Assembly: GCA_035583355.1 (NCBI GenBank) | Contig: DATEZQ010000003.1 | Coordinates: forward strand, 193,844-257,843 | Direction: 5' to 3' | Origin: Minisyncoccota bacterium | GTDB taxonomy: Bacteria; Patescibacteriota; Minisyncoccia; Phycocordibacterales; UBA6899 | DNA: 64,000 nt | Part shown: positions 1 to 64,000 of the stretch, piece after piece | Numbering within the stretch: the stretch's first letter is position 1 | Layout of the letters: the number at the start of each line of letters is the position of its first letter | Program-made: the position numbers and the translations under genes | Notes under the pieces: model-generated | Database searches by the model: none | What the model saw: only the letters and a program-made list of their open reading frames with translations | Told to the model about the DNA's origin: nothing

Positions 1-1
1 G

Positions 2-352
2 TATGAGGTCATTCACGCGCGCGACGGCAATGAGGCTCGTGAAATGGCGAGGCGTTTGCATCCTGACGTACTCTTGACCGACAATCGTATGCCGGTCATT
101 GAAGGACTTACATTAATCTCCACGCTTCACCACGAGAAGGAGACAATGGATTTGCCTTGCATCTTGCTCACTAATGACGACCTTTCGCTCGAAGCGGAAA
201 AGGTAATCAATGAGATTGGGGCTCTTTATGTACCGAAAGCAGAATTTAAGACGCACATCTGGTCAGCACTTGAGACTTGTTTGCATAAGATTGGGAAGGA
301 AATTCCAGGTCCTGCGAAGGAATTCACTGCGAACTTGCTTGGAAAACAGTAG
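2..352 (+). CDS. response regulator receiver domain protein (5' partial, runs off window start)
   Basis: Frame extends to position 2. Translation ...YEVIHARDGNEAREMARRLHPDVLLTDNRMPVIEGLTLISTL has the CheY-like D..MP..G/EG receiver signature. Confidence 0.55.
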   Translation, partial: YEVIHARDGNEAREMARRLHPDVLLTDNRMPVIEGLTLISTLHHEKETMDLPCILLTNDDLSLEAEKVINEIGALYVPKAEFKTHIWSALETCLHKIGKEIPGPAKEFTANLLGKQ

Positions 353-621
353 ACAAAAAAGAACCCGCGTTGGGTTCTTTTTATATTCAAGTTTTCCACA
401 GCGAAATATAATTTTGGATGTTATACTCAAAATTCATGACCAACCCGACGCACATTTTCGTTACAACATTGCTAGGCTGTCTCCTGGGTGCAACCCATGC
501 AATTGCGGCTACAGTTCCTGCACTCGTTTTGCCATTTTAACATTCATATCTATTGAGCGTTGACGTTACCCCTTGCACATAGTAGGGTTGCGTTAGCGCT
601 TTTTTGTTCCTTGGAGGGAAT

Positions 622-1653
622 ATGGCGACGAAGCAACTCACTTTCAAATCCGGTGAAGATGAAATCACCATTTCGCTGGATGGAACCGTGGTGGCGGTCA
701 TTCGTTACTGCCTCAACAAGATCTATCAAGTCGAGCTCTCACAAAAGATCTCGAGAATACTTGAATACCAGATCCTCTGTCACGTCTATCTTCTTTCGAA
801 TGTCGATGCGGGTGAAAAGACAATGCCACTCGACGCAGTGCTCGCGCTGCCCCAGCATGAAGTGCGCAATGAATTGCGGCGTCGCGATATCGCGATGGTG
901 CGCGTTGCCTATGAGCACCTCACTGAGGCGCTTGCGGCAGTCATGAAGCGCGTTTCGCAGCAGTACCTTTCTGTGCAGGTTGTGCCACATGGGTTCAACT
1001 ATCGCGATCATGTACATCTTGTATTCGATCTGCACAGCAAGCAGGAATTCAATTTCTGGATGTGCATGTCAGTTCCGAATTCGGACGAACATGACCTTCA
1101 TGTCGTTCCCGGATATCATCCGTGCATGAATGGCAAGAAGGGTATTCACATGATCAATGGTGATACCGACCACCGTACGCATGGATATGCCGTGGTAAGA
1201 GTCGAGAGTCCTCTCGAGTCGCGGGCGGAAATGGGTAAGCATAGAGCCGCTTCCACTTGGTCGAACCTCACGCACCCCTTCTGTGCGAAAGGGAGGAGTG
1301 TCGTGGTCACCGTCCGCGAAGGCCTGCTCCGCACTAAGGATGGTGTTCGCGAACTATCACGTTTTCTTCTTGCAGCACTTGGGAAGACCGATGAGTATGT
1401 CGAAGTGAGTGGAGGCTTCAGTGCCCCGCTCAAGTGCGCTCATAATCGCCTCATCGAGAAGCGCATTCCGTCGCCATCTCAGAAGAAGCACTTTGGACAG
1501 AGCGTGCGAGGTTCAGAGCAACATTGCGTGTGGGCATATCGCACACTACTCGCCGAGGGAAAACTCGAAGGCGCTTACGTACCCAAGTGGTTTATCGAGG
1601 AGGACTGGCTCGGCATCTACAAAGGCGCCGAAGAAAAGCCTGGTCTCTACTGA
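622..1653 (+). CDS. hypothetical protein
   Basis: Long ORF. ATG at 622 follows GGAGGG. Terminator hairpin 1659-1682 lies downstream. Confidence 0.5.
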   Translation: MATKQLTFKSGEDEITISLDGTVVAVIRYCLNKIYQVELSQKISRILEYQILCHVYLLSNVDAGEKTMPLDAVLALPQHEVRNELRRRDIAMVRVAYEHLTEALAAVMKRVSQQYLSVQVVPHGFNYRDHVHLVFDLHSKQEFNFWMCMSVPNSDEHDLHVVPGYHPCMNGKKGIHMINGDTDHRTHGYAVVRVESPLESRAEMGKHRAASTWSNLTHPFCAKGRSVVVTVREGLLRTKDGVRELSRFLLAALGKTDEYVEVSGGFSAPLKCAHNRLIEKRIPSPSQKKHFGQSVRGSEQHCVWAYRTLLAEGKLEGAYVPKWFIEEDWLGIYKGAEEKPGLY

Positions 1654-1658
1654 AATAT

Positions 1659-1682
1659 AGCCCGTCTCCGGACGGGTTTTTC
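1659..1682 (+). terminator. rho-independent terminator
   Basis: Hairpin cccgtc-tccg-gacggg followed by a T-run. Confidence 0.6.
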
Positions 1683-1740
1683 TGTTGCTTTACGGAAAAG
1701 TCAGCGATGTTATATTAAAGAGAGACAACAAGGAGGCATT

Positions 1741-2112
1741 ATGTCGCTTACCCCAGGAGATGATTGTGTTGCGCTAACCTATTCTGCGCATTGGGTCTTC
1801 GACGCAAAGCACGAGGAAGACCTCAAGGCGGCGGGTGATGACCCTGCGCTCATTTCGCTCGTGAATCACCAGGCGAATATGCGGCAATACCTTGCCGCAA
1901 AGGAGCAGCTCGAAGGAAAGAAGATTACCATTGGTTATGCGCTTGATGTGCAAGGGAAGTACATCGGAGGCACATTCATGGTGTGCGAAGTGTTTCCCGA
2001 GATGAGTATGAAGCGCTCGTTCTTCACGATGTTCGCGTATCCTATGGCACCGGGGGCAGTACGACTCACTCGTCTCCATGTCATTCGTGCAACGACAATT
2101 ATGTTTTCATAA
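1741..2112 (+). CDS. hypothetical protein
   Basis: AAGGAGG at about 1730 precedes the ATG. Terminator-like hairpin acacgcgac..gtcgcgtgtttttt at 2116-2145. Confidence 0.45.
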   Translation: MSLTPGDDCVALTYSAHWVFDAKHEEDLKAAGDDPALISLVNHQANMRQYLAAKEQLEGKKITIGYALDVQGKYIGGTFMVCEVFPEMSMKRSFFTMFAYPMAPGAVRLTRLHVIRATTIMFS

Positions 2113-2236
2113 ACAATACACGCGACTCGTCGCGTGTTTTTTATTTCATGCCCCATCTTGCTTGTCTAAATGAATATTGTGCTCCATGCCCAGTATGGTA
2201 GAGTCTTGGAAGAATGTACGCTGAAAGGAGAGCTTT

Positions 2237-3022
2237 ATGTATAACGCGCGCGAAAGAGGGCGTGCGTATGCTTCACGTCCACTCTCACCAGCATTCAAGC
2301 CACATCAAGTAATCCAGAATGAAAAAGCGGAAACGCTCGCTTACGCATGTTTTTCCCATCGACATGACCTTCTCGTGCGCCGAGAGTCGACATATGCGGG
2401 TGGACCACAGGGGTGTCCGCTCATGTTCAAGGATAGGATTCTTGTAGGAAAGCAGGCATTTGAGCGGCTGCGGACTTATGGCATTGCAATCCCATTCTTT
2501 TCCTACGTCATAGCCGAGAGTACGGCGCAGCATCGCCCGTGTCTTCTTACGGTCATTGAGCGAGTTAATGGAAAGAACGTGACTGATATTGCTCCCGCAA
2601 GTAAAAAACTAGCGCGAGATGTTGAAGGAGTGTTCATACGATTCCTGAATTACCTCAAGGATACAAAGGAGTCGGGCGGTCCATTCTGGAGCGACTTCAA
2701 TATTCACCAGTTCATGTATGGCACGCTCGAAAGGGACCCCCATCCAAGGATCTATCTTGTTGATGTGGAGCCCTATGCAGGGAAGTGGCCGGCACCCGGA
2801 AGTGCTACTCCCGAGGCCGAATTGATGCTCACTCGTGGTTATCTCATGCAGCTGATGAGTGTATATTTGGGCATTGATGGATTCGAAACGCGCAATAACA
2901 ACGGAATTTTGCTGAAGCGTGCACGTGTGCTACTTGAAATTGCCGTTCGCTCTATCCCTCCTGCTCCTTTGTATAACGAATTTCGGGATAATCTCCTGCT
3001 CTTGCTTACGTGGAAGGCATGA
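2237..3022 (+). CDS. hypothetical protein
   Basis: 261 aa ORF with an AAAGGAGAG SD. Terminator 3026-3056 directly after. Confidence 0.5.
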   Translation: MYNARERGRAYASRPLSPAFKPHQVIQNEKAETLAYACFSHRHDLLVRRESTYAGGPQGCPLMFKDRILVGKQAFERLRTYGIAIPFFSYVIAESTAQHRPCLLTVIERVNGKNVTDIAPASKKLARDVEGVFIRFLNYLKDTKESGGPFWSDFNIHQFMYGTLERDPHPRIYLVDVEPYAGKWPAPGSATPEAELMLTRGYLMQLMSVYLGIDGFETRNNNGILLKRARVLLEIAVRSIPPAPLYNEFRDNLLLLLTWKA

Positions 3023-3025
3023 GAG

Positions 3026-3056
3026 AGCACCAAGGTCGATCCTTGGTGCTTTTTTG
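3026..3056 (+). terminator. rho-independent terminator
   Basis: Hairpin agcaccaagg-tcgat-ccttggtgct followed by TTTTTT. Confidence 0.65.
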
Positions 3057-3075
3057 TATACGAAGGGGTAGACTC

Positions 3076-3103
3076 TTGATTTTTTGCGTATTTGCGCTAT
3101 AGT
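3076..3103 (+). promoter_or_regulatory. sigma70-like promoter upstream of fusA
   Basis: TTGATT, 16 nt spacer, TATAGT, about 85 nt before the fusA ATG. Confidence 0.4.
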
Positions 3104-3188
3104 TGGCCCATTACTCACGAGTTTTGGAGTTTTTTGGGCTCCCGAACTTTGCGACATCGTCGCAGCATTAATTGTTAAGATAATTTTT

Positions 3189-5336
3189 ATGGATCAATCG
3201 TATCCGCTCGAGAAAACTCGAAACTTCGGAATCATTGCGCACATCGACGCAGGCAAGACGACAACGTCAGAGCGTGTGCTCTTTTATACTGGTGAGTCTC
3301 ACAAGATTGGTGAGGTGCACGAGGGAGCAACGGTCATGGACTGGATGGAGCAGGAGCGTGAGCGCGGTATTACGATTACCTCTGCTGCGACCACTGCGTT
3401 TTGGACTCCAACCTACGCAGACAAGAAGGATGCTGAGAAGAAGTTCCGCTTCAATCTCATCGACACTCCTGGACACATCGACTTCACCATCGAGGTGAAG
3501 CGTTCTCTTCGCGTCTTGGACGGTGCAGTTGTCGTCTTCGACGGCGTTGCTGGTGTCGAGCCACAGTCAGAGACCAACTGGCGTTATGCTGACGATGGAA
3601 AGGTGCCACGTATCTGTTTCATCAACAAACTCGATCGTATGGGTGCATCATTTGAGCGTTCATACCAGAGTATCTTGAATCGCCTCACGAAGAATGCAGT
3701 GCGCATGCAGATTCCTGTTGGCGAGGAGGAGAATGTTTCTGGTGTCATCGATCTCTTTGAGCGCGTTTACTACACGTTCGAGGGAAACATGGGAAATACA
3801 CTCGTGAAGCACGAAGTTCCTGCAGAGTACAAGGATGATGTCGAGAAGTACCGTGGTGAGCTCATTGAGGCAGTTGTTGCCCAGGATGAGGCACTCATGG
3901 AGAAGTATCTCGAGGGTGTTGAGCCAACGATGGAGGAGTTCAAGAGGGTGATGCGTAAGGCAGTTATCGCGAACAAGATTATCCCAGTGTACACTGGTAC
4001 TGCTCTCAAGAATAAGGGTGTACAGCTCGTGCTCGACGCAGTCGTCGATTTCCTTCCAAGCCCACTTGATATCCCACCTACAAAGGGTATTGATCCAAAC
4101 ACTGATCAGGACATCACTCGTCTTGCATCGAACGATGAGCCATTCGCCGCACTCGCATTCAAGGTTGCTGCAGATCCATTCGTGGGTCAGCTCACCTTCT
4201 TCCGTGTGTACTCAGGAAAGCTTGAGGCAGGTTCATACGTCTACAATGCAACGAAGGGAAAGAAAGAGCGTATCAGTCGTATCGTGCGTATGCATGCAAA
4301 CGACCGTGAGGAAGTGAAGACTGTGTACGCGGGAGAGATCGCAGCTGCGGTCGGTCTCAAGGACACCTTCACCTCAGATACACTTTGTGATGAGGATAAG
4401 CCAATCATCCTTGAGCGTATCGTTATCCCTGAGCCAGTCATCTCGATGCGTATCGAGCCAAAGACAAAGGCAGATCAGGAGAAGATGGGTGTTGCGCTCT
4501 CACGCCTTGTTGCGGAAGATCCTACATTCCGTGTTACTACCGATGAGGAGACAGGTGAGACAATCATCTGGGGAATGGGAGAGCTTCACCTCGACATCAT
4601 CGTCGATCGTATGAAGCGTGAGTTCAACGTGGAGTGTACAACCGGCAAGCCACAGGTGGCATTCCGTGAGACCATTCAGGGTTCTGCTGAGCAGAATGAG
4701 AAGTACTTGAAGCAGTCAGGTGGTAAGGGACAGTACGGTCACGTAGTGATCCGTATCAAGCCTATGGAGCCACTCGCAGAGGGTGCAACCGTTCCAAAGA
4801 ACGTCACACGCGAAGCAGACTTCGAGTTCATCAACAACATTAAGGGCGGTGCAATTCCTCAGGAATTCATCCCCGCAATTCTTAAGGGTGTGCGCGAGGG
4901 TCTCGATCGCGGTGTCGTCGCAGGTTTCCGCCTCGTCAACGTTTCAATCGAGCTCTTCGATGGTTCATACCATGATGTCGACTCATCAGAAATCGCCTTC
5001 AAGATTGCTGCATCGATGGCTGTTCGCGAGGCTGCTCGCAAGTCACGTCCAGTGATCCTTGAGCCAATGATGTCAGTGGAAGCAATCTTCCCTGATGAGT
5101 TCATGGGTGATGTTTCGGGTAACCTTTCATCACGTCGTGGACAGATTAGCTCAATGGGTGAGCGAGGTATGAACAAGGTGCTTACTGCACTCGTTCCACT
5201 TTCAGAAATGTTTGGATACGCAACAACATTGCGCTCAATGACACAGGGTCGTGGTACGTTCACCATGACATTCCAGGAGTATGCTCCGGTGCCTGCCAAC
5301 ATCGAAAAGGATATTGTTGCATCACGCGCAAAGTAA
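3189..5336 (+). CDS. fusA: translation elongation factor G
   Basis: [35 protein letters not shown]... G-domain motifs [14 protein letters not shown] and NKLD. Start moved to the ATG at 3189 (the ORF track begins at 3084). Confidence 0.95.
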
Positions 5337-5406
5337 GAACGCCCCTTCGGGGACCAGGCGTTCTTGCCCGTAGATGTCTCGCCTCCGCGAGCCATATCAA
5401 CTCAAG
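5335..5406 (+). repeat. conserved ~70 nt two-hairpin module (copy 1; copy 2 at 58496-58567)
   Basis: aagaacgccccttcggggaccaggcgttcttgcccgtagatgtctcgcctccgcgagccatatcaactca matches 58496-58567 apart from a few substitutions, one of them compensatory within a hairpin. Confidence 0.7.
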
Positions 5407-5465
5407 CAAAAACCACCATCAATGCATGGTGGTTTTTGCTCTTTCGGGTAAATCTTCATATTTTG

Positions 5466-5550
5466 GCGACCTTGCCCTCACGCTTCGGCATGCGACTCGC
5501 TCACCGTACTCCATGTACGGCTCGCTAGAGTTCGCACGCCTCCAGCGAGG
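5466..5550 (+). repeat. intergenic repeat family copy A (downstream of fusA)
   Basis: Shares cctcacgcttcg, a GTAC-core palindrome, ctcgctagagttcgcacgcctcc and tccagcgagg with the copies at 15575-15637, 19043-19265 and 45462-45545. Confidence 0.65.
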
Positions 5551-5816
5551 GCAATCTCATCCCAAATCTGAAATTTATCGTTCAAATAAAAACGCCCCTC
5601 GGCGTTTTTATTTTTCAAGATTTGCTGAAGCGCTATGACCTTGCTATTTTATTGTACTCGATAAAATGGAAAGGGGCCGGGAAAACAGCAGTTTTCCCGT
5701 GGAGGAAGGCAGTGAGTCTTCGAGCGCCCTGAACCGTGGGTTTCCGAGGAGCAATATTCCTCGCGGTTTCATTGTTTGTTATAAGTAAAAACGCCCCACG
5801 GCGTTTTTGGGGAGGT

Positions 5817-6338
5817 CTAGCGGCCAGAAAAATCTTGGGTATAGATTGCGCACTTGTAAGCGCCAGGGCTACTGATGACGGTGGGGTCTGCGAAGTCTCC
5901 GTTTGGGAGACAGAGCGACATGGTGTCGGACAAATATCCCGTTTGTAGTTTATACCCCGCACCATTTGAAGCATAGTGATAGCCTTCCGTTACGCCTACT
6001 CCCGCACAGCCACTGGGGTCGATTGGCAGTATGGGGATGAATTCGGGTGCAAGGTCGGGGATGAACCCATTGCTTCCCGAGCGGTCGAGTCCCCAAGGGC
6101 CATCACCGGGATTTTTGCAAACACTAAGCCACATATTGGATGTGTTTGGGTAGGTATTGTATTTGTCTTTGTAGAGTTCGAGTGCCGTGTTGAGCTGCTT
6201 GAAGTCGCTGTAGCGTCTTGCGACACGCGCTTTCATGCGTGCACTGCTCAGTGCAGCCAGGATGACACTCGAAAGAAGTCCGATAATCGCAATCACAACC
6301 AAGAGTTCAATGAGAGTGAATCCTTTTTGATGTTTCAT
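5817..6338 (-). CDS. type IV pilin-like protein (prepilin-type N-terminal cleavage/methylation domain)
   Basis: MKHQKG|FTLIELLVVIAIIGLLSSVILAALS class III signal with conserved E5. Start taken at the M preceding the pilin leader. Confidence 0.8.
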   Translation of the reverse strand: MKHQKGFTLIELLVVIAIIGLLSSVILAALSSARMKARVARRYSDFKQLNTALELYKDKYNTYPNTSNMWLSVCKNPGDGPWGLDRSGSNGFIPDLAPEFIPILPIDPSGCAGVGVTEGYHYASNGAGYKLQTGYLSDTMSLCLPNGDFADPTVISSPGAYKCAIYTQDFSGR

Positions 6339-6448
6339 CAACGTATTATAGGTCAAAAACATATTTGAAGATACGGACAATTTCGTAAGTTTAATTGCTT
6401 ATACTCCTCAGTAGTTCGAATGTTGTTGAGTGTGAGTAGGGAGTCAAT

Positions 6449-6949
6449 CTAGAGGAGAAGCTTGCCGAGGCGGCCGTCGAAGACATTTGTACCTTGGCCG
6501 TCACGTGCGGTGACTTGGGAGGCGGGGAGAAGGTTGATGTAGGCTCTCCTTGGGTTGGTGCGGGCGAAGTAGATGTCGACGAACTGATATGAGCCAAAGC
6601 TCAGTCCTTTGGTGGTGCCTCGCACGATGTTAATGACACCTCGTTCTTGTTGGTTCGGTACAGCCATCTGAAAGTCAGAGTTCGCTGCATCGAAGTGATC
6701 TATTTTGAGTGCATCACTGTCGTAGGCGAGGACAAGCTCGGCGGCATTGATTACTGCATCTTCTGTTGAGATTGATATGCGCACATGCGTCAGCATGATG
6801 TCTCCGGTGTCATCAAGTTGCTGCATGTCGATGCTTGCATAATCTCGCGCCGCAAGTGCAAGGGATGGAAGAGCACCGCTGAATATTGCCATGAATACAA
6901 AACTCACGAAAAGACGTTGTACGCGAATACGTGAATGGAGGTGTAGCAT
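6449..6949 (-). CDS. hypothetical secreted protein
   Basis: N-terminal signal-like segment LFVSFVFMAIFSGALPSLALAA. Start chosen at the internal M. Co-directional with the upstream pilin gene. Confidence 0.45.
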   Translation of the reverse strand: MLHLHSRIRVQRLFVSFVFMAIFSGALPSLALAARDYASIDMQQLDDTGDIMLTHVRISISTEDAVINAAELVLAYDSDALKIDHFDAANSDFQMAVPNQQERGVINIVRGTTKGLSFGSYQFVDIYFARTNPRRAYINLLPASQVTARDGQGTNVFDGRLGKLLL

Positions 6950-7282
6950 AATTCGAATGAAGTATGAATTGTATAAAGAAAAACCATCGCTTAGGATGAG
7001 TCGAGAGATGTAGCACGTGTATGCGTGATACAAGGGTGACCGGTTACGCCAGTAGCTCCGCACGGTTCAGGCGTCCAAATAAGAACCGCGTTTCATTGCT
7101 TCCACCTAAGTATGTATAGTGAATTATGGTTTGCATTTTAAGTCAAGCATTTTATACTTGACTAATATAATTGTAAGTGTCATATGGGTTGTCCTAGGGC
7201 AGGTGCACAAATTCGATATTGTTCTCGTTGCATTTCTGTTTGGTTGTTGTAGTGTAACTTCAGAAAAGTATATGGAGATTCT

Positions 7283-8311
7283 ATGTGCGTGTGTGAAAAG
7301 TATCCCGAGGTCTTGCTCTCTGTGCAAAGCGTCCAAAAACTCGCGCGAGCTGATGGTTTGAGGAACGCGTCAATTGTGCGCAGAGTACTGATTGACGATC
7401 GTCCGGTTGTGCTCGTGCAAGCTTGGAATAAATACAATCAAAAAGTTCACCTCTTGCTTTGCCCTGGTGATGTCTGCTATCGCAAAGAACTGCAGGTGCT
7501 TCCGAGCGGCGAAAAAGTCCTGACTCGCATCATAGAGGACACATACAAGTGCCAACGCAAAGAAGAACTTCGAAAACAGATTCGTACTGAAGTTGAAGCT
7601 GCGTATCGGAAGGGGAAACTCTCTTATGATCCAGTGCGACTCATTATGAATATGTTTGAGCGCGTTTCTGCGGGGGAGTATCTTGGAGAGTTCAGCCCCG
7701 GCATTATTTACGTTCAAGAAGTCGCAGAGATGCTGAATCGAATATTTCTTTCAAAGCCAGGAATTCTGGGAGCAAAGTCGTTCTGTAGTTTTAAGGAACG
7801 CAAAAAGCGTTTTGCGAACGATCGGCCACCATTCTTCCTTAGTCTTGGTTTTCCGCTCGAAAAGATCATGGGAAAACTTAGGGTCGATAATTCGCTTGCG
7901 TATGCTCCGCTCACGAACGAGGAGTGTCGTACTGCTGCATTTTTCGAAGATACGCTTGCGCTTATCGAACGTCTTGTGGAGCAGAAGAAATTGGGCCTAC
8001 ATGGAATGATTCTCTGTGCCCCTTACCCCGAGGAGACGCCTGATCAAGAGCGTATATTGCTCGAGGAAAATCACAGTGCGCTGCTCTATGCGCGCGTGGA
8101 AGGGATGCATGTCTTCCAGGTGCAGCGTCATTATAATCCTGAGTTCGCGTCCCTCTGCGTTTTCAGGCAGCAAGGTGAGACGCGTGCAAAGATTGTCGCT
8201 GTGAAGAAGGTGCACCTCTCCTTTGGTGCCATATTCGGGCCAGATGTTTCGGATGTGGAATACTGGAGTGAGTGTTTCTCTTACTTCCTGTTGCATGGTC
8301 GTTTGAAATAG
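7283..8311 (+). CDS. hypothetical protein
   Basis: 342 aa ORF. Terminator hairpin ggggcacctcggtgcccc+T at 8317-8345. Confidence 0.5.
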   Translation: MCVCEKYPEVLLSVQSVQKLARADGLRNASIVRRVLIDDRPVVLVQAWNKYNQKVHLLLCPGDVCYRKELQVLPSGEKVLTRIIEDTYKCQRKEELRKQIRTEVEAAYRKGKLSYDPVRLIMNMFERVSAGEYLGEFSPGIIYVQEVAEMLNRIFLSKPGILGAKSFCSFKERKKRFANDRPPFFLSLGFPLEKIMGKLRVDNSLAYAPLTNEECRTAAFFEDTLALIERLVEQKKLGLHGMILCAPYPEETPDQERILLEENHSALLYARVEGMHVFQVQRHYNPEFASLCVFRQQGETRAKIVAVKKVHLSFGAIFGPDVSDVEYWSECFSYFLLHGRLK

Positions 8312-8428
8312 AAAGATGGGGCACCTCGGTGCCCCTTTTCGTTAGTATCTTCAATAACTGATTTCCTTGACAGGTGTCAATATTTTATGTAGTTTAAAAA
8401 CAGTAAAGCTCAAAGAAAGGGGGTCGGT

Positions 8429-8851
8429 ATGTCCAATACCAGCGCACTTTCCCCCGACGTCCTTTCGTATCTCGAAAGTATTCGTGGGGCTCCGTGCTAT
8501 CTTGAACGTTTCCTCTCTTGTCCTGATTTCAAATTCATGCGAGAAATCGCAAAGGACTTTGGCGGTATTGAAATTGCCCTCCCGAATACGCACTACACGT
8601 TTATGCTTAACGTGTATGGTGTCATCATGTTCCAACCTTCGGGCGACTATGGGTATGGTGTCACCGTCAGAGGTGTGGACGAGGATAGTGCTACTCATGA
8701 GGCGAGGGTGCGAGAGTTTCTCTCTGCGGTGCGGAAGTCCATTTATCCCGAAACGGATAGCGCATGGTGTGCATCTGTCGTTGTGCAAGCATGTTACTCC
8801 GCGATCACTGCTCGCGTGGGAAATGCCATAAAACGTAGCGTTCGTGAATGA
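8429..8851 (+). CDS. hypothetical protein
   Basis: GGGGGTCGGT SD-like sequence before the ATG. Terminator 8857-8884 after. Confidence 0.45.
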   Translation: MSNTSALSPDVLSYLESIRGAPCYLERFLSCPDFKFMREIAKDFGGIEIALPNTHYTFMLNVYGVIMFQPSGDYGYGVTVRGVDEDSATHEARVREFLSAVRKSIYPETDSAWCASVVVQACYSAITARVGNAIKRSVRE

Positions 8852-8912
8852 TGTGAAGCGCCGACCTGGTCGGCGCTTTTTTGTTGCTTTACCCCTCTGG
8901 TATAATACTAAT

Positions 8913-9935
8913 ATGATCGAATCCTTACATAACCATACGACGGCGTCCGACGGCAGACTTTCTCATAAAGAATTATTTAGCCTCGCAGAGCAGCTCGGAG
9001 TTGGAGTACTTGCATATACTGATCATGATGCACTTCCTGATGATAATGCACTAAAGTTTCTTGAGTCGGTGCGTGATCGGAAGACGAAGTGGATCATTGG
9101 GATGGAAATCACCGCGTCACTCCCCGATGAGTGTTACGGTCACACAGGTACGATTCATGTGGTCGGACTATTCCTTGATCCACACAACGAAGCACTTCGT
9201 GAGCATGCACGCAAGGCACAGGAGGCACGCATTGAGCGCATGCAAATAATCGTACGCAAGTTGAGTGACTTAGGTTTCATGATTTCTGAGCAAGACTGCC
9301 TCAAGGAGAGTGGTGGTGAGTCTGTAGGTCGTGTCCATATTGCAGCTGCGCTCGAGTCGCATCCGGAGAATGGCGCAGTGCTCCAGCACTTGATGCTTCA
9401 GATGGAAGTTGCTGGTCGCACTGATAAGCGTATCGGTGACAAATATGCCCGTATGATTGCAATAGGCCCGCGGCAATATATATATGATGTATGCCTTTCT
9501 CCTGATGCATTCAAACCCGCATATGTTGAGGCGCGTTATACCCCAGATATTGATGAAGCAACGACGCTCATTCGTCATGCGGGAGGTATGTCATTCATCG
9601 CACATTACTCGTACGAGCGAAAGAAGCTGCCGATGGAGACGGTACGCGCATTGCTTCGAGAGAATCGCGTTGATGGAGTAGAGGTCGTTTATGGTGCGGG
9701 GATGAAGAATACAAGTGAAGCTGCGACATTCGAAGAAGATAAGATTGCGCTACGTACACTCTGTACGTTGTATGGCAGGCAGATCTCGGGAGGAGCTGAT
9801 GCGCATTCCACTGAAGACCTCGAGCGTTACGCTGCAGATAAATCTTTCTCTGGAGAGAGTAAGGGATTGGCTGCAAAGATCATTGCTACTGGTCAGGTGG
9901 AGGTGCGTAATTCATCAATCACTATTACATCATAA
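8913..9935 (+). CDS. PHP-domain phosphoesterase
   Basis: MIESLHNHTTASDGRLSHKELFSLAEQLGVGVLAYTDHD is a PHP (polymerase and histidinol phosphatase) N-terminal His/Asp motif. TATAAT directly upstream. Confidence 0.7.
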   Translation: MIESLHNHTTASDGRLSHKELFSLAEQLGVGVLAYTDHDALPDDNALKFLESVRDRKTKWIIGMEITASLPDECYGHTGTIHVVGLFLDPHNEALREHARKAQEARIERMQIIVRKLSDLGFMISEQDCLKESGGESVGRVHIAAALESHPENGAVLQHLMLQMEVAGRTDKRIGDKYARMIAIGPRQYIYDVCLSPDAFKPAYVEARYTPDIDEATTLIRHAGGMSFIAHYSYERKKLPMETVRALLRENRVDGVEVVYGAGMKNTSEAATFEEDKIALRTLCTLYGRQISGGADAHSTEDLERYAADKSFSGESKGLAAKIIATGQVEVRNSSITITS

Positions 9936-9965
9936 AGAAAATCGCCACCCTAAGGTGGCGAGTTT

Positions 9966-10979
9966 TTATTTCGGTTTCGGAATGCCGAGGTGGAGAAGGA
10001 ACTCACCTCGATCGCTTCCATAGGAACTTGTGAGGAGGTCGAGCTTCACGGGAATTTCCCTGCTCGCATCTTTGCCATTGAAGTCAAGTGTGATCGTCGT
10101 CGATTGCTTGCTCGAAAACTTTTGACGAATCCCACTGTGCCTGTAGCTGCTAATGAGGCTTTTCTGCGTGATCGCCTGTCGGCCGATGAAAATGTCGTAG
10201 ATGCGAAACTTGTTGCCATCTTTCGAGGTAACCTGCGTCGCTCCGCGACCATACTTGCTGAACAGGTGATCGCCGATCGTGAGCTCACTGTCGGCTCCGA
10301 GATTTGTTACAAGGATGTCGACATAGATGCTATTGGGCCGCTCGCTCAATATATAGAAGCGCTTGACTTCGAAGGTGAAGCCATTCTGCTTCACCATGAC
10401 TTCGGTTGTGCTCCCTGCTGCACTCGTGTGCTGATCGGGCCCGAATTCCTGAAACGACATGCGCAAGAGATCAGAGACGAATTCATCTTTCAGAATCGTC
10501 GCACTTGCAACGCTGAGCACTTCGCCTGAGGTTGAGCTGATGAGTCTTGCATTGATGCGGAGCCCAACATTCGTATCGGTGATGCTACCCGTGAGGATCG
10601 CATCGATAGCGAGGAGCTTGCCGAGGCGCTGAATTGCTGCCCCATCGACGGGTCCGGAGAGCTCAAACTTTTGCTCTTTGAGAATCTTCACCAACAATTC
10701 GCGCTCAACGATTTGGAATTTCCGTGTCTCGAAGAGTTTCACGGTGAGCTCTTCGGCAAGGATCTTTCCGAATGCACTCGTTTGGCTATCGCCACCAGAA
10801 AGACTGAGAATCGCGATTTTGATAACGCCTGTCTGTCGGCTCTTGCTAGAGATGTCTGACGCGAGGTTTGTGATGCTTGCGTCGAAACGGTCGCTCGCGG
10901 GCTGCGCTTGAAGCGTGGGCCCAAACACAGTGAGCATGAAAGAGAAAAACAGAGAGAGAAGAACATTCCAAGGCTTCAT
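9966..10979 (-). CDS. secreted protein with CsgG/TolB-N/LpoB-like periplasmic domain (paralogue 1)
   Basis: Signal peptide MKPWNVLLSLFFSFMLTVFGPTLQA. Motif IAILSLSG...FGKILAEELTVKLFETRKFQIVERELLVKILKEQKFELSGPVD. Confidence 0.55.
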   Translation of the reverse strand: MKPWNVLLSLFFSFMLTVFGPTLQAQPASDRFDASITNLASDISSKSRQTGVIKIAILSLSGGDSQTSAFGKILAEELTVKLFETRKFQIVERELLVKILKEQKFELSGPVDGAAIQRLGKLLAIDAILTGSITDTNVGLRINARLISSTSGEVLSVASATILKDEFVSDLLRMSFQEFGPDQHTSAAGSTTEVMVKQNGFTFEVKRFYILSERPNSIYVDILVTNLGADSELTIGDHLFSKYGRGATQVTSKDGNKFRIYDIFIGRQAITQKSLISSYRHSGIRQKFSSKQSTTITLDFNGKDASREIPVKLDLLTSSYGSDRGEFLLHLGIPKPK

Positions 10980-11097
10980 GGGAGCTCCTTTGGGGGAGTG
11001 TATTCTGTGCTGAGTATGCAATATTGTCTGTGTATAGTCAAGTATTTGTTAGTTATCCCATATATAGAAAAACCGCCACAAGCTGTGGCGGTGTGCA

Positions 11098-12087
11098 TTA
11101 CTTTTTCGGCAGGTCAGTAAAGGTGATGTATCTTTGCCTGCCCGCGTCTTCGAGTCCGGTGACCGGAAGTGCGAGTGAACTACACAAATAGACATTCTTG
11201 CCCGCGTCGCGGAATTGTACGACGATAGTGATGCTTGAATGCGCAGGGAAGACGTGCGAAACGTTGTTTGCAAGCGATCGTGATGATCCAGCGATGCCAA
11301 TTCTTGGATGCCCGTACGTGGTTCCCCAGTTGGTTTGGAGAAGTCCATCATCTCCGAGCCAGCCACTTTTTCCGAAGGTCAGTTCGGTTGTGGTTGGCCC
11401 ATTATTCGTCACCATGATTTCAAATACTGCCGCCCCGAGTTCATCTTTGTACGAACGCGTGATTACGAATGTGAAGTTCTTGTGCTCGACAGTGAATTCG
11501 GGAAAGTGTGTGGTGAGGTGCGCAGCGGTCGAGGCTGGGGGAAGCGCACGGTAAGATCTGAGTGGAGCATGCTCGCCAAGGAGTCCGAGGACGAGCGCAT
11601 CTTTCTCGAGCGTTACTGCGGCAAGACTACGTATCTCTCCCGTCATTGTGTCGACAAGGCGAGCGAATACGCGAACGTCGTTCGGTCGATTCACGAATCG
11701 TCCAGTGATGATTGCCTCAACTTTGAGCAGACGCCCGAGGCTTTTTATGGAGTCTGTATCGATTGGGCCAGTGAGTTCAAGTTTTTGCTCTTTGAGCACC
11801 TTTACAATCAGCGTGCGTTCAACGATATTGAACTTACCTGTCTGGAAAAGCCTCGTTGTCATTTCTTCGGAAAGTGTGTTCCCGAGTTCAGTCTCTTTGC
11901 CAGCCAGGTTGGTGAACCCAACGACCGCAACATGCATTTCCTTTGAGCGGTAAGTTCCATCCGCGAGCTTGCCTGCAAGGGCCGCCATCTGCATATCAAA
12001 ATTACTGGGCGTGTTGGCGAGGGAGGTGTTGGCGAGAGTCAGCAGCAAAAACGTAAGAAGCAATCGCGTACAGGTAGTGATCAACAT
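11098..12087 (-). CDS. secreted protein with CsgG/TolB-N/LpoB-like periplasmic domain (paralogue 2)
   Basis: Signal peptide. VAVVGFTNLAGKETELGNTLSEEMTTRLFQTGKFNIVERTLIVKVLKEQKLELTGPID aligns with the gene at 9966-10979. Confidence 0.55.
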   Translation of the reverse strand: MLITTCTRLLLTFLLLTLANTSLANTPSNFDMQMAALAGKLADGTYRSKEMHVAVVGFTNLAGKETELGNTLSEEMTTRLFQTGKFNIVERTLIVKVLKEQKLELTGPIDTDSIKSLGRLLKVEAIITGRFVNRPNDVRVFARLVDTMTGEIRSLAAVTLEKDALVLGLLGEHAPLRSYRALPPASTAAHLTTHFPEFTVEHKNFTFVITRSYKDELGAAVFEIMVTNNGPTTTELTFGKSGWLGDDGLLQTNWGTTYGHPRIGIAGSSRSLANNVSHVFPAHSSITIVVQFRDAGKNVYLCSSLALPVTGLEDAGRQRYITFTDLPKK

Positions 12088-12260
12088 AGAATCTCCATTG
12101 CAATGTACGAGCTACATGCAGTATGCAACTATTGTTTCTGTCAGTCAAGTAATGAGAAATTTCTTCAATTGAGAGCAAAATCTAGTAATTGACATACATC
12201 ATTGTTACATGTATGGTTAGCCCAGCTGTACATTCATACTTTTTGCAAAGGGAGCCAATC

Positions 12261-12593
12261 ATGAAAGACTCTACGAAGAAAGCGATGAAATATGGCCTCT
12301 GGGCAGCGCTCATTGGTGCGCTTCTCTTTTTCTTCTATCGCGTGCGCAAGCGCATGCAGGGCCAGCAAGCAAGAAATGATGCGCGCGGCGCAAGGGTCAT
12401 TGACGCTGAGGTCATTGATATGAGCGACTGCAATATCGGCGGAATCAATCAGCCCCCTCCCGACAGTAAGGTGAAAGAAGCGGCACATGCTGCGCTTGAT
12501 GAACTGACAAGTTGGGCTGACGCGGCACAGCGTGCTGCGCAGACGGACTGGTTCCGCAAGCTGACCTCACTCAACTTCTTCTCCAAAAAGTGA
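12261..12593 (+). CDS. small membrane protein
   Basis: MKDSTKKAMKYGLWAALIGALLFFFYRVRKR has a single TM helix. AAGGGAG SD. TTGACA-17-TATGGT promoter at 12191-12225. Confidence 0.5.
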   Translation: MKDSTKKAMKYGLWAALIGALLFFFYRVRKRMQGQQARNDARGARVIDAEVIDMSDCNIGGINQPPPDSKVKEAAHAALDELTSWADAAQRAAQTDWFRKLTSLNFFSKK

Positions 12594-12604
12594 AAGGAGT
12601 TTCC

Positions 12605-13450
12605 ATGAATGCGATTCTGACTTTTCTCCGTGGCCTCGCCACAAGCGCAGGGAATGCGGTGAGCAACATACTCAAGACCATGTTCCTCGCGAGTATCTTC
12701 ATGCTCGGACTGACGTTCGTCATGTGGCTACTCAACATCTTTGGCCTGAAGGAGCTGAACTACGTGTTCTTCTTCCTTGGTGGCATCATGATTTTCTTCA
12801 TCGGATTCAATCCGGCGACGATTGTGACGAGTATTCTCGTCGGTGCCGTCGCAGGAGGGATCAATCGAGAAGGCATCATGAAGGGTGCGCTTACGGGTCC
12901 TGCTCGTTTGCTCTACTTCATCATCGGCCTCCTCTATGCCTTTTTCGCCCTTGCGGGACTCCTCGCCACGACGTCGTTCGCGGAAAGCCCGAGCTCCTTC
13001 TTTGCCATCATGGCAATGACCATGCTGCTCGGCGTCGCGACCGCTTTCGTCGGTGCAAAGGCGAGTAAGTTCGCGTTTGCGGTAGTTGCGGTGTACGCAG
13101 CCTACATCTGTGTTCGCGCAATTTGGGCGATCATTCCCGTGGAAACGAAGTACAACCTGGGAATTCCCATTTCGGCGATCCAGGACATCGACAATGTCAT
13201 CGGGACGGGATCGAAAGAAGTAAAAAGAACTATCGATGCCATCGTCACGATCGAGGAGCGCAAGGCGAACATCATTCGTGAGGAAAAGCGAAGGCAGTAT
13301 GAAGCTGCTGAAGCAGCCGCAGCAGTCCAGCGCGAGGAGGATGAACGCAGGGACAAAATCCGTCGCGCGAAAGAAGAGGAGCAGCGAGCTCATGATGAGC
13401 TCAAGAGAAAACTCGATAAGACCATCAACGACCTTGAAGGGGACAAGTAG
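12605..13450 (+). CDS. polytopic membrane protein with C-terminal charged coiled-coil
   Basis: Several hydrophobic helices followed by an EERKANIIREEKRRQYEAAEAAAAVQREEDERRDKIRRAKEEEQRAHDELKRK tail. AAAGGAG SD. Confidence 0.55.
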   Translation: MNAILTFLRGLATSAGNAVSNILKTMFLASIFMLGLTFVMWLLNIFGLKELNYVFFFLGGIMIFFIGFNPATIVTSILVGAVAGGINREGIMKGALTGPARLLYFIIGLLYAFFALAGLLATTSFAESPSSFFAIMAMTMLLGVATAFVGAKASKFAFAVVAVYAAYICVRAIWAIIPVETKYNLGIPISAIQDIDNVIGTGSKEVKRTIDAIVTIEERKANIIREEKRRQYEAAEAAAAVQREEDERRDKIRRAKEEEQRAHDELKRKLDKTINDLEGDK

Positions 13451-13465
13451 CACCAAAGGCGCACC

Positions 13466-14032
13466 ATGAGTGCGCCTTTTTTATATGTTCTTGCTTGTGC
13501 TATACTTTACTATATGGATATTCTTTCACACGCACTTTGGGGAGGGGTAGGTTTTGGTCGCAAGAATAGGAGCGATTTTTGGGCAGCATTTATGCTTGGT
13601 ATGTCTCCTGATCTCCTTGCTTTCGGCATTCCCTCAATCACAAGAATCATCACTGCATTGTCAGGAAATGGCTTACCTGAAGAGTTTCACAGGAATATGG
13701 CGTATTTTCCATCGTATGTATTTACGCTGTACTCGATAGGGCATAGTTTGGTTATATTTACACTCGCTTTCATTGCGGTGTGGATTTTTCGAAAAAAGCC
13801 ATATATTCCCTTGTTTGCTTGGTTTTTTCACATTTTTCTCGACATTTTCACCCATAGTATCGACTTTTTCCCAACGCCATTTCTATGGCCGCTCTCGGAT
13901 TACCATTTTGATGGCCAATCTTGGGGACAACCACTCATATTTATCCCTAATGTCCTCCTCCTGTTTGCTGCCTATGGTTATTGGGCGTGGATGAGAAGGA
14001 AAGATAAAATGTTGCAGTTCAAGGATTCTTGA
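13466..14032 (+). CDS. membrane-bound metal-dependent hydrolase-like protein (YdjM/DUF457-like)
   Basis: Pattern H..WG...SPDLL...GHS...HIFLDIFTHS...PFLWPLS on a multi-TM background. Alternative start at 13514. Confidence 0.45.
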   Translation: MSAPFLYVLACAILYYMDILSHALWGGVGFGRKNRSDFWAAFMLGMSPDLLAFGIPSITRIITALSGNGLPEEFHRNMAYFPSYVFTLYSIGHSLVIFTLAFIAVWIFRKKPYIPLFAWFFHIFLDIFTHSIDFFPTPFLWPLSDYHFDGQSWGQPLIFIPNVLLLFAAYGYWAWMRRKDKMLQFKDS

Positions 14033-14105
14033 CAGATATCTGAGATATTGTGAAATGAGCCAATGTTGCTTTCAGTATATTGTCCCCACGATATCCACGC
14101 AGTGC

Positions 14106-14133
14106 CTTGACTATTGCTCATGCTCTGGTATAC
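14106..14133 (+). promoter_or_regulatory. sigma70-like promoter upstream of tuf
   Basis: TTGACT, 16 nt spacer, TATACT. Confidence 0.4.
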
Positions 14134-14357
14134 TCCCATTCAACGTTGCAGTGTCTGTTTTTACGCGATTTGGCTGTCCTCCGCAAGAGGAAAACCAAAC
14201 ATACAACAGTTAAATCGCTAGGAGGAAAACGTACAGTAGCACGTGGGATTAAATAAAGTAGTAGGCCCTTCGCCTACTACCTCTTAAACTTTGCAAAATT
14301 TTTATCGAGAGATAAATTTATGTGCAATTAATAATATAAGTCATACGAATTAATTTT

Positions 14358-15551
14358 ATGGCAGCAGAAGCATTTGATCGTTCAAAGCCACACGTTAACG
14401 TGGGCACCATCGGTCACGTCGACCACGGCAAGACCACTCTTACCGCAGCGATCCTCCACGTGCTCCACATGGCAGGTTGTGAGGTGAAGATGAAGGGAGT
14501 TAACGAAATCGACTCAGCACCAGAGGAGAAGGAGCGCGGTATTACTATCGCCCTCTCACACAATGAGTATTCTACAAAGACCCGCCACTACGCACACATC
14601 GACGCACCGGGCCACGCAGACTACATCAAGAACATGATCACCGGAGCAGCACAAATGGACGGTGCAATCATCGTCGTTGCAGCAACCGATGGTCCTATGC
14701 CACAGACACGTGAGCACATCCTTCTTGCAAAGCAGGTCGGCGTACCTCGCATCATCGTCTTCTTGAACAAGGTAGACATGGTTGATGACGCTGATCTCGT
14801 TGACCTCGTTGAGGAGGAGATCCGTGATCTTCTCGAGAAGCAGGGCTTCGATCGCAATTGTCCAGTTATCCGTGGTTCAGGTCTCAAGGGACTCGAGGCT
14901 ACATCAGTTGATGACGAGTGGGCAAAGAAGATTCTTGAGCTCACTGATGCTCTCGATACCTACATCCCAGTTCCACAGCGTGATACAGCAAAGCCATTCC
15001 TTATGCCAGTTGAGGACATCTTCTCAATTGAAGGTCGTGGTACGGTTGTGACCGGAAAGATCGAGCGCGGTATCATCAAGGTTGGACAGGACATTGAGAT
15101 CGTTGGTCTCAAGGATACTGTAAAGACAACAGTGACTGGTATTGAAATGTTCAACAAGTCACTCCAGGAGGGTATGGCCGGCGACAATGCAGGTATTCTC
15201 ATCCGCGGTATCAAGAAGGAGGACGTTACTCGTGGTCAGGTGCTTGCAGCACTCGGCTCAGTAACTCCACACTCAGAGTTCGAGGCAGAGGTGTATATCC
15301 TCAGCAAGGACGAGGGTGGACGCCACACACCATTCTTCTCAGGCTACAAGCCACAGTTCTACATCCGTACAACGGACGTGACTGGTGAGGTTACACTCAA
15401 GGAGGGTGTTGAGATGGTTATGCCAGGCGATACTGTTACCTTCAAGGTAAAGTTGATCGCTCCAGTTGCACTCGAGGACCAGACACGTTTCGCTATCCGC
15501 GAGGGTGGTCGTACAGTCGGTGCTGGTGTCGTAACAAAGATCGTTAAGTAA
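14358..15551 (+). CDS. tuf: translation elongation factor Tu
   Basis: [32 protein letters not shown]...DAPGHADY...NKVD... full length, 397 aa. Confidence 0.97.
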
Positions 15552-15574
15552 TAAACAAGTCTTTTTGCTCAATC

Positions 15575-15637
15575 TTGCAGTGGTTCGCCGCGCGACTCGC
15601 TCGATGTACTCAATGTACATCTCGCTAGAGTTCGCAC
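15575..15637 (+). repeat. intergenic repeat family copy D (downstream of tuf)
   Basis: gcgactcgctcgatgtactcaatgtacatctcgctagagttcgcacggctcc. Shares gcgactcgctc, the GTAC-core palindrome and ctcgctagagttcgcacg.ctcc with copy A. Confidence 0.6.
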
Positions 15638-15829
15638 GGCTCCACCACCGCAACCTTGAACAAAAATCTCTTGTTTATGAAAAACGATAAATGTTCGTAA
15701 TCGTTCCCGTAATGGTGTGACGATTCGTCCCATCATTATTAGAACAAAATCCTACGTTTACTGAAATATATGACAACTGCGGAACACACAACGAAGAAGG
15801 CAGCTGCGAAAAAGGTAGAAGGAGGAGGC

Positions 15830-16129
15830 ATGCTCCGCATCCGCGTACGTGCATACGAGTCAAAGATCCTCGACGCTTCAGTGCGCCAGATCATGGACAC
15901 GGCTGCTCGTCTCGAGGCGTCGGTGCACGGACCAATCCCACTTCCAACCCACATCACCAAGTATACGGTGAATCGCGCGACCTTCGTCTATAAGGATGCC
16001 CGAGAGCAGTTCGAAATGCGCATTCATAAGCGCCTTATCGACATCTTGAATCCAAACCAGAAGATCATTGAGGCGCTCACAAACTTGACCCTTCCGTCAG
16101 GAGTGAACATCGATGTGAAGATGATGTAA
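15830..16129 (+). CDS. rpsJ: 30S ribosomal protein S10
   Basis: [15 protein letters not shown]... GGAGGAGG SD immediately before the ATG at 15830. The ORF track starts at 15770, giving an unlikely N-terminal extension. Confidence 0.88.
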
Positions 16130-16314
16130 TCTGAGCTTGCTCAAATTACACCAGTGCTTGTAATAGCATATGGTTATGTCAGTGATGACATGCACCGCAT
16201 TGAAAATTATAGGTAGTCCTCGATGATGTTGTCCGCAAGGCAACCGCTCACGGAACTACTGGAGTCCAAGACTCTTTACGCCTATGGGTTTACCCATACG
16301 CACTATTAAGTCAT

Positions 16315-16344
16315 GGCCACGTCTACTTTATTGTAGACGTGGCC
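16315..16344 (+). promoter_or_regulatory. perfect 12 bp stem hairpin in the rpsJ-rplC spacer
   Basis: ggccacgtctac-tttatt-gtagacgtggcc lies within an unusual 260 nt gap between rpsJ and rplC. Confidence 0.4.
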
Positions 16345-16391
16345 CTCTGACATGATGGTTCCCACAAATCATCATTAACTAAAATAAATTT

Positions 16392-17006
16392 ATGAAGTAT
16401 ATTCTCGGAACAAAGCAGCAGATGACACAGTTCTACACCGCCGATGGCAAGTGTGTAGCAGCAACCGTCCTCGTAGCTGGCCCAATCACCGTGACTGCAG
16501 TCAAGAACGTTGAACGCGATGGCTATGTCGCAGCACAGATTGGTTTTGGTAAGCAGCTTCCTCAGCGCCTCAACAAGGCACAGGTCGGAGCACTCAAGGA
16601 TCTTGGTTCATTCAAGACACTCCGTGAGTTCCGTCCAAAGAATGGTGAGCTCGATGTCACTGTCGGTCAGACGATCGGCGCAGATGTCTTCTCAGCAGGA
16701 GATGCCGTCACGGTATCCGCTACCTCAAAGGGTAAGGGATTCCAGGGAGGTGTGAAGCGCCACGGTTTCCATGGTGGTCCTCGTTCTCACGGACAGGCAC
16801 ACTCAGAGCGTGAAGTTGGTTCTATCGGTGCCGGTGGTATGCAGCGCGTCATGAAGGGACTCCGCATGCCAGGTCGCATGGGTAGTGACAAGGTCACGGT
16901 CAAGGGTCTCTCGATTCTCGCAGTCGATCCCGTTAATAATCTCCTCGTTGTTTCTGGTGCAGTACCAGGACGCCGCGGAACTGTTGTCGAAGTAACTGGT
17001 AACTAA
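16392..17006 (+). CDS. rplC: 50S ribosomal protein L3
   Basis: MKYILGTKQQMTQFYTADGKCVAATVL... L3 family. Confidence 0.93.
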   Translation: MKYILGTKQQMTQFYTADGKCVAATVLVAGPITVTAVKNVERDGYVAAQIGFGKQLPQRLNKAQVGALKDLGSFKTLREFRPKNGELDVTVGQTIGADVFSAGDAVTVSATSKGKGFQGGVKRHGFHGGPRSHGQAHSEREVGSIGAGGMQRVMKGLRMPGRMGSDKVTVKGLSILAVDPVNNLLVVSGAVPGRRGTVVEVTGN

Positions 17007-17007
17007 T

Positions 17008-17694
17008 ATGGCAAAAACACAAATTTCGCTTGAAGCACCTGTTTACTCAGCAGCAGGCAAGAAGGCAGGTACCATCACACTCGCAGAGTCAGTGTTCGGT
17101 GCAAAATGGAATGCAGACCTTGTTCACCAGGTAGTACTTGGTATGCAGGCAAATGCACGCCAGCCTTGGGCACACACAAAGGATCGCTCAGAGATCTCCG
17201 GAGGTGGCCGCAAGCCATGGAAGCAGAAGGGAACTGGTCGTGCTCGTCACGGATCATCACGTTCTCCAATCTGGCGCCACGGTGGTGTCACGTTCGGTCC
17301 TCGCAATGACAAGGACTACTCAGTCAAGATCAACCGCAAGATGCGTGTGAACGCACTCTTCTCTGTACTTTCAAAGAAGTATGCAGCAGGTCAGGTCCTC
17401 TTCGTTAACGAGCTTGCACTCGCAGCTCCAAAGACAGCAGAGGCACGTGAGATCATGACCAAGCTTGGAACCATTGCTGGTTTCGAGGAGGTAGGAACAC
17501 GTCGCAAGAATGCTCTCTACGTTGTACTTCCAAAGATGGACGTTGCAGCAAAGAAGAGCTTCCAGAACATGGGTAATGTACTCATGGGAACAGTAAGCAC
17601 ACTCAATCCGGTCGATGTGCTTTCATATAAGTATCTCGTGCTTGTCGCACCAGAGGAGTCTGTAAAGGCACTCGAGGCAAAGCTTGCAAAATAA
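17008..17694 (+). CDS. rplD: 50S ribosomal protein L4
   Basis: Begins 2 nt after rplC. L4 family (…GGGRKPWKQKGTGRAR…). Confidence 0.93.
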   Translation: MAKTQISLEAPVYSAAGKKAGTITLAESVFGAKWNADLVHQVVLGMQANARQPWAHTKDRSEISGGGRKPWKQKGTGRARHGSSRSPIWRHGGVTFGPRNDKDYSVKINRKMRVNALFSVLSKKYAAGQVLFVNELALAAPKTAEAREIMTKLGTIAGFEEVGTRRKNALYVVLPKMDVAAKKSFQNMGNVLMGTVSTLNPVDVLSYKYLVLVAPEESVKALEAKLAK

Positions 17695-17698
17695 TCAT

Positions 17699-18067
17699 AT
17701 GGGAATTTTTTCAAAGAAAGACGCTGCAGTCGCAGCAACAGACGAGAAGGTAGTTATCGTTCCTGCTCACCAGCAGGGTGGTATCGATCTCTCTGAGGTC
17801 CTCATCGCTCCACGCATTACTGAGAAGTCAGCAAAGCAGTCGGAGGAAAACGTTTACGCATTTGAAATCAATGCACGCGCAAACAAGCACCAGGTCGCAC
17901 AGGCAGTTGCTACATTCTACAAGATCACTCCAGTGAAGGTTGCTATCGTCAACGTACCGACGAAGTATGCAAAGAATTGGAAGACTGGTCGTACCCAGGT
18001 CAAGAAGCCAGGGATGAAGAAGGCAATGGTCTACGTTAAGAAGGGTGAGACGATCGCCTTTGTGTAA
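17699..18067 (+). CDS. rplW: 50S ribosomal protein L23
   Basis: …LIAPRITEKSAKQSEENVYAFEINARANKHQVAQAV… L23 family. ATG at 17699 follows the L4 stop. Confidence 0.85.
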   Translation: MGIFSKKDAAVAATDEKVVIVPAHQQGGIDLSEVLIAPRITEKSAKQSEENVYAFEINARANKHQVAQAVATFYKITPVKVAIVNVPTKYAKNWKTGRTQVKKPGMKKAMVYVKKGETIAFV

Positions 18068-18094
18068 TTAGGTATAAATAGAACATAAAATCAT

Positions 18095-18943
18095 ATGAAA
18101 ACATTTAAACCAACTACACCAAGTCGTCGTAACACCGTTTTGACTCCCTACAAGGAGCTCCTCTCAGGTGATCAGACCGCAAAGCCAAAGGGACTCGTCA
18201 AGGGTGAGAAGCGCGCTATGGGCCGCAACAACGCAGGTCGCATCACAATGCGTCACCGCGGTGGTGGTAACAAGAAGCTTCTCCGTGTTGTTGACTTCAA
18301 GTTTGACAAGAAGGACGTTCCTGCTCGTGTAGAGGCCGTACAGTACGACCCACTCCGCACAGGTTTCGTCGCACTCGTTGTATATCGTGACGGTGAGCGC
18401 CGCTACATTCTTGCTCCAAAGGGCATGAAGGCAGGTGATACCATCATGGTCAGCGAGACTGCACCAATTGCTCCAGGTAACCGCCTTCCACTCCGCAAGA
18501 TCCCAGTGGGTACATTCGTGTACAACATCGAGATCAAGCCAGAGGGAGGTGCTAAGGTAGCCCGCGCTGCTGGTAACTTCGTTGAGCTTATCGCTAACGA
18601 CGATGGACAGGCATTCCTTAAGATGCCATCATCTGAGGTCCGTAAGGTCTCAGAGAACTGCTGGGCAACTATCGGTCAGGTATCAAACGATCAGTACAAG
18701 CTTCGTAACGAAGGTAAGGCTGGCCGTAATCGCTGGATGGGTATTCGCCCAACTGTGCGTGGTACTGCTATGAATCCCGTTGACCATCCACACGGTGGTG
18801 GTGAGGGACGTCAGGGCCGTGGACTTCGCCGTGCGAAGACCATGTGGGGTAAGCCATCAGGAAAGGGACAGAAGACACGTTCACCAAAGAAGTACTCGAA
18901 TGTCTTTGTGGTCACGCGTCGCGTTGTCGGAAAGAAAAAGTAA
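18095..18943 (+). CDS. rplB: 50S ribosomal protein L2
   Basis: MKTFKPTTPSRRNTV...GRNNAGRITMRHRGGG... L2 family. Confidence 0.95.
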   Translation: MKTFKPTTPSRRNTVLTPYKELLSGDQTAKPKGLVKGEKRAMGRNNAGRITMRHRGGGNKKLLRVVDFKFDKKDVPARVEAVQYDPLRTGFVALVVYRDGERRYILAPKGMKAGDTIMVSETAPIAPGNRLPLRKIPVGTFVYNIEIKPEGGAKVARAAGNFVELIANDDGQAFLKMPSSEVRKVSENCWATIGQVSNDQYKLRNEGKAGRNRWMGIRPTVRGTAMNPVDHPHGGGEGRQGRGLRRAKTMWGKPSGKGQKTRSPKKYSNVFVVTRRVVGKKK

Positions 18944-19042
18944 TTTTATTTCCACAAAACAAAAAGCGCCTTCGGGCGTTTTTTGTTTTGCGGAAATAAA
19001 ATTACTTTTTCTTTACGTTCACCTGCTGGGTGACGGCCGCAT

Positions 19043-19265
19043 CTTTTTGCTTGGATCGGCCTCACGCTTCGCCCACGACTCATGTCAATATTTTGTTCGC
19101 AAGGCTCCAAAATATTGTATGGTCTCGGGCCCGCCTCGCCGTCTCGAGGACTCGACATGGCTCCGGCTTACTCGCGGGAAAATGTTTCACATTTTCGATT
19201 CCCGCTCGTACTCCCTGCACCACTTTACACTATCGGACTCCAGCGAGGCCGCTGCAAGCAAAAAT
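19043..19265 (+). repeat. intergenic repeat family copy C (long form, downstream of rplB)
   Basis: Starts ctttttgcttgg..cggcctcacgcttcgccc and ends ggactccagcgaggccgctgcaagcaaaaat. Same termini as the short copy at 45462-45545, with about 130 nt of extra internal sequence. Confidence 0.65.
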
Positions 19266-19444
19266 CTGAGCGGGTACATTTTCTTGTATTTTACAGATTA
19301 AATATTAGTGCTACTCTATTATTACAAGCGGGGTAAATGCCAGCCTAACGAGGTGCTCGCGGAAATTTCAATTTGCTGCTTATTCGAATCACTAAAAATA
19401 ATCGCAATGAACATTTTTACAAAGATCGGCACGGAGGTCATCAT

Positions 19445-19550
19445 GCGGGGGAGGGTTCTTGACTCCTCTGATGCAAGTTTTTGTAGGCATTTAGTGGGCT
19501 GTCATCATCCCTGTATGATGACAAGGCGGGTTCAACTCCCGCCCTCCGCA
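19445..19550 (+). ncRNA. tRNA-like/tmRNA-like structured RNA candidate #1
   Basis: 5' GCGGGGG pairs 7/7 (one G-U) with 3' CCTCCGC. T-arm GCGGG-TTCAACT-CCCGC. Discriminator A, CCA not encoded. Terminator hairpin follows at 19566-19592. At 106 nt it does not fold as a canonical tRNA. Confidence 0.35.
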
Positions 19551-19565
19551 TAATTTTTATAAATA

Positions 19566-19592
19566 CTAAAAAACGCTAAATAGCGTTTTTTA
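19566..19592. terminator. bidirectional rho-independent terminator
   Basis: aaaaaacgcta-aa-tagcgtttttt. Serves the RNA candidate on + and the HEPN gene on -. Confidence 0.6.
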
Positions 19593-20165
19593 GTTTCTTG
19601 GTGTGTTCTCGATTAATATTTCTACTAGCGACCTAAGTGCGAAATATCCATTTCGAACTAAAATTTGATCTCTTATCGAATTTGGATCTTTCGTTCCATG
19701 AAAAAGATTATTACGAATTTGATACAACACCTCAACCATATTGCTCCAATCTTCTTGGTTATTTATGTTTCCCCGATCATCGCGAACCCCTATAAACTTA
19801 TTGCGGGAGGAGTTGTTCCACCAGCCAGCATCACCCTGAAGACCAGTATCATTAAGTTCATTCATGAGTTCAAGCCAGCTTCCTCTTAGTACTGAGTCCT
19901 TAGCAATTTGATTGATGTAATGCTGCTGCACGGTGGTTTCAGCCTTTAATATTTGAATCGAGCTACGCTCTTTCCCGTCCCCTCGATATAGCTGTCTTAT
20001 GAGTGATACAAACGCTAGATACTCCACCATGAATAGAATGAAAAAATCAATATTTGCTTTATTGTGCCAATCAATTGCTCTTTTTAAGAAATCAACAGGA
20101 GTTGCTCCTTCAAGCATTTTCATTAAAGCATTGATTTGCATCTGCAATTCTTCTAGGGTTGCCAT
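19590..20165 (-). CDS. HEPN-motif protein (putative Abi-like RNase)
   Basis: C-terminal QIRNNLFHGTKD matches the HEPN Rx4HG motif. Start chosen at MATLEEL. Confidence 0.45.
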   Translation of the reverse strand: MATLEELQMQINALMKMLEGATPVDFLKRAIDWHNKANIDFFILFMVEYLAFVSLIRQLYRGDGKERSSIQILKAETTVQQHYINQIAKDSVLRGSWLELMNELNDTGLQGDAGWWNNSSRNKFIGVRDDRGNINNQEDWSNMVEVLYQIRNNLFHGTKDPNSIRDQILVRNGYFALRSLVEILIENTPRN

Positions 20166-20248
20166 ATAGGTATTATATTCCAAACTAACAATACTTCAAT
20201 TTTATCTACTTGAGTGTGGACTGAGCTGGCATGTGCTAATATGAATAC

Positions 20249-20524
20249 GTGACCAAGAACCCAAAAAATATATTTGTACCTGATGCGGTGCTGGATCTGC
20301 AGAGGCTGTCGATGAAACAGGCGACGGCGAAGTTGAAGAATTTGCGCAGCAGCTACAAGAAGGGGACGAAGGTGCGCATACTCATCGGGAAGGGTGGGTA
20401 TGGATCAGCGCCTCCGGAGATCCCGACGCTGACGAAGAAATTTCTCACCAATGAGGGCTATGCTTGGTCCTATGCCAAGCCGGTGGATGGTGGTGATGGA
20501 GCGCTTGATTGTATTATCGAGTAG
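20249..20524 (+). CDS. Smr-domain protein
   Basis: VLDLQRLSMKQATAKLKNLRSSYKKGTKVRILIGKGGYGS resembles the Smr core (LDLHG...A...L...V.IIHGKG). Confidence 0.5.
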   Translation: MTKNPKNIFVPDAVLDLQRLSMKQATAKLKNLRSSYKKGTKVRILIGKGGYGSAPPEIPTLTKKFLTNEGYAWSYAKPVDGGDGALDCIIE

Positions 20525-20539
20525 TCATAACAAACAGAA

Positions 20540-20572
20540 TACTGTTCAATAAAAAATGGGGCCTGGCCCCAT
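20540..20572. terminator. bidirectional terminator
   Basis: aaaaaatggggcc-tg-gccccattttt between convergent genes. Confidence 0.6.
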
Positions 20573-20604
20573 TTTTGTTTTTCTACTGAGCGATACTTAT
20601 TTGT

Positions 20605-21126
20605 TTATGTTCTAAGGGCGGCATTACGCACGTCGTCGTCGCTCACCTCTCCAGCAAGATACTTGCAGAGCAAATTGGTGTCGGCTGGTGTGCCCGGGAG
20701 TCCTGCGTAGGGGGTAACAAAATCCGTGCCGTCTTGCAGGGTGACCGAGATGCCATGGCCGGTTACGAATCCTCTGCGCTCGGGGAGGATCCACGTTTCC
20801 AGAATAGCGAGGGTGTGTTGTTTGCTGCCTTCATCCCAGCTAAGCTTGAGGAATGTTGGGATGCGTTCGGCATCCTGTCTTTTCCGCAACGTGGGTGGAT
20901 AGAGCGGGACACAGAGCGCGATGATTCCTTCTTTGCCCTCTTCGGGGTAGAAGGTGATGCGCTTATGGTCTTCGACCAAGCTTCTTCCGGGCTTCGAGCG
21001 GACGGAAGTTCCAAGCAGAAAGATCGCGTTGTGGGAATCTTTGACGCCAAGATGGATCGTGTTGCCCTCACGTTCCGTATAGAGCAATTCGTCGATACGC
21101 ATACCGTCTCCAATGTGCATGAACAA
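20605..21126 (-). CDS. hypothetical protein
   Basis: 173 aa ORF with no recognised motif. Confidence 0.4.
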   Translation of the reverse strand: MFMHIGDGMRIDELLYTEREGNTIHLGVKDSHNAIFLLGTSVRSKPGRSLVEDHKRITFYPEEGKEGIIALCVPLYPPTLRKRQDAERIPTFLKLSWDEGSKQHTLAILETWILPERRGFVTGHGISVTLQDGTDFVTPYAGLPGTPADTNLLCKYLAGEVSDDDVRNAALRT

Positions 21127-21233
21127 ACTGTGCTGATACTAGCGCATATAACACAATGGTCAAGAAAATGTAAGCAGTTACTATTTTGCTCATACTATTC
21201 TCTACTGCCCATTTATGCTATTATGCGGGCAAT

Positions 21234-21497
21234 ATGAAAAAGCCATACGAAGAGGAGGTTGATGAGGATGAGCAGGATGAGGACGAGGTCGTCGTCGATG
21301 CGAATGGTACGCCGCTCGCAAATGGCGATACTGTGCTCGTTATTAAGGATCTCAAGGTAAAGGGAAGTCCGGTTGGTTTTAAGAAGGGGACTAAGATCAA
21401 GAACATTCGCCTTACGGGTGGTACTGAAGGTATCAGTGGTAGCACTGATCAGATCAAGGGTTTCACGATTCGCGCAGAATACGTGAAGAAGGCATAA
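21234..21497 (+). CDS. PhnA/YjdC-like protein (C-terminal domain only, acidic N-terminus)
   Basis: VVDANGTPLANGDTVLVIKDLKVKGSPVGFKKGTKIKNIRLTGG...IKGFTIRAEYVKKA closely parallels the E. coli PhnA C-domain. The N-terminal Zn-ribbon is replaced by EEEVDEDEQDEDE. Confidence 0.65.
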   Translation: MKKPYEEEVDEDEQDEDEVVVDANGTPLANGDTVLVIKDLKVKGSPVGFKKGTKIKNIRLTGGTEGISGSTDQIKGFTIRAEYVKKA

Positions 21498-21523
21498 ATA
21501 AAAATGGGGTCTGACCCCATTTT

Positions 21524-22054
21524 TTAATACGTTGGACTTTCCTCACTAATTCCTGCACGGTGATTCGACTGGCGCGCAAGGGCATAGAGGAGGCTCGAAA
21601 GACGATTGAGGTAGGCAAGTGTTGAGGGATTGAGTGCGAGGATGCCTTCGTCGTGCACGGCAACCATGCGACGCTCCGCTCGTCGCGCGATTGTGCGCGC
21701 AACATCGAAGAGTGCTCCGAGTTCGGTTCCTCCAGAAACGAAGAAAGTTTTTACTGGCGGTAGGGTAGTTTCGATGTCGTTAATGATCTGTTCTATTTCC
21801 GTCACTGACTCCTGTGCAATATTTTTGTCTGCACCAGCAGTTTCTGCTTGCGCGATGAAGAGGTTATTCTGTACATTCCCGATGAGGGTACCAAGCTCGA
21901 GGCCAACTTGTTTGTGTACTTTGATGAGTCCTAGAAACGAGTTTATCTCATCAAGTGTGCCAAGAGCCTCTGTAATCGAGGAATTTTTCGAGAAGCGTAC
22001 TTTTGAGCCAAATGCGCTTGTTGTTCCGTCGTCACCTTTTCCTGTATAAAGCAT
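21524..22054 (-). CDS. ATP:cob(I)alamin adenosyltransferase (PduO-type)
   Basis: MLYTGKGDDGTTSAFGSKVRFSKNSSITEALGTLDEINSFLG is the N-terminal signature of the PduO/MMAB family. Start at the internal M, 22054. Confidence 0.7.
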   Translation of the reverse strand: MLYTGKGDDGTTSAFGSKVRFSKNSSITEALGTLDEINSFLGLIKVHKQVGLELGTLIGNVQNNLFIAQAETAGADKNIAQESVTEIEQIINDIETTLPPVKTFFVSGGTELGALFDVARTIARRAERRMVAVHDEGILALNPSTLAYLNRLSSLLYALARQSNHRAGISEESPTY

Positions 22055-22115
22055 AGGACAAGTGTAGCATGTTCCTTTGCATGAGAAAAAGCGCCACTTT
22101 GTGGCGCTCGCTGAT

Positions 22116-22403
22116 TCATTCGAAAGCGATGTGGGGGACAAGCGGCTTGGTGACTGGACTCGCGAGGCACTCGGTGCACAGCGCGCCCGCAGCTTCGGCC
22201 TTGCTTGTGGAGGCAGAGCGCCAGCTGACGGAGGGCCGCACTTTCAAGAGCTTTCCGCCCTCCGTGGGCAGGGTGGTGTACTTGTTCAGGTCGCAGTTGC
22301 ACTGATCGGGAATCGCGTCGGTGGTCTCGACGTTGCGTGCCTCGACGACTACGCCTACTCCGCACAGTATGCAGAGATACTTCCGCTCCTCTTTGTAGGT
22401 CAT
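22116..22403 (-). CDS. small Cys-rich (zinc-ribbon-like) protein
   Basis: CILCG...CNC...CTEC motifs. The overlapping +strand ORF (22077-22574) looks non-coding. Confidence 0.3.
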   Translation of the reverse strand: MTYKEERKYLCILCGVGVVVEARNVETTDAIPDQCNCDLNKYTTLPTEGGKLLKVRPSVSWRSASTSKAEAAGALCTECLASPVTKPLVPHIAFE

Positions 22404-22574
22404 ACGCACTCCTTCTGTATTGTTCGCCAGCGCGAACGAGGGTCTGTGCCTATGCTACGCTTTGCGGCACCATACGTCAAATGGCTCATTATTCTCAGAT
22501 TATTGCAAAGCCTCCTTACGTACGGTAGTCTACGTGTAGAGCCATTGTATTGCAGTATTTCTGAAAGGGAGCAC

Positions 22575-23387
22575 ATGCAGAAGTCACTGTTATCGCGTCA
22601 CTTTGAATTTGGAATTTGGATGTTTGATCTTGACGATACGCTCATGTGGAATTGCACGACGTACAATCAGCCCATCATCGATTTCATTCAGTACCTCACT
22701 GAGGTCTTTGGAAATCGCATTCCCTCATTGGGGACGATGGCACGCATTCAGGAAGACATCGATTGCGGACTGGGGAAGAAGCCTAACCCACGTACGGGTG
22801 AGCTCTATGGATTTGGGGCGGACCGTTTCCCTGATTCATTGATGATCACGTATCGTCAGCTCTGCACGCGTGGGTTCGGCACCTATGATGCAAATGTTGC
22901 AGAGCGGTGTCGTGAGATTGGGAAGCGTGCATTCGATGTGGAGAATTATTCCCGGCTCGGACTCGTGCCGGGAGCACAAGAGCTCTTGGACGCAATTCCC
23001 GTACAGCACCATCAGGTACTTGTCACCAAAGGTGAAAAGTGGGTGCAGGAGAACAAGATCAATGCCCTTGGTTTTCGCGATTGGTTTGATGACATCTTCA
23101 TCGTCGATCACAAGGATGGCGATACGTATCGAGACATTCTCTCGAGCCTCCGCGCAAAAGCAGGGATGCAGTCTGAGCTCTATGTGCCCGAAAACTGCAT
23201 CGCGGTAGGGAATTCGTTCTCATCTGATATCGCACCAGCACTCGCACTCGGCATGAACGCAATCTTCATTCCATGCCCCACATGGATAGCGGAGAGTGTA
23301 ATTGTCGACGAACTCTCCGAAGATGCGAGTAGCCGCTTCGTGGAACTTGAAAACATTTCCGAAATCCATTCGCTCATTTCGTACTAG
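22575..23387 (+). CDS. HAD-superfamily hydrolase
   Basis: WMFDLDDTLMWN (DxDxT motif I). GAAAGGGAG SD before the ATG at 22575. The ORF track's upstream extension is rejected. Confidence 0.65.
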   Translation: MQKSLLSRHFEFGIWMFDLDDTLMWNCTTYNQPIIDFIQYLTEVFGNRIPSLGTMARIQEDIDCGLGKKPNPRTGELYGFGADRFPDSLMITYRQLCTRGFGTYDANVAERCREIGKRAFDVENYSRLGLVPGAQELLDAIPVQHHQVLVTKGEKWVQENKINALGFRDWFDDIFIVDHKDGDTYRDILSSLRAKAGMQSELYVPENCIAVGNSFSSDIAPALALGMNAIFIPCPTWIAESVIVDELSEDASSRFVELENISEIHSLISY

Positions 23388-23430
23388 AAAAAGCGCCGCA
23401 TGTTGCGGCGCTTTGTTGTATTTCCTTGAA

Positions 23431-24087
23431 TCACTTCGGCATCTGGAGCGGATCCATGACGCCGGTTTCGTAGGCCTTCTTGGTCTGGCTGTCGAGGATG
23501 ATGCGTTCCATCTTCTCGAGTGCTTCTTTCCCGTAATAGACCTTGTCGCCGATGCGGGCCTGGAGGTTGTTCGTGGGGAAGAAGTACTTGAGGATGTATG
23601 CGCGTGCGAAGCCCTTGCGACGCCAATTGTTGTAGGTGCGAATCTGGTCGAGCAGGTAGTCCTGCTTTCCCTTGAAGGCCTCGCGACCCGCTTTTACGAA
23701 CGGGAGAATCTTGTCATAGATTCCGAATTCGTTCGTGCCGGGGTAGGCCTCCTTGATCATCGAGACCATGGCCGAACCATCGAATCCGCCACCTTCTTTA
23801 TCGTAGCGGCCAGTGACGGCGTCGGTCATGAACTTGGTCATCTTGTCGCTCTTCATGTTCGCGATGCCGGCCTGCTCGTAGAACCCGGAGACGTAGGAGC
23901 TGAGCTCGTTCTGGTTGCTGAGGAAGAGCGCGGACAGCGCGGTCTCCTGGGGGACGCTTTCGTTGTACGTGTCGTTCACACAGGAGTAGGACAGGAGGAG
24001 CGCGATGATCGCGATCGCACCATAGACCCACTTCTTGAGCTTCTTCCAGGAGAAGCTGAATCCGTTGTCGTTCGCATTCTCGTTCAT
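23431..24087 (-). CDS. membrane-anchored hypothetical protein
   Basis: N-terminal TM WVYGAIAIIALLLSY. AAGGAG SD. Start overlaps the stop of the upstream gene (operon with 24090-25565). Confidence 0.5.
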   Translation of the reverse strand: MNENANDNGFSFSWKKLKKWVYGAIAIIALLLSYSCVNDTYNESVPQETALSALFLSNQNELSSYVSGFYEQAGIANMKSDKMTKFMTDAVTGRYDKEGGGFDGSAMVSMIKEAYPGTNEFGIYDKILPFVKAGREAFKGKQDYLLDQIRTYNNWRRKGFARAYILKYFFPTNNLQARIGDKVYYGKEALEKMERIILDSQTKKAYETGVMDPLQMPK

Positions 24088-24089
24088 GA

Positions 24090-25565
24090 TCACTCCTTGA
24101 TGTGTATGCGCAGCTTGCGCAAGACTTCGTTGAAGAAAGAGTCTCCGTCGCACATAGCGAAGAGGACCCAGATGAGGCACGAGGTGATGAATGCGGCGAT
24201 GCCGATATACCATTCCTGATCTCGCCCGAGGCGAATATCATTCTTGAGATAAAGGTAACCGCCTTGTCCGTCCTTCCCAGTCATCGAGACGCGTTTGAAA
24301 CGGACGCCTTGCACTTCTTTGCCCATAAGGATACGGGGGATTATTCCCGGCTCCTTTTGCGCTTGATTCATTACGCTGATGTTCCATCGCGTTGCGACGG
24401 ACGAAAAGAATGAATCATCAGCGACATTGTTCTGACTCGACTTTGCTACGCTCATCGGTTTTCCGAGGAGTAGCTCGTGCGAAAAAGGCTTTCCCGCCAA
24501 TTGCTCATTGAGCGCGATGGTCAGGCGTTCGTTTCCGCGGGGCATGCCGGTAAAGGCACGTGCATAGTCGACATGCTCTCCACTATCTCGAGTGCCGATG
24601 AGCACAACAAGTGCATTCTTCGCGAGTGCATCTTTGCCGTGCTTTCCAGAATCGAGCATGTATGCTTGGAGTGCGAGCATGTAACGGTCGGGATTGCCAC
24701 TAATGAGTTTTTCATTAGTGATGATCACGTAGAGGTCGCACTGCACATCGCCGAGACTTGCATTGGTATACGCAAGGGATTGCGCCCACCCATTACTGAA
24801 GGGGACGTTGCCAAAGATGAAACAGCGCTGTGGATTAATGAACCCCGAAAGATTGCGTGCAAGTTTCGGCATGAGGCCTTTCGCTTCGTACTCTGCGATA
24901 TCACCAGAGTGCTTGCGCATGAGCGATTCATTGCTCGCGAGGATGTAGTTGTCGTAGGAATTACGCGTGGTGACTGGGGCAGGTTGTCCCTGCTGTAGTC
25001 GCTCGCGCAAAGCACGCCATGAGCTCGGTTCGCCGACGCCCGCACGCTGCTGGATGTAGTCCGGCACAGGCACCGACCTCCGCCAGCGATGCTGGTTGGG
25101 ATTCTCGGGAAGGCGATATGAGTCGACAGTGTAATCACCGAGTGTTGTTCCCGCGTTGTAGTTCAGTTCGAACGTTGTATACGGGCACTGATGATAGCGT
25201 GTCTCTGCACGATAGCAGGTTCGCGACTGTTTGCCGTCGCCGCACTCATAAGGGACCATAACGACATACGGATCGCAGTCGTAGGTCCAGCGGCCCGGTC
25301 CATCGCGTGAAGTCTTGATGAGCTCACGCGTCGCGCTGCTTTCCCAGCCGTTCCAGTTTTCGTTGAAGGTGAGATTGCTTGCCTGTGCAATTTTCCATCC
25401 AATCCACGCAGTGGAGGGGACGAGAATGGTACAGATTGCGATCGCACCGGTCACGAACTCTATTTGCGTGATGCGCAGATAGGGGTGGAAACGCTTGAGT
25501 AGTGCTCCGGTGATGAATCCTGCGAGGAGTGCGGCGATGATGACGTAGAGTGCAATGGTAAGCAC
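24090..25565 (-). CDS. membrane protein (2 N-terminal TM, large extracytoplasmic domain, C-terminal TM)
   Basis: 491 aa. Hydrophobic segments at both ends. Cys-rich segment YDCDPYVVMVPYECGDGKQSRTCY. Confidence 0.5.
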   Translation of the reverse strand: MLTIALYVIIAALLAGFITGALLKRFHPYLRITQIEFVTGAIAICTILVPSTAWIGWKIAQASNLTFNENWNGWESSATRELIKTSRDGPGRWTYDCDPYVVMVPYECGDGKQSRTCYRAETRYHQCPYTTFELNYNAGTTLGDYTVDSYRLPENPNQHRWRRSVPVPDYIQQRAGVGEPSSWRALRERLQQGQPAPVTTRNSYDNYILASNESLMRKHSGDIAEYEAKGLMPKLARNLSGFINPQRCFIFGNVPFSNGWAQSLAYTNASLGDVQCDLYVIITNEKLISGNPDRYMLALQAYMLDSGKHGKDALAKNALVVLIGTRDSGEHVDYARAFTGMPRGNERLTIALNEQLAGKPFSHELLLGKPMSVAKSSQNNVADDSFFSSVATRWNISVMNQAQKEPGIIPRILMGKEVQGVRFKRVSMTGKDGQGGYLYLKNDIRLGRDQEWYIGIAAFITSCLIWVLFAMCDGDSFFNEVLRKLRIHIKE

Positions 25566-25757
25566 AGAGGCTCCTTTTTTGAAAGAATTTCTATGGTAAC
25601 ATAACCATGCAAAAGTGCTTTTGTCAATAACATCAAGTCTACATACTTAATGGAAATACTAGGAAAGAAAGAATGCACGCGATGGAATGTTACAGTCTTC
25701 GTTTAGATTGCTCAATAGTGGAATTGCTTTATACTTATGTACATAACTATTAATATC

Positions 25758-26324
25758 ATGGCAAACCAAGAAAGTGGTGCAGGGATGGCACGCGAGCGCG
25801 TCGCCTCAGATATCGAATTAACGAAGGGTGGTGCAGATTACACGGTAGACGCAGGGGCAGACCGCCCTCGTCTCGAGGCAACACAGGAGCAGATCGAGGC
25901 TATGCGTGGGATGGAAAATAACGCAGAGCTCGGTGCAGCTGCTTTGCAGCAAATCGGCGAGCGTGTTGCTGCAGAAAAGGCTGAAGCTGCAGAGATCGAG
26001 AAGCAGGAAAAGGCAAAGGCCGATGCACTCATTGTTGTGCAGCGTGATAAGTTGAATCAACTTTATGATGCAGCGAACTACTCTCCAGAAGAGCGTAATG
26101 ATACTGAGATTGGACACATCAAACTTGCCGTTGATTTGAGTAAAGATAAGTGGACTCCTCGTGATCAGCGTCCACAGAATAAGCCACCTGTTGTACAAGG
26201 TTTTGGTGATAATCGCCCACAGCGAGCGCAGGCCGCAGGCTACTATGCAGGCACATTGCCTACAACTGCTCCCCCAGTCCAAAAGCCAAAGGGTTTCCTG
26301 AAAGGACTATTCGGTGGCAACTAG
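25758..26324 (+). CDS. hypothetical protein
   Basis: ORF with an Ala/Glu-rich region. Terminator hairpin aagagcaccttcggggtgctcttt at 26352-26376. Confidence 0.4.
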   Translation: MANQESGAGMARERVASDIELTKGGADYTVDAGADRPRLEATQEQIEAMRGMENNAELGAAALQQIGERVAAEKAEAAEIEKQEKAKADALIVVQRDKLNQLYDAANYSPEERNDTEIGHIKLAVDLSKDKWTPRDQRPQNKPPVVQGFGDNRPQRAQAAGYYAGTLPTTAPPVQKPKGFLKGLFGGN

Positions 26325-26428
26325 TAGATATTCCTCTATTTTGCATAACAAAGAGCACCTTCGGGGTGCTCTTTACAATATATAAAATATATCGTAGGGT
26401 TTAGCGAGAAGTGCTCCAGAGGTGCACC

Positions 26429-26968
26429 ATGCACACTGCTACGCTGAAGTTTGAGCTTGAACAGCTGCACATTATTAGTGGCATCAAAGTCTGCCGAAAG
26501 GATGACCTCGAGAACATCCATGTTTATGCAGACAGCAAGCGTATGCTTGTCCTGCCGATTACCATCGAAGATCCTCCGCTCATTATTCACCGCGGTGAGA
26601 CAGAGGACGAAATGTTGTACTATCTTTCGCGCCTATCACTCGTATCCGACGGTCGAGGTGGACTCTTCGCCTCTCGCGAGGTGGGTGACAAGGAGAAGAT
26701 GCTTCTCCTCATCGACACGCGAGATGAGGGAGCCCCGCTGCGAAACTCTGGTGAGTACACGATTCCGCGAATGCACGATGTGCGACTCCCGAGTAAGCGT
26801 ACTTCTCGCAGGCTAGGAGAGGCTAAGTTTGGCATGATCGTGTGTGTACCTAGCGAGTCATATTTCGTGCGGTCTACTAGTGGTCACGTCGCGAAACTCA
26901 CACTGGGGGCAGATGGTGTGTTCTCTTGTTCTCCTTGTGATGGGCGCAAAGTTTCATTTTCAGGCTAA
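26429..26968 (+). CDS. hypothetical protein
   Basis: ORF followed by the terminator ggcccgcaaccgcgggcctttt at 26981-27003. Confidence 0.4.
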   Translation: MHTATLKFELEQLHIISGIKVCRKDDLENIHVYADSKRMLVLPITIEDPPLIIHRGETEDEMLYYLSRLSLVSDGRGGLFASREVGDKEKMLLLIDTRDEGAPLRNSGEYTIPRMHDVRLPSKRTSRRLGEAKFGMIVCVPSESYFVRSTSGHVAKLTLGADGVFSCSPCDGRKVSFSG

Positions 26969-27009
26969 GTAATAGGTTAAAGGCCCGCAACCGCGGGCCT
27001 TTTGTTATT

Positions 27010-27561
27010 TTACCAATCTATTGCATTTGCCGTACTCATCTTCCATGCCCAGATTCCCGCTGGGTCAGTGTAGTCGACCGTTGTCGAACTTACTCCTCCG
27101 TCGCGATAAGGGTCAATAAGCTCGGGGTGACTCGTGTAGTTAAAGTTCGAGTCAACGTCTCTCATACGGTGCGCGAGGATGGCATACCCCGTTCCAAATT
27201 GATCGACACGATAGATGTAGCATGCAGTCGTGCCATTGGTGATTGGTTGCACGGGGAAGCGAGGGAGATAGTTGGGAACGAGTCCAGGAATGACCGCATT
27301 GTTCGCTAACCCGCCATACGAAGTACACTCAGTGCGCGTTTCCACTCCCGCGTATCCTCCAGTCGGGTAGAATCCATTCGCATCATTGTAGAGTTCGAGG
27401 GCAATTTTTATCTGTTCCATATCTGAAATGATGCGCGCCTCTTTTGCTTTCCTGCGTGCAGAAGATAGTGAAGCAAGCACGACGCTCGAAAGAATGCCAA
27501 TGATCGCAATGACAACAAGGAGCTCGATGAGTGTGAAGCCTTTTCGCGTGCTAATTTTCAT
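27010..27561 (-). CDS. type IV pilin-like protein
   Basis: MKISTRKG|FTLIELLVVIAIIGILSSVVLASL. Confidence 0.8.
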   Translation of the reverse strand: MKISTRKGFTLIELLVVIAIIGILSSVVLASLSSARRKAKEARIISDMEQIKIALELYNDANGFYPTGGYAGVETRTECTSYGGLANNAVIPGLVPNYLPRFPVQPITNGTTACYIYRVDQFGTGYAILAHRMRDVDSNFNYTSHPELIDPYRDGGVSSTTVDYTDPAGIWAWKMSTANAIDW

Positions 27562-27597
27562 TGGTGTATTTTATCATGAGTGAAAACTGATAAGAGC

Positions 27598-28224
27598 TTA
27601 ATTCGGCGAAGGGTCATATATAGTGTCGACATTCTCTCCGCCGTTACACCATTTCACGAGAAGCAGTGCTATCCCTGAGCCATACGAAGTATTATTGTTT
27701 TTACAGGATTGGGGATTGTTCGCATCCTCAAGTTGCGCAATAAGGTCGTAGGTATTTGGACGCGTTGCCTGGAGGTTCACCGCATTTACTCCTGTTCTTC
27801 CGACGTTGCCATATGCATAGACATAGCAATTGGCTTGCCATGGAGTGCACTTGCCACCATTGATGACATCACTCGCAGAGCCACTATTGAGTGGGTCGAC
27901 GGGGAGCCTTGGTATATAGGGAGCAAGATCAGCTTGGAGACTTGTCCATCCGGTATTATTGCTCACATCGTAACCGTGCGTGTCCCAACATGGTGGGGTA
28001 GAACATTCAGGTGCATAGGCCTGATGAATAGGTGGATAATATCCATTCGCATCATTATAGAGTTCAAGCGCAAGTGTAATTTGTGTAAAATCAGCAATGC
28101 GTCGCGCGTCACGAGATTTTTTACGTGCAGTAGTAAGACTTGCAAGCACGACGCTCGAAAGAATGCCAATGATTGCGATGACAACAAGGAGCTCAATTAA
28201 TGTAAAGCCGCGTGAAGATTTCAT
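27598..28224 (-). CDS. type IV pilin-like protein
   Basis: MKSSRG|FTLIELLVVIAIIGILSSVVLASL. The 5' ~70 nt are nearly identical at DNA level to 27010-27561. Confidence 0.8.
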   Translation of the reverse strand: MKSSRGFTLIELLVVIAIIGILSSVVLASLTTARKKSRDARRIADFTQITLALELYNDANGYYPPIHQAYAPECSTPPCWDTHGYDVSNNTGWTSLQADLAPYIPRLPVDPLNSGSASDVINGGKCTPWQANCYVYAYGNVGRTGVNAVNLQATRPNTYDLIAQLEDANNPQSCKNNNTSYGSGIALLLVKWCNGGENVDTIYDPSPN

Positions 28225-28319
28225 GAGTATATCTTACCACGATAGTATAAATAATGAAGTATAAAAGATGGTGCGCGCTTGTGCACTCATTTTCTTTGTT
28301 CTCATGTTATTATGGAGTA

Positions 28320-28925
28320 ATGGAAAGTGATTCATTTGCGCAACATCATCCACATACGCTTGGTGATTATCTCTCGCGTGGCCTCGTGCTTTTCGTATAT
28401 CGTACTGCAAAAGTAGTATTCCACTCGAGCTATGCTGAACATGCACTTGTACTTGAAGCCACATTATCTTCAATGCTGACCTCAGCAGCTACACATTTGC
28501 AGTATACTGCACTGCGTAATCTTCGTGCAGATCGTGCGCGTATCGAGGATCTCCTTGGAGAGGCAAGTAGTGAACATTTGCATCTTTTGGTACTCAAGCG
28601 TGTACAGACACTCTCTTGGCTAGGGCGTACAGCCATCTGGAAGATGCAGTTCATCTATGTACCACTTTTTCGTTTGCTGTATATCATTTCGCCTTCAGCT
28701 GCGCATCGGCTTATCGCGTATAGCGAAGAGCGACTTGCGGGTATTTACGCCGACTGGTTACTCGAATTGCTTTGTGGCGCTTCGGAGAATGCTCCTGCAC
28801 CCCTTGTTGCTATCCAATACTGGGAGCTTGGTGAAGAAGCGACACTTGTCGAACTCGTGAATGTACTCATTGCGGATACTGCGAAAAATCGCGATCGTAA
28901 CCACGCGATTGCAGATCAAAAATAA
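28320..28925 (+). CDS. hypothetical protein
   Basis: ORF followed by two terminator-like hairpins at 28922-28987. Confidence 0.4.
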   Translation: MESDSFAQHHPHTLGDYLSRGLVLFVYRTAKVVFHSSYAEHALVLEATLSSMLTSAATHLQYTALRNLRADRARIEDLLGEASSEHLHLLVLKRVQTLSWLGRTAIWKMQFIYVPLFRLLYIISPSAAHRLIAYSEERLAGIYADWLLELLCGASENAPAPLVAIQYWELGEEATLVELVNVLIADTAKNRDRNHAIADQK

Positions 28926-28988
28926 ACACCACCCGTGTTTATTTTTTTAGTGAAAAACGAGCGCCGAAGCGCTCGTGTGTTTTGTGAT

Positions 28989-30539
28989 TCACTTGATAAC
29001 TTTCTTAATTTTCAAGAACTTTCGCAGGTCTCGATATGCATCGAGGAAGCGCGTGTCATTTAGTGATTCAAGGATGTCCCTGAGTAGAATCTTATCATTT
29101 CTTTTAATGATGGTCGCATTCTTCCAGGCCACCTTGAGGAAGCGCACGATGATGTTTGCGGTGGGCCAGTCGCCGTGTTTTCCGGTAATTCGGAGATTGC
29201 GCACAATAGAGCGTGTTGTTGCGGTAATCTGCTCCCTGTACTGGGGGAGCACATTGGATAGTTCTGACCACTTGGGGCGGCCGGGCACATGGGTGTAGTC
29301 GTACAAGAGCATGATGCTCGAGAGTGCAGACTCATCCCAGATGACCTCCCCGAATGTACTTTCTGCTGCTATCGCAAGTGGAGTCTCACACACCCTTTCT
29401 TTCAGGTGCATGAGCGTCATCATTGATGCGAACTTGATCGCAAGTGGTTGGTGCTGCTCGCTACTCATGATTGCGATGCGCAAGTGCTCTGGAAGGTTCA
29501 GATAGTAATTCGCGATGGCAGTATGCATTCGGATGTTGCGCTCAACCCAGCGTCTGGAGCCTGCATCCTGCCGCTCGAATCGGTCGGTGTCGATTGCAAG
29601 CAATTTATTGCCCACGAATAAGAGGACGGATTCGGGAAGCAGTCGCGGTGCTCTCCAGCATGCTGAGTGCAGCGCTGCCGCATTGCCCGGACTCTCGATC
29701 GTTGCGAGGAGGGCGAACGGAATGAGGTCGTGTGCCGCTTCTTTCCTCTCGGAGAGCAGTTTGAATGCCGCGGCACGCAGTTCAGGGAGTAGTCGCGTAT
29801 TCGCGACGAGCCGAAGGAGTTCCGTTGATTCGATCGTCGCATCAAGCTCGCTCATCAGGTCGAAGGCTGCAATGAGGATCGCATTGGAATCAGCCTCATC
29901 ACCCCTCCATGTTCCCTTGAGCAACATGGTCACTTTGTACCAGTCGCAAGTTGAGTTGAGCGCAGCAGCGATCCGTAGCGCCCGAGACTCATCCATGTGC
30001 TCCCTGATGTACGAAATGTAGTGATCATGGATCGGTGAGCGATGTGCCGAAAGGATACAACCGATGCGTGACATGAGCTGTACCGGGTAGACCTTGTCAT
30101 CAAGGATCCGCCGCATCTCTTTTGCGAACAAGGACCAGAGCGATTCGCCGTATTCGGCAAAAGCATCACTGAGGTCCCAGTTCTCGCAGAGGAGCTTGTG
30201 GCGCAGAAAGAGTCCGGCGCGAGTACTGCCTGTCTCGACTTCCGCGAACGGAGTCTGTTCGATCAGGAGGCGGAGTATGAGTCCACCCCAGTTGTAGGTC
30301 TCACCGGACATTGCGTCGAGTAATTCATCGACGCCTGCCGCGAGGATACGGTCACCGACTTCTTGGTAGGTGCCGGTGAAGAAGGGGGGAGGGGTAGATA
30401 TGGCGACCATTGTCGCTCCCGTTGCTCGGCGGAGTATTCTCCGCAGTAAAGAAAGAACGCAGCTTTGTACATCACCCACGATGGGTGATGCGCGCTGTTT
30501 CATTATTGTTATAGCACGCAGGAGGGTTGCGTCAAACAA
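28989..30539 (-). CDS. hypothetical protein (516 aa), co-directional with the upstream CapA-family gene
   Basis: Long helical-looking ORF with no recognised motif. Confidence 0.5.
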   Translation of the reverse strand: MFDATLLRAITIMKQRASPIVGDVQSCVLSLLRRILRRATGATMVAISTPPPFFTGTYQEVGDRILAAGVDELLDAMSGETYNWGGLILRLLIEQTPFAEVETGSTRAGLFLRHKLLCENWDLSDAFAEYGESLWSLFAKEMRRILDDKVYPVQLMSRIGCILSAHRSPIHDHYISYIREHMDESRALRIAAALNSTCDWYKVTMLLKGTWRGDEADSNAILIAAFDLMSELDATIESTELLRLVANTRLLPELRAAAFKLLSERKEAAHDLIPFALLATIESPGNAAALHSACWRAPRLLPESVLLFVGNKLLAIDTDRFERQDAGSRRWVERNIRMHTAIANYYLNLPEHLRIAIMSSEQHQPLAIKFASMMTLMHLKERVCETPLAIAAESTFGEVIWDESALSSIMLLYDYTHVPGRPKWSELSNVLPQYREQITATTRSIVRNLRITGKHGDWPTANIIVRFLKVAWKNATIIKRNDKILLRDILESLNDTRFLDAYRDLRKFLKIKKVIK

Positions 30540-30564
30540 AAACCACCAGAGGTGGTTTTGGAAA

Positions 30565-31695
30565 TTATTGAACAGTAGAGAGTGAAAACGCGCATCCGCT
30601 TGGGCTGATGTTGGGCATCACTCCAAGGTATTTTGTGCACCACTGATTTGCCTCAACGGGAGAGAGGAACGTTGGTACTGCGCGTACTATCTTGTAGGGA
30701 TAGAGCATGAACTCACTACTTCCTGAGTAGAGGCTCATGCCAACGCCGACTCCTTCGTTTTGTTTTTCTCCAATTTGATCGAAGATAAAATTACCGACTG
30801 CGTAGAATATTGCATGTCCCTTATAGACCTCAATATTTTCTATGACGTGCGGATGGTTGCCGATGATGACATCTGCTCCTGCATCGATCCAGCGATGCGC
30901 AAGAATTTTTTGAGTGTCATTCGCACGAGGTGCATATTCGTCACCCCAGTGTACGGTGACAAGTACGAGGTCATGTGAACCTTTAAGTTTTGCGATGAGC
31001 GTAGGGATTTTCTCGAGTGACATGGCGCCTATTGTTGCATCGAGTCCGACAATCGCGATACGGGTTCCGCTCGCATTGCGAGACTCGACCCACGTACTGT
31101 CGATTTGTGGGTAACCCGCTGCAAGTATTTCCGCATTGAGTAAATACTTCATGCTCGAATCAATCCCGGCTTGATTGCAGTCGAGCATGTGATTGTTTGC
31201 AATGGTCACCGCATTGAATCCCTCAGACTTGAGTAGCTTTGCGGTTGAAGTAGGGAATTGAAAATTCAGCTCCTTTTGCTGGCATTCACTGCGCGGCATT
31301 GCAATGATAGGTCCCTCAAGGTTGAGCATGCGGATATCATAGTCACTCATGATGTCCATAGCGCGAAGACTGGAGAAGAGGTCGGTGCCATTGTCAACGG
31401 TTTTGCGCACTGCACGATCGAACATCGCATCACCAAAGTGAAGGAGTTTCATTGGAGCAAAATTGGTACTCTTTTTGAAAGGTGCAACGACCTCAGTGGT
31501 TGTGGCCTCGTCTGTTGTTGTGGCGACATTAATGATTGGATTTGTGGGAGTAGCAGCAAGCATGCCCCCACTGAATGTTATAGGACCCGTGCGCCCAATG
31601 ACTTTGCCAAGTGCATTTGAGAAGATAAAAACGTTTACCGTTGATATAACTACGATAAGAAGTCCTATATAGAGGTGATGTTTGCGCGCCTGCAT
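30565..31695 (-). CDS. CapA/PgsA-family metallophosphoesterase
   Basis: HFGDAMFDR...MLNLEGP...TIANNHMLDC...TVHWGDEY...IIGNHPHV. N-terminal TM anchor. Confidence 0.7.
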   Translation of the reverse strand: MQARKHHLYIGLLIVVISTVNVFIFSNALGKVIGRTGPITFSGGMLAATPTNPIINVATTTDEATTTEVVAPFKKSTNFAPMKLLHFGDAMFDRAVRKTVDNGTDLFSSLRAMDIMSDYDIRMLNLEGPIIAMPRSECQQKELNFQFPTSTAKLLKSEGFNAVTIANNHMLDCNQAGIDSSMKYLLNAEILAAGYPQIDSTWVESRNASGTRIAIVGLDATIGAMSLEKIPTLIAKLKGSHDLVLVTVHWGDEYAPRANDTQKILAHRWIDAGADVIIGNHPHVIENIEVYKGHAIFYAVGNFIFDQIGEKQNEGVGVGMSLYSGSSEFMLYPYKIVRAVPTFLSPVEANQWCTKYLGVMPNISPSGCAFSLSTVQ

Positions 31696-31774
31696 AGAGT
31701 TATAGTACCGCTAATTAACAAAGAGTAAAGCGTGTGATTGTTGCAAAAGAGATGACTTCTTGTACTATGGGTTT

Positions 31775-32854
31775 ATGATTTCGCTTGATGATTACGACTA
31801 CGATTTGCCGGAAGAACATATCGCAAAAGATCCTGCGCAGCCGAGGGAGAGTGCGCGACTTTTCGTCTACAACACTGCTACGGATGAGATTACTTTTGAT
31901 ACCTTTGCAAACATTCGTGCGCATCTACCGAAGGATACATTGCTCGTATTCAATAATACGCGCGTGATTCCTGCGCGTCTCTGGCTCAAGAAGGAGACGG
32001 GGGGAAAGATCGAGGTATTGCTTATGATGAATGAGTATCGCGAGGGAGATAGTTATATCAAGGGTGTAGTGGATCGTAAGATCGTGCCAGGTGCGAAGCT
32101 CTATTTCCAGAATGGTGCTTGGCTCGAAGTACATCACCAGGAAGAACAGTTTTTCTTCTTTAAACCAAGTTTCCCGATTCTAGAGATTTGGTCACTTTTG
32201 GATGCTGAAGGGGTAACACCAATTCCTCCGTATATCAAGGGGTCTTCACTGAATGAGAAAGCGCTCCGAGAAGAGTATCAGAGCGTGCTCGCAAAAGTCC
32301 CTGCATCTGTTGCTGCTCCGACCGCATCACTCCATTTTTCTGATGGACTCCTTGAGACTCTGAAAGAAGAAGGTGTGCAGCGCGCAGAAGTGACGCTCCA
32401 TGTGGGCGCGGGAACGTTTGCGCCAATCGGTCCGGAGAACTTCGCATCGAAGAAGCTTTTCACCGAATATTTTTCCGTCGACGGAGATAATGCTGCACTT
32501 ATCAATGCGGCAAAGTCCGATGGGGTTACGGTAATTCCTGTGGGCACTACTGCACTGCGTACTATTGAGTCTGCGGCGGTCATCGATCATATTGATGCGC
32601 AAGGGAAGACTCATTACCGTATCGCCGTAGAACATGGCAAGCCAACGGATATATTCGTATATCCTCCGTACCAGTTCAAGATAGCTGATGCACTCATCAC
32701 AAACTTCCATGTGCCGCGCTCATCACTCATGCTCCTTGTGGATGCAATGCTTGAAGCGAAGGGTGCACGTCGTCGTATTAAGGAGCTGTACGCAATTGCA
32801 ATGAAAGAGGATTTCAAATTCTTTTCTTTTGGGGATGGAATGTTGATTTTGTAG
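31775..32854 (+). CDS. queA: S-adenosylmethionine:tRNA ribosyltransferase-isomerase
   Basis: MISLDDYDYDLPEEHIAKDPAQPRESARLFVY...NNTRVIPARL is the QueA N-terminal signature. Confidence 0.88.
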   Translation: MISLDDYDYDLPEEHIAKDPAQPRESARLFVYNTATDEITFDTFANIRAHLPKDTLLVFNNTRVIPARLWLKKETGGKIEVLLMMNEYREGDSYIKGVVDRKIVPGAKLYFQNGAWLEVHHQEEQFFFFKPSFPILEIWSLLDAEGVTPIPPYIKGSSLNEKALREEYQSVLAKVPASVAAPTASLHFSDGLLETLKEEGVQRAEVTLHVGAGTFAPIGPENFASKKLFTEYFSVDGDNAALINAAKSDGVTVIPVGTTALRTIESAAVIDHIDAQGKTHYRIAVEHGKPTDIFVYPPYQFKIADALITNFHVPRSSLMLLVDAMLEAKGARRRIKELYAIAMKEDFKFFSFGDGMLIL

Positions 32855-32900
32855 AAAATAAAAAACACTCACCATCTGGTGAGTGTTTTTGCGTTTTTTG

Positions 32901-34589
32901 CTACCTGTTTATATATACAGAAATATTTGCAGAGTTATGGTTTGTGAGCACAATATCTGGACGGCCATCGTTATTAAGGTCACCAAGCACAACATCAACG
33001 GGATTTGCATTTGTCGGGAAGTCGACTTTTGTGGCAAAGGTGCCATCCCCATTATTTATGAATAACGAAATAGTATTTGAAACATAGTTTGCTGCGACGA
33101 GGTCTGGCTTGTTGTCTCCATTAATATCTTTCGCTGAAACCATATATGTATTCACCCCTGTAGGATAATCAACTTTTGAGGGGAAGGTACCATCACCTGC
33201 ATTGGCGAAGATAGAGATAGAGTTAGAACCATAATTTCCTATCGCGAGGTCAATCTTTCCGTCACTATTGAAGTCATCGGTTGCAACCGATATCGGAGTA
33301 TTACCTGCTGAGAATGTTACTTTTGGTGCAAAGGTGCCATTGCCATTATTCATCAAGACTGATACATTGTTCGTCGCGATAAAACCTACAAGTACAAGAT
33401 CTGGCTTATTGTCACCATTGAAATCCTGGATAGCGACGCCCGCAGGGTTCCCTCCTGCGGGATAGGTGACTCTTGCTGCAAAAGTGCCGTTGCCGTTATT
33501 CATAAGAATGGCTACGTTTCCACTGCAGTAATTCGCTACCGCGATGTCGAGAAAACCATCACTATTAAGGTCGCCACTTGCGAGATAGCGTGAATTGCAG
33601 GTTGCGGTCTCTGTTTGGTAGATTACTCGTGTATTAAATGTACCATCTCCTTTATTTGTAAGAATGGAAATTGTATGATCTCCATAATCTGCGGTGATAA
33701 GATCGAGCTTGCTATCATTGTTTACATCGAGAAGGATTATCGAGTCGGGCTGAGTGCCTGATACATAATTTACCTTTGCGTTAAAAGTGCCGTCTCCTTT
33801 ATTGAGCAGCACCGAAGCATTATTTGATGCGTAGTTCGCTACTGCGAGGTCTTGTGCTCCATCACCATTCAAGTCACCGATGACCACTGCGCGTGGTTGC
33901 GTATTTACTCCATAATCTACTTTTGCATAGGGGTTAAATGCGTATGCTATTGGTCCACCACCGCTACCTCCTCCGCCTGTAGTTGAAGTTGCTCCGGTTG
34001 CTGCGGCAAATGATGCGAAAGCTCCGACCGTAAGACCTCCAGTGCTGTTGATGTCCATTGTTGCGGTTGGTGCCTCAATGCTCGAAGCTCCTAGGACATG
34101 TAGTTGATTATTTTGCGGCGCAATGTAGGTGTAGTAATTATTTTTATTATTTATGGGGTCAATGGGGAGGGTTTTGATGAATGCATCATTTGCTGTACCC
34201 GAGAGGTTGATGGGGAGCCAACCTGTCCCGTCTGTGTTTTTGAGTGTCGTGGCGAGCACGCAGTTGTATGACCACCCCGGCTGTAATGATGGGAGTCCTA
34301 GATTGTCACAGGTTGATGATGTGTCAGGGAGTGATGTATAGACAGTATTTGCTGCTCCATAGCTTGGATTTGAGGCAAAAGTTTCATATATACTGATCGC
34401 TTTGTGCATCATGAAAAGATCCGCAAGTCTGCGTGCGTCACGACTTTTTGCTTTTGCCGTTGTAAGTGCAGCAAAAACAATTGATGAAAGCAACGCAATA
34501 ATCGCGATGACTACGAGAAGTTCGATGAGCGTAAAACCTCGCACCCGAGAATCTCGTGATTGAGGATGAGGGGAAGTCATTGTTGTCAT
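32901..34589 (-). CDS. pilin-like protein fused to FG-GAP/VCBS beta-propeller repeats (putative pilus adhesin)
   Basis: N-terminal RVRG|FTLIELLVVIAIIALLSSIVFAAL. About 7 C-terminal repeats of D(L/F)NGDG.(D/P)(L/I)..(A/G)NY.SN..S...N.GDGTF. Start uncertain (34580-34646). Confidence 0.7.
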   Translation of the reverse strand: MTTMTSPHPQSRDSRVRGFTLIELLVVIAIIALLSSIVFAALTTAKAKSRDARRLADLFMMHKAISIYETFASNPSYGAANTVYTSLPDTSSTCDNLGLPSLQPGWSYNCVLATTLKNTDGTGWLPINLSGTANDAFIKTLPIDPINNKNNYYTYIAPQNNQLHVLGASSIEAPTATMDINSTGGLTVGAFASFAAATGATSTTGGGGSGGGPIAYAFNPYAKVDYGVNTQPRAVVIGDLNGDGAQDLAVANYASNNASVLLNKGDGTFNAKVNYVSGTQPDSIILLDVNNDSKLDLITADYGDHTISILTNKGDGTFNTRVIYQTETATCNSRYLASGDLNSDGFLDIAVANYCSGNVAILMNNGNGTFAARVTYPAGGNPAGVAIQDFNGDNKPDLVLVGFIATNNVSVLMNNGNGTFAPKVTFSAGNTPISVATDDFNSDGKIDLAIGNYGSNSISIFANAGDGTFPSKVDYPTGVNTYMVSAKDINGDNKPDLVAANYVSNTISLFINNGDGTFATKVDFPTNANPVDVVLGDLNNDGRPDIVLTNHNSANISVYINR

Positions 34590-34790
34590 TATATTAGTAC
34601 TTGAGAATTGTGTGGAGCGCATACTATATATACTATAGTATAACATATGAGATTCTTTCAGCTGATCGTGGCTTCTGCTTCTTTACTTTGAATGCGTTCA
34701 GTGTTACTATCCGCGCAGAATCTGTTCAAAAATCTTGATGGCATCTGTCCATCGCTTGATCCGCGAGAGCGCGCGGGGGAGGTTAGTGCA

Positions 34791-35378
34791 ATGCGTATTG
34801 CCGCGACCCTTGAGGTTGACGAAGGTGCACGAATCGTAAGCACGATCGAGCGCGCCATTTCTTCTGCGAAGTTGTCTCCTGATTACTCTGCGAGTTTCAC
34901 GATGAGTGGAGTGACCATCACCGTTCGCGACGACTCAAGTCCGCGTCTCATCTTCGATGAATTCCTTCGTGCGCTCAACGGGCGCCTCGAGGGCGAAGTT
35001 GGTCCGTATCCCAAGGATATTCCTATCGAGGATCTCTCTGTCCCGCTTTTGCGTGCCGACATTGAAGCACTCCTCGCGGAGGCGCCTCCCATAGAGGTGG
35101 TCGATGAGGAACGCTGGCTTTTGATGAAGGAGACGAATGTCGACAATTGCGGCTATGGCCAAAGCATGGTTGCGTACGCTGAGCGTTGGGCTCGGTTGAT
35201 GCAGCTGCGCCTTGCCAGCGGTCGCAAGATTGATGATGTCGCAGGTCGCGCTTCATTCGAAGTGGACTTCGATGGTATTCGTCCACTTGTGGTGCGTCGT
35301 GCAGTCATCGAACTTTCATTGCACTGGAAATATGGTCGTGAACTGCTTGCTGAGAGCTGGCACGCACGCGGGAAATAG
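34791..35378 (+). CDS. hypothetical protein
   Basis: GGAGG before the ATG at 34791. Divergent from the FG-GAP pilin gene. Confidence 0.4.
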   Translation: MRIAATLEVDEGARIVSTIERAISSAKLSPDYSASFTMSGVTITVRDDSSPRLIFDEFLRALNGRLEGEVGPYPKDIPIEDLSVPLLRADIEALLAEAPPIEVVDEERWLLMKETNVDNCGYGQSMVAYAERWARLMQLRLASGRKIDDVAGRASFEVDFDGIRPLVVRRAVIELSLHWKYGRELLAESWHARGK

Positions 35379-35567
35379 TACACTGCTGAGCCTCGAACGA
35401 ATATGTTCGGGGCTTTTGTTTTTCCTATATGGCTTAAAATATGAGTAAAATATTGTGTCCTTTAGCCAAGAAGGCAATTTTGCTAATAGAATCTATAGGA
35501 CATTTGGTCCAATACTATACTTTGCGGAAAAAATTCAATAAATAGTGCTAAATAAGGCTAAAATCGA

Positions 35568-35596
35568 TTGACAAAAGCAAAAAATGGGAGTAGTAT
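35568..35596 (+). promoter_or_regulatory. sigma70-like promoter with ~290 nt leader upstream of rpsS
   Basis: TTGACA, 17 nt spacer, TAGTAT. A long untranslated leader runs to 35884. Confidence 0.4.
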
Positions 35597-35884
35597 CGTA
35601 TCCAAGCAAATTGAATAAGGAAATTTCTTACGCCGTGGGAGGATCAGGGGCGTTAGATTTCTATGTCAATACGCGGTCTTAGGTCTCGGTAAAGGTTCAG
35701 GTTTTGGGTGCACGCATCCTTCCTACTCGTCCCTGTCCGTCCTCAGGCATTTATAAGTATCGTTAAACTCCGGGTCTTCTTAGAGAAGCTATACGACATC
35801 CTCCCTCGTGTCGGTGATCCTTCGTAAGATTCGGCAGGAACATACAGGTGTTCGATTTCGATCGAACATCTTCATTCAACAAAT

Positions 35885-36229
35885 ATGTCGCGTTCACTCA
35901 AAAAGGGACCATACGTCTACGACCGCCTCCTCAAGAAGATTGAGGGTAAGCGTCCAGAGGATGTAGGTACCATCAAGACATGGGCACGTGCGTCGGTCAT
36001 CTCTCCAGAGATGCTCAACTTCACGTTCGGTGTCCATAACGGAAAGGACTTCATTGAAGTCAAGGTTACTGAGGATATGGTGGGCCACCGTTTCGGTGAG
36101 TTCTCACAGACTCGTAAGTTTACTCGCCACGGAGGTAAGATGCAGAAGGAACTTGAGCAGAAGCAGAAGCTTGCTGAGGTTACTGCTGCAAAGGCAGCAA
36201 AGGCTTCCGGTGATGCTAAGAAGAAGTAA
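35885..36229 (+). CDS. rpsS: 30S ribosomal protein S19
   Basis: [20 protein letters not shown]... plus a Lys/Ala-rich C-terminal extension. Confidence 0.93.
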
Positions 36230-36702
36230 TGACTATGCAATACGCTACAGCAAAACTTTCTGCTTATCGCACCTCACCACGTAAGATGGGTCTCGTCGCA
36301 GGTCTCATCCGCGGAATGAAGGTTAAGCAGGCTACCGCAGAGCTTGAGCACCGCGCAAAGCGCGCAGCTCCAGTGATCGGCAAGCTCCTCGCATCTGCAG
36401 TCGCAAATGCAAAGGCACTCGGCATGAATGTTGAGGCGCTTCGCGTCGCGGAGATCCGCGTCGACAAGGGCTCAGTACTCAAGCGCTCAATGCCACGCGC
36501 TTACGGTCGCGCATTTCCTATCCACAAGCACACGAGCCATGTCATCATCAAGCTCGCTGAGGATGTTGCAGCTATCAAGCCAGCAACAAAGGAGACAAAG
36601 GCAGTAAAGGAGGTTAAGGCAACCAAGGTTGCAAAGACCACAGTAAAGAAGGAGGCAAAGGTCGATGCCCCAGCAAAGAAGACTGTTAAGAAGACCAAGT
36701 AA
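36229..36702 (+). CDS. rplV: 50S ribosomal protein L22
   Basis: …PRKMGLVAGLIRGMKVKQATAELE… L22 family with a Lys-rich C-terminal tail. Overlaps the rpsS stop by 1 nt. Confidence 0.9.
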   Translation: MTMQYATAKLSAYRTSPRKMGLVAGLIRGMKVKQATAELEHRAKRAAPVIGKLLASAVANAKALGMNVEALRVAEIRVDKGSVLKRSMPRAYGRAFPIHKHTSHVIIKLAEDVAAIKPATKETKAVKEVKATKVAKTTVKKEAKVDAPAKKTVKKTK

Positions 36703-36703
36703 T

Positions 36704-37534
36704 ATGTCACATCACGTACATCCCTATGCACATCGTCTTGGCACCATCCGCGGATGGCAGTCACGCTGGTTCGCCGACACCAATCGTGGTGACTATCAGG
36801 CAAACCTTCGCGCAGACGTTCTTCTCCGTCAGTACATGGAGAAGCGCCTTCGCGGTATGCACATTGCAGCTATCGAAATGGAGCGCAATGACAAGCAGTG
36901 GAAGATCATCATCAAGACCGGCCGTCCAGGTTTCGTAATCGGACGCCAGGGTGAGGGTGCAACCAAGCTTAAGGCAGATATCCTCAGTAAGTGTGCTCGT
37001 TGGAAGCTTCAGGCTCCAAAGGACATTCGTATTGAGATCGAGGAGGTTCGTTCTCCAGAGGCAAATGCCGCAATCGTCTCACAGATGGTTGCAGAGGGTC
37101 TCGAGAAGCGCCTTCCTTTCAAGCGCGTCATCAAGCAGACGCTTGAGCGTGTCATGCAGACCTACGGAGTTAAGGGAGCTCGCATCGAGATCTCAGGACG
37201 CCTTGGTGGTGCAGAAATGTCACGCCGCGAATTCGTGAAGGGTGGAAATCTTCCACTCCAGACTATCCGTGCAGACGTCGAGTTCGCACGCGAGAAGGCA
37301 TTCATGACTTACGGTGTCATCGGTATTCAGGTTTGGATTTACAAGGGTGAAGTTTTCGATGGAATGGAGCAGCGCGAAGAGCGCGCACCACGCCGCGATG
37401 ACAACCGTCGCGATGGTCGTCGCGATAGCCGCCCTGCACGTGATTCACGCGGTCCCCGCGCACCACGAGCAGCAGGAGCGGCAGCACCACATGCGCCACG
37501 TGCTCCACGAGCAGCAGCCGCAACAACTAATTAA
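36704..37534 (+). CDS. rpsC: 30S ribosomal protein S3
   Basis: MSHHVHPYAHRLGTIRGWQSRWFAD... KH/S3 core plus an Arg/Asp/Ala-rich C-terminal extension. Start at the ATG after the rplV stop. Confidence 0.93.
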   Translation: MSHHVHPYAHRLGTIRGWQSRWFADTNRGDYQANLRADVLLRQYMEKRLRGMHIAAIEMERNDKQWKIIIKTGRPGFVIGRQGEGATKLKADILSKCARWKLQAPKDIRIEIEEVRSPEANAAIVSQMVAEGLEKRLPFKRVIKQTLERVMQTYGVKGARIEISGRLGGAEMSRREFVKGGNLPLQTIRADVEFAREKAFMTYGVIGIQVWIYKGEVFDGMEQREERAPRRDDNRRDGRRDSRPARDSRGPRAPRAAGAAAPHAPRAPRAAAATTN

Positions 37535-37542
37535 TTCGGCCT

Positions 37543-37965
37543 ATGTTATTTCCGAAGAAGGTTAAGCATCGTAAGTGGCAGAGTAATCGCTGGAATCCTC
37601 GCTTTACGCACACGGAGTCTCGCGGTATCACTCTCGCTTACGGTCAGTACGGTTTGAAGGCTGAGAGCGCAGCGCGCATCACTTCAAATCAGATCGAGGC
37701 AGCACGTCGCGTGCTCTCACGCACGATTGGTAAGACCGGTCGTATCTTTATCCGCATCTTCCCAGATCGTCCTTACACCGCAAAGGGTGCAGAGACTCCC
37801 ATGGGTAAGGGAAAGGGAGATCCACAGGGCTTCGTTTGCGAAGTTCTTCCTGGACGCGTCCTCTTCGAGCTCGATGGAGTTGATCCAGTGCTCGCTAAGG
37901 AGGCAGTTCGTAAGGCAGGCACAAAGCTTTCCGTGCGCTCTCGTTTCGTCACTCGCGTAATCTAA
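37543..37965 (+). CDS. rplP: 50S ribosomal protein L16
   Basis: MLFPKKVKHRKWQ... L16 family. Confidence 0.93.
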   Translation: MLFPKKVKHRKWQSNRWNPRFTHTESRGITLAYGQYGLKAESAARITSNQIEAARRVLSRTIGKTGRIFIRIFPDRPYTAKGAETPMGKGKGDPQGFVCEVLPGRVLFELDGVDPVLAKEAVRKAGTKLSVRSRFVTRVI

Positions 37966-37972
37966 ATCACAT

Positions 37973-38161
37973 ATGAAGAAATACGCAGAAATTTCAAAGT
38001 TCACTCCAACCGAGATCACGAAGGAGCTTGCTGAGGTTCGCCTTAAGCTTCGCGAATTCCGTGTCGGTATGGCAGGGAGCCGCGTGAAGAACGTTCGCGA
38101 GGGCCGCACGCTCCGCAAGACGATCGCACGTTTGTTAACCGCACGTAAGGGTGCCAACTAA
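37973..38161 (+). CDS. rpmC: 50S ribosomal protein L29
   Basis: 62 aa …ELAEVRLKLREFRVGMAGSRVKNVREGRTLRKTIARLLT. L29 family. Confidence 0.85.
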   Translation: MKKYAEISKFTPTEITKELAEVRLKLREFRVGMAGSRVKNVREGRTLRKTIARLLTARKGAN

Positions 38162-38162
38162 T

Positions 38163-38456
38163 ATGGAAAACACAAAAAAGCAATCACTCAATGGTGTTGT
38201 TGTTTCCGACAAGATGGACAAGACACGCGTTGTCTTGGTCACCCGTTACGAGCAGCACCCAAAGTACAAGAAGTACATTAAGCTCCAGAAGCGCTACAAG
38301 GCGCATGATGCAACCAACACCTACAAGATTGGTGATAAGGTGCGCATGGAGGCTATCGCTCCAGTTTCTCGCCACAAGCAGTTTGCTATCGTGGAGAAGA
38401 TTGGAACACAGGACGTTGAGCAGTACCTTAAGGTGCGCGCACAAGTTCGCAACTAA
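38163..38456 (+). CDS. rpsQ: 30S ribosomal protein S17
   Basis: …LNGVVVSDKMDKTRVVLVTRYEQHPKYKKYIK… S17 family. ATG at 38163. Confidence 0.88.
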   Translation: MENTKKQSLNGVVVSDKMDKTRVVLVTRYEQHPKYKKYIKLQKRYKAHDATNTYKIGDKVRMEAIAPVSRHKQFAIVEKIGTQDVEQYLKVRAQVRN

Positions 38457-38483
38457 TTATCCGCAACATAACATTTCGAACAT

Positions 38484-38852
38484 ATGATTCAGCCACGTTC
38501 AATTGTAAAGATTGCGGATAATACTGGTGGAAAGATCGGTCGTGTCTTCAAGGTCCTCGGTGGCTCAAAGCGCCGCTACGCAGGTCTTGGTGATATCGTC
38601 GTACTTTCTATTCAGACCGCAGAGCCTCGTAAGCCAGTGAAGAAGGGTGACGTCTGTAAGGCCGTTGTCGTTCGTCAGGCAAACGCACAGCGTCGCGCCG
38701 ATGGTTCATATATCCGTTTCGACGAGAATGCAGTTGTGCTTCTCGACGCAAAGGGAGAGCCTCGCGGTTCTCGCGTCTTCGGTCCAATCCCACGTGAACT
38801 CGTGGAGAAGGGATACCAGAAGATCGGTACACTTGCCCCTGAGGTAATTTAA
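38484..38852 (+). CDS. rplN: 50S ribosomal protein L14
   Basis: MIQPRSIVKIADNTGGK... L14 family. Confidence 0.93.
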   Translation: MIQPRSIVKIADNTGGKIGRVFKVLGGSKRRYAGLGDIVVLSIQTAEPRKPVKKGDVCKAVVVRQANAQRRADGSYIRFDENAVVLLDAKGEPRGSRVFGPIPRELVEKGYQKIGTLAPEVI

Positions 38853-38872
38853 TCAATCGTAAGTACATCACT

Positions 38873-39094
38873 ATGGCAAACTTCAAGAAGGGAGACACTG
38901 TTGTTGTTCTCGCGGGAGATGACAAGGGTAAGAAGGGAAAGATTGTCCGCATGTTCAAGGCAGATGGCAAGGCACTTGTTGAGGGAATCAACCTCAAGAA
39001 GGACCACATCAAGCCTCGTCAGGAGGGCAAGAAGGGACAGACGGTAGATAAGGCACACCCAGTGAGTCTTTCTAACTTGTCTGTTGTTGCATAA
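38873..39094 (+). CDS. rplX: 50S ribosomal protein L24
   Basis: MANFKKGDTVVVLAGDDKGKKGKIV... KOW motif. Confidence 0.85.
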   Translation: MANFKKGDTVVVLAGDDKGKKGKIVRMFKADGKALVEGINLKKDHIKPRQEGKKGQTVDKAHPVSLSNLSVVA

Positions 39095-39172
39095 GCAACA
39101 TCATTTTAAGGACTAAATCCATTGCGGAATGGTACATGTGATTCATCGCATAATCTCCGCAAAAACACATAT

Positions 39173-39805
39173 ATGGCAAAAGTATTATCTATGAAGGAGA
39201 AGGCAGTAGCTGCTTATCCTCTCATGAAGAAGGAGTTCGGTTACACGAACCCAATGCAGGCACCAAAGCTCGAGAAGGTACTCGTATCTATCGGTACAGG
39301 TAAGAATGGTCGTGGTGACAAAAAGCGCGCTGAATTTATCGTCAGCCGCCTCGCGAGCATCACTGGTCAGAAGGCATCTCCACGCAAGGCAAAGAAGTCG
39401 ATCGCTACATTCAAGCTCCGTGAGGGCGAGATCATCGGTCAGCTCGTCACCATGCGCGGTGCTCGTATGTACGCGTTCCTCGACAAGTATCTCAACATCG
39501 CTATCCCACGTACGAAGGACTTCCGCGGATTTTCCGTCAAGTCAATCGACGCTATGGGTAACGTAACATTCGGCGTCAAGGAGCACACAGTGTTCCCTGA
39601 GTGTGCCGATGAGAACCTTGCAGACGTCTTTGGTATGGCAATCACGATTGTCACCAACTGTAAGACAAAGGCAGAGGCTGAGGCATTCCTCACGAATCTT
39701 GGTTTCCCATTCCGTCCTGAGGCTGAGCTTGCGACACGTCGCGGACTCAAGCGCACAAAGAAGGGTGCAACCAATATCACTCGTAGTGCAAAGAAGAAGA
39801 AATAA
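39173..39805 (+). CDS. rplE: 50S ribosomal protein L5
   Basis: MAKVLSMKEKAVAAYPLMKKEFGYTNPMQAPKLEKVLVSIG... with a basic C-terminal extension. Start at the internal ATG 39173. Confidence 0.92.
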   Translation: MAKVLSMKEKAVAAYPLMKKEFGYTNPMQAPKLEKVLVSIGTGKNGRGDKKRAEFIVSRLASITGQKASPRKAKKSIATFKLREGEIIGQLVTMRGARMYAFLDKYLNIAIPRTKDFRGFSVKSIDAMGNVTFGVKEHTVFPECADENLADVFGMAITIVTNCKTKAEAEAFLTNLGFPFRPEAELATRRGLKRTKKGATNITRSAKKKK

Positions 39806-39815
39806 TCTTTTTCTC

Positions 39816-39842
39816 AAAAAGAACCCGAATGGGTTCTTTTTG
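39816..39842 (+). terminator. rho-independent terminator after rplE
   Basis: aaaaagaaccc-gaat-gggttcttttt. Confidence 0.65.
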
Positions 39843-39871
39843 TTTTACTCTAAATTTGCTCATGTTATACT

Positions 39872-40414
39872 ATGCAAATGAAAGTATCATCTCGCAAAGG
39901 TTTCACGTTGATCGAATTGCTCGTGGTTATCGCAATCATTGCACTCCTCTCAAGTGTGGTGCTTGCTGCACTTTCTTCCGCACGTGCAAAGGCGCGTGAC
40001 GCACGACGCATATCGGATATAAGGCAGATCCAGCGCGCGGTTGATTTGTATGCTGATGATCACGGGGGACTTTTTCCGAATTCAGTGAACTTCGTTACGT
40101 TCAGTGATCCTGCATCTACGACCTCATGGGGCGCTAAGCGTCTTACGAGTTCTGGGCTTGCAACGTGGGATAGCGATTTTCTTCCTTTGCTTGCACCATA
40201 TATGACGAGGCTACCGAGGGACCCAATCAACGTTGCTCCATATTCTTATGACTACATTCCGGAGGGATACGGACAGTGTCCATCCTCTGCTCCGGTCGGC
40301 AGTACAACGCGATACTCCATTATTTTCTCATCTGAGGTCAGTGTGTTCAATCTTCCGTTACTGCAGGCGCCGAATTACTCTGGAGCAGCAGGGCGATATT
40401 GTATTACACCATAA
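39872..40414 (+). CDS. type IV pilin-like protein inserted between rplE and rpsN
   Basis: M(QM)KVSSRKG|FTLIELLVVIAIIALLSSVVLAAL. TATACT -10 element immediately upstream. Confidence 0.75.
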   Translation: MQMKVSSRKGFTLIELLVVIAIIALLSSVVLAALSSARAKARDARRISDIRQIQRAVDLYADDHGGLFPNSVNFVTFSDPASTTSWGAKRLTSSGLATWDSDFLPLLAPYMTRLPRDPINVAPYSYDYIPEGYGQCPSSAPVGSTTRYSIIFSSEVSVFNLPLLQAPNYSGAAGRYCITP

Positions 40415-40415
40415 G

Positions 40416-40439
40416 AAAAACCCGCCGAAGCGGGTTTTG
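40416..40439. terminator. bidirectional terminator
   Basis: aaaaacccgc-cgaa-gcgggttttg between convergent genes. Confidence 0.6.
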
Positions 40440-40440
40440 T

Positions 40441-40989
40441 TTATAAATAGGCAGCGAAGTTGTCCATCTCCGCCTTCGCGATTGCGCAACGACGGTAGGT
40501 GAAGAGGAGTTCGTTTTCGTCCGCATCTCCAGCGTCGAGCGCAGTCTGCTCCGCATTTTCGATTGCATGCGCGAACGCCTTGTTCTGGTCGGGCATGTGC
40601 GCTTTCGCTATGTTAATCGCACGGGGTAATCCACTTGCAATGAGTTCATTGCACGCGAGTACGAATCGCTCATTCCCGAGATGCGAAAGCAAGAGTGGCG
40701 AAGCAATGTGTTCGACTTCGGCACAGAACTGTTGCATCGCAGGAAGTTTCGAAAGCAGTGCAGAGAGGGGAAGTGTGCCTTCCTCGAAAGACTTACGTGC
40801 TTGGGTAATCATTGCATACATGACCGTCACGCTCCCGACCGGAAGGAGGGGATTTTGTGTGAATTCACGGCACGCTTCTTCGCATTTCACGAGGTCGTTC
40901 AAAAATGACTTGATGATGTGCCGCTTTATCGACACGATGAGTAGCCACGCCAGGACGAAGCAGACAAGAAGGGCGAGCTTGAGGAACAT
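40441..40989 (-). CDS. membrane-anchored hypothetical protein
   Basis: N-terminal TM MFLKLALLVCFVLAWLLIVSI, then a helical domain. Confidence 0.45.
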   Translation of the reverse strand: MFLKLALLVCFVLAWLLIVSIKRHIIKSFLNDLVKCEEACREFTQNPLLPVGSVTVMYAMITQARKSFEEGTLPLSALLSKLPAMQQFCAEVEHIASPLLLSHLGNERFVLACNELIASGLPRAINIAKAHMPDQNKAFAHAIENAEQTALDAGDADENELLFTYRRCAIAKAEMDNFAAYL

Positions 40990-41444
40990 GGGGCCTCCAG
41001 GGAACTCTATCTATCCTCATACTACTCCTTGTCACTGTTGTGTCAAAATGGCTAGTGGGAAGGATATTTGCACATTTATCGAGAAACGGAGAAATCTATC
41101 TATTTGGCAAGAATTTTAGCCATAAATATCTTGACTTTTCGTCATATTTCCTGTAGATTAATCGAACGGAGAAGTCATCCGCCACTCTCCTTTTGTGCCC
41201 TCTTTGGACGCAAAAGAAGTGTTGCGCGATATGCTCCCCGTATTATTCAAAGCCACTTAGTAAGTGTGCTTATTGCTGTATGCAATCTGCATTTTTATTT
41301 AAGTAGTAATTTTACAAAGCGAGGATTTTTCGCTGCGGTTGTCGCGCTGGACCACGTGAGACGAGAGAGGTGTATACGATATACATTGACCGAGTCTCGC
41401 GCGGGAAGCGCGGTAACCCCAGCAAAAAAGTCCGCTTTCAAAGT

Positions 41445-41630
41445 ATGGCAAAAAAATCAGTCATCGCGCGTAGCAAGAAGACTCCAAAGTTTTCTACACG
41501 TGCAGTGAACCGCTGTTTCAAATGCGGTCGCAAGCATGGTTTCATTCGCGACTTCGGTCTCTGTCGCATCTGTTTCCGTGAATTAGCAAACGAGGGAAAG
41601 ATCCCAGGAGTAACTAAGTCATCATGGTAG
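41445..41630 (+). CDS. rpsN: 30S ribosomal protein S14 (Z-type, zinc-binding)
   Basis: [61 protein letters not shown], 61 aa, CxxC...CxxC. Confidence 0.88.
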
Positions 41631-42031
41631 TCACCGATCCTATCGCAGATATGTTGGTGCGTATCAAGAATGCAGGTACAGCAGGCAAGCACATTGTTGA
41701 TGTCCCACATTCTGATATCAAGCTCCGCATTGCAAATGTCCTCATCAAGGAGGGATTCGTTGAATACGCAACGAAGAAGATCAAGAAGATTGGTAACCGC
41801 CAGGTACGTGTGATCGAAATCGGTCTCAAGAGTCAGGCAGGTGCACCATTCATCCGCGGTATCGAGCGTGTTTCACGTTCATCCGTCCGTGTGTATATGG
41901 GAGCCGCAGATTTGCGCCCCGTAAAGAACGGTTATGGCATCATGGTCGTCTCGACGCCAAAGGGAATTATGAGCGACTCACAGGCACGCAAGGAGCATGT
42001 CGGTGGCGAAGTCATCTGTAAGGTCTGGTAA
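41624..42031 (+). CDS. rpsH: 30S ribosomal protein S8
   Basis: [17 protein letters not shown]... overlaps the rpsN stop by 7 nt. Confidence 0.93.
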
Positions 42032-42032
42032 T

Positions 42033-42566
42033 ATGTCACGTCTCGCAAAAAAGCCGTTGATCCTCCCAAAGGGAGTTGAGGCAAAGCTCGATGGTACAAA
42101 GCTTACCATCAAGGGTCCTAAGGGTGAGCTCTCACGTTCATTCCCTGCATTCGTTAAGTTCACCATCGCAGACAATGCGATCACTGTAGCTATCGAAACA
42201 GAGGAGCGTAAGGAGAAGCCAATGCTTGGAACCGCAGCAGCACTTGCTCGCAACATGGTCGTCGGTGTAACCGAGGGCTTCAAGAAGCAATTGCTTATCG
42301 AAGGTGTCGGCTTCAAGGCTGATGCAAAGGGTGACGAGCTTCACATGGCGCTTGGATTCTCACATCCCGTCATCGTTCCTGTATCAAAGGGTCTCAAGGT
42401 AACCACAGGTAAGGGTACTATCGACATCGAGGGTATCGACAAGGAACTTGTCGGTGCATTCGCCGCAGATGTACGCGCACTCAAGAAGCCAGAGCCTTTC
42501 AAGGGTAAGGGTATTCGTTACGCTGGTGAAGTTATCCGCCGTAAGCAGGGTAAGAAGAGTGCATAA
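42033..42566 (+). CDS. rplF: 50S ribosomal protein L6
   Basis: MSRLAKKPLILPKGVEAKLDGTKLTIKGPKGEL... start at the ATG after the rpsH stop. Confidence 0.93.
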   Translation: MSRLAKKPLILPKGVEAKLDGTKLTIKGPKGELSRSFPAFVKFTIADNAITVAIETEERKEKPMLGTAAALARNMVVGVTEGFKKQLLIEGVGFKADAKGDELHMALGFSHPVIVPVSKGLKVTTGKGTIDIEGIDKELVGAFAADVRALKKPEPFKGKGIRYAGEVIRRKQGKKSA

Positions 42567-42591
42567 TGCATTCGTCTCCTAACATAAACTT

Positions 42592-42945
42592 ATGATGAAT
42601 AAAACACAGCAGAAGCAGTATAACCGTATGCGCCGTGGTAATCGTATCCGCGCAAAGGTATCAGGTACTGCAGACAAGCCACGCCTCGCCGTATTCCGTT
42701 CAGCGGTACACGTACAGGCACAGCTCATTGACGATGTGAAGGGCATCACTCTTGTAGCCGCTCATGACCTCAAGGACATGAAGGGTACCAAGATGGAGCG
42801 CGCTCAAGCAGTTGGTAAGCAGCTTGCAATTGCCGCAAAGGCAAAGGGAATCACAACAGTAGTCTTTGACCGTGGAGGTTTCCTCTACGCAGGTCGCGTC
42901 AAGGCACTCGCAGATGCAGCCCGCGATGGTGGTCTCGCATTCTAA
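42592..42945 (+). CDS. rplR: 50S ribosomal protein L18
   Basis: …[20 protein letters not shown]…[25 protein letters not shown]. Confidence 0.9.
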
Positions 42946-42959
42946 ACAGCAATACTTAT

Positions 42960-43652
42960 ATGGAAGCAAACAACAAGCCAGCAGCAGCGCCAGCATCAGC
43001 AGGTGCTCGCCCCGCAGCACGCCCATTTAGCCCACGAGGAGCAGCCGGTGCACGTCCAAGTTTTGGAGGAGCACGTGGAGGAGCTCGCGGAGGAGCAGGC
43101 GCACGTGGTGGCCGTGATGGACAGCGTGGTGGCCGTGATGGTCAGCGCGGTGGACGCATGGAGCGCCCAAAGCCAGAGTTCGACCAGAAGTCAATCGATG
43201 TTCGTCGTGTGGCCCGTGTGGTCACCGGAGGACGCCGCTTCTCATTCGCTGTAGCTATGATCATCGGTGACCGCAAGGGTCGCGTTGGTGTAGGTACAGG
43301 TAAGGCAGGTGATATCTCACTTGCTATGGAGAAGGCAGTGAAGGATGCAAAGAAGCACATGATCACTGTACGTACAACAAAGACGCATTCAATTGCGCAT
43401 GATGTTCGTGCAAAGAGTTCATCTGCAATCATCGAAATGCGTCCCGCACCAGAGCGCGGTCTCGTCGCAGGTTCAGCAGTACGTAACGTACTCGAGCTCG
43501 CTGGCGTTACTGACGTGACGGCAAAGATTTTGTCAGGTAGCAAGAACAAGCTCAATATTGCTCGCGCAACTATTGTCGCTCTCTCTGATCTCCGTGCCCC
43601 AAAGAAGGCAGCGGTAAAGTCTGAGGAAGTTCTCGCAGAAGCTAAAGCGTAA
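42960..43652 (+). CDS. rpsE: 30S ribosomal protein S5 with Ala/Arg/Gly-rich N-terminal extension
   Basis: S5 core …VRRVARVVTGGRRFSFAVAMIIGDRKGRVGVGTGKA… preceded by a ~65 aa RGG/GGRDGQRGG-repeat extension. Confidence 0.92.
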   Translation: MEANNKPAAAPASAGARPAARPFSPRGAAGARPSFGGARGGARGGAGARGGRDGQRGGRDGQRGGRMERPKPEFDQKSIDVRRVARVVTGGRRFSFAVAMIIGDRKGRVGVGTGKAGDISLAMEKAVKDAKKHMITVRTTKTHSIAHDVRAKSSSAIIEMRPAPERGLVAGSAVRNVLELAGVTDVTAKILSGSKNKLNIARATIVALSDLRAPKKAAVKSEEVLAEAKA

Positions 43653-43657
43653 ATCAT

Positions 43658-44101
43658 ATGCAGTTAAACGAACTCAAGCGCACCAACGCCAACATGGGCT
43701 CTAGCCGTGTTGGTCGTGGTGGTAAGCGCGGTAAGACCGCAGGTCGCGGTACGAAGGGTCAGAAGGCGCGTGCTGGTCACCGCATTCGCCCAAACATGCG
43801 CGATATCATCAAGAAGTATCCAAAGCTTCGTGGTTACAAGTTCTCTTCAACAGAGACAAAGCCAGAAGTGATCAATCTTGCTACTATCGAATTGCATTTC
43901 GAGAACGGTGCTACGGTTTCTCCAGCAACGCTCGTCGAAAAGAAGCTCATCCGTACGTTCGCAGGTCGCACACCAGCAATCAAGATTCTTGCTACTGGTG
44001 CGCTCACAAAGAAGCTTAACGTAACAGGCTGTATCCTTTCAAAGACTGCTATTGCAGCATTTGAGAAGGCAGGCGGCACGGTTACTGTTCTCGCTGCTTA
44101 A
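43658..44101 (+). CDS. rplO: 50S ribosomal protein L15
   Basis: MQLNELKRTNANMGSSRVGRGGKRGKTAGRGTKGQKAR... follows rpsE directly, with no rpmD (L30) gene in between. Confidence 0.9.
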   Translation: MQLNELKRTNANMGSSRVGRGGKRGKTAGRGTKGQKARAGHRIRPNMRDIIKKYPKLRGYKFSSTETKPEVINLATIELHFENGATVSPATLVEKKLIRTFAGRTPAIKILATGALTKKLNVTGCILSKTAIAAFEKAGGTVTVLAA

Positions 44102-44123
44102 TTAACCTTGTTAACTTACGCGT

Positions 44124-45395
44124 ATGACCAACTTCTTCAATAAGGTCCACGCGATCTTCGCGGACCCAGTGCTTCGTCGTCGAATGCTCTTCACGATCGG
44201 TGCATTGGTACTCTTCCGCCTCGCAGCATCAGTGCCTATTCCAGGTGTTGACGCTGCCCGCCTCGCGCGCGTCCTCGAGCAGAACCAATTCCTTGGTTTG
44301 CTCAATGTGTTCTCTGGTTCCGGTTTGGGCAATCTCTCTATCGTGATGCTCGGCGTCGGTCCAAGTATCACTGCATCGATCATCATGCAGCTCCTCACTA
44401 TGCTCTTCCCTAAGTTGAAGGCAATGTATCACGAGGAGGGCGAGATTGGTCGTAAGAAGTTCTATCAGGTGAGTCGTTTGATCACCGTACCACTTGCACT
44501 CATTCAAGGTTTTGGACTCCTCGTCCTTCTCCAGAATCAGGGCGTCTTGGGCGCATCAACACCATTCACCTTGTTCATGAACGTGCTCATTGTGACGGCA
44601 GGATCACTCCTCCTCATGTGGCTCGGCGAACTCATTACGGAATTCGGTATTGGTAATGGCTCATCGCTCATTATCTTTGCCGGTATCGTGGAGCGTATCC
44701 CAAGTATCATTGCACAGGTTGCGGCGAACTATACCGCAGCAGACATTCCGATGTACCTCGGCTTCGCTGTGGTTGCATTCGGTGTGCTCGCATCAATTAT
44801 CTTGATGTCTGAGGCAGAACGTCCTGTTCCGATTACGTATGCAAAGTCTGTTGCCGGCGGCCGCCAGGTTGGTGGTGTCGCAACGTACTTGCCACTGCGT
44901 GTGAATCAGGCAGGTGTCATCCCGATTATCTTTGCTTTGTCGATGTTCCTCTTCCCACAGCTCATTGGGGGTTTCCTCAAGGGCATGGCAAGTCCAATGG
45001 CGCAGAGCGTTGGTAATTTCTTGGTGACGTACATCTCAGGCGGTTGGGTTCATGCAATTCTCTACTTCTTGCTTGTGCTCTTCTTCACGTATTTCTACAC
45101 CGCGGTCACTTTTGATCCCGATGCAATCGCGAAGAATCTCCAGCAGAGTGGTGCATTCATTCCCGGCATTCGTCCTGGAGTTTCGACTTCAGAATATCTC
45201 GCAAAGGTAGTTGCGCGTACGACGCTCCCTGGAGCAGTCTTCCTTGCAGTCATCGCCGTGTTGCCATTCGTGATGCAAAGCCTCACGGGTAACCAGGCAC
45301 TTGCTATTGGAGGTACAGCAATCTTGATCGTTGTGTCTGTGGTCACCGATTTGGTGAAGCAGCTTAATGCTCAGCTCTCAATGAGAGAATACTAA
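44124..45395 (+). CDS. secY: preprotein translocase subunit SecY
   Basis: 423 aa polytopic membrane protein in the conserved position after rplO. …PIPGVD…LGVGPSITASIIMQLL…. Confidence 0.95.
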   Translation: MTNFFNKVHAIFADPVLRRRMLFTIGALVLFRLAASVPIPGVDAARLARVLEQNQFLGLLNVFSGSGLGNLSIVMLGVGPSITASIIMQLLTMLFPKLKAMYHEEGEIGRKKFYQVSRLITVPLALIQGFGLLVLLQNQGVLGASTPFTLFMNVLIVTAGSLLLMWLGELITEFGIGNGSSLIIFAGIVERIPSIIAQVAANYTAADIPMYLGFAVVAFGVLASIILMSEAERPVPITYAKSVAGGRQVGGVATYLPLRVNQAGVIPIIFALSMFLFPQLIGGFLKGMASPMAQSVGNFLVTYISGGWVHAILYFLLVLFFTYFYTAVTFDPDAIAKNLQQSGAFIPGIRPGVSTSEYLAKVVARTTLPGAVFLAVIAVLPFVMQSLTGNQALAIGGTAILIVVSVVTDLVKQLNAQLSMREY

Positions 45396-45423
45396 AAACA
45401 AACCCCGCAAGGGGTTTGTTTTT
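45395..45423 (+). terminator. rho-independent terminator after secY
   Basis: aaaaacaaacccc-gcaa-ggggtttgttttt. Confidence 0.65.
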
Positions 45424-45461
45424 AGTATTCCTTCCGTGTACCAAATATCCGCACTGGTCTT

Positions 45462-45545
45462 TTTGTCTGGGGCGACCTCACGCTTCGCCCTCCATGTACC
45501 ACTGTACATTATCGGGCTCCAGCGAGGCCGCCGCAGACAAAAATA
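45462..45545 (+). repeat. intergenic repeat family copy B (short form, downstream of secY)
   Basis: ctttttgtctggggcgacctcacgcttcgccc...gtaccactgtac...gggctccagcgaggccgccgcagacaaaaat. Its termini match the long copy at 19043-19265. Confidence 0.65.
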
Positions 45546-45663
45546 CTCAGTGTTTCATGGTTGTTTATGTGTGAATAGTATTTCTACATAGTTCATTTGT
45601 TTCAGCAACAATCCCTCATTAGAATCTTAAGCATAGAAAAACCACCCCAAGGGGTGGTTTGTG

Positions 45664-46290
45664 CTATGCGTAGCGTGCAGAGAGCGATTCGCACATTTTG
45701 CGTGCTCTGCATTCGAGATCTTTCAGCGTCTTGACGTTGTCCTCGAGCTCGTCAAATGTTTCGCCGCTGGAGAGGTCATTGAAAAGTTTTCGAGATGCAG
45801 GAATAAGTGCAAGCGCGCTGAGAATATTTGGATCTTCCGCGCGAATTTCAGTGAAACGAGTCTGGACTATTTCATTAATGCAATGGTTGTAATGTTTAAT
45901 GCGCACGATGTGTGCATGCATCATCTCGCGAAGGTTTTGTTCCCTTTGCGAGCTCGTATGCTCTGCGAGCACGTGCTTCCATGCAAAGATTGCATTGATG
46001 AGTCTATTCCACTCCTCCAGGATCTCATGGAGTTTTTTGTTCGACATATAAAATCGAACAGCAGAAATCTCTTCCCGTATCGCGTGGAATTTTTCAACGA
46101 AAGCCATGTACTGCGACTCCACAGCATCTGCGGTGGCATTGAGTGGAATCTGCCTAAGGAATTTCACTTTCGGATAGCACTCTTTGTCGTAGAATATGAC
46201 GACGCTGCTGAACTCCTTTTGTGCCTCATCGCCTTTTTCTGCAATTGCTTTCTTGAGTTCTTCGCGCGACATATTCGCTTTCATGTACAC
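45664..46290 (-). CDS. hypothetical helical protein (tandem paralogue P1)
   Basis: About 208 aa. A bidirectional terminator aaaaccacccc-aa-ggggtggttt lies at its 3' end. Confidence 0.45.
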   Translation of the reverse strand: MYMKANMSREELKKAIAEKGDEAQKEFSSVVIFYDKECYPKVKFLRQIPLNATADAVESQYMAFVEKFHAIREEISAVRFYMSNKKLHEILEEWNRLINAIFAWKHVLAEHTSSQREQNLREMMHAHIVRIKHYNHCINEIVQTRFTEIRAEDPNILSALALIPASRKLFNDLSSGETFDELEDNVKTLKDLECRARKMCESLSARYA

Positions 46291-46428
46291 CCCTTTTTCG
46301 TCTCTCTCGCCATACTGCCATAATCGTCATATATTGCAATGGGGCCAGATTATAGAGTCAGTGCTATAGTAACAAACATAGCGTAAGTAAAAGAAAAACC
46401 GCCACTATTGTGGCGGCGATTTTGTAAG

Positions 46429-47073
46429 TCAATGCAGATCCTCAAGTGTTCTTTTGAGTTCGTGCATGCGACCCCCGAGCTTTGTGAGTGTATGGAGGTG
46501 CTCATTGAGTCCCGCAAAAGTATGGATCCGAGGTGAGCTCACGAGATCCGACCAGTCCTTGATGATCATTGCGAAGTCGAGGATGGGCGCGGTGTCGTGG
46601 ACGGTGAGCATGCCAAGTTTCTGGAGCATGAGGACGGTGATGTCAGCCTTGAGGTGGTCGACATTGCGCACCTTGTCTCCGATTTCACGACGCAGTGCTG
46701 TCTCTTGTGCGCACATTGCTTCCCAGTCGATTTCGAACACCTTGGTACTAAGCTCTTCGCAGTACTTGTGCACATCTGTGATTACCGCGCGTAGCATGCG
46801 TTTGTTTGCAGTCATAGCGTTAGCAGACCAAGGACCCGAAAGGATTTGGTGTTGCCGTTCAAGCGAGGACTTGAAATCGCGTAGCAAGTTCGCAGTCGCG
46901 GTATGTCCCTCAGCTTTGGCTTCGGCAGCTGCCGGCCTGTGCGCAGCAGCTTTTGTGATTGCTTCTTTGAGTATGTCATTTGCCCGAGTAAGAAGATCCT
47001 CGAGTTGTGTTTCGAGATACCACTTTGGTCGGTAAGTGAACCATGTAAAGAGTGTAGAAAGCTTGTGCAGCAT
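46429..47073 (-). CDS. hypothetical helical protein (tandem paralogue P2)
   Basis: Start at the internal ATG 47073. C-terminal RIHTFAGLNEHLHTL and the N-terminus resemble the gene at 47224-47850. Confidence 0.45.
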   Translation of the reverse strand: MLHKLSTLFTWFTYRPKWYLETQLEDLLTRANDILKEAITKAAAHRPAAAEAKAEGHTATANLLRDFKSSLERQHQILSGPWSANAMTANKRMLRAVITDVHKYCEELSTKVFEIDWEAMCAQETALRREIGDKVRNVDHLKADITVLMLQKLGMLTVHDTAPILDFAMIIKDWSDLVSSPRIHTFAGLNEHLHTLTKLGGRMHELKRTLEDLH

Positions 47074-47223
47074 AAGCACCTCACAGGGGGTTGTTGAAAA
47101 GAGCGTTAGTTCAAGCCGGATTTTAACACATATCATGGTAAATAGCAAGTTACTACACACATAGCTTCCGAATATTACGAGTGAAAAAGCCCGCTGAAGC
47201 GGGCCTTTGAAGTACGGGTTGTG

Positions 47224-47850
47224 CTATTTGGCTAATCCGTCAGTGTAATTCGTGACGAGATGGATACATTCGGTGATGAGCACCTTTGCATTTTCGATTG
47301 ACTCGGAGAGCTTCTCGAGCTCTGCAAAGGTGTGCAGTCGACCACAGTGTTCGATGCCATTGTAGATCTCGAATGCTATGGCGATCTTCTTGAGAATGAA
47401 GGGCTCCTTGCGCAGGATCATTTGCAGTCCGAAGTCGAGATGCTTGGCAAGTTCATTGCGCAGGCAAAGAGTCTCGCTGTAGCGTTCGCCGATGAGGCGG
47501 CGCAGAGCGATCTCGGGTTCAGGGTCGGCCTCATAGGGTTCCTTGAGTTCCTGGAGTCCATTGAGCGTCTTGATGAGGCCCTTGATATGCTTGATGGACT
47601 TATGGAGAATCGTGCGGCTTTTCGCATCGAGTAGTTCGATGAGGTCGCTACGGTAGACTTCCCAGTCCTTAAACATCGTGTCGATGGGCTTGGTCATCTG
47701 GCTGGCCGTTGCGGAGTGACCCGCATCAAAAAGCTTGTCTGCCGCGGCGTAGTAGGGAATAAGGCTTACTTTGGTCTTCGCCATGGCAAGATTCGCCTCG
47801 CCAACAAGATCCTCGATCTCGTTACGGAGTGTGCAGCTCAGTTTGTACAT
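47224..47850 (-). CDS. hypothetical helical protein (tandem paralogue P3)
   Basis: MYKLSCTL...AAADKLFDAGH...RLHTFAELEKL aligns with P2 (MLHKLSTL...AAAEAKAEGH...RIHTFAGLNEHL). Confidence 0.45.
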   Translation of the reverse strand: MYKLSCTLRNEIEDLVGEANLAMAKTKVSLIPYYAAADKLFDAGHSATASQMTKPIDTMFKDWEVYRSDLIELLDAKSRTILHKSIKHIKGLIKTLNGLQELKEPYEADPEPEIALRRLIGERYSETLCLRNELAKHLDFGLQMILRKEPFILKKIAIAFEIYNGIEHCGRLHTFAELEKLSESIENAKVLITECIHLVTNYTDGLAK

Positions 47851-47946
47851 GTAACCTCCTTAGGTAACCGTACATATATTAACATAGTATATTATGTTTG
47901 TCAATGTTAAAGGATTATAAAAATAGCCATAAATATGGCTATTTCT

Positions 47947-48567
47947 TTAATCATTTGTTGTCTTGAAGACCATTGCGATTATAGCATTATGGACCTCCTC
48001 GATACTCTGCTCTCCATTAATCTCTATGAAATCGTAGTCACGGTCGCGGCGGTAATGTTCAACAACAGGGAGGACATCACTTTCGTACCACGCAAGGCGT
48101 TTCTCAATAGCCTCTTTCGTATCATCGGCACGGCCCTCTTCCTTTGCGCGGCCGAGCATGCGGGCGAGTGCCCAATCATGAGAAACGTTCATATAGATGA
48201 CAACAGGCTGCTCACGCTTGAAGAACTTCAGTGCAATGTCGAGATTCTGTTGTTCATTCATTGAGCGTGGTGAGCCGTCGATAATGAGATGCTCATGTCC
48301 ATGGAGATTTGCAATAAAGGTATTGGACCAGATCCACATTGCGAGGAAGTCGGGCTGTCGTTCGCCATTATTCAGCGCATCACGAGAGATATTTGCAGCG
48401 TACGTATTTCCTTTTACGAATTCTCGGAAGTAGTTTCCTGATTGATGATAGAAAATTTCACAACCTGGGTCTTGTTCTCTTAGGTAGTTCTGTAGCAGTT
48501 TGACTTGAGTACCTTTACCACAGCCTGATGGCCCGATAAAGATGAATGTTCGTTGCGGTGTATTCAT
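47947..48567 (-). CDS. adk: adenylate kinase (short form)
   Basis: MNTPQRTFIFIGPSGCGKGTQVKLL P-loop. About 206 aa. Start at the internal M. Inverted relative to secY. Confidence 0.75.
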   Translation of the reverse strand: MNTPQRTFIFIGPSGCGKGTQVKLLQNYLREQDPGCEIFYHQSGNYFREFVKGNTYAANISRDALNNGERQPDFLAMWIWSNTFIANLHGHEHLIIDGSPRSMNEQQNLDIALKFFKREQPVVIYMNVSHDWALARMLGRAKEEGRADDTKEAIEKRLAWYESDVLPVVEHYRRDRDYDFIEINGEQSIEEVHNAIIAMVFKTTND

Positions 48568-48656
48568 AGGAATATCATAGCATAAATACAAAAAGAAAAT
48601 GCAGGATGGACATATGTTTATGAAAAATAACAGCCAACTTGTGTAATTGGCTGCTA

Positions 48657-49253
48657 TTAGTCTCCGAGGCGATACGCACAATACCATCCGCCTTCGCTAT
48701 CACATGGACCATATCCGCAACACGCGCTTACTCCTACACCCATGCAATCTGCATCGGTCCACGGAGTTTCTTCTGGTCTCCATGCAATGTATTTTCCTGT
48801 ACTTATGGCGACGGTGCAGCCCGCATTGATCTGCCCATCGATATACATATAGTGGTCGCCCCACCCACGTTTCGTGTCGGGGTCCTTGGGAATCGTAATG
48901 TAGGTGCTGAGAATATTTTTGAGAAATGTATTTCCGGGTACAGCGCGGTCTCCCCAGCATGTAGTTGCATCAGTTTCTCCAATACAGAACCCATCACCCA
49001 CAACGGGAAGAGTTCCTGAAGCGTCCTCAACCATTCGGAATGCCATTTCGAGTTGGTGAATATCCGCAAGTCTTCGCGCATTGCGCGCCTTCACCTTCGC
49101 GCCCTTGAGGCTTGCAAGTACAACTGATGAGAGGAGTCCGATAATTGCTATCACTACAAGGAGCTCGATGAGAGTGAAACCCTTGATCGTTGAAGCACGA
49201 TTTTTTCCTACGCGTGCTACGTCATCTTTGCTACTTTCATTTCTGCGAACCAT
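48657..49253 (-). CDS. type IV pilin-like protein
   Basis: ...ASTIKG|FTLIELLVVIAIIGLLSSVVLASL with a long leader. Cys-rich C-terminal domain. Confidence 0.75.
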   Translation of the reverse strand: MVRRNESSKDDVARVGKNRASTIKGFTLIELLVVIAIIGLLSSVVLASLKGAKVKARNARRLADIHQLEMAFRMVEDASGTLPVVGDGFCIGETDATTCWGDRAVPGNTFLKNILSTYITIPKDPDTKRGWGDHYMYIDGQINAGCTVAISTGKYIAWRPEETPWTDADCMGVGVSACCGYGPCDSEGGWYCAYRLGD

Positions 49254-49362
49254 TGAAATATTATAGCAGATACATTTGGTGCCGCTGGGGATGTTATTTA
49301 TTATCCATATTTCGCTTGTGAAAGCAGATTTCGGTCATAGCAAATGATGCTATACTATTTAT

Positions 49363-49851
49363 ATGAACAATGGACGACGTGGCTTTACATTAATAGAATT
49401 ACTGGTCGTGATTGCGATTATTGCGTTACTTTCAAGCGTGGTGCTTGCCTCACTCGCAACTTCGCGTGCAAAGAGTCGTGATGCGAAACGTCGCAGTGAC
49501 CTCGATCAGATTCGTATCGCACTTGAGATGTATTACGATGCAAAGGGGAAGTATCCTGAGGCAGCCGACGGAAATTGCTCCGCAGTCGATGGACGTAGTT
49601 TCCAGGCAGGTGGTTGCTTGCTCGTGCTTGTTAGTGGCGGATATATTTCAAAGCTTCCTGCAGACCCACTCGCAACATCGACCGACCCACTCTATCGTTA
49701 TGATTCGTGGTGTGCGCTTCCTCCTCCTGCGCAGAATAGCAATCAGCGTTATCGCTTCATCGCGAACACCGAATTGCCTGCGGGTGGCCTGGCGAATAAT
49801 CTCTGGGCGGACAATCAAATCATGGTTGCCTCATGTGCGGATCCAAAATAA
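49363..49851 (+). CDS. type IV pilin-like protein
   Basis: MNNGRRG|FTLIELLVVIAIIALLSSVVLASL. Confidence 0.75.
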   Translation: MNNGRRGFTLIELLVVIAIIALLSSVVLASLATSRAKSRDAKRRSDLDQIRIALEMYYDAKGKYPEAADGNCSAVDGRSFQAGGCLLVLVSGGYISKLPADPLATSTDPLYRYDSWCALPPPAQNSNQRYRFIANTELPAGGLANNLWADNQIMVASCADPK

Positions 49852-49934
49852 TCGGATAGAATTCGTGTTTTGTGCACATAAAAGAAAAAGCGAGAGCACT
49901 CGCTTTTTTTGCATCTTTTTGATAGTATGGGCAA

Positions 49935-50702
49935 ATGTCTTTAATAAAGTCTCCAGGTGAAATAGAACTACTTCGTGAGGGCGGTAAGCGTCTTGCGAAG
50001 GTTTTGCGCATGACGCGCGACTATATCAAGCCAGGTATGACGACTCGTGAGGTCGATGCCTATGCCGAAAAACTTATCCGAGATATGGGGGACACTCCTC
50101 CATTCAAGAACTATCAGCCACGCGGAGCTCGCAGGCCTTTTCCCGCAGCACTGTGCATTTCGGTCAATGATGAGATTGTGCACGGCATTCCCGGTGACTA
50201 TGTCATCAAGGATGGCGATGTGGTCAGTATCGATCTTGGGCTGACCCATAAAGGGCTGGTGACCGATCATGCACTCTCAGTAATCGTAGGTGATGCTCCA
50301 CAGCGTGTAAAAGATCTTTTGCGCTATACCGAGGAGGCACTTTGGAAAGGTATTGATGCTGCGAAGATTGGAGGACATATTGGTGACATTTCTGCAGCTA
50401 TTGAAGAAGTACAGATTAAGCATAAATACGGAAATGTGCGCGAATTAGGTGGCCATGGTGTTGGCCACGGAGTGCACGAAGATCCTTATGTGCCTAATTA
50501 CGGACGCAAGGGTACGGGCCCTCGACTCCAGCAAGGGATGGTGCTCGCGATTGAACCAATGTTCATCCTCGATGGCACTGAGGATATTCGTCAGATGCCT
50601 GATGGTTGGACCATAGTGTCGCATTCTGGCGCTACTGCCGCACACTTCGAGCACACAATCGCTTTTACCGATAAGGGTGTCGAAGTCCTTACAATGGAAT
50701 GA
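49935..50702 (+). CDS. map: methionine aminopeptidase type I
   Basis: …SVNDEIVHGIP…DGDVVSIDLG…GHGVGHGVHEDP…AIEPM…H.EHT. metal-binding residues in canonical order. Confidence 0.92.
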   Translation: MSLIKSPGEIELLREGGKRLAKVLRMTRDYIKPGMTTREVDAYAEKLIRDMGDTPPFKNYQPRGARRPFPAALCISVNDEIVHGIPGDYVIKDGDVVSIDLGLTHKGLVTDHALSVIVGDAPQRVKDLLRYTEEALWKGIDAAKIGGHIGDISAAIEEVQIKHKYGNVRELGGHGVGHGVHEDPYVPNYGRKGTGPRLQQGMVLAIEPMFILDGTEDIRQMPDGWTIVSHSGATAAHFEHTIAFTDKGVEVLTME

Positions 50703-50818
50703 TTGAAAAAGACCCCTTGGGGTCTTTTTGTTTGCACACAGGAATTTTATTGCACCTATGTTGCACATGCTATAATTATAATGCGCGCTTGCGCCCATTT
50801 AAAATTTAATTCTTCTCC

Positions 50819-52882
50819 ATGATTAAACGTGCACTCCTTGGTTGCGGCACTCTGCTTCTCACATTTTTCACCTTGCTCTCCATGAGTCAGGTAGCATCTG
50901 CCGCGGTAGCTCCAGTGATTACTCAAGTCACACCGCTCAGTATTCCCGGTGGTGAACCTGCGGTCATCACGGGATCGGGTTTTGATTCTCATTCTGTTGT
51001 GTTATTTGGAAATTATGAAGTAGTCCCTAGTGCTTCAAGCCCAACGGTACTTTCATTTAATACTGTGCTCGGCATGACGTGCGGCGGGGATTACTATGTC
51101 CAGGTCAAGCAAAAAGATACGGGTGTAGTGAGTAATCAGTTCCTTGTACATTTTGTGAAGCCTCTCCCTGTCGATCCTCCAGAGATTAATGTGACCAATA
51201 GGCCATGGCATAAGCTTCCTCCGGGATTTCGCATGGTGATTGACGGGCCCGGAAACACCTTCGGGTGCGGACAGGGTGTACGTCCAAATTTTGGCCCCGG
51301 CCTGAAGATCGTCTTCGATGGTAATACAGCTGCGGCCATCACTCCGACAATTGATGATCTTACGCTAGAAGTTGTTCTTCCGACATCGCTTGCGCTCGGC
51401 AACCATTACATGCAGGCTTTATATAATGGACATTTGAGTAATAAGATTAATTTTGATATTGCCGAGCCATATGCGCTCAAGACACCTATACTTCGCACGC
51501 TGAAGATCTATTCAAACGGTGTGATAAGCGATGTCACTTATAACAGCGATAATATCCAAACTGATTATATTGAGGTCGTTGCAGACAATCTGCAGCGTGG
51601 CACAACAGTGCTCACGGATGTGCAAGTATGGCTTGATGGAAAGAAGCTCGATACTGCGCAGTTTGCAGGTGGTGACCCACAGCCATTCATTTTCAATATT
51701 CCCAAAACGATAACTGCAGGGACGCATCAAGTTTCAGTTTATAATCCGAATGACACCAATCCGTCTTTACCAGGAGCTGAGAGTAATAAGCTGCAACTCA
51801 TCGTGCGCAACGATGCGGATCGACCCGCAATGATTTCTGGAGTTGGTGCAAATTTTGCAAATTGGACTTTCGTTCCTATTGATAAAGAAGGAGCTACGAT
51901 TCGCGTCACTGGACGAATATATCCTGACTCAGTAGCTATTATTGATGGTGTGAAGCAGCCAAGTGAGTTTTGGTCACAATATTATGTGCTCAATGTACCT
52001 ATTCCTGCGAGCTTAAATGTTGGTACTCATAAAATTCGCCTTGGCAGCAAGAATGACAATAGAGCATTAAGCAATGAGATGACTTTTGAGGCAAAGAAAC
52101 TTGCCGACATGACTCCTGACGATAGTAATTTGCCAAAGATAACAACGGTCGACCCAATCCGTGCTTTGCAGGGTCAGGCCATAGTTATTCATGGTGAAAA
52201 TCTTAGCTGCAGCTCTTTCGTAATGTTCAGCAACATGCGCGTGACCAGCTCGGGGTGCGCGACTACTGCAGCGGGAGTAAAGTTTGCTGTTCCAGCAACT
52301 ACTCCAAATGGTAGCCACAGTATCGAAATGTCTGATCCTTCGACAGGTAAGAAAACGGATGCAGTATGGATTACAGTGGGGCAAACAAGCGGTCCAGGAA
52401 GTACCAATCAAACTGGTGATAGTAAACGTACCGATACAGTTCGTCTCGGACAAGTGCCATTCCCTGTGCTTACTACGGGTACGAGTGGCGCAGGTGCGCA
52501 GCAGTCTATCAGTGATTACATTGCAAAATTGCGCGCAGACATGCAGCAGCGTGCAGCTGCTTCAAGGCAGAATGCAGCAAGTAGTGCAGTATCTGCGCCA
52601 CGCACAATTAATCCCCCAATGGCAGATAAGAAGTTGGAGGCATGCGTAGGCATTGAGCGAAGTCTTGGATTGCGCTCAAAAGACGCAAAAAACAGTAGTG
52701 ATGTGACAATGCTCCAGAGTTTCCTTGTCGCTGGTGATTATCTCAAGGCAGAGCCTACGGGATACTATGGCGCACTTACTGCAAAGGCGGTGAAGAGTTT
52801 CCAGAAAGCCAATGGTATCAGCCAGACGGGAACGGTTGGTCCGCAAACACGAGCGAAGATCAAGAGTTTCCTTTGCAATTAG
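50819..52882 (+). CDS. secreted cell-surface protein with IPT/TIG-like repeats and C-terminal peptidoglycan-binding domain
   Basis: Signal peptide. Repeated ..P.ITQVTP.S.PGGE..VITGSGF modules. C-terminal YYGALTAKAVKSFQKANGISQTGTVGPQTRAKIKSFL (PG_binding_1-like). Confidence 0.6.
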   Translation: MIKRALLGCGTLLLTFFTLLSMSQVASAAVAPVITQVTPLSIPGGEPAVITGSGFDSHSVVLFGNYEVVPSASSPTVLSFNTVLGMTCGGDYYVQVKQKDTGVVSNQFLVHFVKPLPVDPPEINVTNRPWHKLPPGFRMVIDGPGNTFGCGQGVRPNFGPGLKIVFDGNTAAAITPTIDDLTLEVVLPTSLALGNHYMQALYNGHLSNKINFDIAEPYALKTPILRTLKIYSNGVISDVTYNSDNIQTDYIEVVADNLQRGTTVLTDVQVWLDGKKLDTAQFAGGDPQPFIFNIPKTITAGTHQVSVYNPNDTNPSLPGAESNKLQLIVRNDADRPAMISGVGANFANWTFVPIDKEGATIRVTGRIYPDSVAIIDGVKQPSEFWSQYYVLNVPIPASLNVGTHKIRLGSKNDNRALSNEMTFEAKKLADMTPDDSNLPKITTVDPIRALQGQAIVIHGENLSCSSFVMFSNMRVTSSGCATTAAGVKFAVPATTPNGSHSIEMSDPSTGKKTDAVWITVGQTSGPGSTNQTGDSKRTDTVRLGQVPFPVLTTGTSGAGAQQSISDYIAKLRADMQQRAAASRQNAASSAVSAPRTINPPMADKKLEACVGIERSLGLRSKDAKNSSDVTMLQSFLVAGDYLKAEPTGYYGALTAKAVKSFQKANGISQTGTVGPQTRAKIKSFLCN

Positions 52883-52940
52883 CATTATCGAAAAACCATC
52901 TTGCGCTTGCGAGATGGTTTTTCTTGTATAGACTATAGGT

Positions 52941-53240
52941 ATGAAGAACTTACCGATAGAGGAGTTCATTGTGCTCCAGAAGAAAGGTGCACTCCCTATG
53001 GATGCAGTCGTCATTGATGTGCGCATGGATGGGGAGTATGATCTCGAGCATCTTCCCCATGCAATAAATATTGACGTGTCGCATCCGAACTTTATGCATG
53101 CTGTGCAGAAGCTCGATAAAACAAAACCGTATTATCTGTATTGTGCAAGCGGCGGTCGCAGTCAGGTGGCGGCACAGATGATGTCTGCAATTGGGTTTAC
53201 TGATGTCACCAATCTCGAAGGCGGCATGATGGTATTATAA
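52941..53240 (+). CDS. rhodanese-domain protein
   Basis: …VIDVRMDGEYDLEHLPHAINI…YYLYCASGGRSQVAAQMMSAIGF… single rhodanese domain with active-site Cys. Confidence 0.75.
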   Translation: MKNLPIEEFIVLQKKGALPMDAVVIDVRMDGEYDLEHLPHAINIDVSHPNFMHAVQKLDKTKPYYLYCASGGRSQVAAQMMSAIGFTDVTNLEGGMMVL

Positions 53241-53306
53241 AAACAATCCCCGAGGGATTGTTTTTTTACATTTTAGCAAACGATGAATCGGTATGAAATC
53301 AGTCGC

Positions 53307-53666
53307 TTAAATACCAAATTGGTTTACAGGAAGAGTCTGTTGCTGTACAGGTACCTGCTGATAGTAGTATCCACCCATCATGCCACGGCCCTGTCCGTAG
53401 TAGGTGTTGCCTCCACGCATCATTCCGCTGCGGTAACCATAGTCACCATAACCATTCATCATGCGTCCATAACCGAACTCTCCGCGGAATTCACCAACCT
53501 TAACGCCGAGCCAGAAGACGAAGAGGAGCATACCGAGTAAGAGAACGATGCGGAGCACGCGATGCTTATTCCACGCACAATGGCCATGCATGTGGTCGTG
53601 ACCATGCATCTGTTCGCTCATCGTTCCATCATTGTGATGATGATCGTGATTACAAAATTCACACAT
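53307..53666 (-). CDS. His-rich, Gly/Tyr/Met-rich small membrane protein
   Basis: MCEFCNHDHHHNDGTMSEQMHGHDHMHGHCAW, then a TM helix and a GYGRMMNGYGDYGYRSGMMRGGNTYYGQGRGMMGGYYY tail. Confidence 0.45.
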   Translation of the reverse strand: MCEFCNHDHHHNDGTMSEQMHGHDHMHGHCAWNKHRVLRIVLLLGMLLFVFWLGVKVGEFRGEFGYGRMMNGYGDYGYRSGMMRGGNTYYGQGRGMMGGYYYQQVPVQQQTLPVNQFGI

Positions 53667-53845
53667 AATATGAAAATATTATTATTGTTAATGTGTACAC
53701 CGCAGTGGCGGCTATGACTCTATTATATGCCAATACTGTATATATGAAAGTATTAGGTGTGAAGAACTCATGAAGAGAGGCGATAATTGACAATTACATG
53801 CTCTAGGTGCAGGCTAGATGCAGCATATTGTTCCTGGAGGCGGTG

Positions 53846-54430
53846 ATGCAGCAAGTCTATGTCCTTCTTGGAAAGAGGCTTAGTCACGAGAGGTATTTGC
53901 GCGCAAAAGGAGATAATCCCAACGCTTGGGCGCTTCACCCGGATGCGCAACTACGTGTCGATGCACTCGCGGCAATCTGTCGAGAGGCACCTGTGGATCT
54001 ACTGGTGTGCAGTGGGGGAGAGACTGCAGGCTTCGGTCTTCCGAGCGAGGCCTACTCGCTTTCGCGAGGATTCCTTTCTTCGGATTTTGGACCACGGTGT
54101 CCGAAGATCCTCCTTGATGAGGAGTCGCTGAATACTGCGGAGAACGCGCAGTGCGTGAAGCGTCTTCTCCTGGACGTGCAGTACTTTACCTTGCACATCG
54201 TTACGAGCGGCTACCATGTGGCTCGCGTCAAGAAAATCTTTGCTGCACAGCATCTCAACATCGAAGTGCTTTCTGCGGAGGATGTCGTCGCCAACCTCGT
54301 CCCCGAGCGTAGGGCAGAGATGCTCACGTACAAGAAGAGCCTCCATGTGCGGCTTGAACGCATTCGTGAGTGGGTGAGTCGCAGACTTTCCCCGAGACTT
54401 CTCACAAAGCTCGCTCACTATTTCAGATAA
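53846..54430 (+). CDS. DUF218 (SanA/YdcF/ElyC-family) protein
   Basis: VDLLVCSGGETAGFGLPSEAYS...LLDEESLNTAENAQCVKRLL. GGAGG before the ATG at 53846. Confidence 0.6.
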   Translation: MQQVYVLLGKRLSHERYLRAKGDNPNAWALHPDAQLRVDALAAICREAPVDLLVCSGGETAGFGLPSEAYSLSRGFLSSDFGPRCPKILLDEESLNTAENAQCVKRLLLDVQYFTLHIVTSGYHVARVKKIFAAQHLNIEVLSAEDVVANLVPERRAEMLTYKKSLHVRLERIREWVSRRLSPRLLTKLAHYFR

Positions 54431-54682
54431 CACAAAGGCCCAGTGATGGGCCTTTTCTTAATTTGTAAAAACAGAGAGCGAATATATCCTATTTAACTGT
54501 GGATTGCATGGGGATAGGAAAGCTATTGTGTGCAGCATCATTTGGCGTCGCATGAGCGCAATAAGGTAGGTTCGACCTACGGCAAGAGATGATATTTTTG
54601 GGATTTTAAGCGCTTAAAATGGAAAATTTTCTAAAGGACAGAAATATCCATATTTTTGGGCGTATTTCTTCAAAAAGTCTTC

Positions 54683-54710
54683 TTGACAGTATTCTGTATT
54701 CTGCTATACT
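54683..54710 (+). promoter_or_regulatory. rRNA promoter P1 (TTGACA-16-TATACT)
   Basis: Both hexamers are perfect consensus, about 470 nt upstream of 23S. Confidence 0.55.
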
Positions 54711-54784
54711 CGTCATCAGCTCAGAAGGAATTTGGAGCGCAGAAATCGACCCGAAAGGGAAAACGAAGACTGTGAGAAAATTGC

Positions 54785-54812
54785 TTGACAATTTTCCGAA
54801 TCCGAATATACT
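54785..54812 (+). promoter_or_regulatory. rRNA promoter P2 (TTGACA-16-TATACT)
   Basis: Second consensus promoter about 100 nt downstream of P1, giving a tandem P1/P2 arrangement. Confidence 0.55.
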
Positions 54813-54928
54813 TGAGAGCACCTGAAATATGTTTACTACGAAATAAGAAACGCCACTGCTCGGACGCCTTAAACAGGCAACCGCGCGAACCGCGCTTTTT
54901 TTATCGCAAAACATGTCGGGTACGAACT

Positions 54929-55020
54929 TTGAAAACTGAATCCACTGATGATTGTGAGGAGATGAGTAATCGACTTACGTGAATCATACAGTGTAACAAA
55001 AGGTGTAATCATTGAGCAAC
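54929..55020 (+). promoter_or_regulatory. 5' half of the 23S processing stem
   Basis: ctttgaaaactgaatc...gtgtaacaaaaggtgtaatcattgagcaac is the reverse complement of 58193-58240 downstream of 23S. Confidence 0.6.
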
Positions 55021-55149
55021 ACTCAGAGAAGCGCCCTTCTAAAAAAATTAGTCGAAAGACTGGTCTTTTCGTCGGAAGGCTCGCGAAGAACTGAGAAAAA
55101 GTAGGTTATGCAGTAATGCATAGCCCACTCGATAAAATGTTGCGGTTAT

Positions 55150-58132
<2,983 letters not shown>

Positions 58133-58265
58133 AGTCATGCGGACGAACTATGTTCTGAAACACGCAACATTTTCGACACGATTTAATCGTGATAGTTGCT
58201 CAATGATTACACCTTTTGTTAAAGATTCAGTTTTCAAAGCTTCACAGTACATTGTTTGTATTGAT

Positions 58266-58377
58266 AGAGGTGGCTCGACGTTGTGGACCCACCCGGTCTC
58301 ATTCCGAACCCGGAAGTGAAACATGATAGTGCCAATGATACTCTTCAGAAGAGGGGAAAGTAGGTAGCTGCCTCGAT
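58266..58377 (+). rRNA. rrf: 5S ribosomal RNA
   Basis: gtggacccacccggtctcattccgaacccggaagtgaaac matches the 5S loop B/helix III consensus. Terminal helix gaggtggc/gctgcctc. Confidence 0.85.
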
Positions 58378-58495
58378 CAATGTAAACAATGAATGAAGAA
58401 ACACTCGAAAGAGTGTTTTTTCTTATATGTTAAATTCTTAATGCAAGGTCTCCGCCTTTTGCAGAGGCTTGAATTTGTCAGAAGAGGGGAAATAA

Positions 58496-58567
58496 AAGAA
58501 CGCCCCTTCGGGGACCAGGGCGTTCTTGCCCGATAGTGTCGCGCCTCCGCGCGTCAGATCAACTCAC
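58496..58567 (+). repeat. conserved ~70 nt two-hairpin module (copy 2, downstream of 5S)
   Basis: Near-identical to 5335-5406. Second hairpin cgcgc-ctcc-gcgcg here versus ctcgc-ctcc-gcgag in copy 1. Confidence 0.7.
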
Positions 58568-58577
58568 GCCTCAGCTA

Positions 58578-58700
58578 CGCTGAGTCGCTCACGGGTAGGT
58601 ACGCTGCAAATGCGCAATCCACTGATTGCGTCGCACTCGCTCTAGCAGGTAAGCCAATGATACCGAGATGCGCTGAGTCGCTCACGGGTAGGTACGCTGC
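58578..58700 (+). repeat. 30 nt direct repeat x2 (cgctgagtcgctcacgggtaggtacgctgc) with 63 nt spacer
   Basis: Exact copies at 58578-58607 and 58671-58700. Related to the gactcgctcac motif of the repeat family. Confidence 0.6.
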
Positions 58701-58819
58701 CTCAATACACAGAGTTGCTCATTGTTAAATGTGCACATATTTAAATATTTAAATGCGCATTTAAGGATGTTTAGGGCGAACGTGCTAAACGTCTTTTTGG
58801 TGAAAGAGCGAGGCAGGGA

Positions 58820-58850
58820 TTGACTTTTTGGCACTTTCAATTAATATTAT
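58820..58850 (+). promoter_or_regulatory. putative promoter of tRNA-like RNA #2
   Basis: TTGACT, 17 nt spacer, AATATT (or 19 nt spacer, TATTAT), 20-25 nt upstream of GGGGCTG. Confidence 0.35.
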
Positions 58851-58869
58851 AGGGCTTTGTTCTTTCCAT

Positions 58870-59048
58870 GGGGCTGCCTTTCGGGGCGTGTATGAGTGAC
58901 TACTCCTCTGGTACGCGAAGTTTGCGTATCTCGTCGTGGGCTTACCGCCTGCCAGCTCCTCCAATTTCTTTGCTCTTTGGGGCCGTCGTGCGAGCGTCTG
59001 TTCCCTGGGGAATGGAAGGCGAAGGTTCAACTCCTTCCGGCTCCGCCA
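58870..59048 (+). ncRNA. tRNA-like/tmRNA-like structured RNA candidate #2 (GGGGCUG...CCA)
   Basis: 5' GGGGCTG pairs 7/7 with 3' CGGCTCC, including a G3:U70 wobble. T-arm GAAGG-TTCAACT-CCTTC. Discriminator G, encoded CCA. Terminator at 59061-59086. An alternative 5' strand GGGGCCG lies at 58979. Two reading frames across the element are stop-free and the third has only an early TGA, so no tag ORF is evident. Confidence 0.4.
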
Positions 59049-59060
59049 AAGAGATCTCTA

Positions 59061-59086
59061 AGCCCCACGTGATGGGGTTTTTCTTT
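59061..59086 (+). terminator. rho-independent terminator after RNA candidate #2
   Basis: cccca-cgtga-tgggg followed by TTTTTCTTT. Confidence 0.55.
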
Positions 59087-59177
59087 ATTTCGATTTTAGT
59101 TGACATATTCCCACCATGTCGTAGTGTAAATCAGTCCTGCTCTTGAATTTTCATTCACCTATTGATATGGAGGCCTT

Positions 59178-59588
59178 ATGTCGAACCAGTCGATGTCCCG
59201 CTCTGATACTGGGGTAATGCTCAGCGCGTTACTGCTCCAGATGCTCTGCAATCTTCATTTGGCACAGCGAGCGTTGCTGCAGGGCTATCTCACACTCTGT
59301 GATAGTAGTCTGCGTAACGCCTTGCTTTCGAGCATGGGCTCCGTGCGTTTCGTTGCGAGTGAAGATGATGCAGTTGTGATGAGGCAGATGAATCATGTCA
59401 CCGAGAAGCTGCGTTCCGCAGTCGATTCATTGTCGGATCACAAGCAAACGGAATCCTCGATCTTGGAAGCGGGCATCGCTATCCTTGATGCGGAGGCGGT
59501 TACCTCAGGTACTGCTCCCTCCGCTGAGTTCAGCAGTATTCTCGAGGAGATATCGAATCTGTACCTCGCACTTGATGTCCCTGCTTAG
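59178..59588 (+). CDS. hypothetical protein
   Basis: 136 aa ORF followed by a strong terminator at 59602-59636 (13 bp stem, then TTTTT). Confidence 0.5.
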   Translation: MSNQSMSRSDTGVMLSALLLQMLCNLHLAQRALLQGYLTLCDSSLRNALLSSMGSVRFVASEDDAVVMRQMNHVTEKLRSAVDSLSDHKQTESSILEAGIAILDAEAVTSGTAPSAEFSSILEEISNLYLALDVPA

Positions 59589-59747
59589 GGTAAATCTATT
59601 TGGACGTTTACGACGAGCGTCGTAAACGTCCTTTTTCTAACTCTCGACAAAACGCGAATTTGGAATAGATTGTGTGTAGACAGTCACTTTGGAGCTTTTA
59701 TGTATCTACTCGTACATGAGCATTGTCTATGTGAAGATTTCATAAAT

Positions 59748-60014
59748 ATGCTTGGGAGGTTTTGTGCGCTCACGTTGATTTCTGCGCCTATTGCGGTTGT
59801 GCTCGTGCTCCTCTCCGCCAGCAATTTCTGGTGGTCGAATGCACGTGTGCTATCTCGATTGCAGCGTGAAGAACCCTCTGTTCAGCGCATCATTTCTGTA
59901 GAACGACACCTCGCCAGTCCACCAATCTATACCGTAGAGCTTGAGGGTGGAGTTCGGGAAGCGTATCTTCTCGAGACGGATATCATACAGCGCTCATACT
60001 TTTTCCGTCGCTAA
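59748..60014 (+). CDS. small membrane-anchored hypothetical protein
   Basis: TM LISAPIAVVLVLLSA. Terminator aaagtgccctcgggcacttttt at 60015-60038. Start uncertain (59670 or 59748). Confidence 0.35.
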   Translation: MLGRFCALTLISAPIAVVLVLLSASNFWWSNARVLSRLQREEPSVQRIISVERHLASPPIYTVELEGGVREAYLLETDIIQRSYFFRR

Positions 60015-60099
60015 AGCGCAAAGTGCCCTCGGGCACTTTTTGTTTGAAATTGTTAGAAAATGTGTCAAAGTAGCCATATTTATAGGCATATAATAGTGA

Positions 60100-60127
60100 T
60101 TGACTTTTGGCGAATATCGGGTAGTAT
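60100..60127 (+). promoter_or_regulatory. sigma70-like promoter and ~180 nt leader of rplJL
   Basis: TTGACT, 16 nt spacer, TAGTAT. The leader (60128-60309) is at the position of the L10(L12)4 autoregulatory leader. Confidence 0.4.
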
Positions 60128-60309
60128 TTGACTCAACGCTGAAGACAGCAGGTGTTCCGACAAAGGAACTTAATCTCCTGCCGAAGTACCAACTCTACCC
60201 ACTTTTTTGGGCGGTTGATCTTCTCGTTAAGGTCGATCTTTTTATTTAGCAGAACTTTCCGTTAGCACCAGCGACGCAGCAAAGTTCTTGCTAAATTAAC
60301 ATAATTTAC

Positions 60310-60798
60310 ATGGCAATCACAAAGCAGAAGAAGACAGAGATCACAGAGAAGATTTCTCTTGGTCTCTCAACCGCTACCGGTGCAGCATTTGTTTCAGCTC
60401 GCGGAATCACCGCAAATGAAATGAATACACTCCGCCGTGAGCTCCGCGAGAAAGGAGTCAAGTATACCGTTGCAAAGAAGTCGCTTATGAAGCGTGCTTT
60501 CGTTGCGCAGGGTATCACAGGTACTCTTCCAGAGCTCCCAGGTGAAGTTGCAATCGCATGGTCTACCGACCCTGTCGCAGCATCAAAGGGTGTCTATGCA
60601 TTCGTAAAGGCAAACAAGGACAAGATGCAGCTCGTTGGAGGAATCTACGAGGGCGCATTCATGTCAAAGGCCGAGATCACGGAACTCGCATCTATTCCTT
60701 CATACAAGGAACTCCAGGGCAAGTTCGCAGGTGTACTCAGCGCCGTTGTTACACAATTCGTACGAGTTGTGGACGCAAAGGCAAAGAAGGGCGAATAA
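60310..60798 (+). CDS. rplJ: 50S ribosomal protein L10
   Basis: MAITKQKKTEITEKISLGLSTATGAAFVSARGITANEMNTLRRELREKGVKYTVAKKSL…. Confidence 0.93.
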   Translation: MAITKQKKTEITEKISLGLSTATGAAFVSARGITANEMNTLRRELREKGVKYTVAKKSLMKRAFVAQGITGTLPELPGEVAIAWSTDPVAASKGVYAFVKANKDKMQLVGGIYEGAFMSKAEITELASIPSYKELQGKFAGVLSAVVTQFVRVVDAKAKKGE

Positions 60799-60871
60799 TT
60801 CAATTTGGATTGGCACAATGCCTATCCGTTTGAACACAGTTTCTATTTAAAACAAATTAAATTTCAATAAC

Positions 60872-61264
60872 ATGGAAGAGAAGTCAACAGTTGAGGTTCC
60901 TGCAAAGTTTGCAGCAATCGTCACCGCAGTTGAGAAGCTTACGCTTCTCGAACTCAACGAGCTCGTAAAGCTCCTCGAGACAAAGTGGGAGGTATCAGCA
61001 GCCGCAACAGCAGTTGCTGGCCCAGCAGTAGCAGCAGCAGCGGGCGAGGAGAAGACATCATTTGATGTTGAGCTCGCAGCAGCAGGTGCAACACCAGTTC
61101 AGGTCATCAAGGCAATCAAGGAGGTTCTCGGTCTCGGACTCAAGGAGGCAAAGGATATCGTTGACGCAGCACCAGCACTCGTTAAGGCCGGCCTCAAGAA
61201 GGAGGAGGCAGATGCGCTCAAGGCTAAGATTGAGGCAGCAGGTGGATCGGTTACACTTAAGTAA
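60872..61264 (+). CDS. rplL: 50S ribosomal protein L7/L12
   Basis: …[22 protein letters not shown]…[62 protein letters not shown]. Confidence 0.93.
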
Positions 61265-61315
61265 TTTACCTAAACAAAAAAGACCCTTTGGTCTTTTTTG
61301 TTTAGGTAAATTACT
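61261..61315. terminator. bidirectional terminator, ~25 bp perfect palindrome
   Basis: gtaatttacctaaacaaaaaagacc-cttt-ggtcttttttgtttaggtaaattac between rplL and the convergent HAD gene. Confidence 0.7.
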
Positions 61316-61348
61316 TGAGTTCACCTGCATGGTAATGGCACTGGCCTT

Positions 61349-61909
61349 TTAGTTGCCGCTGGTTTCGAGAGGAATGTTGCGGAGGAGTTGGTCGAGTGAG
61401 GTGATGATGGTGCTCTTTGTGTCGCGGAGCGCGTCTGCTTCGTGTTGAGGGCGCAAGGGTGCGCGCTCGATGCGAAAGGTGATGAGACGTGGGTTGCGCT
61501 CCTGTGCATCAATGAGTACTATTGGGACGTCGTCGATGAAATAGTGCATATCTTCGCCGCTGTCATACTTTGTGAGCCACTCTGCTATCGCTTCTCCCTT
61601 GAGTCCAGGTACGATTATTGTGTCATTGAGATAGTGCGCAATTCCTGAGCCATGGATTTTGATTTCCTGTGCCGTGGGGTTCTCTGCGGTCGTCATGAGT
61701 ACGATGCGATAGCCATTACTGCGCAGCGTGTCGAGTGTAGGTTTAACGTCCGGGAATACCAGTGTATGGAGATTGTGTACTTCATGCTCGAGGATTGAGA
61801 TAAATGAGGCCGTGCCCATTTGTTCACTGGGCTCATATTTTTGCATGAGTGTAATGAGACCATTGGTGTCAAAAAGCGTGCGGTCAAAGTCGAGAAATAC
61901 CGTATTCAT
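61349..61909 (-). CDS. HAD-superfamily hydrolase
   Basis: MNTVFLDFDRTLFDT (DxDxT motif I). Confidence 0.6.
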   Translation of the reverse strand: MNTVFLDFDRTLFDTNGLITLMQKYEPSEQMGTASFISILEHEVHNLHTLVFPDVKPTLDTLRSNGYRIVLMTTAENPTAQEIKIHGSGIAHYLNDTIIVPGLKGEAIAEWLTKYDSGEDMHYFIDDVPIVLIDAQERNPRLITFRIERAPLRPQHEADALRDTKSTIITSLDQLLRNIPLETSGN

Positions 61910-62034
61910 GGGTAAATTATCTCATGCTCGAAGCATTTGTAAATGATGATTGTTCTCTGGGCGGTCTAGCTGAGAGACATATTCTTACATGCTCTACTCT
62001 ATTCTCTGTACTCTAATTATGGTATAACTTCCTT

Positions 62035-63489
62035 ATGTCAGACGAAAAAGCAGTCTATATTACAACGACCCTCCCTTATGTGAATGCGGCGCCGCATGTT
62101 GGTTTCGCTATGGAGATCATCCGTGCCGATAGCCTCGCACGCTACTATCGTTCACTCGGTAAGCAGGTCTTTTTGAATACCGGTACTGATGAGCATGGTG
62201 CAAAGATTCATGAGGCCGCAATGGCAGAGGGCGTCTCCCCTCAGGAATATACCGATAAACTTGCGGTACGTTTCAAGGACCTTGCCCCTGCACTCAATCT
62301 CCAAATCGATAGTTTCATCCGTACAACCGATGTACATCATGTAGCTGCTGCACAGGAATTTTGGAAGATCTGCGAAAAGAAAGGAGACATCTACAAGAAG
62401 CAGTACTCCGTGAAGTATTGTGTCGGCTGTGAGCTCGAGAAGACCGACTCCGAACTCGTTGATGGTCGCTGTGCAATTCACCCGAACCGTGAGATAGAAT
62501 TACGCGACGAGGAAAACTACTTCTTCAAATTCTCGAACTATGAGAAGCCACTCCTTGCATTCTACGAAGCGCATCCAGACTTTGTGATCCCCGATTTCCG
62601 TTTCAATGAGATGCGTGCTTTCGTCTCTGGCGGTCTGCAGGACTTTTCGATCTCCCGTCTCGCTACGAAGATGCCATGGGGTGTCCCAGTTCCCGGCGAT
62701 GAGGAACATGTGATGTACGTGTGGTTCGATGCGCTGGTGAACTATGTGTCCGCAATCGGTTGGCCAACGGACATGAAGAAGTTTGAGAGCCTATGGCCAG
62801 TCATTCAATACTGTGGAAAGGATAATAACCGCCAACAGTCGGCAATGTGGCAGGCAATGCTGATGAGTGCAGGACTCCCGAACTCCAAGCACATTATCAT
62901 CAATGGCTTCATTGTTTCGGGTGGTCAAAAGATGAGCAAGTCTCTTGGTAATGTCATCAGTCCGTTCGACGTTATCGAGCACTTCAAGCCGCTCACGCCG
63001 TTCCCTGAGGATGTCCTTCGTTTCGTATTGCTCCACGACATTCCATCATTTGAGGATGGTGATATGACGATGGAGTCGATTGCAATCTCATATGCTTCAA
63101 ATCTTCAGAATGGTATCGGTAATCTCACGAACCGAATTATGAAGATGGCCACGACCTATGGTGTTGCCGCAACATTTGAAGAGCTTGATGGTGCATCGGC
63201 GACACCAGAACTCTCGATACAGATGGACGGTTTTGATCTCCAGAAGGGGATAGGGTCAGTCGTCGAACGCATGCGCGAGCTCGATCGCACGATTCAGTCG
63301 ACGGAGCCATTCAAGAAGATCAAGGTGGATCCAGAGGCGGCAAAGCGCGATGTGCATGCAATGCTCATTGAGCTCTATGCAATCGGCCGCGATCTTGCAA
63401 TCTTCCTCCCTCGTACGGGTAGCGCAGTCATGGATTTCGCGAAGGAAAATAAAATGCCTGAAACGCCACTCTTTGCTCGTGCTGGTTAG
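62035..63489 (+). CDS. metG: methionyl-tRNA synthetase (short form)
   Basis: …YITTTLPYVNAAPHVGFAMEII… (HIGH-region equivalent), zinc knuckle CVGCE...C, KMSKSLGN. 484 aa, no C-terminal appended domain. Confidence 0.88.
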   Translation: MSDEKAVYITTTLPYVNAAPHVGFAMEIIRADSLARYYRSLGKQVFLNTGTDEHGAKIHEAAMAEGVSPQEYTDKLAVRFKDLAPALNLQIDSFIRTTDVHHVAAAQEFWKICEKKGDIYKKQYSVKYCVGCELEKTDSELVDGRCAIHPNREIELRDEENYFFKFSNYEKPLLAFYEAHPDFVIPDFRFNEMRAFVSGGLQDFSISRLATKMPWGVPVPGDEEHVMYVWFDALVNYVSAIGWPTDMKKFESLWPVIQYCGKDNNRQQSAMWQAMLMSAGLPNSKHIIINGFIVSGGQKMSKSLGNVISPFDVIEHFKPLTPFPEDVLRFVLLHDIPSFEDGDMTMESIAISYASNLQNGIGNLTNRIMKMATTYGVAATFEELDGASATPELSIQMDGFDLQKGIGSVVERMRELDRTIQSTEPFKKIKVDPEAAKRDVHAMLIELYAIGRDLAIFLPRTGSAVMDFAKENKMPETPLFARAG

Positions 63490-63551
63490 TAAAAACACAC
63501 ACAGGTGTGTTTTTTCGTATGAAAAACCTGTGCGTGAGCACAGGTGAGCAG

Positions 63552-63923
63552 TTAGCGAGTAGGTTTGTAGTAAATTTTCTTACAAGTCGTACAGAAGAGG
63601 CCGTTGAAGGACTTTCCTCGCAGAAGAACTATATCGCATTGTGGGCAATATGGTCTTGGAAGTGTTGCAGACTCAATGTCGGGACGTTCACCACACACTT
63701 CACAGGTTCCATTTTCCAGAAGCCTTCCTTCACAGGTTGGGATCGCATGATGGAGCACGAACACTGCGGGCTCCATGTGATGACAAATATGCAGGTGGTC
63801 ATTCATGGATCCGTGGCGAATATGTTCATTGCAGAATAAGCACTGACCGGCGCAGCAGGGTGCGCAGTGTCTCACGTGCGGATTGCGATGGCAGTCACAG
63901 TTGCATCGATGCATGCATCCCAT
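63552..63923 (-). CDS. Cys/His-rich putative metal-binding protein
   Basis: MGCMHRCNCDCHRNPHVRHCAPCCAGQCLFCNEH...CEVCGERP...CPQCD...CTTCKK. Start uncertain (63923-63962). Confidence 0.4.
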   Translation of the reverse strand: MGCMHRCNCDCHRNPHVRHCAPCCAGQCLFCNEHIRHGSMNDHLHICHHMEPAVFVLHHAIPTCEGRLLENGTCEVCGERPDIESATLPRPYCPQCDIVLLRGKSFNGLFCTTCKKIYYKPTR

Positions 63924-64000
63924 GGCATCTCCTTTGTTCGTCAGGTATCTGTATATATACAAACATATTTGAGCGATAATGCAAAGTAGTCGCTCTATCG

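Follow-up and report, generated by a model that had tools for sequence, protein, structure and literature searches.

Lineage-wide break-up of the str-S10-spc gene string in a Minisyncoccota bacterium and its relatives

Gene order and content of the gaps

The window, i.e., the whole analyzed stretch of 64,000 nucleotides, shows the locus order fusA / tuf-rpsJ / rplCDWB / rpsS…rplE / rpsN…secY / adk (inverted) / map (Table 1). Genes were placed by Pfam scans, and their starts were then refined from gene calls; the resulting map agrees with an earlier note on this DNA, which described the str-S10-spc supercluster as fragmented and adk as inverted and displaced. The ribosomal blocks and map are collinear, all on the plus strand, adk being the inverted gene. 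The gaps measure 9.0 kb (fusA-tuf), 262 nt (rpsJ-rplC), 16.9 kb (rplB-rpsS), 1.64 kb (rplE-rpsN), and 4.5 kb (secY-map), and every large one contains opposite-strand genes. The fusA gene call (715 aa) is identical in two Logan runs, alignment shows a conserved N-terminal extension of rpsJ, and L30 is not present in the rpsN…secY block of the gene map.

Within the window, tblastn yields no match for rpsL, rpsG, infA, rpmJ, rpsM, rpsK, rpsD, rplQ, and rpmD (best E = 0.13), and no Pfam scan of the window reports an RNA-polymerase alpha domain (rpoA was not among the tblastn probes). As the note stated, rpsL and rpsG do not precede fusA; they are also absent from L167, which reaches 1.2 kb farther upstream than the window. 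Its statement that infA, rpmJ, rpsM, rpsK, rpsD, and rplQ do not follow map holds as well: in the window, the probes find neither infA, rpmJ, nor the probed alpha-operon genes downstream of map.

Among the genes of the rplB-rpsS interval are YjdM, a HAD-like gene, three pilins, AOX, PGA_cap, queA, and one whose C-terminal domain is Tad4-like. A tRNA-like structure is seen about 500 nt 3' of rplB. The gap between rplE and rpsN, correctly described earlier as carrying a pilin gene, consists of this pilin (+), a 182-aa ORF (-), and a hairpin repeat. The pilin unit (39844-40414) is nearly leaderless and has its own extended -10 (TGnTATACT), conserved in L170; a pilin follows rplE also in L170 and L175. 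The 182-aa ORF has no Pfam match, and L170 has a 182-aa ORF in the same orientation and position, the likeness being one of length and place. The secY-map gap has three ORFs on the minus strand, along with adk (-) and two pilins. Among the Pfam matches in the window, none is to an integrase, a transposase, or a phage gene, and the GC content is uniform, with no difference between the inserted DNA and the flanks.

Table 1. Features of the locus (window coordinates; loci of the comparison are denoted by L and three digits)
Feature	Position	Strand	Basis or value
Block 1: fusA (EF-G), alone	3189-5336	+	Pfam GTP_EFTU, EFG_III, EFG_IV, EFG_C
Repeat module A, fusA 3' region	5335-5407	+	89 % identical to 58498-58569 after 5S gene
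Terminator-like hairpin, fusA 3' region	5405-5440	+	
Hairpin repeat E1, downstream of fusA	5457-5571	+	cmsearch 111 bits; dG -48.9 kcal/mol, z = -6.2
tuf promoter and leader	14107-14357	+	
Candidate tuf promoter, TTGACT-16-TATACT with TG extension	14107-14134	+	Promoter scan, 10/12 matches
Block 2: tuf, rpsJ	14358-16129	+	Pfam, gene calls, alignment
tuf	14358-15551	+	
Hairpin repeat E2, between tuf and rpsJ	15559-15671	+	cmsearch 112.6 bits; fold z = -8.0
rpsJ	15770-16129	+	
rpsJ-rplC spacer, 262 nt	16130-16391	+	Fold dG -93.6 kcal/mol, z = -7.6
Promoter-like site in spacer	16200-16227	+	Promoter scan
Block 3: rplC, rplD, rplW, rplB	16392-18943	+	Pfam, gene calls
rplC	16392-17006	+	
rplD	17008-17694	+	
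rplW	17699-18067	+	
rplB	18095-18943	+	
Intrinsic terminator directly 3' of rplB stop codon, ~30 bp hairpin then U-run	18941-19005	+	dG -40.9 kcal/mol, z = -12
Hairpin repeat E3, downstream of rplB, ~130 nt extra internal sequence	19041-19269	+	cmsearch 27.7 bits for 19188-19269
Non-ribosomal genes, ~16 kb	19270-35387	both	Pfam
Tad4-like gene terminator	35388-35415	+	z = -5.0; conserved in L003
rpsS promoter, TTGACA-17-TAGTAT	35568-35596	+	Scan, 10/12 matches
Structured rpsS leader RNA	35597-35884	+	Alignments, RNAalifold
Block 4: rpsS, rplV, rpsC, rplP, rpmC, rpsQ, rplN, rplX, rplE	35885-39805	+	Pfam, gene calls
rpsS	35885-36229	+	
rplE	39173-39805	+	
Intrinsic terminator after rplE	39815-39842	+	z = -5.3
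Pilin gene	39878-40414	+	Pfam N_methyl
182-aa ORF	40441-40989	-	Gene call
rpsN promoter and conserved leader	41131-41444	+	Alignment with L170, L175
rpsN promoter, TTGACT-17-TAGATT	41131-41159	+	Scan
Hairpin repeat E6, nested in rpsN leader, 12 nt before ATG	41321-41432	-	cmsearch 49 bits
Block 5: rpsN, rpsH, rplF, rplR, rpsE, rplO, secY	41445-45395	+	Pfam
rpsN	41445-41630	+	
secY	44124-45395	+	
Terminator after secY	45396-45425	+	Sequence and fold, dG -20.1 kcal/mol
Hairpin repeat E4, downstream of secY	45457-45548	+	cmsearch 94 bits; fold z = -7.5
adk, inverted and displaced	47947-48567	-	Pfam ADK; arrangement repeated in two runs
Divergent pilin	48657-49253	-	
Divergent pilin	49363-49851	+	
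Terminator upstream of map	49883-49910	+	map begins 25 nt after
map	49935-50702	+	Pfam Peptidase_M24

Promoters, terminators, leaders, and repeats

By themselves, the promoter and terminator scans barely exceed the expectation from shuffled sequences (22 vs 17.8 and 25 vs 17.7 promoter-like sites); therefore, the case for separate transcription units rests on conservation. L003, L170, L172, L173, and L175 retain the -35 and -10 boxes of rpsS at the same spacing, while the flanks have diverged. In the alignment of rpsN with L170 and L175, the -35 box is invariant, the -10 box is near-invariant, and about 90 nt of the leader are conserved. The -35/-10 pair of tuf, together with a covarying hairpin, is conserved in L177 (L2 82 % identical). 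The scan yields no clear promoter for map or for fusA, the best candidate at the latter being a 9/12 match.

Terminator hairpins differing in sequence occupy the same place after rplB in L176 and L177; after rplE, the same hairpin is seen in L170, and a different hairpin with a T-run, in the same place, in L175. Hence, terminators after rplB and rplE are present in three lineages with differing sequences; their predicted function is conserved, their sequence is not. Separately promoted and terminated blocks are apparently supported by these comparisons. Of the earlier claim that each block has its own promoters and terminators, the part concerning the promoters of rpsS, rpsN, and tuf and the terminators after rplB and rplE stands, while the part concerning promoters of fusA and map lacks clear candidates.

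Two of the leader regions, that of rpsS and the rpsJ-rplC spacer, are seen to be structured. The rpsS leader contains two ultra-conserved domains, 35597-35676 and 35747-35848, with variable hairpins between and after them. Its RNAalifold structure, derived from the same alignment of about four independent lineages, has 68 pairs, 23 of them with compensatory changes, and 94.9 % of cells are paired; the observed values are reached by none of 500 shuffles, and in slid controls the number of compensated pairs is 2-6. A search for mimicry of 23S/5S rRNA sequence in this leader found none. The spacer is conserved in sequence and structured; in the alignment with L176 and L177, its 12-bp hairpin covaries with L176.

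In E. coli, L4 binds the S10 leader, and S8 binds the spc site. Candidate leaders were described for L2 upstream of rplB in Alphaproteobacteria and for L4 upstream of rplC in Archaeoglobi, and none is listed upstream of rpsS (Eckert and Weinberg, 2020; PMC7247131). Similar to such autoregulatory leaders (E. coli S10/spc; PMC7247131), the rpsS leader is a conserved, covarying 5' UTR RNA of a multi-gene operon; unlike them, it matches no Rfam 15 family and occupies a position not listed in that study, and its role is putative.

The hairpin repeats form a family of imperfect palindromes, about 100 nt in length (90-230 nt), with stems covarying between copies; eight of the ten copies seen have the orientation of the adjacent gene. 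The site orthologous to copy E6 is filled in L175 and empty in L170. REP/BIME, ERIC, Correia, and other MITE-like elements are intergenic palindromes. The repeat resembles them in being a short imperfect palindrome with several dispersed intergenic copies and presence/absence at one site; it differs in that all ten copies adjoin translation genes, and in that the window contains no RAYT or transposase.

Comparison with relatives and other bacteria

The window is from the genome of a small uncultured member of the Parcubacteria (candidate phyla radiation), to which Candidatus Lloydbacteria is the closest group with a name. The layout is common to close relatives (S19 86-96 %, L2 82-90 % identical), with rplB and rpsS separated by 11.4 kb or >10 kb. 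L170 and L171 have the order AOX - PGA_cap - queA - Tad4-like - rpsS…rplE - pilin…rpsN, and the AOX - PGA_cap - queA - Tad4-like core is also found in L172 and L176. In the latter two loci, the rplB-rpsS distance is 11.4 kb, on one contig, and in L176 adk lies inside this interval. In L175, rplE and rpsN are separated by a pilin and proS. In L177, tuf follows fusA after 5.4 kb, and the 10 kb retrieved downstream of rplB contain no rpsS.

We also compared gap lengths in 26 distant Parcubacteria loci (L2 58-67 % identical) and in up to 126 loci of other bacteria; together with the close relatives, the Parcubacteria covered lie on either side of the range of 68-80 % L2 identity, to which the named Lloydbacteria belong. 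The rplB-rpsS gap in distant Parcubacteria has a median of 717 nt (maximum 4861 nt) and exceeds 300 nt in 14 of 20 loci, vs a median of 9 nt, a maximum of 227 nt, and 0/126 loci in other bacteria. For rplE-rpsN, the medians are 641 nt (>300 nt in 8 of 13) and 33 nt (maximum 101; >300 nt in 0/64), respectively; for fusA-tuf, 787 and 59 nt. Hence, the disruption, noted earlier as unusual, is exceptional at rplB/rpsS in the S10 operon and rplE/rpsN in the spc operon. The rpsJ/rplC break, also noted, is real as a 262-nt spacer; it is, however, the least unusual break, since this junction also has gaps in loci outside the clade (8/71 comparison loci). Linkage of tuf and rpsJ, with rpsJ detached from rplC, is known in cyanobacteria, plastids, and archaea. 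The order here is similar, rpsJ standing after tuf and apart from rplC; unlike there, the distance is no more than 262-452 nt, and the spacer RNA is both conserved and structured.

The gap contents are non-homologous between relatives. Those of distant relatives include the toxin-antitoxin genes MazE/PemK and YafQ/RelB, an IS200-like Y1 transposase, reverse transcriptase, diacylglycerol kinase, and gmk; the only transposase seen is this IS200-like one, in relative L014, outside the window. Housekeeping genes also occur in the intervening DNA (queA in the window, adk and proS in that of relatives), and the earlier term "accessory insertions" is too narrow. The view of the disruption as an oddity of a single genome fails too: the arrangement is found in close relatives, and the junctions are open across wider Parcubacteria. 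Relatives as well as this genome have the string in five or six pieces; the break-up is a genuine, stable trait of the lineage and is due neither to faulty assembly nor to a single accident.

Origin and expression of the blocks

We consider it quite likely that the str-S10-spc string of Parcubacteria has long been split at fixed permissive junctions into separate transcription units. Order and strand have been kept in the lineage, while the string would long ago have been pulled apart at fusA/tuf, rpsJ/rplC, rplB/rpsS, rplE/rpsN, and secY/adk/map. Unrelated genes would enter and leave at these permissive sites, whose content differs from one relative to the next; the rplB/rpsS gap of the close clade, now >10 kb, would have grown to this size. 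Each piece would be a separate transcription unit closed by an intrinsic terminator, and tuf, rpsS, rpsN, and probably rplC would have their own sigma-70-type promoter and conserved leader. The leaders may take over the control that, in the intact E. coli operons, depends on L4 at a single leader and on S8 at a single site. The lineage-specific repeat would additionally have colonised intergenic DNA beside the blocks.

An assembly or binning artefact, i.e., a chimeric contig joining ribosomal fragments to unrelated DNA, is extremely improbable. The stretches 1-5360, 5349-14437, 14408-21686, 28144-46229, and 47101-52415 of the window are covered at 100 % identity by Logan contigs of the run SRR5133178, and contigs from a second run, SRR5177929, are 99.2-99.9 % identical to it. 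Window-identical contigs span the junctions upstream of tuf, downstream of rplB, upstream of rpsS, between rplE and rpsN, downstream of secY, and between adk and map; the Tad4-like-to-rpsS junction is also seen in two JGI metagenomes. Relatives from other studies keep the same order, and in one of them a single contig holds both rplB and rpsS, with 11.4 kb between the two; contig CAYLUP010000008.1 of a relative, 18.6 kb in length, links these genes. Mis-assembly, which the earlier note had proposed to check, may concern the fusA/pilin join (5349-5360), the sole junction without a spanning independent contig: both Logan assemblies end there, inside a repeat, hence the join is owed to the original assembler. 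In the rplB-rpsS interval, the independent contigs compared run up to 21686 and again from 28144.

On a reading close to that of the earlier note, one or several mobile islands entered an otherwise canonical operon recently and in this genome alone. This would fit the tRNA-like structure after rplB, the dispersed repeats at the junctions, the Tad4-like (anti-defence) domain gene at the right edge, and the mobile genes at the same junctions of distant relatives. We find it very doubtful, given the same core and junctions in relatives with S19 and L2 82-96 % identical, the lack of Pfam matches to integrase, transposase, or phage genes in the window, the uniform GC, the housekeeping queA within the interval, and the conserved leaders and promoters, which imply long-standing independent expression. 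Read-through is an unlikely explanation as well; here, the blocks would mostly lie on one or two long transcripts, with same-strand inserts as passengers and the upstream RNAs as processing or stability elements. In relatives, hairpin repeats lie within tight operon stretches (rplN/rplX, rplW/rplB) and leave the operon unbroken, so the hairpins here need not terminate; map starts 25 nt past a terminator with no obvious promoter, and short same-strand stretches, e.g., rplE-pilin, could be served in this way. However, minus-strand genes in every large gap, strong U-run terminators after rplB, rplE, and secY, and the -35/-10 spacing kept at rpsS, rpsN, and tuf though the surroundings diverge argue against read-through.

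In a study of insertions into translation clusters of Gammaproteobacteria and Bacilli, likewise, a few genes enter a junction and its sides drift further apart, the flanks keep order and strand, and housekeeping genes may be among the invaders. The insertions picked there for detailed analysis lie between operons (rpoBC/str, str/S10, rplL/rsmC), whereas the clade-recurrent breaks here lie inside the S10 (rplB/rpsS) and spc (rplE/rpsN) operons, and the new pieces have their own conserved promoters and leaders. New here are these promoters and leaders (rpsS, rpsN), the tuf promoter with its hairpin, the structured rpsJ-rplC spacer, the rplB and rplE terminators in three lineages, and the hairpin repeat of ~100 nt, every observed copy of which adjoins a translation gene.

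Gene order in the window and its relatives

The canonical supercluster, whose S10-spc string is a textbook example of change-resistant gene order, runs on one strand as fusA-tuf-rpsJ-rplCDWB-rpsS-rplV-rpsC-rplP-rpmC-rpsQ-rplNXE-rpsNH-rplFR-rpsE-rplO-secY-adk-map; rpsL-rpsG lie upstream of fusA and infA-rpmJ-rpsM-rpsK-rpsD-rpoA-rplQ downstream of map, and genes within the S10 and spc operons are contiguous, with gaps of tens of nucleotides. In the gene map of the window, based on Pfam scans of all sizeable ORFs and on Rfam (see the table), every supercluster gene but adk, which is inverted, retains canonical order and strand. Contiguity is lost: rplB and rpsS are separated by 16.9 kb, rplE and rpsN by 1.64 kb, and rpsJ and rplC by 262 nt, versus medians of 9, 33, and 76 nt outside the clade. 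Searches with tblastn yield no significant match in the 64-kb window for rpsL, rpsG, infA, rpmJ, rpsM, rpsK, rpsD, rplQ, or rpmD; these negative probes (rpoA was not among them) and the Pfam and Rfam map bear out, in every element, the layout and gene absences claimed by the earlier note. In more distant relatives, rpsL-rpsG are still found upstream of fusA, at 0.25–2.3 kb.

The fragmentation is real and reproducible. Logan contigs of SRR5133178, 100 % identical to the window, cover positions 1–5360, 5349–14437, 14408–21686, 28144–46229, and 47101–52415, and those of SRR5177929 are 99.2–99.9 % identical; the junction of the Tad4-like gene with rpsS is repeated in two JGI metagenomes, with S19 identical and L22 diverged. 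Independent contigs thus reproduce the junctions and argue against an assembly artefact, except at the fusA|pilin join, which lacks a spanning contig because both Logan assemblies stop in a repeat at 5349–5360; fusA upstream of tuf with genes between them is seen in relatives, too. The repeat is one of two copies (89 % identical) of a module found 3′ of the fusA stop codon and again 3′ of the 5S rRNA gene; this module is the probable cause of the short-read contig breaks. Short direct repeats also lie 3′ of the 5S gene.

Judging from its sequence, the source organism is a member of Parcubacteria (candidate phyla radiation). This fits the lack of L30 between rpsE (end 43652) and rplO (start 43658), with rpmD negative as noted, and the nearest homologues: the best genome matches to L2 are from Paceibacterota, Kaiser-, Taylor-, and Zambryskii-bacteria (60–64 % identity), while L2 of named Lloydbacteria is 73–75 % identical to that of the window.

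For comparison, 160 loci were fetched via L2 from species-representative genomes and metagenomes, the window proteins were mapped onto them, and every junction was measured. Group A comprises 26 Parcubacteria loci with L2 58–67 % identical, and group B the other 134 loci with an L2 match, including further candidate phyla radiation lineages, for instance Uhrbacteria and Yanofskybacteria; the number of loci differs per junction. The rplB to rpsS gap has a median of 717 nt in group A (above 300 nt in 14 of 20 loci, maximum 4861 nt) and 9 nt in group B (0 of 126, maximum 227 nt); that from rplE to rpsN, 641 nt (8 of 13, maximum 2862 nt) and 33 nt (0 of 64, maximum 101 nt); that from fusA to tuf, 787 nt (6 of 8, maximum 2403 nt) and 59 nt (3 of 18, maximum 1342 nt), respectively. 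Elsewhere inside S10 and spc, junctions are tight in group A and group B alike.

When the gaps and the ORFs in them are compared all against all (blastn, blastp), no element emerges that is common to all rplB-rpsS gaps of the wider clade. The ORFs recognised by Pfam encode MazE/PemK and YafQ/RelB toxin-antitoxin pairs, an IS200-like transposase, a reverse transcriptase, a diacylglycerol kinase, and DUF proteins; guanylate kinase is found between secY and adk and, in L019 (the locus of one relative), between adk and map. The gap sequences and ORFs are mutually unrelated, hence the junctions are clade-specific sites of gene turnover. Pilins as recurring junction cargo in distant relatives were rejected, the motif search of gap ORFs being negative.

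Closer relatives, identified via S19 and L2 homologues and then by their contigs, share the layout of the window. GCA_021851895.1 (S19 96 % identical) has pilins, AOX, PGA_cap, queA, the Tad4-like gene, a gap, rpsS through rplE, a pilin, three ORFs, and rpsN through secY. A single 18.6-kb contig of GCA_964386905.1 (L2 90 %) carries tuf, rpsJ, a 452-nt spacer, rplCDWB, a DEAD helicase, adk, a pilin, AOX, PGA_cap, queA, the Tad4-like gene, and rpsS, so that rplB and rpsS are 11.4 kb apart with adk inside the interval. The rplE-rpsN interval of GCA_964616125.1 (S19 86 %) holds a pilin and proS; in GCA_043736515.1 (L2 82 %), fusA and tuf are separated by 5.4 kb, and no rpsS occurs in the 10 kb fetched past rplB. 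As the layout is common to close relatives, that of the window is inherited. The earlier note had read the locus as unusually disrupted and had named recurrence of the arrangement across relatives as a refutation; gene-order comparison does show this recurrence. The observation is unaltered, and its reading shifts from disruption in one genome to what is, on comparative sequence grounds, a stable architecture of the lineage: the fragmentation is unusual among bacteria and normal here.

Coordinates of features in the window and in loci of relatives (L004, L170, L175, with pilin and proS between rplE and rpsN, and L176, with 11.4 kb between rplB and rpsS)
Feature	Position	Strand	Remarks
fusA	3189-5336		
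Second repeat module	5335-5407		after fusA stop codon
fusA-tuf interval			~9 kb; pilin, c-di-GMP-II riboswitch, PHP-domain gene, two CsgG/FlgO-like lipoproteins, membrane proteins
Hairpin repeat	5457-5571		after fusA
Pilin-like gene	5817-6362	-	
Secreted-protein gene	6449-about 6950	-	
c-di-GMP-II riboswitch	7029-7112	-	
tuf	14358-15551		
Hairpin repeat	15559-15671		between tuf and rpsJ
rpsJ	15770-16129		
rplC-rplD-rplW-rplB	16392-18943		
rplB-rpsS interval		both	YjdM, HAD-like, three pilins, alternative oxidase, PGA_cap, queA, Tad4-like-domain gene
Hairpin repeat	19041-19269		after rplB
tRNA-like cloverleaf	19431-19551	+	
Terminator	19565-19594		after cloverleaf
Pilin-like gene	27010-27561	-	
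Pilin-like gene	27598-28224	-	
Alternative oxidase	28254-28925	+	
Pilin-like gene	32901-34622	-	
Tad4-like gene	34692-35378	+	directly upstream of rpsS promoter
rpsS promoter	35568-35596		TTGACA-17-TAGTAT
rpsS leader	35597-35884	+	between conserved promoter and rpsS ATG
rpsS through rplE	35885-39805		
rplE-rpsN interval			pilin (+), 182-aa ORF (-), hairpin repeat
Pilin-like gene	39878-40414	+	
Hairpin repeat	41321-41432	-	12 nt upstream of rpsN
rpsN through secY	41445-45395		
secY-map interval			three minus-strand ORFs, adk (-), two pilins
Hairpin repeat	45457-45548		after secY
Pilin-like gene	48657-49253	-	
Pilin-like gene	49363-49851	+	
map	49935-50702		
32-nt inverted repeat	54994-55025, 58190-58221		brackets 23S gene
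23S and 5S rRNA genes	55161-58376		
Second repeat module	58498-58569		after 5S rRNA gene
Short direct repeats	58573-58607, 58666-58700		3′ of 5S gene
ORFs	59178-59588, 59670-60014		upstream of L10 leader
L10 leader, rplJ-rplL	60121-61264		
Tad4-like gene, L170	8901-9488		
Tad4-like gene, L004	7-471		
Hairpin repeat, L176	1569-1682		rpsJ-rplC spacer
Hairpin repeat, L176	3779-3891		between rplW and rplB
Hairpin repeat, L175	4139-4250		between rplN and rplX
Hairpin repeat, L175	8814-8904	-	upstream of rpsN
Hairpin repeat, L170	12969-13080		between rplN and rplX
N run, L175	~1079-1170		

Predicted transcription units and the rpsS leader

The blocks are predicted to be separate transcription units; here conservation is informative, whereas consensus scans by themselves are weak (22 promoter-like sites versus 17.8 expected; 25 versus 17.7). 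The -35 and -10 elements of the rpsS promoter retain their sequence and spacing in five relatives with diverged flanks; rpsN retains a TTGACT-17-TAGATT promoter and a leader of ~90 nt in three lineages; and tuf has a TG-extended promoter and a covarying hairpin found also in the relative with L2 82 % identical. The rpsJ-rplC spacer folds with z = −7.6 versus shuffles, and has a promoter-like site and a 12-bp covarying hairpin in common with the relative of L2 90 % identity. On the terminator side, the rplB stop codon is followed by a hairpin of ~30 bp and a U-run (dG −40.9 kcal/mol, z = −12), and two relatives have differently sequenced hairpins at this position; three lineages likewise have terminators, of differing sequence, at one position 3′ of rplE. 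A pilin gene as the next gene after rplE is conserved in three lineages; a clean terminator lies directly 3′ of secY. Every large gap contains minus-strand genes, and map starts 25 nt past the terminator of a pilin gene.

The rpsS leader (250–330 nt) consists of two almost invariant domains and two variable hairpins; no U-run terminator is seen between the promoter and the rpsS ATG, and the latter has no visible Shine-Dalgarno sequence. RNAalifold gives 68 pairs, 23 of them with compensatory changes, and 94.9 % of cells pair, the structure being derived from the same alignment of 6 sequences (~4 lineages) in which covariation is counted; none of 500 shuffles attains the observed covariation, and slid controls have 2–6 compensated pairs. 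The two invariant loops, GGGAGGAU and AUCCUCCC, are mutually complementary, and the leader contains the invariant 25-mer TACGCCGTGGGAGGATCAGGGGCGT. In the public record of L175, the variable hairpin that separates the leader from the rpsS ATG coincides exactly with a run of N.

Rfam searches of the whole window (gathering scores and E below 1) reveal no known leader, riboswitch, or RNA gene in any junction, the sole matches, all outside junctions, being the L10 leader, the c-di-GMP-II riboswitch, and the rRNAs; neither the rpsS leader nor the tRNA-like region matches an Rfam family, including in the lax-filter search, and covariance models of the leader and of the hairpin repeat have matches only in the close clade. 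Proposed candidate leaders within the S10 cluster come from other phyla, and the published list (PMC7247131) has none upstream of rpsS. For leaders and hairpins, blastn-short against the 23S and 5S genes of the window (16S is absent from it) finds no primary-sequence mimicry of these rRNAs, only chance-level 7–10-mers. The rpsS leader has two traits of cis-regulatory r-protein leader RNAs: its place between a promoter and the first gene of an r-protein block, and a conserved fold with covariation. Undescribed and very strongly conserved, it is a concrete candidate for a novel RNA, from an uncultured group, that binds a protein or a ligand.

The hairpin repeat and the probable history of the breaks

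A repeat search detected imperfect hairpins of ~100 nt (dG −48 to −52 kcal/mol, z = −6 to −8); with a covariance model, five copies are called in the window and five in three relatives (28–113 bits), and none in the wider clade. We class the family as REP/MITE-like while allowing for a functional role: like such repeats, it is a short imperfect palindrome with multiple dispersed intergenic copies. The copies occupy different junctions in different relatives, and upstream of rpsN the window and L175 have a copy where L170 has an empty site, without a resolvable target-site duplication; Pfam scans find no transposase in the window. In the outer stem, 13 of 14 pairs covary between copies. All ten copies adjoin translation genes, and in the window alone 5/5 copies fall in 13 of the 27 intergenic regions (Fisher p = 0.016; by length, p = 0.07); the association is suggestive, not proven, as the loci of relatives were chosen around r-protein genes and the effect in the window is modest. 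A bolder reading, which we consider rather unlikely, is that r-protein regulation was rebuilt in the clade: S10 and spc would have been cut at rplB|rpsS and rplE|rpsN, clade-specific structured leaders (the ~250-nt rpsS RNA and those preceding rpsN, rplC, and tuf) would have taken over autogenous control, and the hairpin repeat, instead of being a selfish MITE, would have a function in mRNA, be it processing, stability, or insulation.

In the published break-up of the translation-gene cluster, insertion of a few genes at a junction is followed by drift of its two sides away from each other, and the insertion events detailed there lie between operons; here, in contrast, breaks recur within the S10 and spc operons, and in one Parcubacteria clade only. 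Most likely, junctions would have turned permissive when they had a terminator and, downstream, a promoter plus leader, as conservation supports; small cargo (toxin-antitoxin pairs, mobile-element genes, hairpin repeats) would then have come and gone at them; and in the sub-clade of the window the rplB|rpsS interval would have gathered and kept ordinary chromosomal genes, the last two steps being inferred from how gap sizes and contents are distributed.

The two operon-internal breaks, kept open clade-wide over long distances (L2 down to ~60 % identity), mark where the cluster can be cut, and suggest that a cut calls for a new leader as well as for a terminator and a promoter. For the candidate phyla radiation, phylogenies and checks of bin quality often depend on ~16 ribosomal proteins being co-located on one scaffold; in the lineage of the window these are split by 10–17 kb of variable DNA, flanked by repeats that break short-read assemblies. 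The open junctions may also be points of entry for mobile genes, toxin-antitoxin genes among them, next to genes that are the most highly expressed in a tiny genome. New alongside the fragmentation are the rpsS leader and the lineage-specific hairpin repeat.

Other features of the window

The c-di-GMP-II riboswitch, found here in a candidate phyla radiation genome, scores 64.6 bits, above the gathering score; downstream of it on the minus strand are genes for a secreted protein and a pilin. Seven type IV pilin-like genes occur in 50 kb, several directly adjoining ribosomal blocks, and one has FG-GAP repeats. The Tad4-like gene has a C-terminal Pfam Tad4 domain (type I Thoeris inhibitor, E = 1e-14) and is kept at the same position in relatives (L170, L004). 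The alternative oxidase (Pfam AOX, E = 4e-34) lies beside PGA_cap and queA in relatives, too.

In the tRNA-like cloverleaf, the T-arm is canonical, the variable arm has 9 bp, and the anticodon loop is oversized. ARAGORN calls this cloverleaf, as 'tRNA-Stop(tta)' with a UUA anticodon, solely when introns are allowed. Its role as an integration site was rejected, since the repeat search finds no second copy of its 3′ half.

The L10 leader followed by rplJ-rplL stands alone and is a further broken adjacency of a translation-gene cluster: the two upstream ORFs have no Pfam match, so that by Pfam no rplK or rplA is seen, and for the ORFs that follow (HAD-like on the minus strand, metG) no RNA-polymerase domain is reported. 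The 64 kb contain genes for 23S and 5S rRNA but none for 16S rRNA or a tRNA, and the 32-nt inverted repeat around the 23S gene fits the expected processing stem.

Follow-up and report, generated by a model that had tools for sequence, protein, structure and literature searches.

A probable mobile repeat framed by TA dinucleotides at fusA and behind the 5S rRNA gene in Candidatus Paceibacterota

Correia/NEMIS, RUP and ERIC are small, TA-terminated bacterial mobile repeats of the MITE-like kind (PMC2229807). In Caulobacter and Brucella, the CIR repeats (Chen and Shapiro 2003) have 5'TA3' termini and are without terminal inverted repeats, and their 5' and 3' sections fold independently into stem-loops (PMC2229807). 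Insertion without inverted repeats is also described for IS607, which has an identical dinucleotide at its ends and at its target (PMC6188088).

The element described here occurs at fusA and behind the 5S rRNA gene in the window, which is the whole 64-kb stretch of DNA that was analysed, and the hosts in which it is found form a narrow clade within Candidatus Paceibacterota, in the candidate phyla radiation. The same unit is found at no fewer than four unrelated sites, always between two TA dinucleotides, and is in all likelihood a mobile insertion unit. We class it as a new family within the small non-autonomous mobile repeats and not as a MITE in the strict sense: it is small and non-coding and has a target-site duplication, but it has no terminal inverted repeats. 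The family is apparently undescribed, with no Rfam match and nothing in the literature searched.

The repeat unit and its copies

The initial annotation of this DNA singled out two near-identical intervals, 5335-5406 and 58496-58567, as a two-hairpin module. Their likeness is borne out by an alignment in which 65 of 74 columns are identical (88%), with three single-base indels. The limits at 5406 and 58567 are wrong, however, since the repeat runs on to CGGGTA at 5450 and 58597. The 72-nt interval is a mere part, about the left two-thirds, of a non-coding insertion element of about 100-115 bp (101-115 bp in the aligned copies). The two full copies in the window are:

5336-5450, + strand: element copy 1, 115 bp, AGAACGCC...CGGG plus the duplicated TA; the module is its first 71 nt
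58497-58597, + strand: element copy 2, 101 bp with the 3' TA counted in

The ends of the unit, AGAACGCC...CGGGTA, are fixed in all six aligned copies. Its length is exactly 101 nt in four of the six, 106 nt in one and 115 nt in the fusA copy, and without the TA the element measures 99-113 bp. The G+C content is 52-68%, as against 49% for the window. No open reading frame lies inside the element except for a spurious 43-aa frame in the L024 copy. Two short-read assemblies with an identical EF-G break 24 nt inside the element, at the position from which copies 1 and 2 differ, which is the behaviour expected of a repeat.

Four further full copies lie beyond the window, two of them in L011 (the MAG "bacterium SKS1.bin43"), one in L026 (a groundwater contig whose L10 and EF-G are 90% and 98% identical to those of the window) and one in L024 (an unrelated 1.4-kb metagenome contig). 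Copy 2 of the window, the L026 copy and unit A of L011 are orthologous, which leaves about four independent insertion events among the six copies. When copy 1 is left out in building the covariance model, the model still retrieves this copy at full length (81.8 bits, E ~1e-17, hit at 5333-5455), and copy 2 scores 130.2 bits. In the genome collection, a search for an exact 19-mer yielded one true locus and 10 chance matches, a 20-base gapped pattern gave one true match and 11 chance matches in the metagenome collection, and a scan of the viral collection for the element gave 0 matches. Covariance-model search of ~267 kb of related loci adds no copies to the six full ones. The apparent copy number is low, at six full copies per ~267 kb of clade DNA searched, and the 64-kb window contains two full copies and one fragment. 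No Rfam family matches either locus at E up to 10, and a search of the whole window at the gathering score likewise gives noise there.

The same genome also contains at least one other repeat family, with clear terminal inverted repeats, which indicates that this lineage has active small mobile repeats.

Filled and empty insertion sites

The decisive evidence for insertion is an empty site in a close relative, and such sites are available at the fusA locus:

3189-5336, + strand: fusA, encoding EF-G of 715 aa, from its translation and from Pfam EF-G domains on an identical protein

At the 3' end of fusA in the window, GCAAAGTA is followed by the element (AGAACGCC...CGGGTA) and then by AATCTTCATATTTTGGCGA. 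The TAA stop codon of fusA (5334-5336) consists of the target TA (5334-5335) and the first A of the insertion, and the second TA is at 5449-5450. The empty site in L037 reads AGATAAATCACATATTTTGGCGA and matches the 3' flank of the window at 16 of 19 positions directly after the TA. Since the L037 sequence after the TA continues the 3' flank of the window, the insertion is precise and has duplicated the TA. The empty site in L031 reads GCAAAGTAAATTTTG; on the 3' side of fusA in L031 and L032 the element is absent and an unrelated terminator of their own is present instead. Judged from these junctions, the fusA copy is a precise gain of 115 bp (113 bp and the second TA), and the first base of the insertion rebuilds the TAA stop codon. 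The element is absent after fusA in L031/L032 (EF-G 98% identical), L033/L034 (90%), L037 (87%), L036 (86%) and L035 (81%). The module is thus not "conserved after fusA", as had been proposed, since it is missing in five relatives, one of them with a 98% identical EF-G, and these five empty orthologous sites rule out a conserved element of the fusA 3' UTR.

The second locus lies behind the rRNA operon, where the following features are recognized:

58266-58376, + strand: genuine 5S rRNA (Rfam RF00001, 63.5 bits)
58395-58422, + strand: intrinsic-terminator-like hairpin at the end of the 23S-5S operon, 12 pairs and a T-run
58478-58607, + strand: fragment of a decayed 5S pseudogene, with copy 2 inserted in it, from k-mer collinearity
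58651-58712, + strand: second 5S-like remnant (AGCCAATGATAC ... GGTACGCTGCCTCAATAC), from the repeat family and from motif and k-mer matches

Conservation after 5S, which had also been claimed, fails as well, because copy 2 sits beyond the strong rRNA terminator and inside a 5S pseudogene that is interrupted at a TA. The segment 58478-58492 is identical to 58345-58359 of the 5S gene (TCAGAAGAGGGGAAA), and 58598-58607 (GGTACGCTGC) corresponds to GGTAGCTGC in 5S. The second remnant bears a 5'-truncated fragment from the 3' part of the element (~58670-58690, GCGCTGAGTCGCTCACGGGTA) at the same TA site. The placing of both copies at the 3' ends of transcribed RNAs holds for copy 1, which starts in the fusA stop codon, but not for copy 2, which starts 121 nt after the 3' end of 5S and downstream of the terminator.

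The counterpart of the copy-2 site in L011 reads aaagTA, the element and ggtacgctgcctcgatcaatg, as compared with aaagTAggtagctgcctcgatcaatg in 5S. In unit A of L011, 5S sequence with TCAGAAGGGG and ending in AAAGTA is followed by the element and by GGTACGCTGCCTCGATCAATG, which together represent the real 5S sequence AAAGTAGGTAGCTGCC split at its TA. In unit B the split is at a different TA, and the 5S sequence CCGGAAGTGAAACATGATA is followed by the element and then by (A)GCCGATGATAC ... GCTGCCTCGATCAATG. Each of the decayed 5S pieces in L011 is accompanied by a copy of the 5S terminator. The window and L026 have the orthologue of unit A, together with the second remnant and its 5'-truncated piece of the element. 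Once the element is removed, the 5S pieces are collinear with real 5S, and the repeats mark out a series of decayed 5S pseudogenes downstream of the rRNA operon.

The copy in L024 shares the ends of the other copies and has a TA at either side, with flanks GGGATA and AGAAAAA. An empty site for this copy is not identifiable, the homologues of the neighbouring protein being 57-66% identical and the flanks unalignable. At all four independent sites TA lies directly to the left of the element, and the right end of the element is itself TA; under uniform base composition, the chance of four TA left flanks is ~(1/16)^4. A two-base target duplication fits all four sites and agrees with the comparison of filled and empty sites at fusA and 5S. 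A three-base TAA duplication fits three sites but fails at the 5S site (aaagTAggta), and TA is the simpler rule.

Fold and covariation

The consensus fold consists of P1, followed by a long-range P2 that closes around P3 and a variable P4. In the two copies of the window, these helices are located as follows:

5335-5365, + strand: P1 (hairpin 1) of copy 1, 5335-5343 with 5357-5365, AAGAACGCC/GGCGTTCTT
58496-58505 with 58518-58527, + strand: P1 of copy 2
5365-5370 with 5445-5450, + strand: P2 of copy 1, TGCCCG with CGGGTA, the right end of the element
58527-58532 with 58592-58597, + strand: P2 of copy 2
5378-5391, + strand: P3 (hairpin 2) of copy 1, CTCGC-CTCC-GCGAG
58540-58553, + strand: P3 (hairpin 2) of copy 2, CGCGC-CTCC-GCGCG
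5405-5444, + strand: P4 of copy 1, a 15-bp hairpin AGCAAAAACCACCAT/ATGGTGGTTTTTGCT, then CTTT
58567-58575 with 58579-58587, + strand: P4 of copy 2

Hairpin 1 is present as it had been drawn, with the AAGAACGCC/GGCGTTCTT stem in both copies of the window. In copy 1 the tip of P1 is cUUCGg and there is an internal loop, GGACCA, on the 3' side. The nine outer pairs of P1 are invariant in the six copies, which carries little weight because P1 was partly fixed by the search patterns, and in one copy the tip is rebuilt from CC-UUCG-GG to GCCG-AGGA-CGGC. The P2 sequence, TGCCCG/CGGGTA, does not vary among the six copies and contains one G-U pair; in the modelled fold, P2 sets the two ends of the element side by side. 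P4 is the variable helix, with CUCAGC-NNN-GCUGAG in three copies and no counterpart in two (L011 unit A and L024).

In copy 1, the P4 stem (5405-5440) is followed by TTTTTGCTCTTT, forming an intrinsic-terminator-like stem-loop with a U-run. It is the first terminator-like site after fusA, and the P4 of other copies does not have the terminator form. The fusA copy now probably serves as the predicted terminator and 3' stabiliser of fusA, which would be a secondary effect at the level of the host. An essential gene has here received a small repeat exactly at its stop codon, which the insertion rebuilt, and, it appears, a terminator along with it.

The compensatory change first noticed in hairpin 2, T to G in the 5' arm paired by A to C in the 3' arm, is real, and the wider comparison of six copies agrees with it, as no pair of this hairpin is broken and three of the five pairs covary. 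These three are changed on both sides (C-G/G-C, U-A/G-C/C-G and C-G/G-C; 7 cells), with pairing kept in 100% of cells, and the observed covariation score of P3 is reached by 0 of 500 shuffles. P3 is also the part that changes fastest, with ~8 differences in 25 nt between the orthologues of the window and L026, whose 5S genes are identical at 107 of 111 positions.

A compensatory base change between two repeats is by itself no proof of a host regulatory RNA, and template switching inside the hairpin during replication can be another route to paired double changes without selection. The earlier argument for selection on structure stands in so far as the hairpins are kept by compensating changes and are not those of a decaying neutral duplicate, and the structure may be kept as RNA or in single-stranded DNA. 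Several hints point to the + strand as the folded form, either as RNA or as the top strand of DNA. The cUUCGg tetraloop is found in five of six copies, and the invariant G-U pair of P2 would read as an A-C mismatch on the opposite strand. The folding z-scores of the module are -2.7 and -2.5 for the + strand and -1.0 and -1.25 for the other. The copies with a known upstream gene (fusA or rRNA genes) are all in the sense direction, and would therefore be co-transcribed with it.

Competing readings and comparison with known systems

The main alternative is an RNA module that acts in cis and is under selection where highly expressed transcripts have their 3' ends; it would be conserved at fusA and the rRNA operon, and active in termination, 3' processing or protection from exonucleases. 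Hairpins kept by double changes, the UUCG loops, the G-U pair that works on the + strand only, the somewhat better folding of that strand and the sense direction of the copies that follow fusA and the rRNA genes all suit such a module, as does the terminator-like hairpin of copy 1. It is nevertheless unlikely: the unit is missing after fusA in five relatives, one of which, with the 98% identical EF-G, has an unrelated terminator of its own; copy 2 is preceded by a strong terminator and embedded in a pseudogene; the copy in L024 has different surroundings; and the terminator-like P4 is limited to copy 1. Quite improbable, too, is a family of free-standing structured sRNA genes of ~100 nt spread by recombination. 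L024 has a TATAAT box ~30 nt upstream of the element and a weak hairpin with a U-run after it, and a length fixed at 101 nt together with a conserved multi-helix fold would be in keeping with an RNA gene. Neither copy 1 nor copy 2, however, has a promoter-like site directly upstream, copy 1 begins inside a stop codon, the family is without an Rfam relative, and the TA flanks and the interrupted 5S are signatures of insertion and not of gene duplication.

The stretches identical to 5S that flank the copies after the 5S gene might suggest that the element is itself a 5S rRNA fragment or divergent paralogue, with hairpin 2 as helix IV/loop D. The helix IV region of E. coli 5S presumably resembles the GCCCGAUAGUGU-stem-CUCC-stem of the element, a resemblance that is a lead and not a test. 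This origin is largely refuted and very improbable, since searches of 58377-58860 and 5300-5660 with the Rfam 5S model (RF00001) yield nothing for 5S at E up to 10, the 5S pieces are insertion flanks that lie outside the element and are collinear with real 5S after its removal, and 5S sequence does not flank the copies at fusA and in L024. Equally hard to credit is an origin of the likeness in chance or in a single neutral segmental duplication. The window taken alone, with only two copies, would be compatible with it, but zero chance matches are expected in shuffles for a 35-mer from copy 1, every change in P3 is compensated, and the additional copies, which bring the number to six with identical boundaries in four contexts, refute it.

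We thus favour a mobile repeat, and consider it probable overall that the element is moved in trans, that its hairpins are needed by the element itself, and that any effect in the 3' UTR is secondary, with the copy at fusA acting as a terminator. The mobilising enzyme would be encoded elsewhere and would join DNA across TA, and the conserved fold may be required by this machinery or by the persistence of the element in transcripts. An inverted-repeat search of three copies with their flanks found local hairpins only and no terminal inverted repeats, so the usual MITE mechanism has no obvious fit. Strand exchange over the identical dinucleotide by an IS607-type serine transposase is one tentative option; a 2-bp staggered cut with fill-in, as for IS630-mobilised MITEs, is slightly more doubtful, and the former fits better because the element is without inverted repeats. 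A scan of 20 of the 54 listed window ORFs, with 180 aa as the lower size limit, turned up no transposase or autonomous partner, and no serine transposase (tnpA).

It is also conceivable, if improbable, that the element represents an undescribed form of small-DNA mobility, in which the four-helix fold joins the ends and is the substrate or cofactor of a TA-specific recombinase, and the always-paired, fast-evolving hairpin 2 is a determinant of specificity or compatibility. The recombinase might then be a serine transposase or another enzyme that acts on a folded single strand. The enzyme that mobilises the element could be informative because TA is duplicated without terminal inverted repeats. 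For the genomics of the candidate phyla radiation, the family adds apparently undescribed small mobile repeats that break assemblies.

Several described kinds of element have been compared with this repeat and set aside. For a group I intron, in which the 5' exon ends in U and the intron in G, no placing of the 2-nt ambiguity satisfies both ends. A bridge-RNA (IS110-like) system does not agree with four targets that share TA alone, with no sign of guide-specified targets. The palindromes derived from IS200/IS605 (REP, PATE) are like the element in being without inverted terminal repeats and in having one-strand hairpins with compensating stem changes, but they have similar hairpins near both ends and a fixed target of 4-5 nt. 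In the present element P1 and P4, which would be the subterminal hairpins, are unrelated in sequence, the two halves are unlike, two copies have no P4 and the targets have nothing in common but TA, and an IS200/IS605-like reading is rejected on these grounds.

IS607 is like the element in that it lacks terminal inverted repeats, shows one and the same dinucleotide at its two junctions and has a low target specificity beyond that dinucleotide, which is GG in IS607 and TA here. IS607 is an autonomous element of 1.6-2.5 kb that carries tnpA, and we know of no miniature IS607 derivatives of this form. The only direct repeat common to the left and right parts of our element is ACGCC, which is too short to count.

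As it stands, the element is an ordinary kind of object. Like Correia/NEMIS, RUP and ERIC, it is non-coding, ~100-150 bp in size in that group, with TA at both junctions and a duplicated target. Filled and empty sites occur in close relatives, the locations are mainly intergenic and often 3' of genes, and transcripts of these repeats form stable stem-loops that are able to affect termination or mRNA stability. Those repeats differ in having terminal inverted repeats of their own, 7-24 bp long, and in being A+T-rich, neither of which is true of the element, and the copy number of the element seems far lower. The CIR repeats have a methylation-site motif, a different fold and hosts in another phylum, but their general architecture, likened here by description and not by sequence, is the same as that of the element: they are <200 bp, have TA termini and consist of sections that fold separately.

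Hairpin 2 of the element

When orthologous copies are compared, the element varies most in the stretch around hairpin 2 (5371-5397 in the window vs 8662-8688 in the groundwater contig L026), with about 8 changes across 25 nt; identity between the neighbouring 5S genes is 96%. The hairpin 2 stem is paired in every case. Since L026 and unit B, one of the two copies in the relative L011, have the same stem, GCGGC/GCCGC, the sequences suggest exchange between copies of the element.

The rRNA genes and the tRNA-like pair

The features of this region are as follows:
55161-58376, 23S and 5S rRNA genes
58431-58760, decayed 5S pseudogene fragments behind the 5S gene (L011, 766-1480; L026, 8561-8900)
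58820-58847, promoter-like site
58870-58963 and 58979-59048, two tRNA-like sequences with CCA at the end (L026, 9040-9210; L011, 1500-1570)
59060-59080, terminator

The 23S and 5S genes are present with no 16S gene anywhere within the 64-kb window, so the rRNA operon is apparently split. The 5S pseudogene arrangement is kept in three related genomes and, in L011, the fragments are organized in tandem units, with a copy of the 5S terminator behind each one. The tRNA-like pair, with the promoter-like site before it and the terminator after it, is conserved in relatives. ARAGORN calls a tRNA for neither sequence, and the second scores 25.8 bits with the Rfam tRNA model, slightly below the threshold of 29.

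The surroundings of fusA and a second repeat family

The features of this region are as follows:
3189-5336, fusA
5584-5609 and 5783-5808, a pair of near-identical terminator-like hairpins, both bidirectional (AAATAAAAACGCCCCTCGGCGTTTTT)
5817-6380 and 6449-7063, (-), pilin-like genes
7029-7112, (-), c-di-GMP-II riboswitch (RF01786, 64.6 bits)
14358-15551, tuf
5460-5565, 15560-15665, 19040-19272 and 45455-45548, second repeat family

In most bacteria, fusA is adjacent to rpsL/rpsG. In the window it is not, and about 9 kb of unrelated genes separate it from tuf, an arrangement shared by two relatives (L031 and L033). The terminator-like hairpins, spaced 200 nt apart, lie between fusA and the convergent pilin-like genes, directly upstream of which is the riboswitch, here in a candidate-phyla-radiation genome.

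The second repeat family, 90-230 bp in length, is unrelated to the element. One copy lies directly behind tuf and another immediately adjoins element copy 1; the family is also present after fusA in two further relatives (L036 and L037). The family has clear inverted repeats at its termini, about 25 nt long (TTTTTGCTTGG.CGGCCTCACGCTTCGCC ... GGCTCCAGCGAGGCCGC.GCAAGCAAAAA), and looks like a classical MITE.

Follow-up and report, generated by a model that had tools for sequence, protein, structure and literature searches.

The window, the whole 64-kb stretch of DNA analysed here, comes from a Candidatus Paceibacterota genome and includes genes for EF-G (fusA), EF-Tu (tuf), L2 (rplB) and SecY (secY), identities that were proposed in a preliminary description and are confirmed by the Pfam tables and homologues of relatives. 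Four structured repeats had been reported just downstream of these genes; all four are present where they were placed, and these intergenic stretches are true copies of one structured hairpin-repeat family, which is previously undescribed and restricted to one clade of an uncultivated Patescibacteria lineage. The locations given earlier were right, while the boundaries were too short, since the outer A/U-rich stems belong to the element, and a fifth copy upstream of rpsN on the opposite strand was missed. The five copies per 64 kb, four in one orientation (minus) and the fifth in the other (plus), are as follows.

5448-5578, minus strand: copy A, full-length form (model R1, 98.4 bits, E = 3e-24)
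15551-15678, minus strand: copy B, full-length form (model R1, 138.4 bits, E = 1e-35)
19037-19273, minus strand: copy C, long form (folds, matches the descriptor, termini 83% identical to copy D)
41298-41440, plus strand: fifth copy, a hairpin at 41314-41440 with a 5' tail of ~16 nt (75.1 bits, E = 1.5e-17)
45449-45555, minus strand: copy D, short form (model R1, 49.4 bits, E = 3e-10)

Copy A lies 111 nt 3' of the fusA stop codon and is flanked by two terminators, one on the fusA side (5415-5441) and one of a convergent pilin-like gene (5588-5610). The tuf-rpsJ spacer opens with copy B, which takes up 128 nt and whose outer stem begins at the tuf stop codon. Copy C is found 93 nt 3' of rplB, beyond the rplB terminator (18957-18988), and copy D 53 nt 3' of secY, beyond the secY terminator (~45397-45424). 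The fifth copy ends 5 nt upstream of the rpsN (S14) start at 41446 and is probably in the rpsN 5' UTR, because a promoter-like TTGACT-17-TAGATT (41131-41159) precedes it; no antisense-strand promoter-like site was found beside copies A, B and D. Copies flank gene ends, the great majority of them within the str/S10/spc translation-gene clusters, and 11 of 12 independent sites lie beside translation-cluster genes, though about half of the sampled DNA consists of other genes. The earlier assignment to 3' regions of translation operons thus stands for most copies and fails for the rpsN copy, which lies in a 5' region, and for one relative's copy 3' of a pilus-assembly gene; the link to translation operons is therefore a strong preference and not a rule. 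On neither strand is the hairpin followed by a U-tract (a U-run lies 5' and an A-run 3'), and the element is therefore not an intrinsic terminator; the tails carry 0-7 T per 10 nt without pattern, and a distinct canonical terminator lies ahead of each of copies A, C and D.

The shared blocks noted in the preliminary description do recur: CCTCACGCTTCG is exact at 5476, 19060 and 45476, CTCCAGCGAGG is present at 5540, 19238 and 45517, CTCGCTAGAGTTCGCACG is exact at 5521 and 15621 (chance expectation 0.06 matches) and GCGACTCGCTC is exact at 5492 and 15592, and a repeat search aligns 5484-5544 with 15584-15644 (84%) and 19206-19265 with 45485-45544 (83%). That such blocks might arise by chance was a concern raised at the outset, which is answered by folding, with all copies far more stable than shuffles (z = -4.5 to -11), by a covariance model, which scores the short copies at E = 1e-10 to 1e-36, and by clean unrelated controls: run over 1.05 Mb of other loci with a cut-off of E <= 0.01, the model found no unrelated locus, and only loci of close strains or close relatives scored. 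Rfam gave no match to any element at gathering score; around copies A and C at E <= 10 it gave nothing but one far-sub-threshold chance match, to the JPX lncRNA, overlapping copy A at 14.7 bits against a 55-bit cut-off. No match to the hairpin repeats was found in phage, plasmid and viral collections.

Copies of the family measure 105-131 nt, and copy C 237 nt. Every copy forms a long, imperfectly paired hairpin, A/U-rich in its basal stems, with two stems that covary, conserved asymmetric internal loops and a variable tip. An imperfect inverted repeat thus spans the full element, as the terminal inverted repeats of bacterial MITEs would have it. Read 5' to 3' on the strand that carries UGGA, a short tail is followed by an outer stem that varies by site or subfamily and frequently has TA at its end; inward of this come a GA-type mismatch, a UUUUUG/CAAAAA helix, a GG/GA mismatch and stem 1, then an invariant asymmetric loop (U-GGA-G / C-GA-A) and stem 2. 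The tip module, which in most copies reads AACUCUAGCGAG, a tip hairpin of 6-7 bp and GAGCGAGU and includes a tandem GA/GA mismatch, can shrink or expand among copies. The outermost 6-10 bp are site-dependent, and conservation starts at UCUUUUUG/CAAAAAUC. The halves of the conserved internal loop, in minus-strand reading, are at 5484-5486 (GAA) and 5541-5544 (UGGA) in copy A, 15584-15586 and 15641-15644 in copy B, 19068-19070 and 19239-19242 in copy C, and 45484-45486 and 45518-45521 in copy D. Copy A matches the structural descriptor and has TA at each end. In copy C the base and the UGGA/GAA loop agree with the other copies, and the apical part is a branched insert of ~130 nt, because of which model R1 missed this copy and for which no other match was found; in copy D the apical module is cut down to a 6-bp GUAC hairpin. 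A long and a short form with the same termini, ~130 nt apart in length, therefore do exist as first described, the pair being copies C and D (19043 and 45462) and not B and C. The GTAC-core palindrome is likewise present in copies and is not essential, for in relatives GGGC/GCCC and other pairs replace it by covariation.

The hairpin is demonstrably kept by selection, and on the UGGA strand specifically. RNAalifold reports compensatory changes at 37 of 47 pairs, and across 21 aligned matches (20 copies and one reverse-strand hit) 94.5% of cells are paired, with double changes at 41 of the 47 pairs; none of 500 shuffles reaches the observed value, and slid controls give 34-47%. Orthologues of copy B (L094-L097) differ at 12-35 of 94 paired bases and keep 45-47 of 47 pairs. 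The UGGA strand folds better than its complement in all copies tested: -58.8 (minus) against -45.7 kcal/mol (plus) in copy A, -65.9 (minus) against -47.7 in copy B, -100 (minus) against -88 (plus) in copy C, -62 (plus) against -57 in the fifth copy and -51.6 (minus) against -45.6 in copy D. G.U pairs number 54 on the UGGA strand and 9 on the complement (p = 6e-9), a bias that tracks the orientation of the element and not the genome strand, and wobble positions vary among the tuf-rpsJ orthologues. At 10 of 12 sites the UGGA strand lies antisense to the adjacent gene; its 3' end is always toward the nearest stop or start codon. By inspection, no open frame runs consistently through the element, as copy D, L094 and L103 contain stops.

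Close relatives were reached through EF-Tu and SecY homologues, and the search of related genomes that had been proposed yielded ~20 more copies, in relatives with EF-Tu at least 94% or SecY ~82-83% identical. Most relatives sampled have 2-5 copies per 5-21 kb locus, and L104 has none; nor did the covariance model find copies in L098 and L099 (EF-Tu 89-90%) or in 19 more distant Patescibacteria loci. Some sites are shared widely. The tuf-rpsJ copy is at one locus in five genomes with 13-37% of its paired bases changed, rpsN-upstream copies occur in the same position and orientation in L100, L101, L103 and L002, a secY-site copy is also found in L100 and L102, and the sequence of copy D is unchanged in L001 and L002.

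Comparison of these genomes also shows that close relatives, and even strains, have gained, lost and swapped copies. The rpsJ-rplC spacer is filled in L095 and L096 and empty in the window, L094 and L097, the filled and empty sites differing by more than a simple insertion; rplC-rplD is filled in L097 only, rplW-rplB in L096 only, rplN-rplX in L103 only and rplF-rplR in L100-type genomes only. Five spacers are thus occupied in some relatives only, the filled and empty sites known from MITEs. Taking the rplW-rplB copy out of L096 together with one TA leaves a plausible ancestral TAG stop like the one in L094. TA stands at both ends at 7 of 12 independent sites, but no clean target-site duplication was seen; TA is palindromic and so inseparable from an inverted-repeat end. 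A truncated remnant lies 3' of secY in L100, the nearest relatives differ between inner and outer parts of copies, and the post-fusA site holds different subfamilies and the post-rplB site three versions; subfamilies also turn up again at other loci. Between the window and L002, whose flanks are ~99.65% identical, the rpsN-upstream copy has 72 differences over 160 nt: in L002 the unit 41298-41441 is replaced whole by another family member, which still folds. The variable apical part, the filled and empty sites and the swapped alleles fit the initial impression of a MITE-like element with long and short forms.

The reading preferred here, at a probability of about one half, is that the family is a non-coding, duplicative hairpin repeat specific to this lineage and belongs with small mobile elements of the MITE/ERIC/Correia/REPIN kind. 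Bacterial MITEs are known for occurring in long and short versions, for ending in TA, for their long stem-loops and for effects of orientation (PMC2229807), and the hairpin repeats known as REPINs show compensatory changes (PMC3116915). Base-pairing that is strictly kept while sequence and positions change fast is much like the behaviour of ERIC, Correia and REPIN elements. Such an element could spread through its single-stranded UGGA strand, either as ssDNA (REPIN/IS200-type) or as RNA, and its conserved purine-rich loops would be recognised by a trans-acting protein not encountered in the sampled DNA. Insertion may occur at TA beside stop codons, where it is tolerated; survivors within operons would mostly be those orientated with the pyrimidine-rich complement in the mRNA, and some old copies (tuf-rpsJ, rpsN-upstream) may since serve a host function. 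No Pfam match to a transposase, recombinase or HUH/Y1 enzyme was found in 30 ORFs of the window, nor was any such enzyme found in the gene tables of relatives (~160 kb of the clade sampled).

Further observations sit against this reading. The outermost stems, which as transposase sites should be the best conserved in a classical MITE, vary most from site to site; and the 11 of 12 sites at translation clusters could equally mean function. The tuf-rpsJ copy has stayed in place while its paired bases changed, and new wobble pairs there arise always on the antisense strand, which looks as if selection acted on a structure that is resident and functional, not on a selfish repeat.

Among known systems, ERIC/IRU (enterobacterial repetitive intergenic consensus, 127 bp; PMC2229807) is of nearly equal size (~127 nt) and is likewise an imperfect palindrome throughout that forms one long stem-loop, non-coding and intergenic, often within operons or at 3' ends, with TA termini, variable presence among related genomes and effects of orientation. 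It belongs to another phylum and shares no sequence similarity; the hairpin family differs further in its one dominant orientation (10 of 12 sites), its preserved strand mostly antisense to the operon, its site-specific outer stems and its replaceable apical module. Correia/NEMIS elements of Neisseria (~107 and ~155 bp; PMC2229807) similarly come in a long and a short version, set apart by an internal segment, with terminal inverted repeats, TA ends, gene-adjacent positions and long stem-loops in transcripts. However, their copies number in the hundreds, and they have well-conserved TIRs of 24-26 bp, an IHF site and outward promoters, none of which is seen in the hairpin family. REPINs with their RAYT transposases (PMC3116915) offer a ~100-nt hairpin of two inverted halves, compensatory changes, strand asymmetry, a single-stranded tail and vertical persistence with occasional duplication; unlike the hairpin family, which clusters beside translation genes, they are spread randomly in extragenic space. 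The arms of the hairpin family are not palindromic REP units and the alignments hold no conserved GTAG, and no RAYT gene was found within the ~160 kb sampled from the clade. For replication-coupled ssDNA transposition of the REPIN type the active strand is expected on the lagging-strand template, which by GC skew is the plus strand here, opposite to most copies.

Integron attC sites are 57-141 nt long, with a conserved fold, poorly conserved sequence, one functional strand, conserved unpaired bases and a variable terminal structure, and stand at the 3' ends of genes. The hairpin family shares their length, conservation of fold over sequence, single preserved strand, unpaired bases, variable tip and position at gene 3' ends. 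It is nevertheless not attC: the RYYYAAC / GTTRRRY box pair occurs in 0 of 24 copies on either strand, there is no integrase, and the neighbours are core ribosomal genes instead of cassettes.

Alternatively, and only tentatively, the family may be a functional structured RNA read from the UGGA strand, duplication being merely its origin; it would then act as a 5'-UTR cis-regulator at rpsN and rplC and elsewhere as a cis-antisense RNA or as the extended 3' end of a convergent gene, opposite the ends of fusA, tuf, rplB, secY and other genes, and a protein reading the GA-rich loops would tune expression of the translation apparatus. The strand-specific G.U signal, which follows orientation, is typical of RNA, all internal loops (tandem GA/GA, GG/GA, GGA/GA) are purine-rich on the UGGA strand, and loops are conserved where stems covary. 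Structure is also kept in place at tuf-rpsJ and, across the clade, upstream of rpsN, the sites favour translation clusters, and the plus-strand copy stands immediately before the rpsN AUG, 3' of its promoter-like site. Yet the missing antisense promoter-like sites at copies A, B and D, and the location of copies A and D and the L094 post-fusA copy each between two terminators, weigh against this reading; one narrow clade, variable spacer occupancy and an allele swap in near-identical strains would be out of the ordinary for a regulatory RNA, copy D shows that the apical module can be dispensed with, and an Rfam relative is absent. The more specific proposal that the UGGA hairpin is a new Patescibacteria class of structured RNA, a rod with GA-rich loops at regular intervals, read by a dedicated protein in 5'-UTR (rpsN, rplC) and antisense (fusA, tuf, rplB, secY) settings, is unlikely. 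If true, this class would be a common switch for the whole translation apparatus in gene-poor bacteria, and the fast turnover of stems with kept loops would mean selection for copy-specific stems.

It is improbable that the structure acts in the sense mRNA, as an exonuclease-protecting 3' end, an RNase III/E site or an intercistronic insulator. Copies at tuf-rpsJ, rpsJ-rplC, rplC-rplD, rplW-rplB, rplN-rplX and rplF-rplR necessarily share transcripts with highly expressed genes, co-transcribed ERIC and Correia repeats offer a precedent (PMC2229807), and the sense-strand hairpin is itself very stable (-39 to -57 kcal/mol). The transcript-stabilising 3' structure first suggested is nevertheless weak, since the preserved strand runs antisense to the gene upstream of it at 10 of 12 sites, where wobble pairs become C.A mismatches in the mRNA and the conserved loops become pyrimidine-rich mismatches. 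Copies A, C and D and one in L100 (14356-14483) lie beyond the gene's own terminator, the hairpin is followed by no U-tract, and a simple stabiliser has no need of conserved loops.

A site acting as DNA 3' of heavily transcribed genes, whether it forms a cruciform or is a palindrome bound by a nucleoid protein or a topoisomerase, is more doubtful still. The BIMEs of E. coli bind gyrase and IHF in such a manner. The position of the copies, just 3' of genes with very high expression and in the gaps of convergent pairs, recalls the distribution of BIME/REP sequences (for REP background see PMC3116915). However, a protein-binding site, one of the functions put forward originally, would as double-stranded DNA require no covariation of the arms with arbitrary sequence and leaves it unexplained, a cruciform gives no cause for G.T pairs on one strand, and conserved asymmetric loops would weaken extrusion.

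Chance resemblance or assembly artefact, to which a first metagenome scan with exact blocks lent some colour by returning unrelated matches only, is refuted by identical copies in independent assemblies (L001, L002), homologous copies in eight independent metagenome/MAG records (ENA, JGI, NCBI, Logan), and E-values down to 1e-36 with none in 1 Mb of controls. As to the UGGA/GAA loop itself, a kink-turn was rejected on inspection of the alignment, where 5'-GGA-3' faces 5'-GA-3' and the canonical 3-nt bulge is absent; the loop is possibly a tandem G.A with a one-base bulge.

The four intergenic stretches that the preliminary description placed after fusA, tuf, rplB and secY are all present as described, and the blocks they were said to share occur exactly in two to three copies each, against a chance expectation of less than one match. 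A repeat search of the window groups the copies into two pairs, 1 with 2 and 3 with 4. All four stretches are cores of longer imperfect hairpins, which fold far better than their shuffles (z = -4.5 to -11 for these four copies). Aligning only the four window copies with MAFFT gave nothing of use for the structure; a covariance model was built instead from 12 full-length copies from relatives, and copies score 26-138 bits against it. This model found a fifth copy in the window, in opposite orientation to the others. The copies and their anatomy, the latter read from the outside in on the best-folding strand (minus for copies A-D), are as follows.

5448-5578, minus strand: copy A, after fusA
15551-15678, minus strand: copy B, between tuf and rpsJ
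19037-19273, minus strand: copy C, after rplB
45449-45555, minus strand: copy D, after secY
41314-41440, plus strand: fifth copy, its 3' end 5 nt ahead of the rpsN start
Outermost: a short tail, then a site-variable outer stem
Next inward: a GA-type mismatch, a UUUUUG/CAAAAA helix, a GG/GA mismatch and stem 1
Next inward: an invariant asymmetric loop, U-GGA-G opposite C-GA-A, then stem 2
Tip in most copies: the module AACUCUAGCGAG - tip hairpin - GAGCGAGU, with a tandem GA/GA mismatch inside

The long and short forms proposed earlier fit the tip module: in 45449-45555 it is only a bare hairpin, and in 19037-19273 it is enlarged by some 130 nt of branched sequence that is unique. Canonical terminators, distinct from the elements, precede copies A, C and D.

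The distribution of the family among relatives is narrow. The window, from an uncultivated Patescibacteria genome, encodes an EF-Tu identical to a protein of a 'Candidatus Paceibacterota' MAG, and its closest SecY among GTDB species reaches only 60% identity; relatives were sampled through EF-Tu homologues of 94-99% identity (loci L094-L097) and SecY homologues of 82-86% identity (loci L100-L104). The search of related genomes that had been suggested at the outset did reveal further copies in these close relatives. The tuf-rpsJ copy lies at the same place in all five genomes compared (the window and L094-L097), and copies occupying the place and orientation of the window's fifth copy precede rpsN in L100, L101, L103 and L002, the last being the window organism or a close strain, as is L001. 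Other copies follow fusA, rplB and secY, lie in the spacers rpsJ-rplC, rplC-rplD, rplW-rplB, rplN-rplX and rplF-rplR, and in one relative follow a T2SSF (pilus assembly) gene. The covariance model has no match in L098 and L099, whose EF-Tu is only 89-90% identical, nor in 19 more distant Patescibacteria loci, and in a further 1.05 Mb of loci it matches only L001, L002 and two close relatives. The family is thus restricted to a single narrow clade. In 80 SecY-flanking loci of GTDB species, BLAST and a hand-written hairpin descriptor yielded nothing convincing beyond the clade, and viral contig, phage and plasmid collections gave no match. Rfam, searched at gathering thresholds across the whole window and at E <= 10 near two copies, likewise gave no relevant match on the elements; the sole overlap, with a model of a eukaryotic lncRNA, scored far below threshold and is a chance match. 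A metagenome scan with TCACGCTTCGSC-N20-50-GSCTCCAGCGA returned 11 matches, which were rejected as chance because all lie in high-GC coding DNA without the hairpin. The genomes of Patescibacteria (candidate phyla radiation) are tiny and streamlined, and to our knowledge very little is known of their non-coding elements; no report of structured repeats in them was found in the literature.

The hairpin fold is under selection, and it is so on one strand. By RNAalifold, 37 of 47 pairs carry compensatory changes. In an alignment of 21 matches (20 copies and one reverse-strand hit), pairing holds in 94.5% of cells and double changes occur at 41 of 47 pairs; this alignment was fitted to the covariance model and is hence somewhat favoured in this test. 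None of 500 shuffles reaches the observed pairing, and sliding the partners lowers it to 34-47%. Among the five tuf-rpsJ orthologues 12-35 of the 94 paired bases differ, yet 45-47 of the 47 pairs are kept. Their paired bases change about as much as tuf third codon positions (10-43%), save for one exception, the window versus L095, and their internal loops change less than the paired bases. The strand that carries the UGGA half of the loop is more stable than its complement by 5-20 kcal/mol in every copy tested, all of its internal loops are purine-rich, and it holds 54 G.U pairs versus 9 on the complement (p = 6e-9). The positions of these wobble pairs differ among the tuf orthologues, indicating that they arose independently. 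A mutational bias of the genome strand was rejected as the source of the asymmetry, since it follows the orientation of the element and plus-strand copies show it on the plus strand.

While the fold is preserved, the occupied sites turn over. Five spacers are occupied in some relatives only, and L100 retains a truncated right half of the element after secY. The nearest relatives of a copy's inner part are not those of its outer part; the post-fusA copy of the window is of another subfamily than those of L094/L095, and the site after rplB holds three different versions. The inner part of a young copy between rplW and rplB in L096 shares 88% identity with the rpsJ-rplC copy of L096. The most telling evidence of mobility is an allele swap: L002 and the window agree at about 99.65% over 6.3 kb, yet in L002 another member of the family stands in place of 41298-41441 (72 differences in 160 nt), and the replacement copy still folds (-64.9 versus -48.8 kcal/mol).

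At 10 of 12 independent sites counted across the window and relatives (after fusA, tuf, rpsJ, rplC, rplW, rplB, rplN, rplF, secY and T2SSF) the UGGA strand runs antisense to the gene upstream, and at the other two, just before rpsN and rplC, it is sense. Its 3' end points to the nearest stop or start codon at all 12, often touching the codon. Genes of the str, S10 and spc operons flank 11 of the 12 sites, a count to be read with the caveat that sampling was anchored on these operons; about half of the roughly 160 kb of clade DNA sampled consists of other genes.

The observed family membership, fold, strand, turnover and placement are most likely explained by a hairpin repeat that is mobile and non-coding, of the type known from bacterial MITE, ERIC, Correia and REPIN elements, an explanation to which we assign a probability of about 0.5. 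The spread of such an element would use the UGGA strand in single-stranded form, recognised by way of its GA-rich loops; the element would insert at TA beside stop codons, and would survive chiefly in the orientation that excludes the purine-rich strand from the operon mRNA. In its size, in being palindromic throughout, in its TA ends, its long and short forms and its filled and empty sites, the family matches ERIC (127 bp) and Correia (107 and 155 bp) elements, both bacterial MITEs (PMC2229807); the hairpin with compensatory changes, the tail and the single active strand recall REPINs (PMC3116915). Membership of either REPINs or attC sites fails on the defining sequence features, the attC boxes being absent. 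As to bacterial MITEs, TA stands at both element ends in 7 of 12 sites, and removing the L096 rplW-rplB copy with one TA gives back a TAG stop as in L094; these observations are not proof of target duplication because TA is itself palindromic. A transposase or recombinase is missing from the sampled clade DNA (Pfam on 30 window ORFs; gene tables of the relatives). Unusually, this family has a preserved strand that is mostly antisense, outer stems that are site-specific, copies concentrated in core translation operons, and very fast stem exchange with fixed loops.

The main alternative, which we consider unlikely, is a true RNA family transcribed from the UGGA strand as an antisense RNA or within a 5' UTR. 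The long upkeep in place of the copies at tuf-rpsJ and before rpsN would suit it, and a promoter-like TTGACT-17-TAGATT at 41131-41159 would place the fifth copy in the rpsN 5' UTR. Restriction to one clade and the turnover of occupied sites argue against it, as does the lack of any sigma-70-like promoter for the antisense strand beside copies A, B or D. An RNA family and a mobile repeat are not exclusive, as old copies may have been co-opted. A stabiliser or processing site of the sense mRNA is improbable, and a site acting at the DNA level more so, both accounting poorly for the strand asymmetry. Chance or artefact is excluded as the origin of the family. A terminator function was rejected because the U-run lies 5' and the A-run 3' on both strands, with no U-tract after the hairpin. 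On inspection the UGGA/GAA loop fits neither kink-turn nor sarcin-ricin motifs; a likeness of GAGCCGUAC...GUACGG to group II intron domain V was rejected since the stem covaries freely and has no Rfam match; and a small ORF from the conserved AUGAAAC tail meets early stops in copy D, L094 and L103 and is thus not conserved.

In one clade a hairpin repeat of fast turnover has colonised str, S10 and spc, the operons that are most conserved in the cell. If selfish, it would be a clear MITE/REPIN-like replicator in a reduced genome and a useful strain-typing marker, and would warn against labelling all covarying intergenic hairpins as regulatory RNAs; should the antisense or UTR RNA interpretation hold, the repeat would represent a novel regulator of ribosome production. 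With the covariance model and alignment, either reading can be tested directly on metagenomes and metatranscriptomes that already exist.

The universally conserved str/S10/spc gene order is itself broken at 5336-14358, 18943-35885, 39805-41446 and 45395-49935, with unrelated genes inserted between fusA and tuf (about 9 kb), rplB and rpsS (17 kb), and rplE and rpsN (1.6 kb), and adk inverted after secY. The inserted blocks (fusA/tuf, rplB/rpsS, rplE/rpsN) are not flanked by inverted pairs of the element: their other boundaries carry no copy, with filters off too. Many inserted genes are pilin-like, including five with N-terminal methylation motifs (repeat family D2). A cyclic-di-GMP-II riboswitch (Rfam RF01786; 64.6 bits versus a 53.5-bit cut-off) at 7029-7112 on the minus strand lies upstream of an ORF (6449-7063, minus) followed by a pilin-like gene with an N_methyl motif (5817-6380, minus); here a c-di-GMP riboswitch precedes a pilus-related cluster of a Patescibacteria genome.

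A second repeat module occurs at 5337-5445 and 58498-58570 in the window, at 2354-2462 in L095 and at 3927-4050 in L002. It consists of GAACGCC..GGCGTTCTTGCCCG, a variable hairpin and ATCAACTCAA, with a terminator-like hairpin next in three of four copies; it lies immediately past the fusA stop and past the 5S rRNA gene, and has no Rfam match. In L002 a 124-nt copy is inserted immediately past the rplE stop, where the window has none, and the adjoining 6 kb is about 99.65% identical to the window; this looks like another mobile structured module. Next to the second module in the window, downstream of 5S rRNA, is a 35-nt direct repeat, AG(C/A)T(A/G)CGCTGAGTCGCTCACGGGTAGGTACGCTGC, at 58573-58607 and 58666-58700 (94% identical). 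The 23S and 5S rRNA genes occupy 55161-58376; there is no 16S gene in the 55 kb upstream of 23S and no tRNA gene in the 64-kb window. A 32-nt inverted repeat (54994-55025 / 58190-58221) flanks the 23S gene on both sides and is probably a processing stem.

Between copy B and the rpsJ start, 15679-15769 (91 nt) shows 91-96% identity in L094-L096, which exceeds the conservation of tuf third codon positions, and contains a small hairpin (AAUCGU...ACGAUU); it is presumably the S10 operon promoter or leader. In the rpsJ-rplC spacer a structured block of about 170 nt (16196-16365), kept in all close relatives and partly in L099, forms three hairpins with covariation at 15 of 35 pairs and no Rfam match, and may be an undescribed ribosomal-protein leader ahead of rplC. 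Finally, the rplB terminator lies within a 60 + 60 nt inverted repeat (18911-19034, 82% complementary) that extends into the 3' end of the rplB coding sequence and is conserved in L094 and L096.
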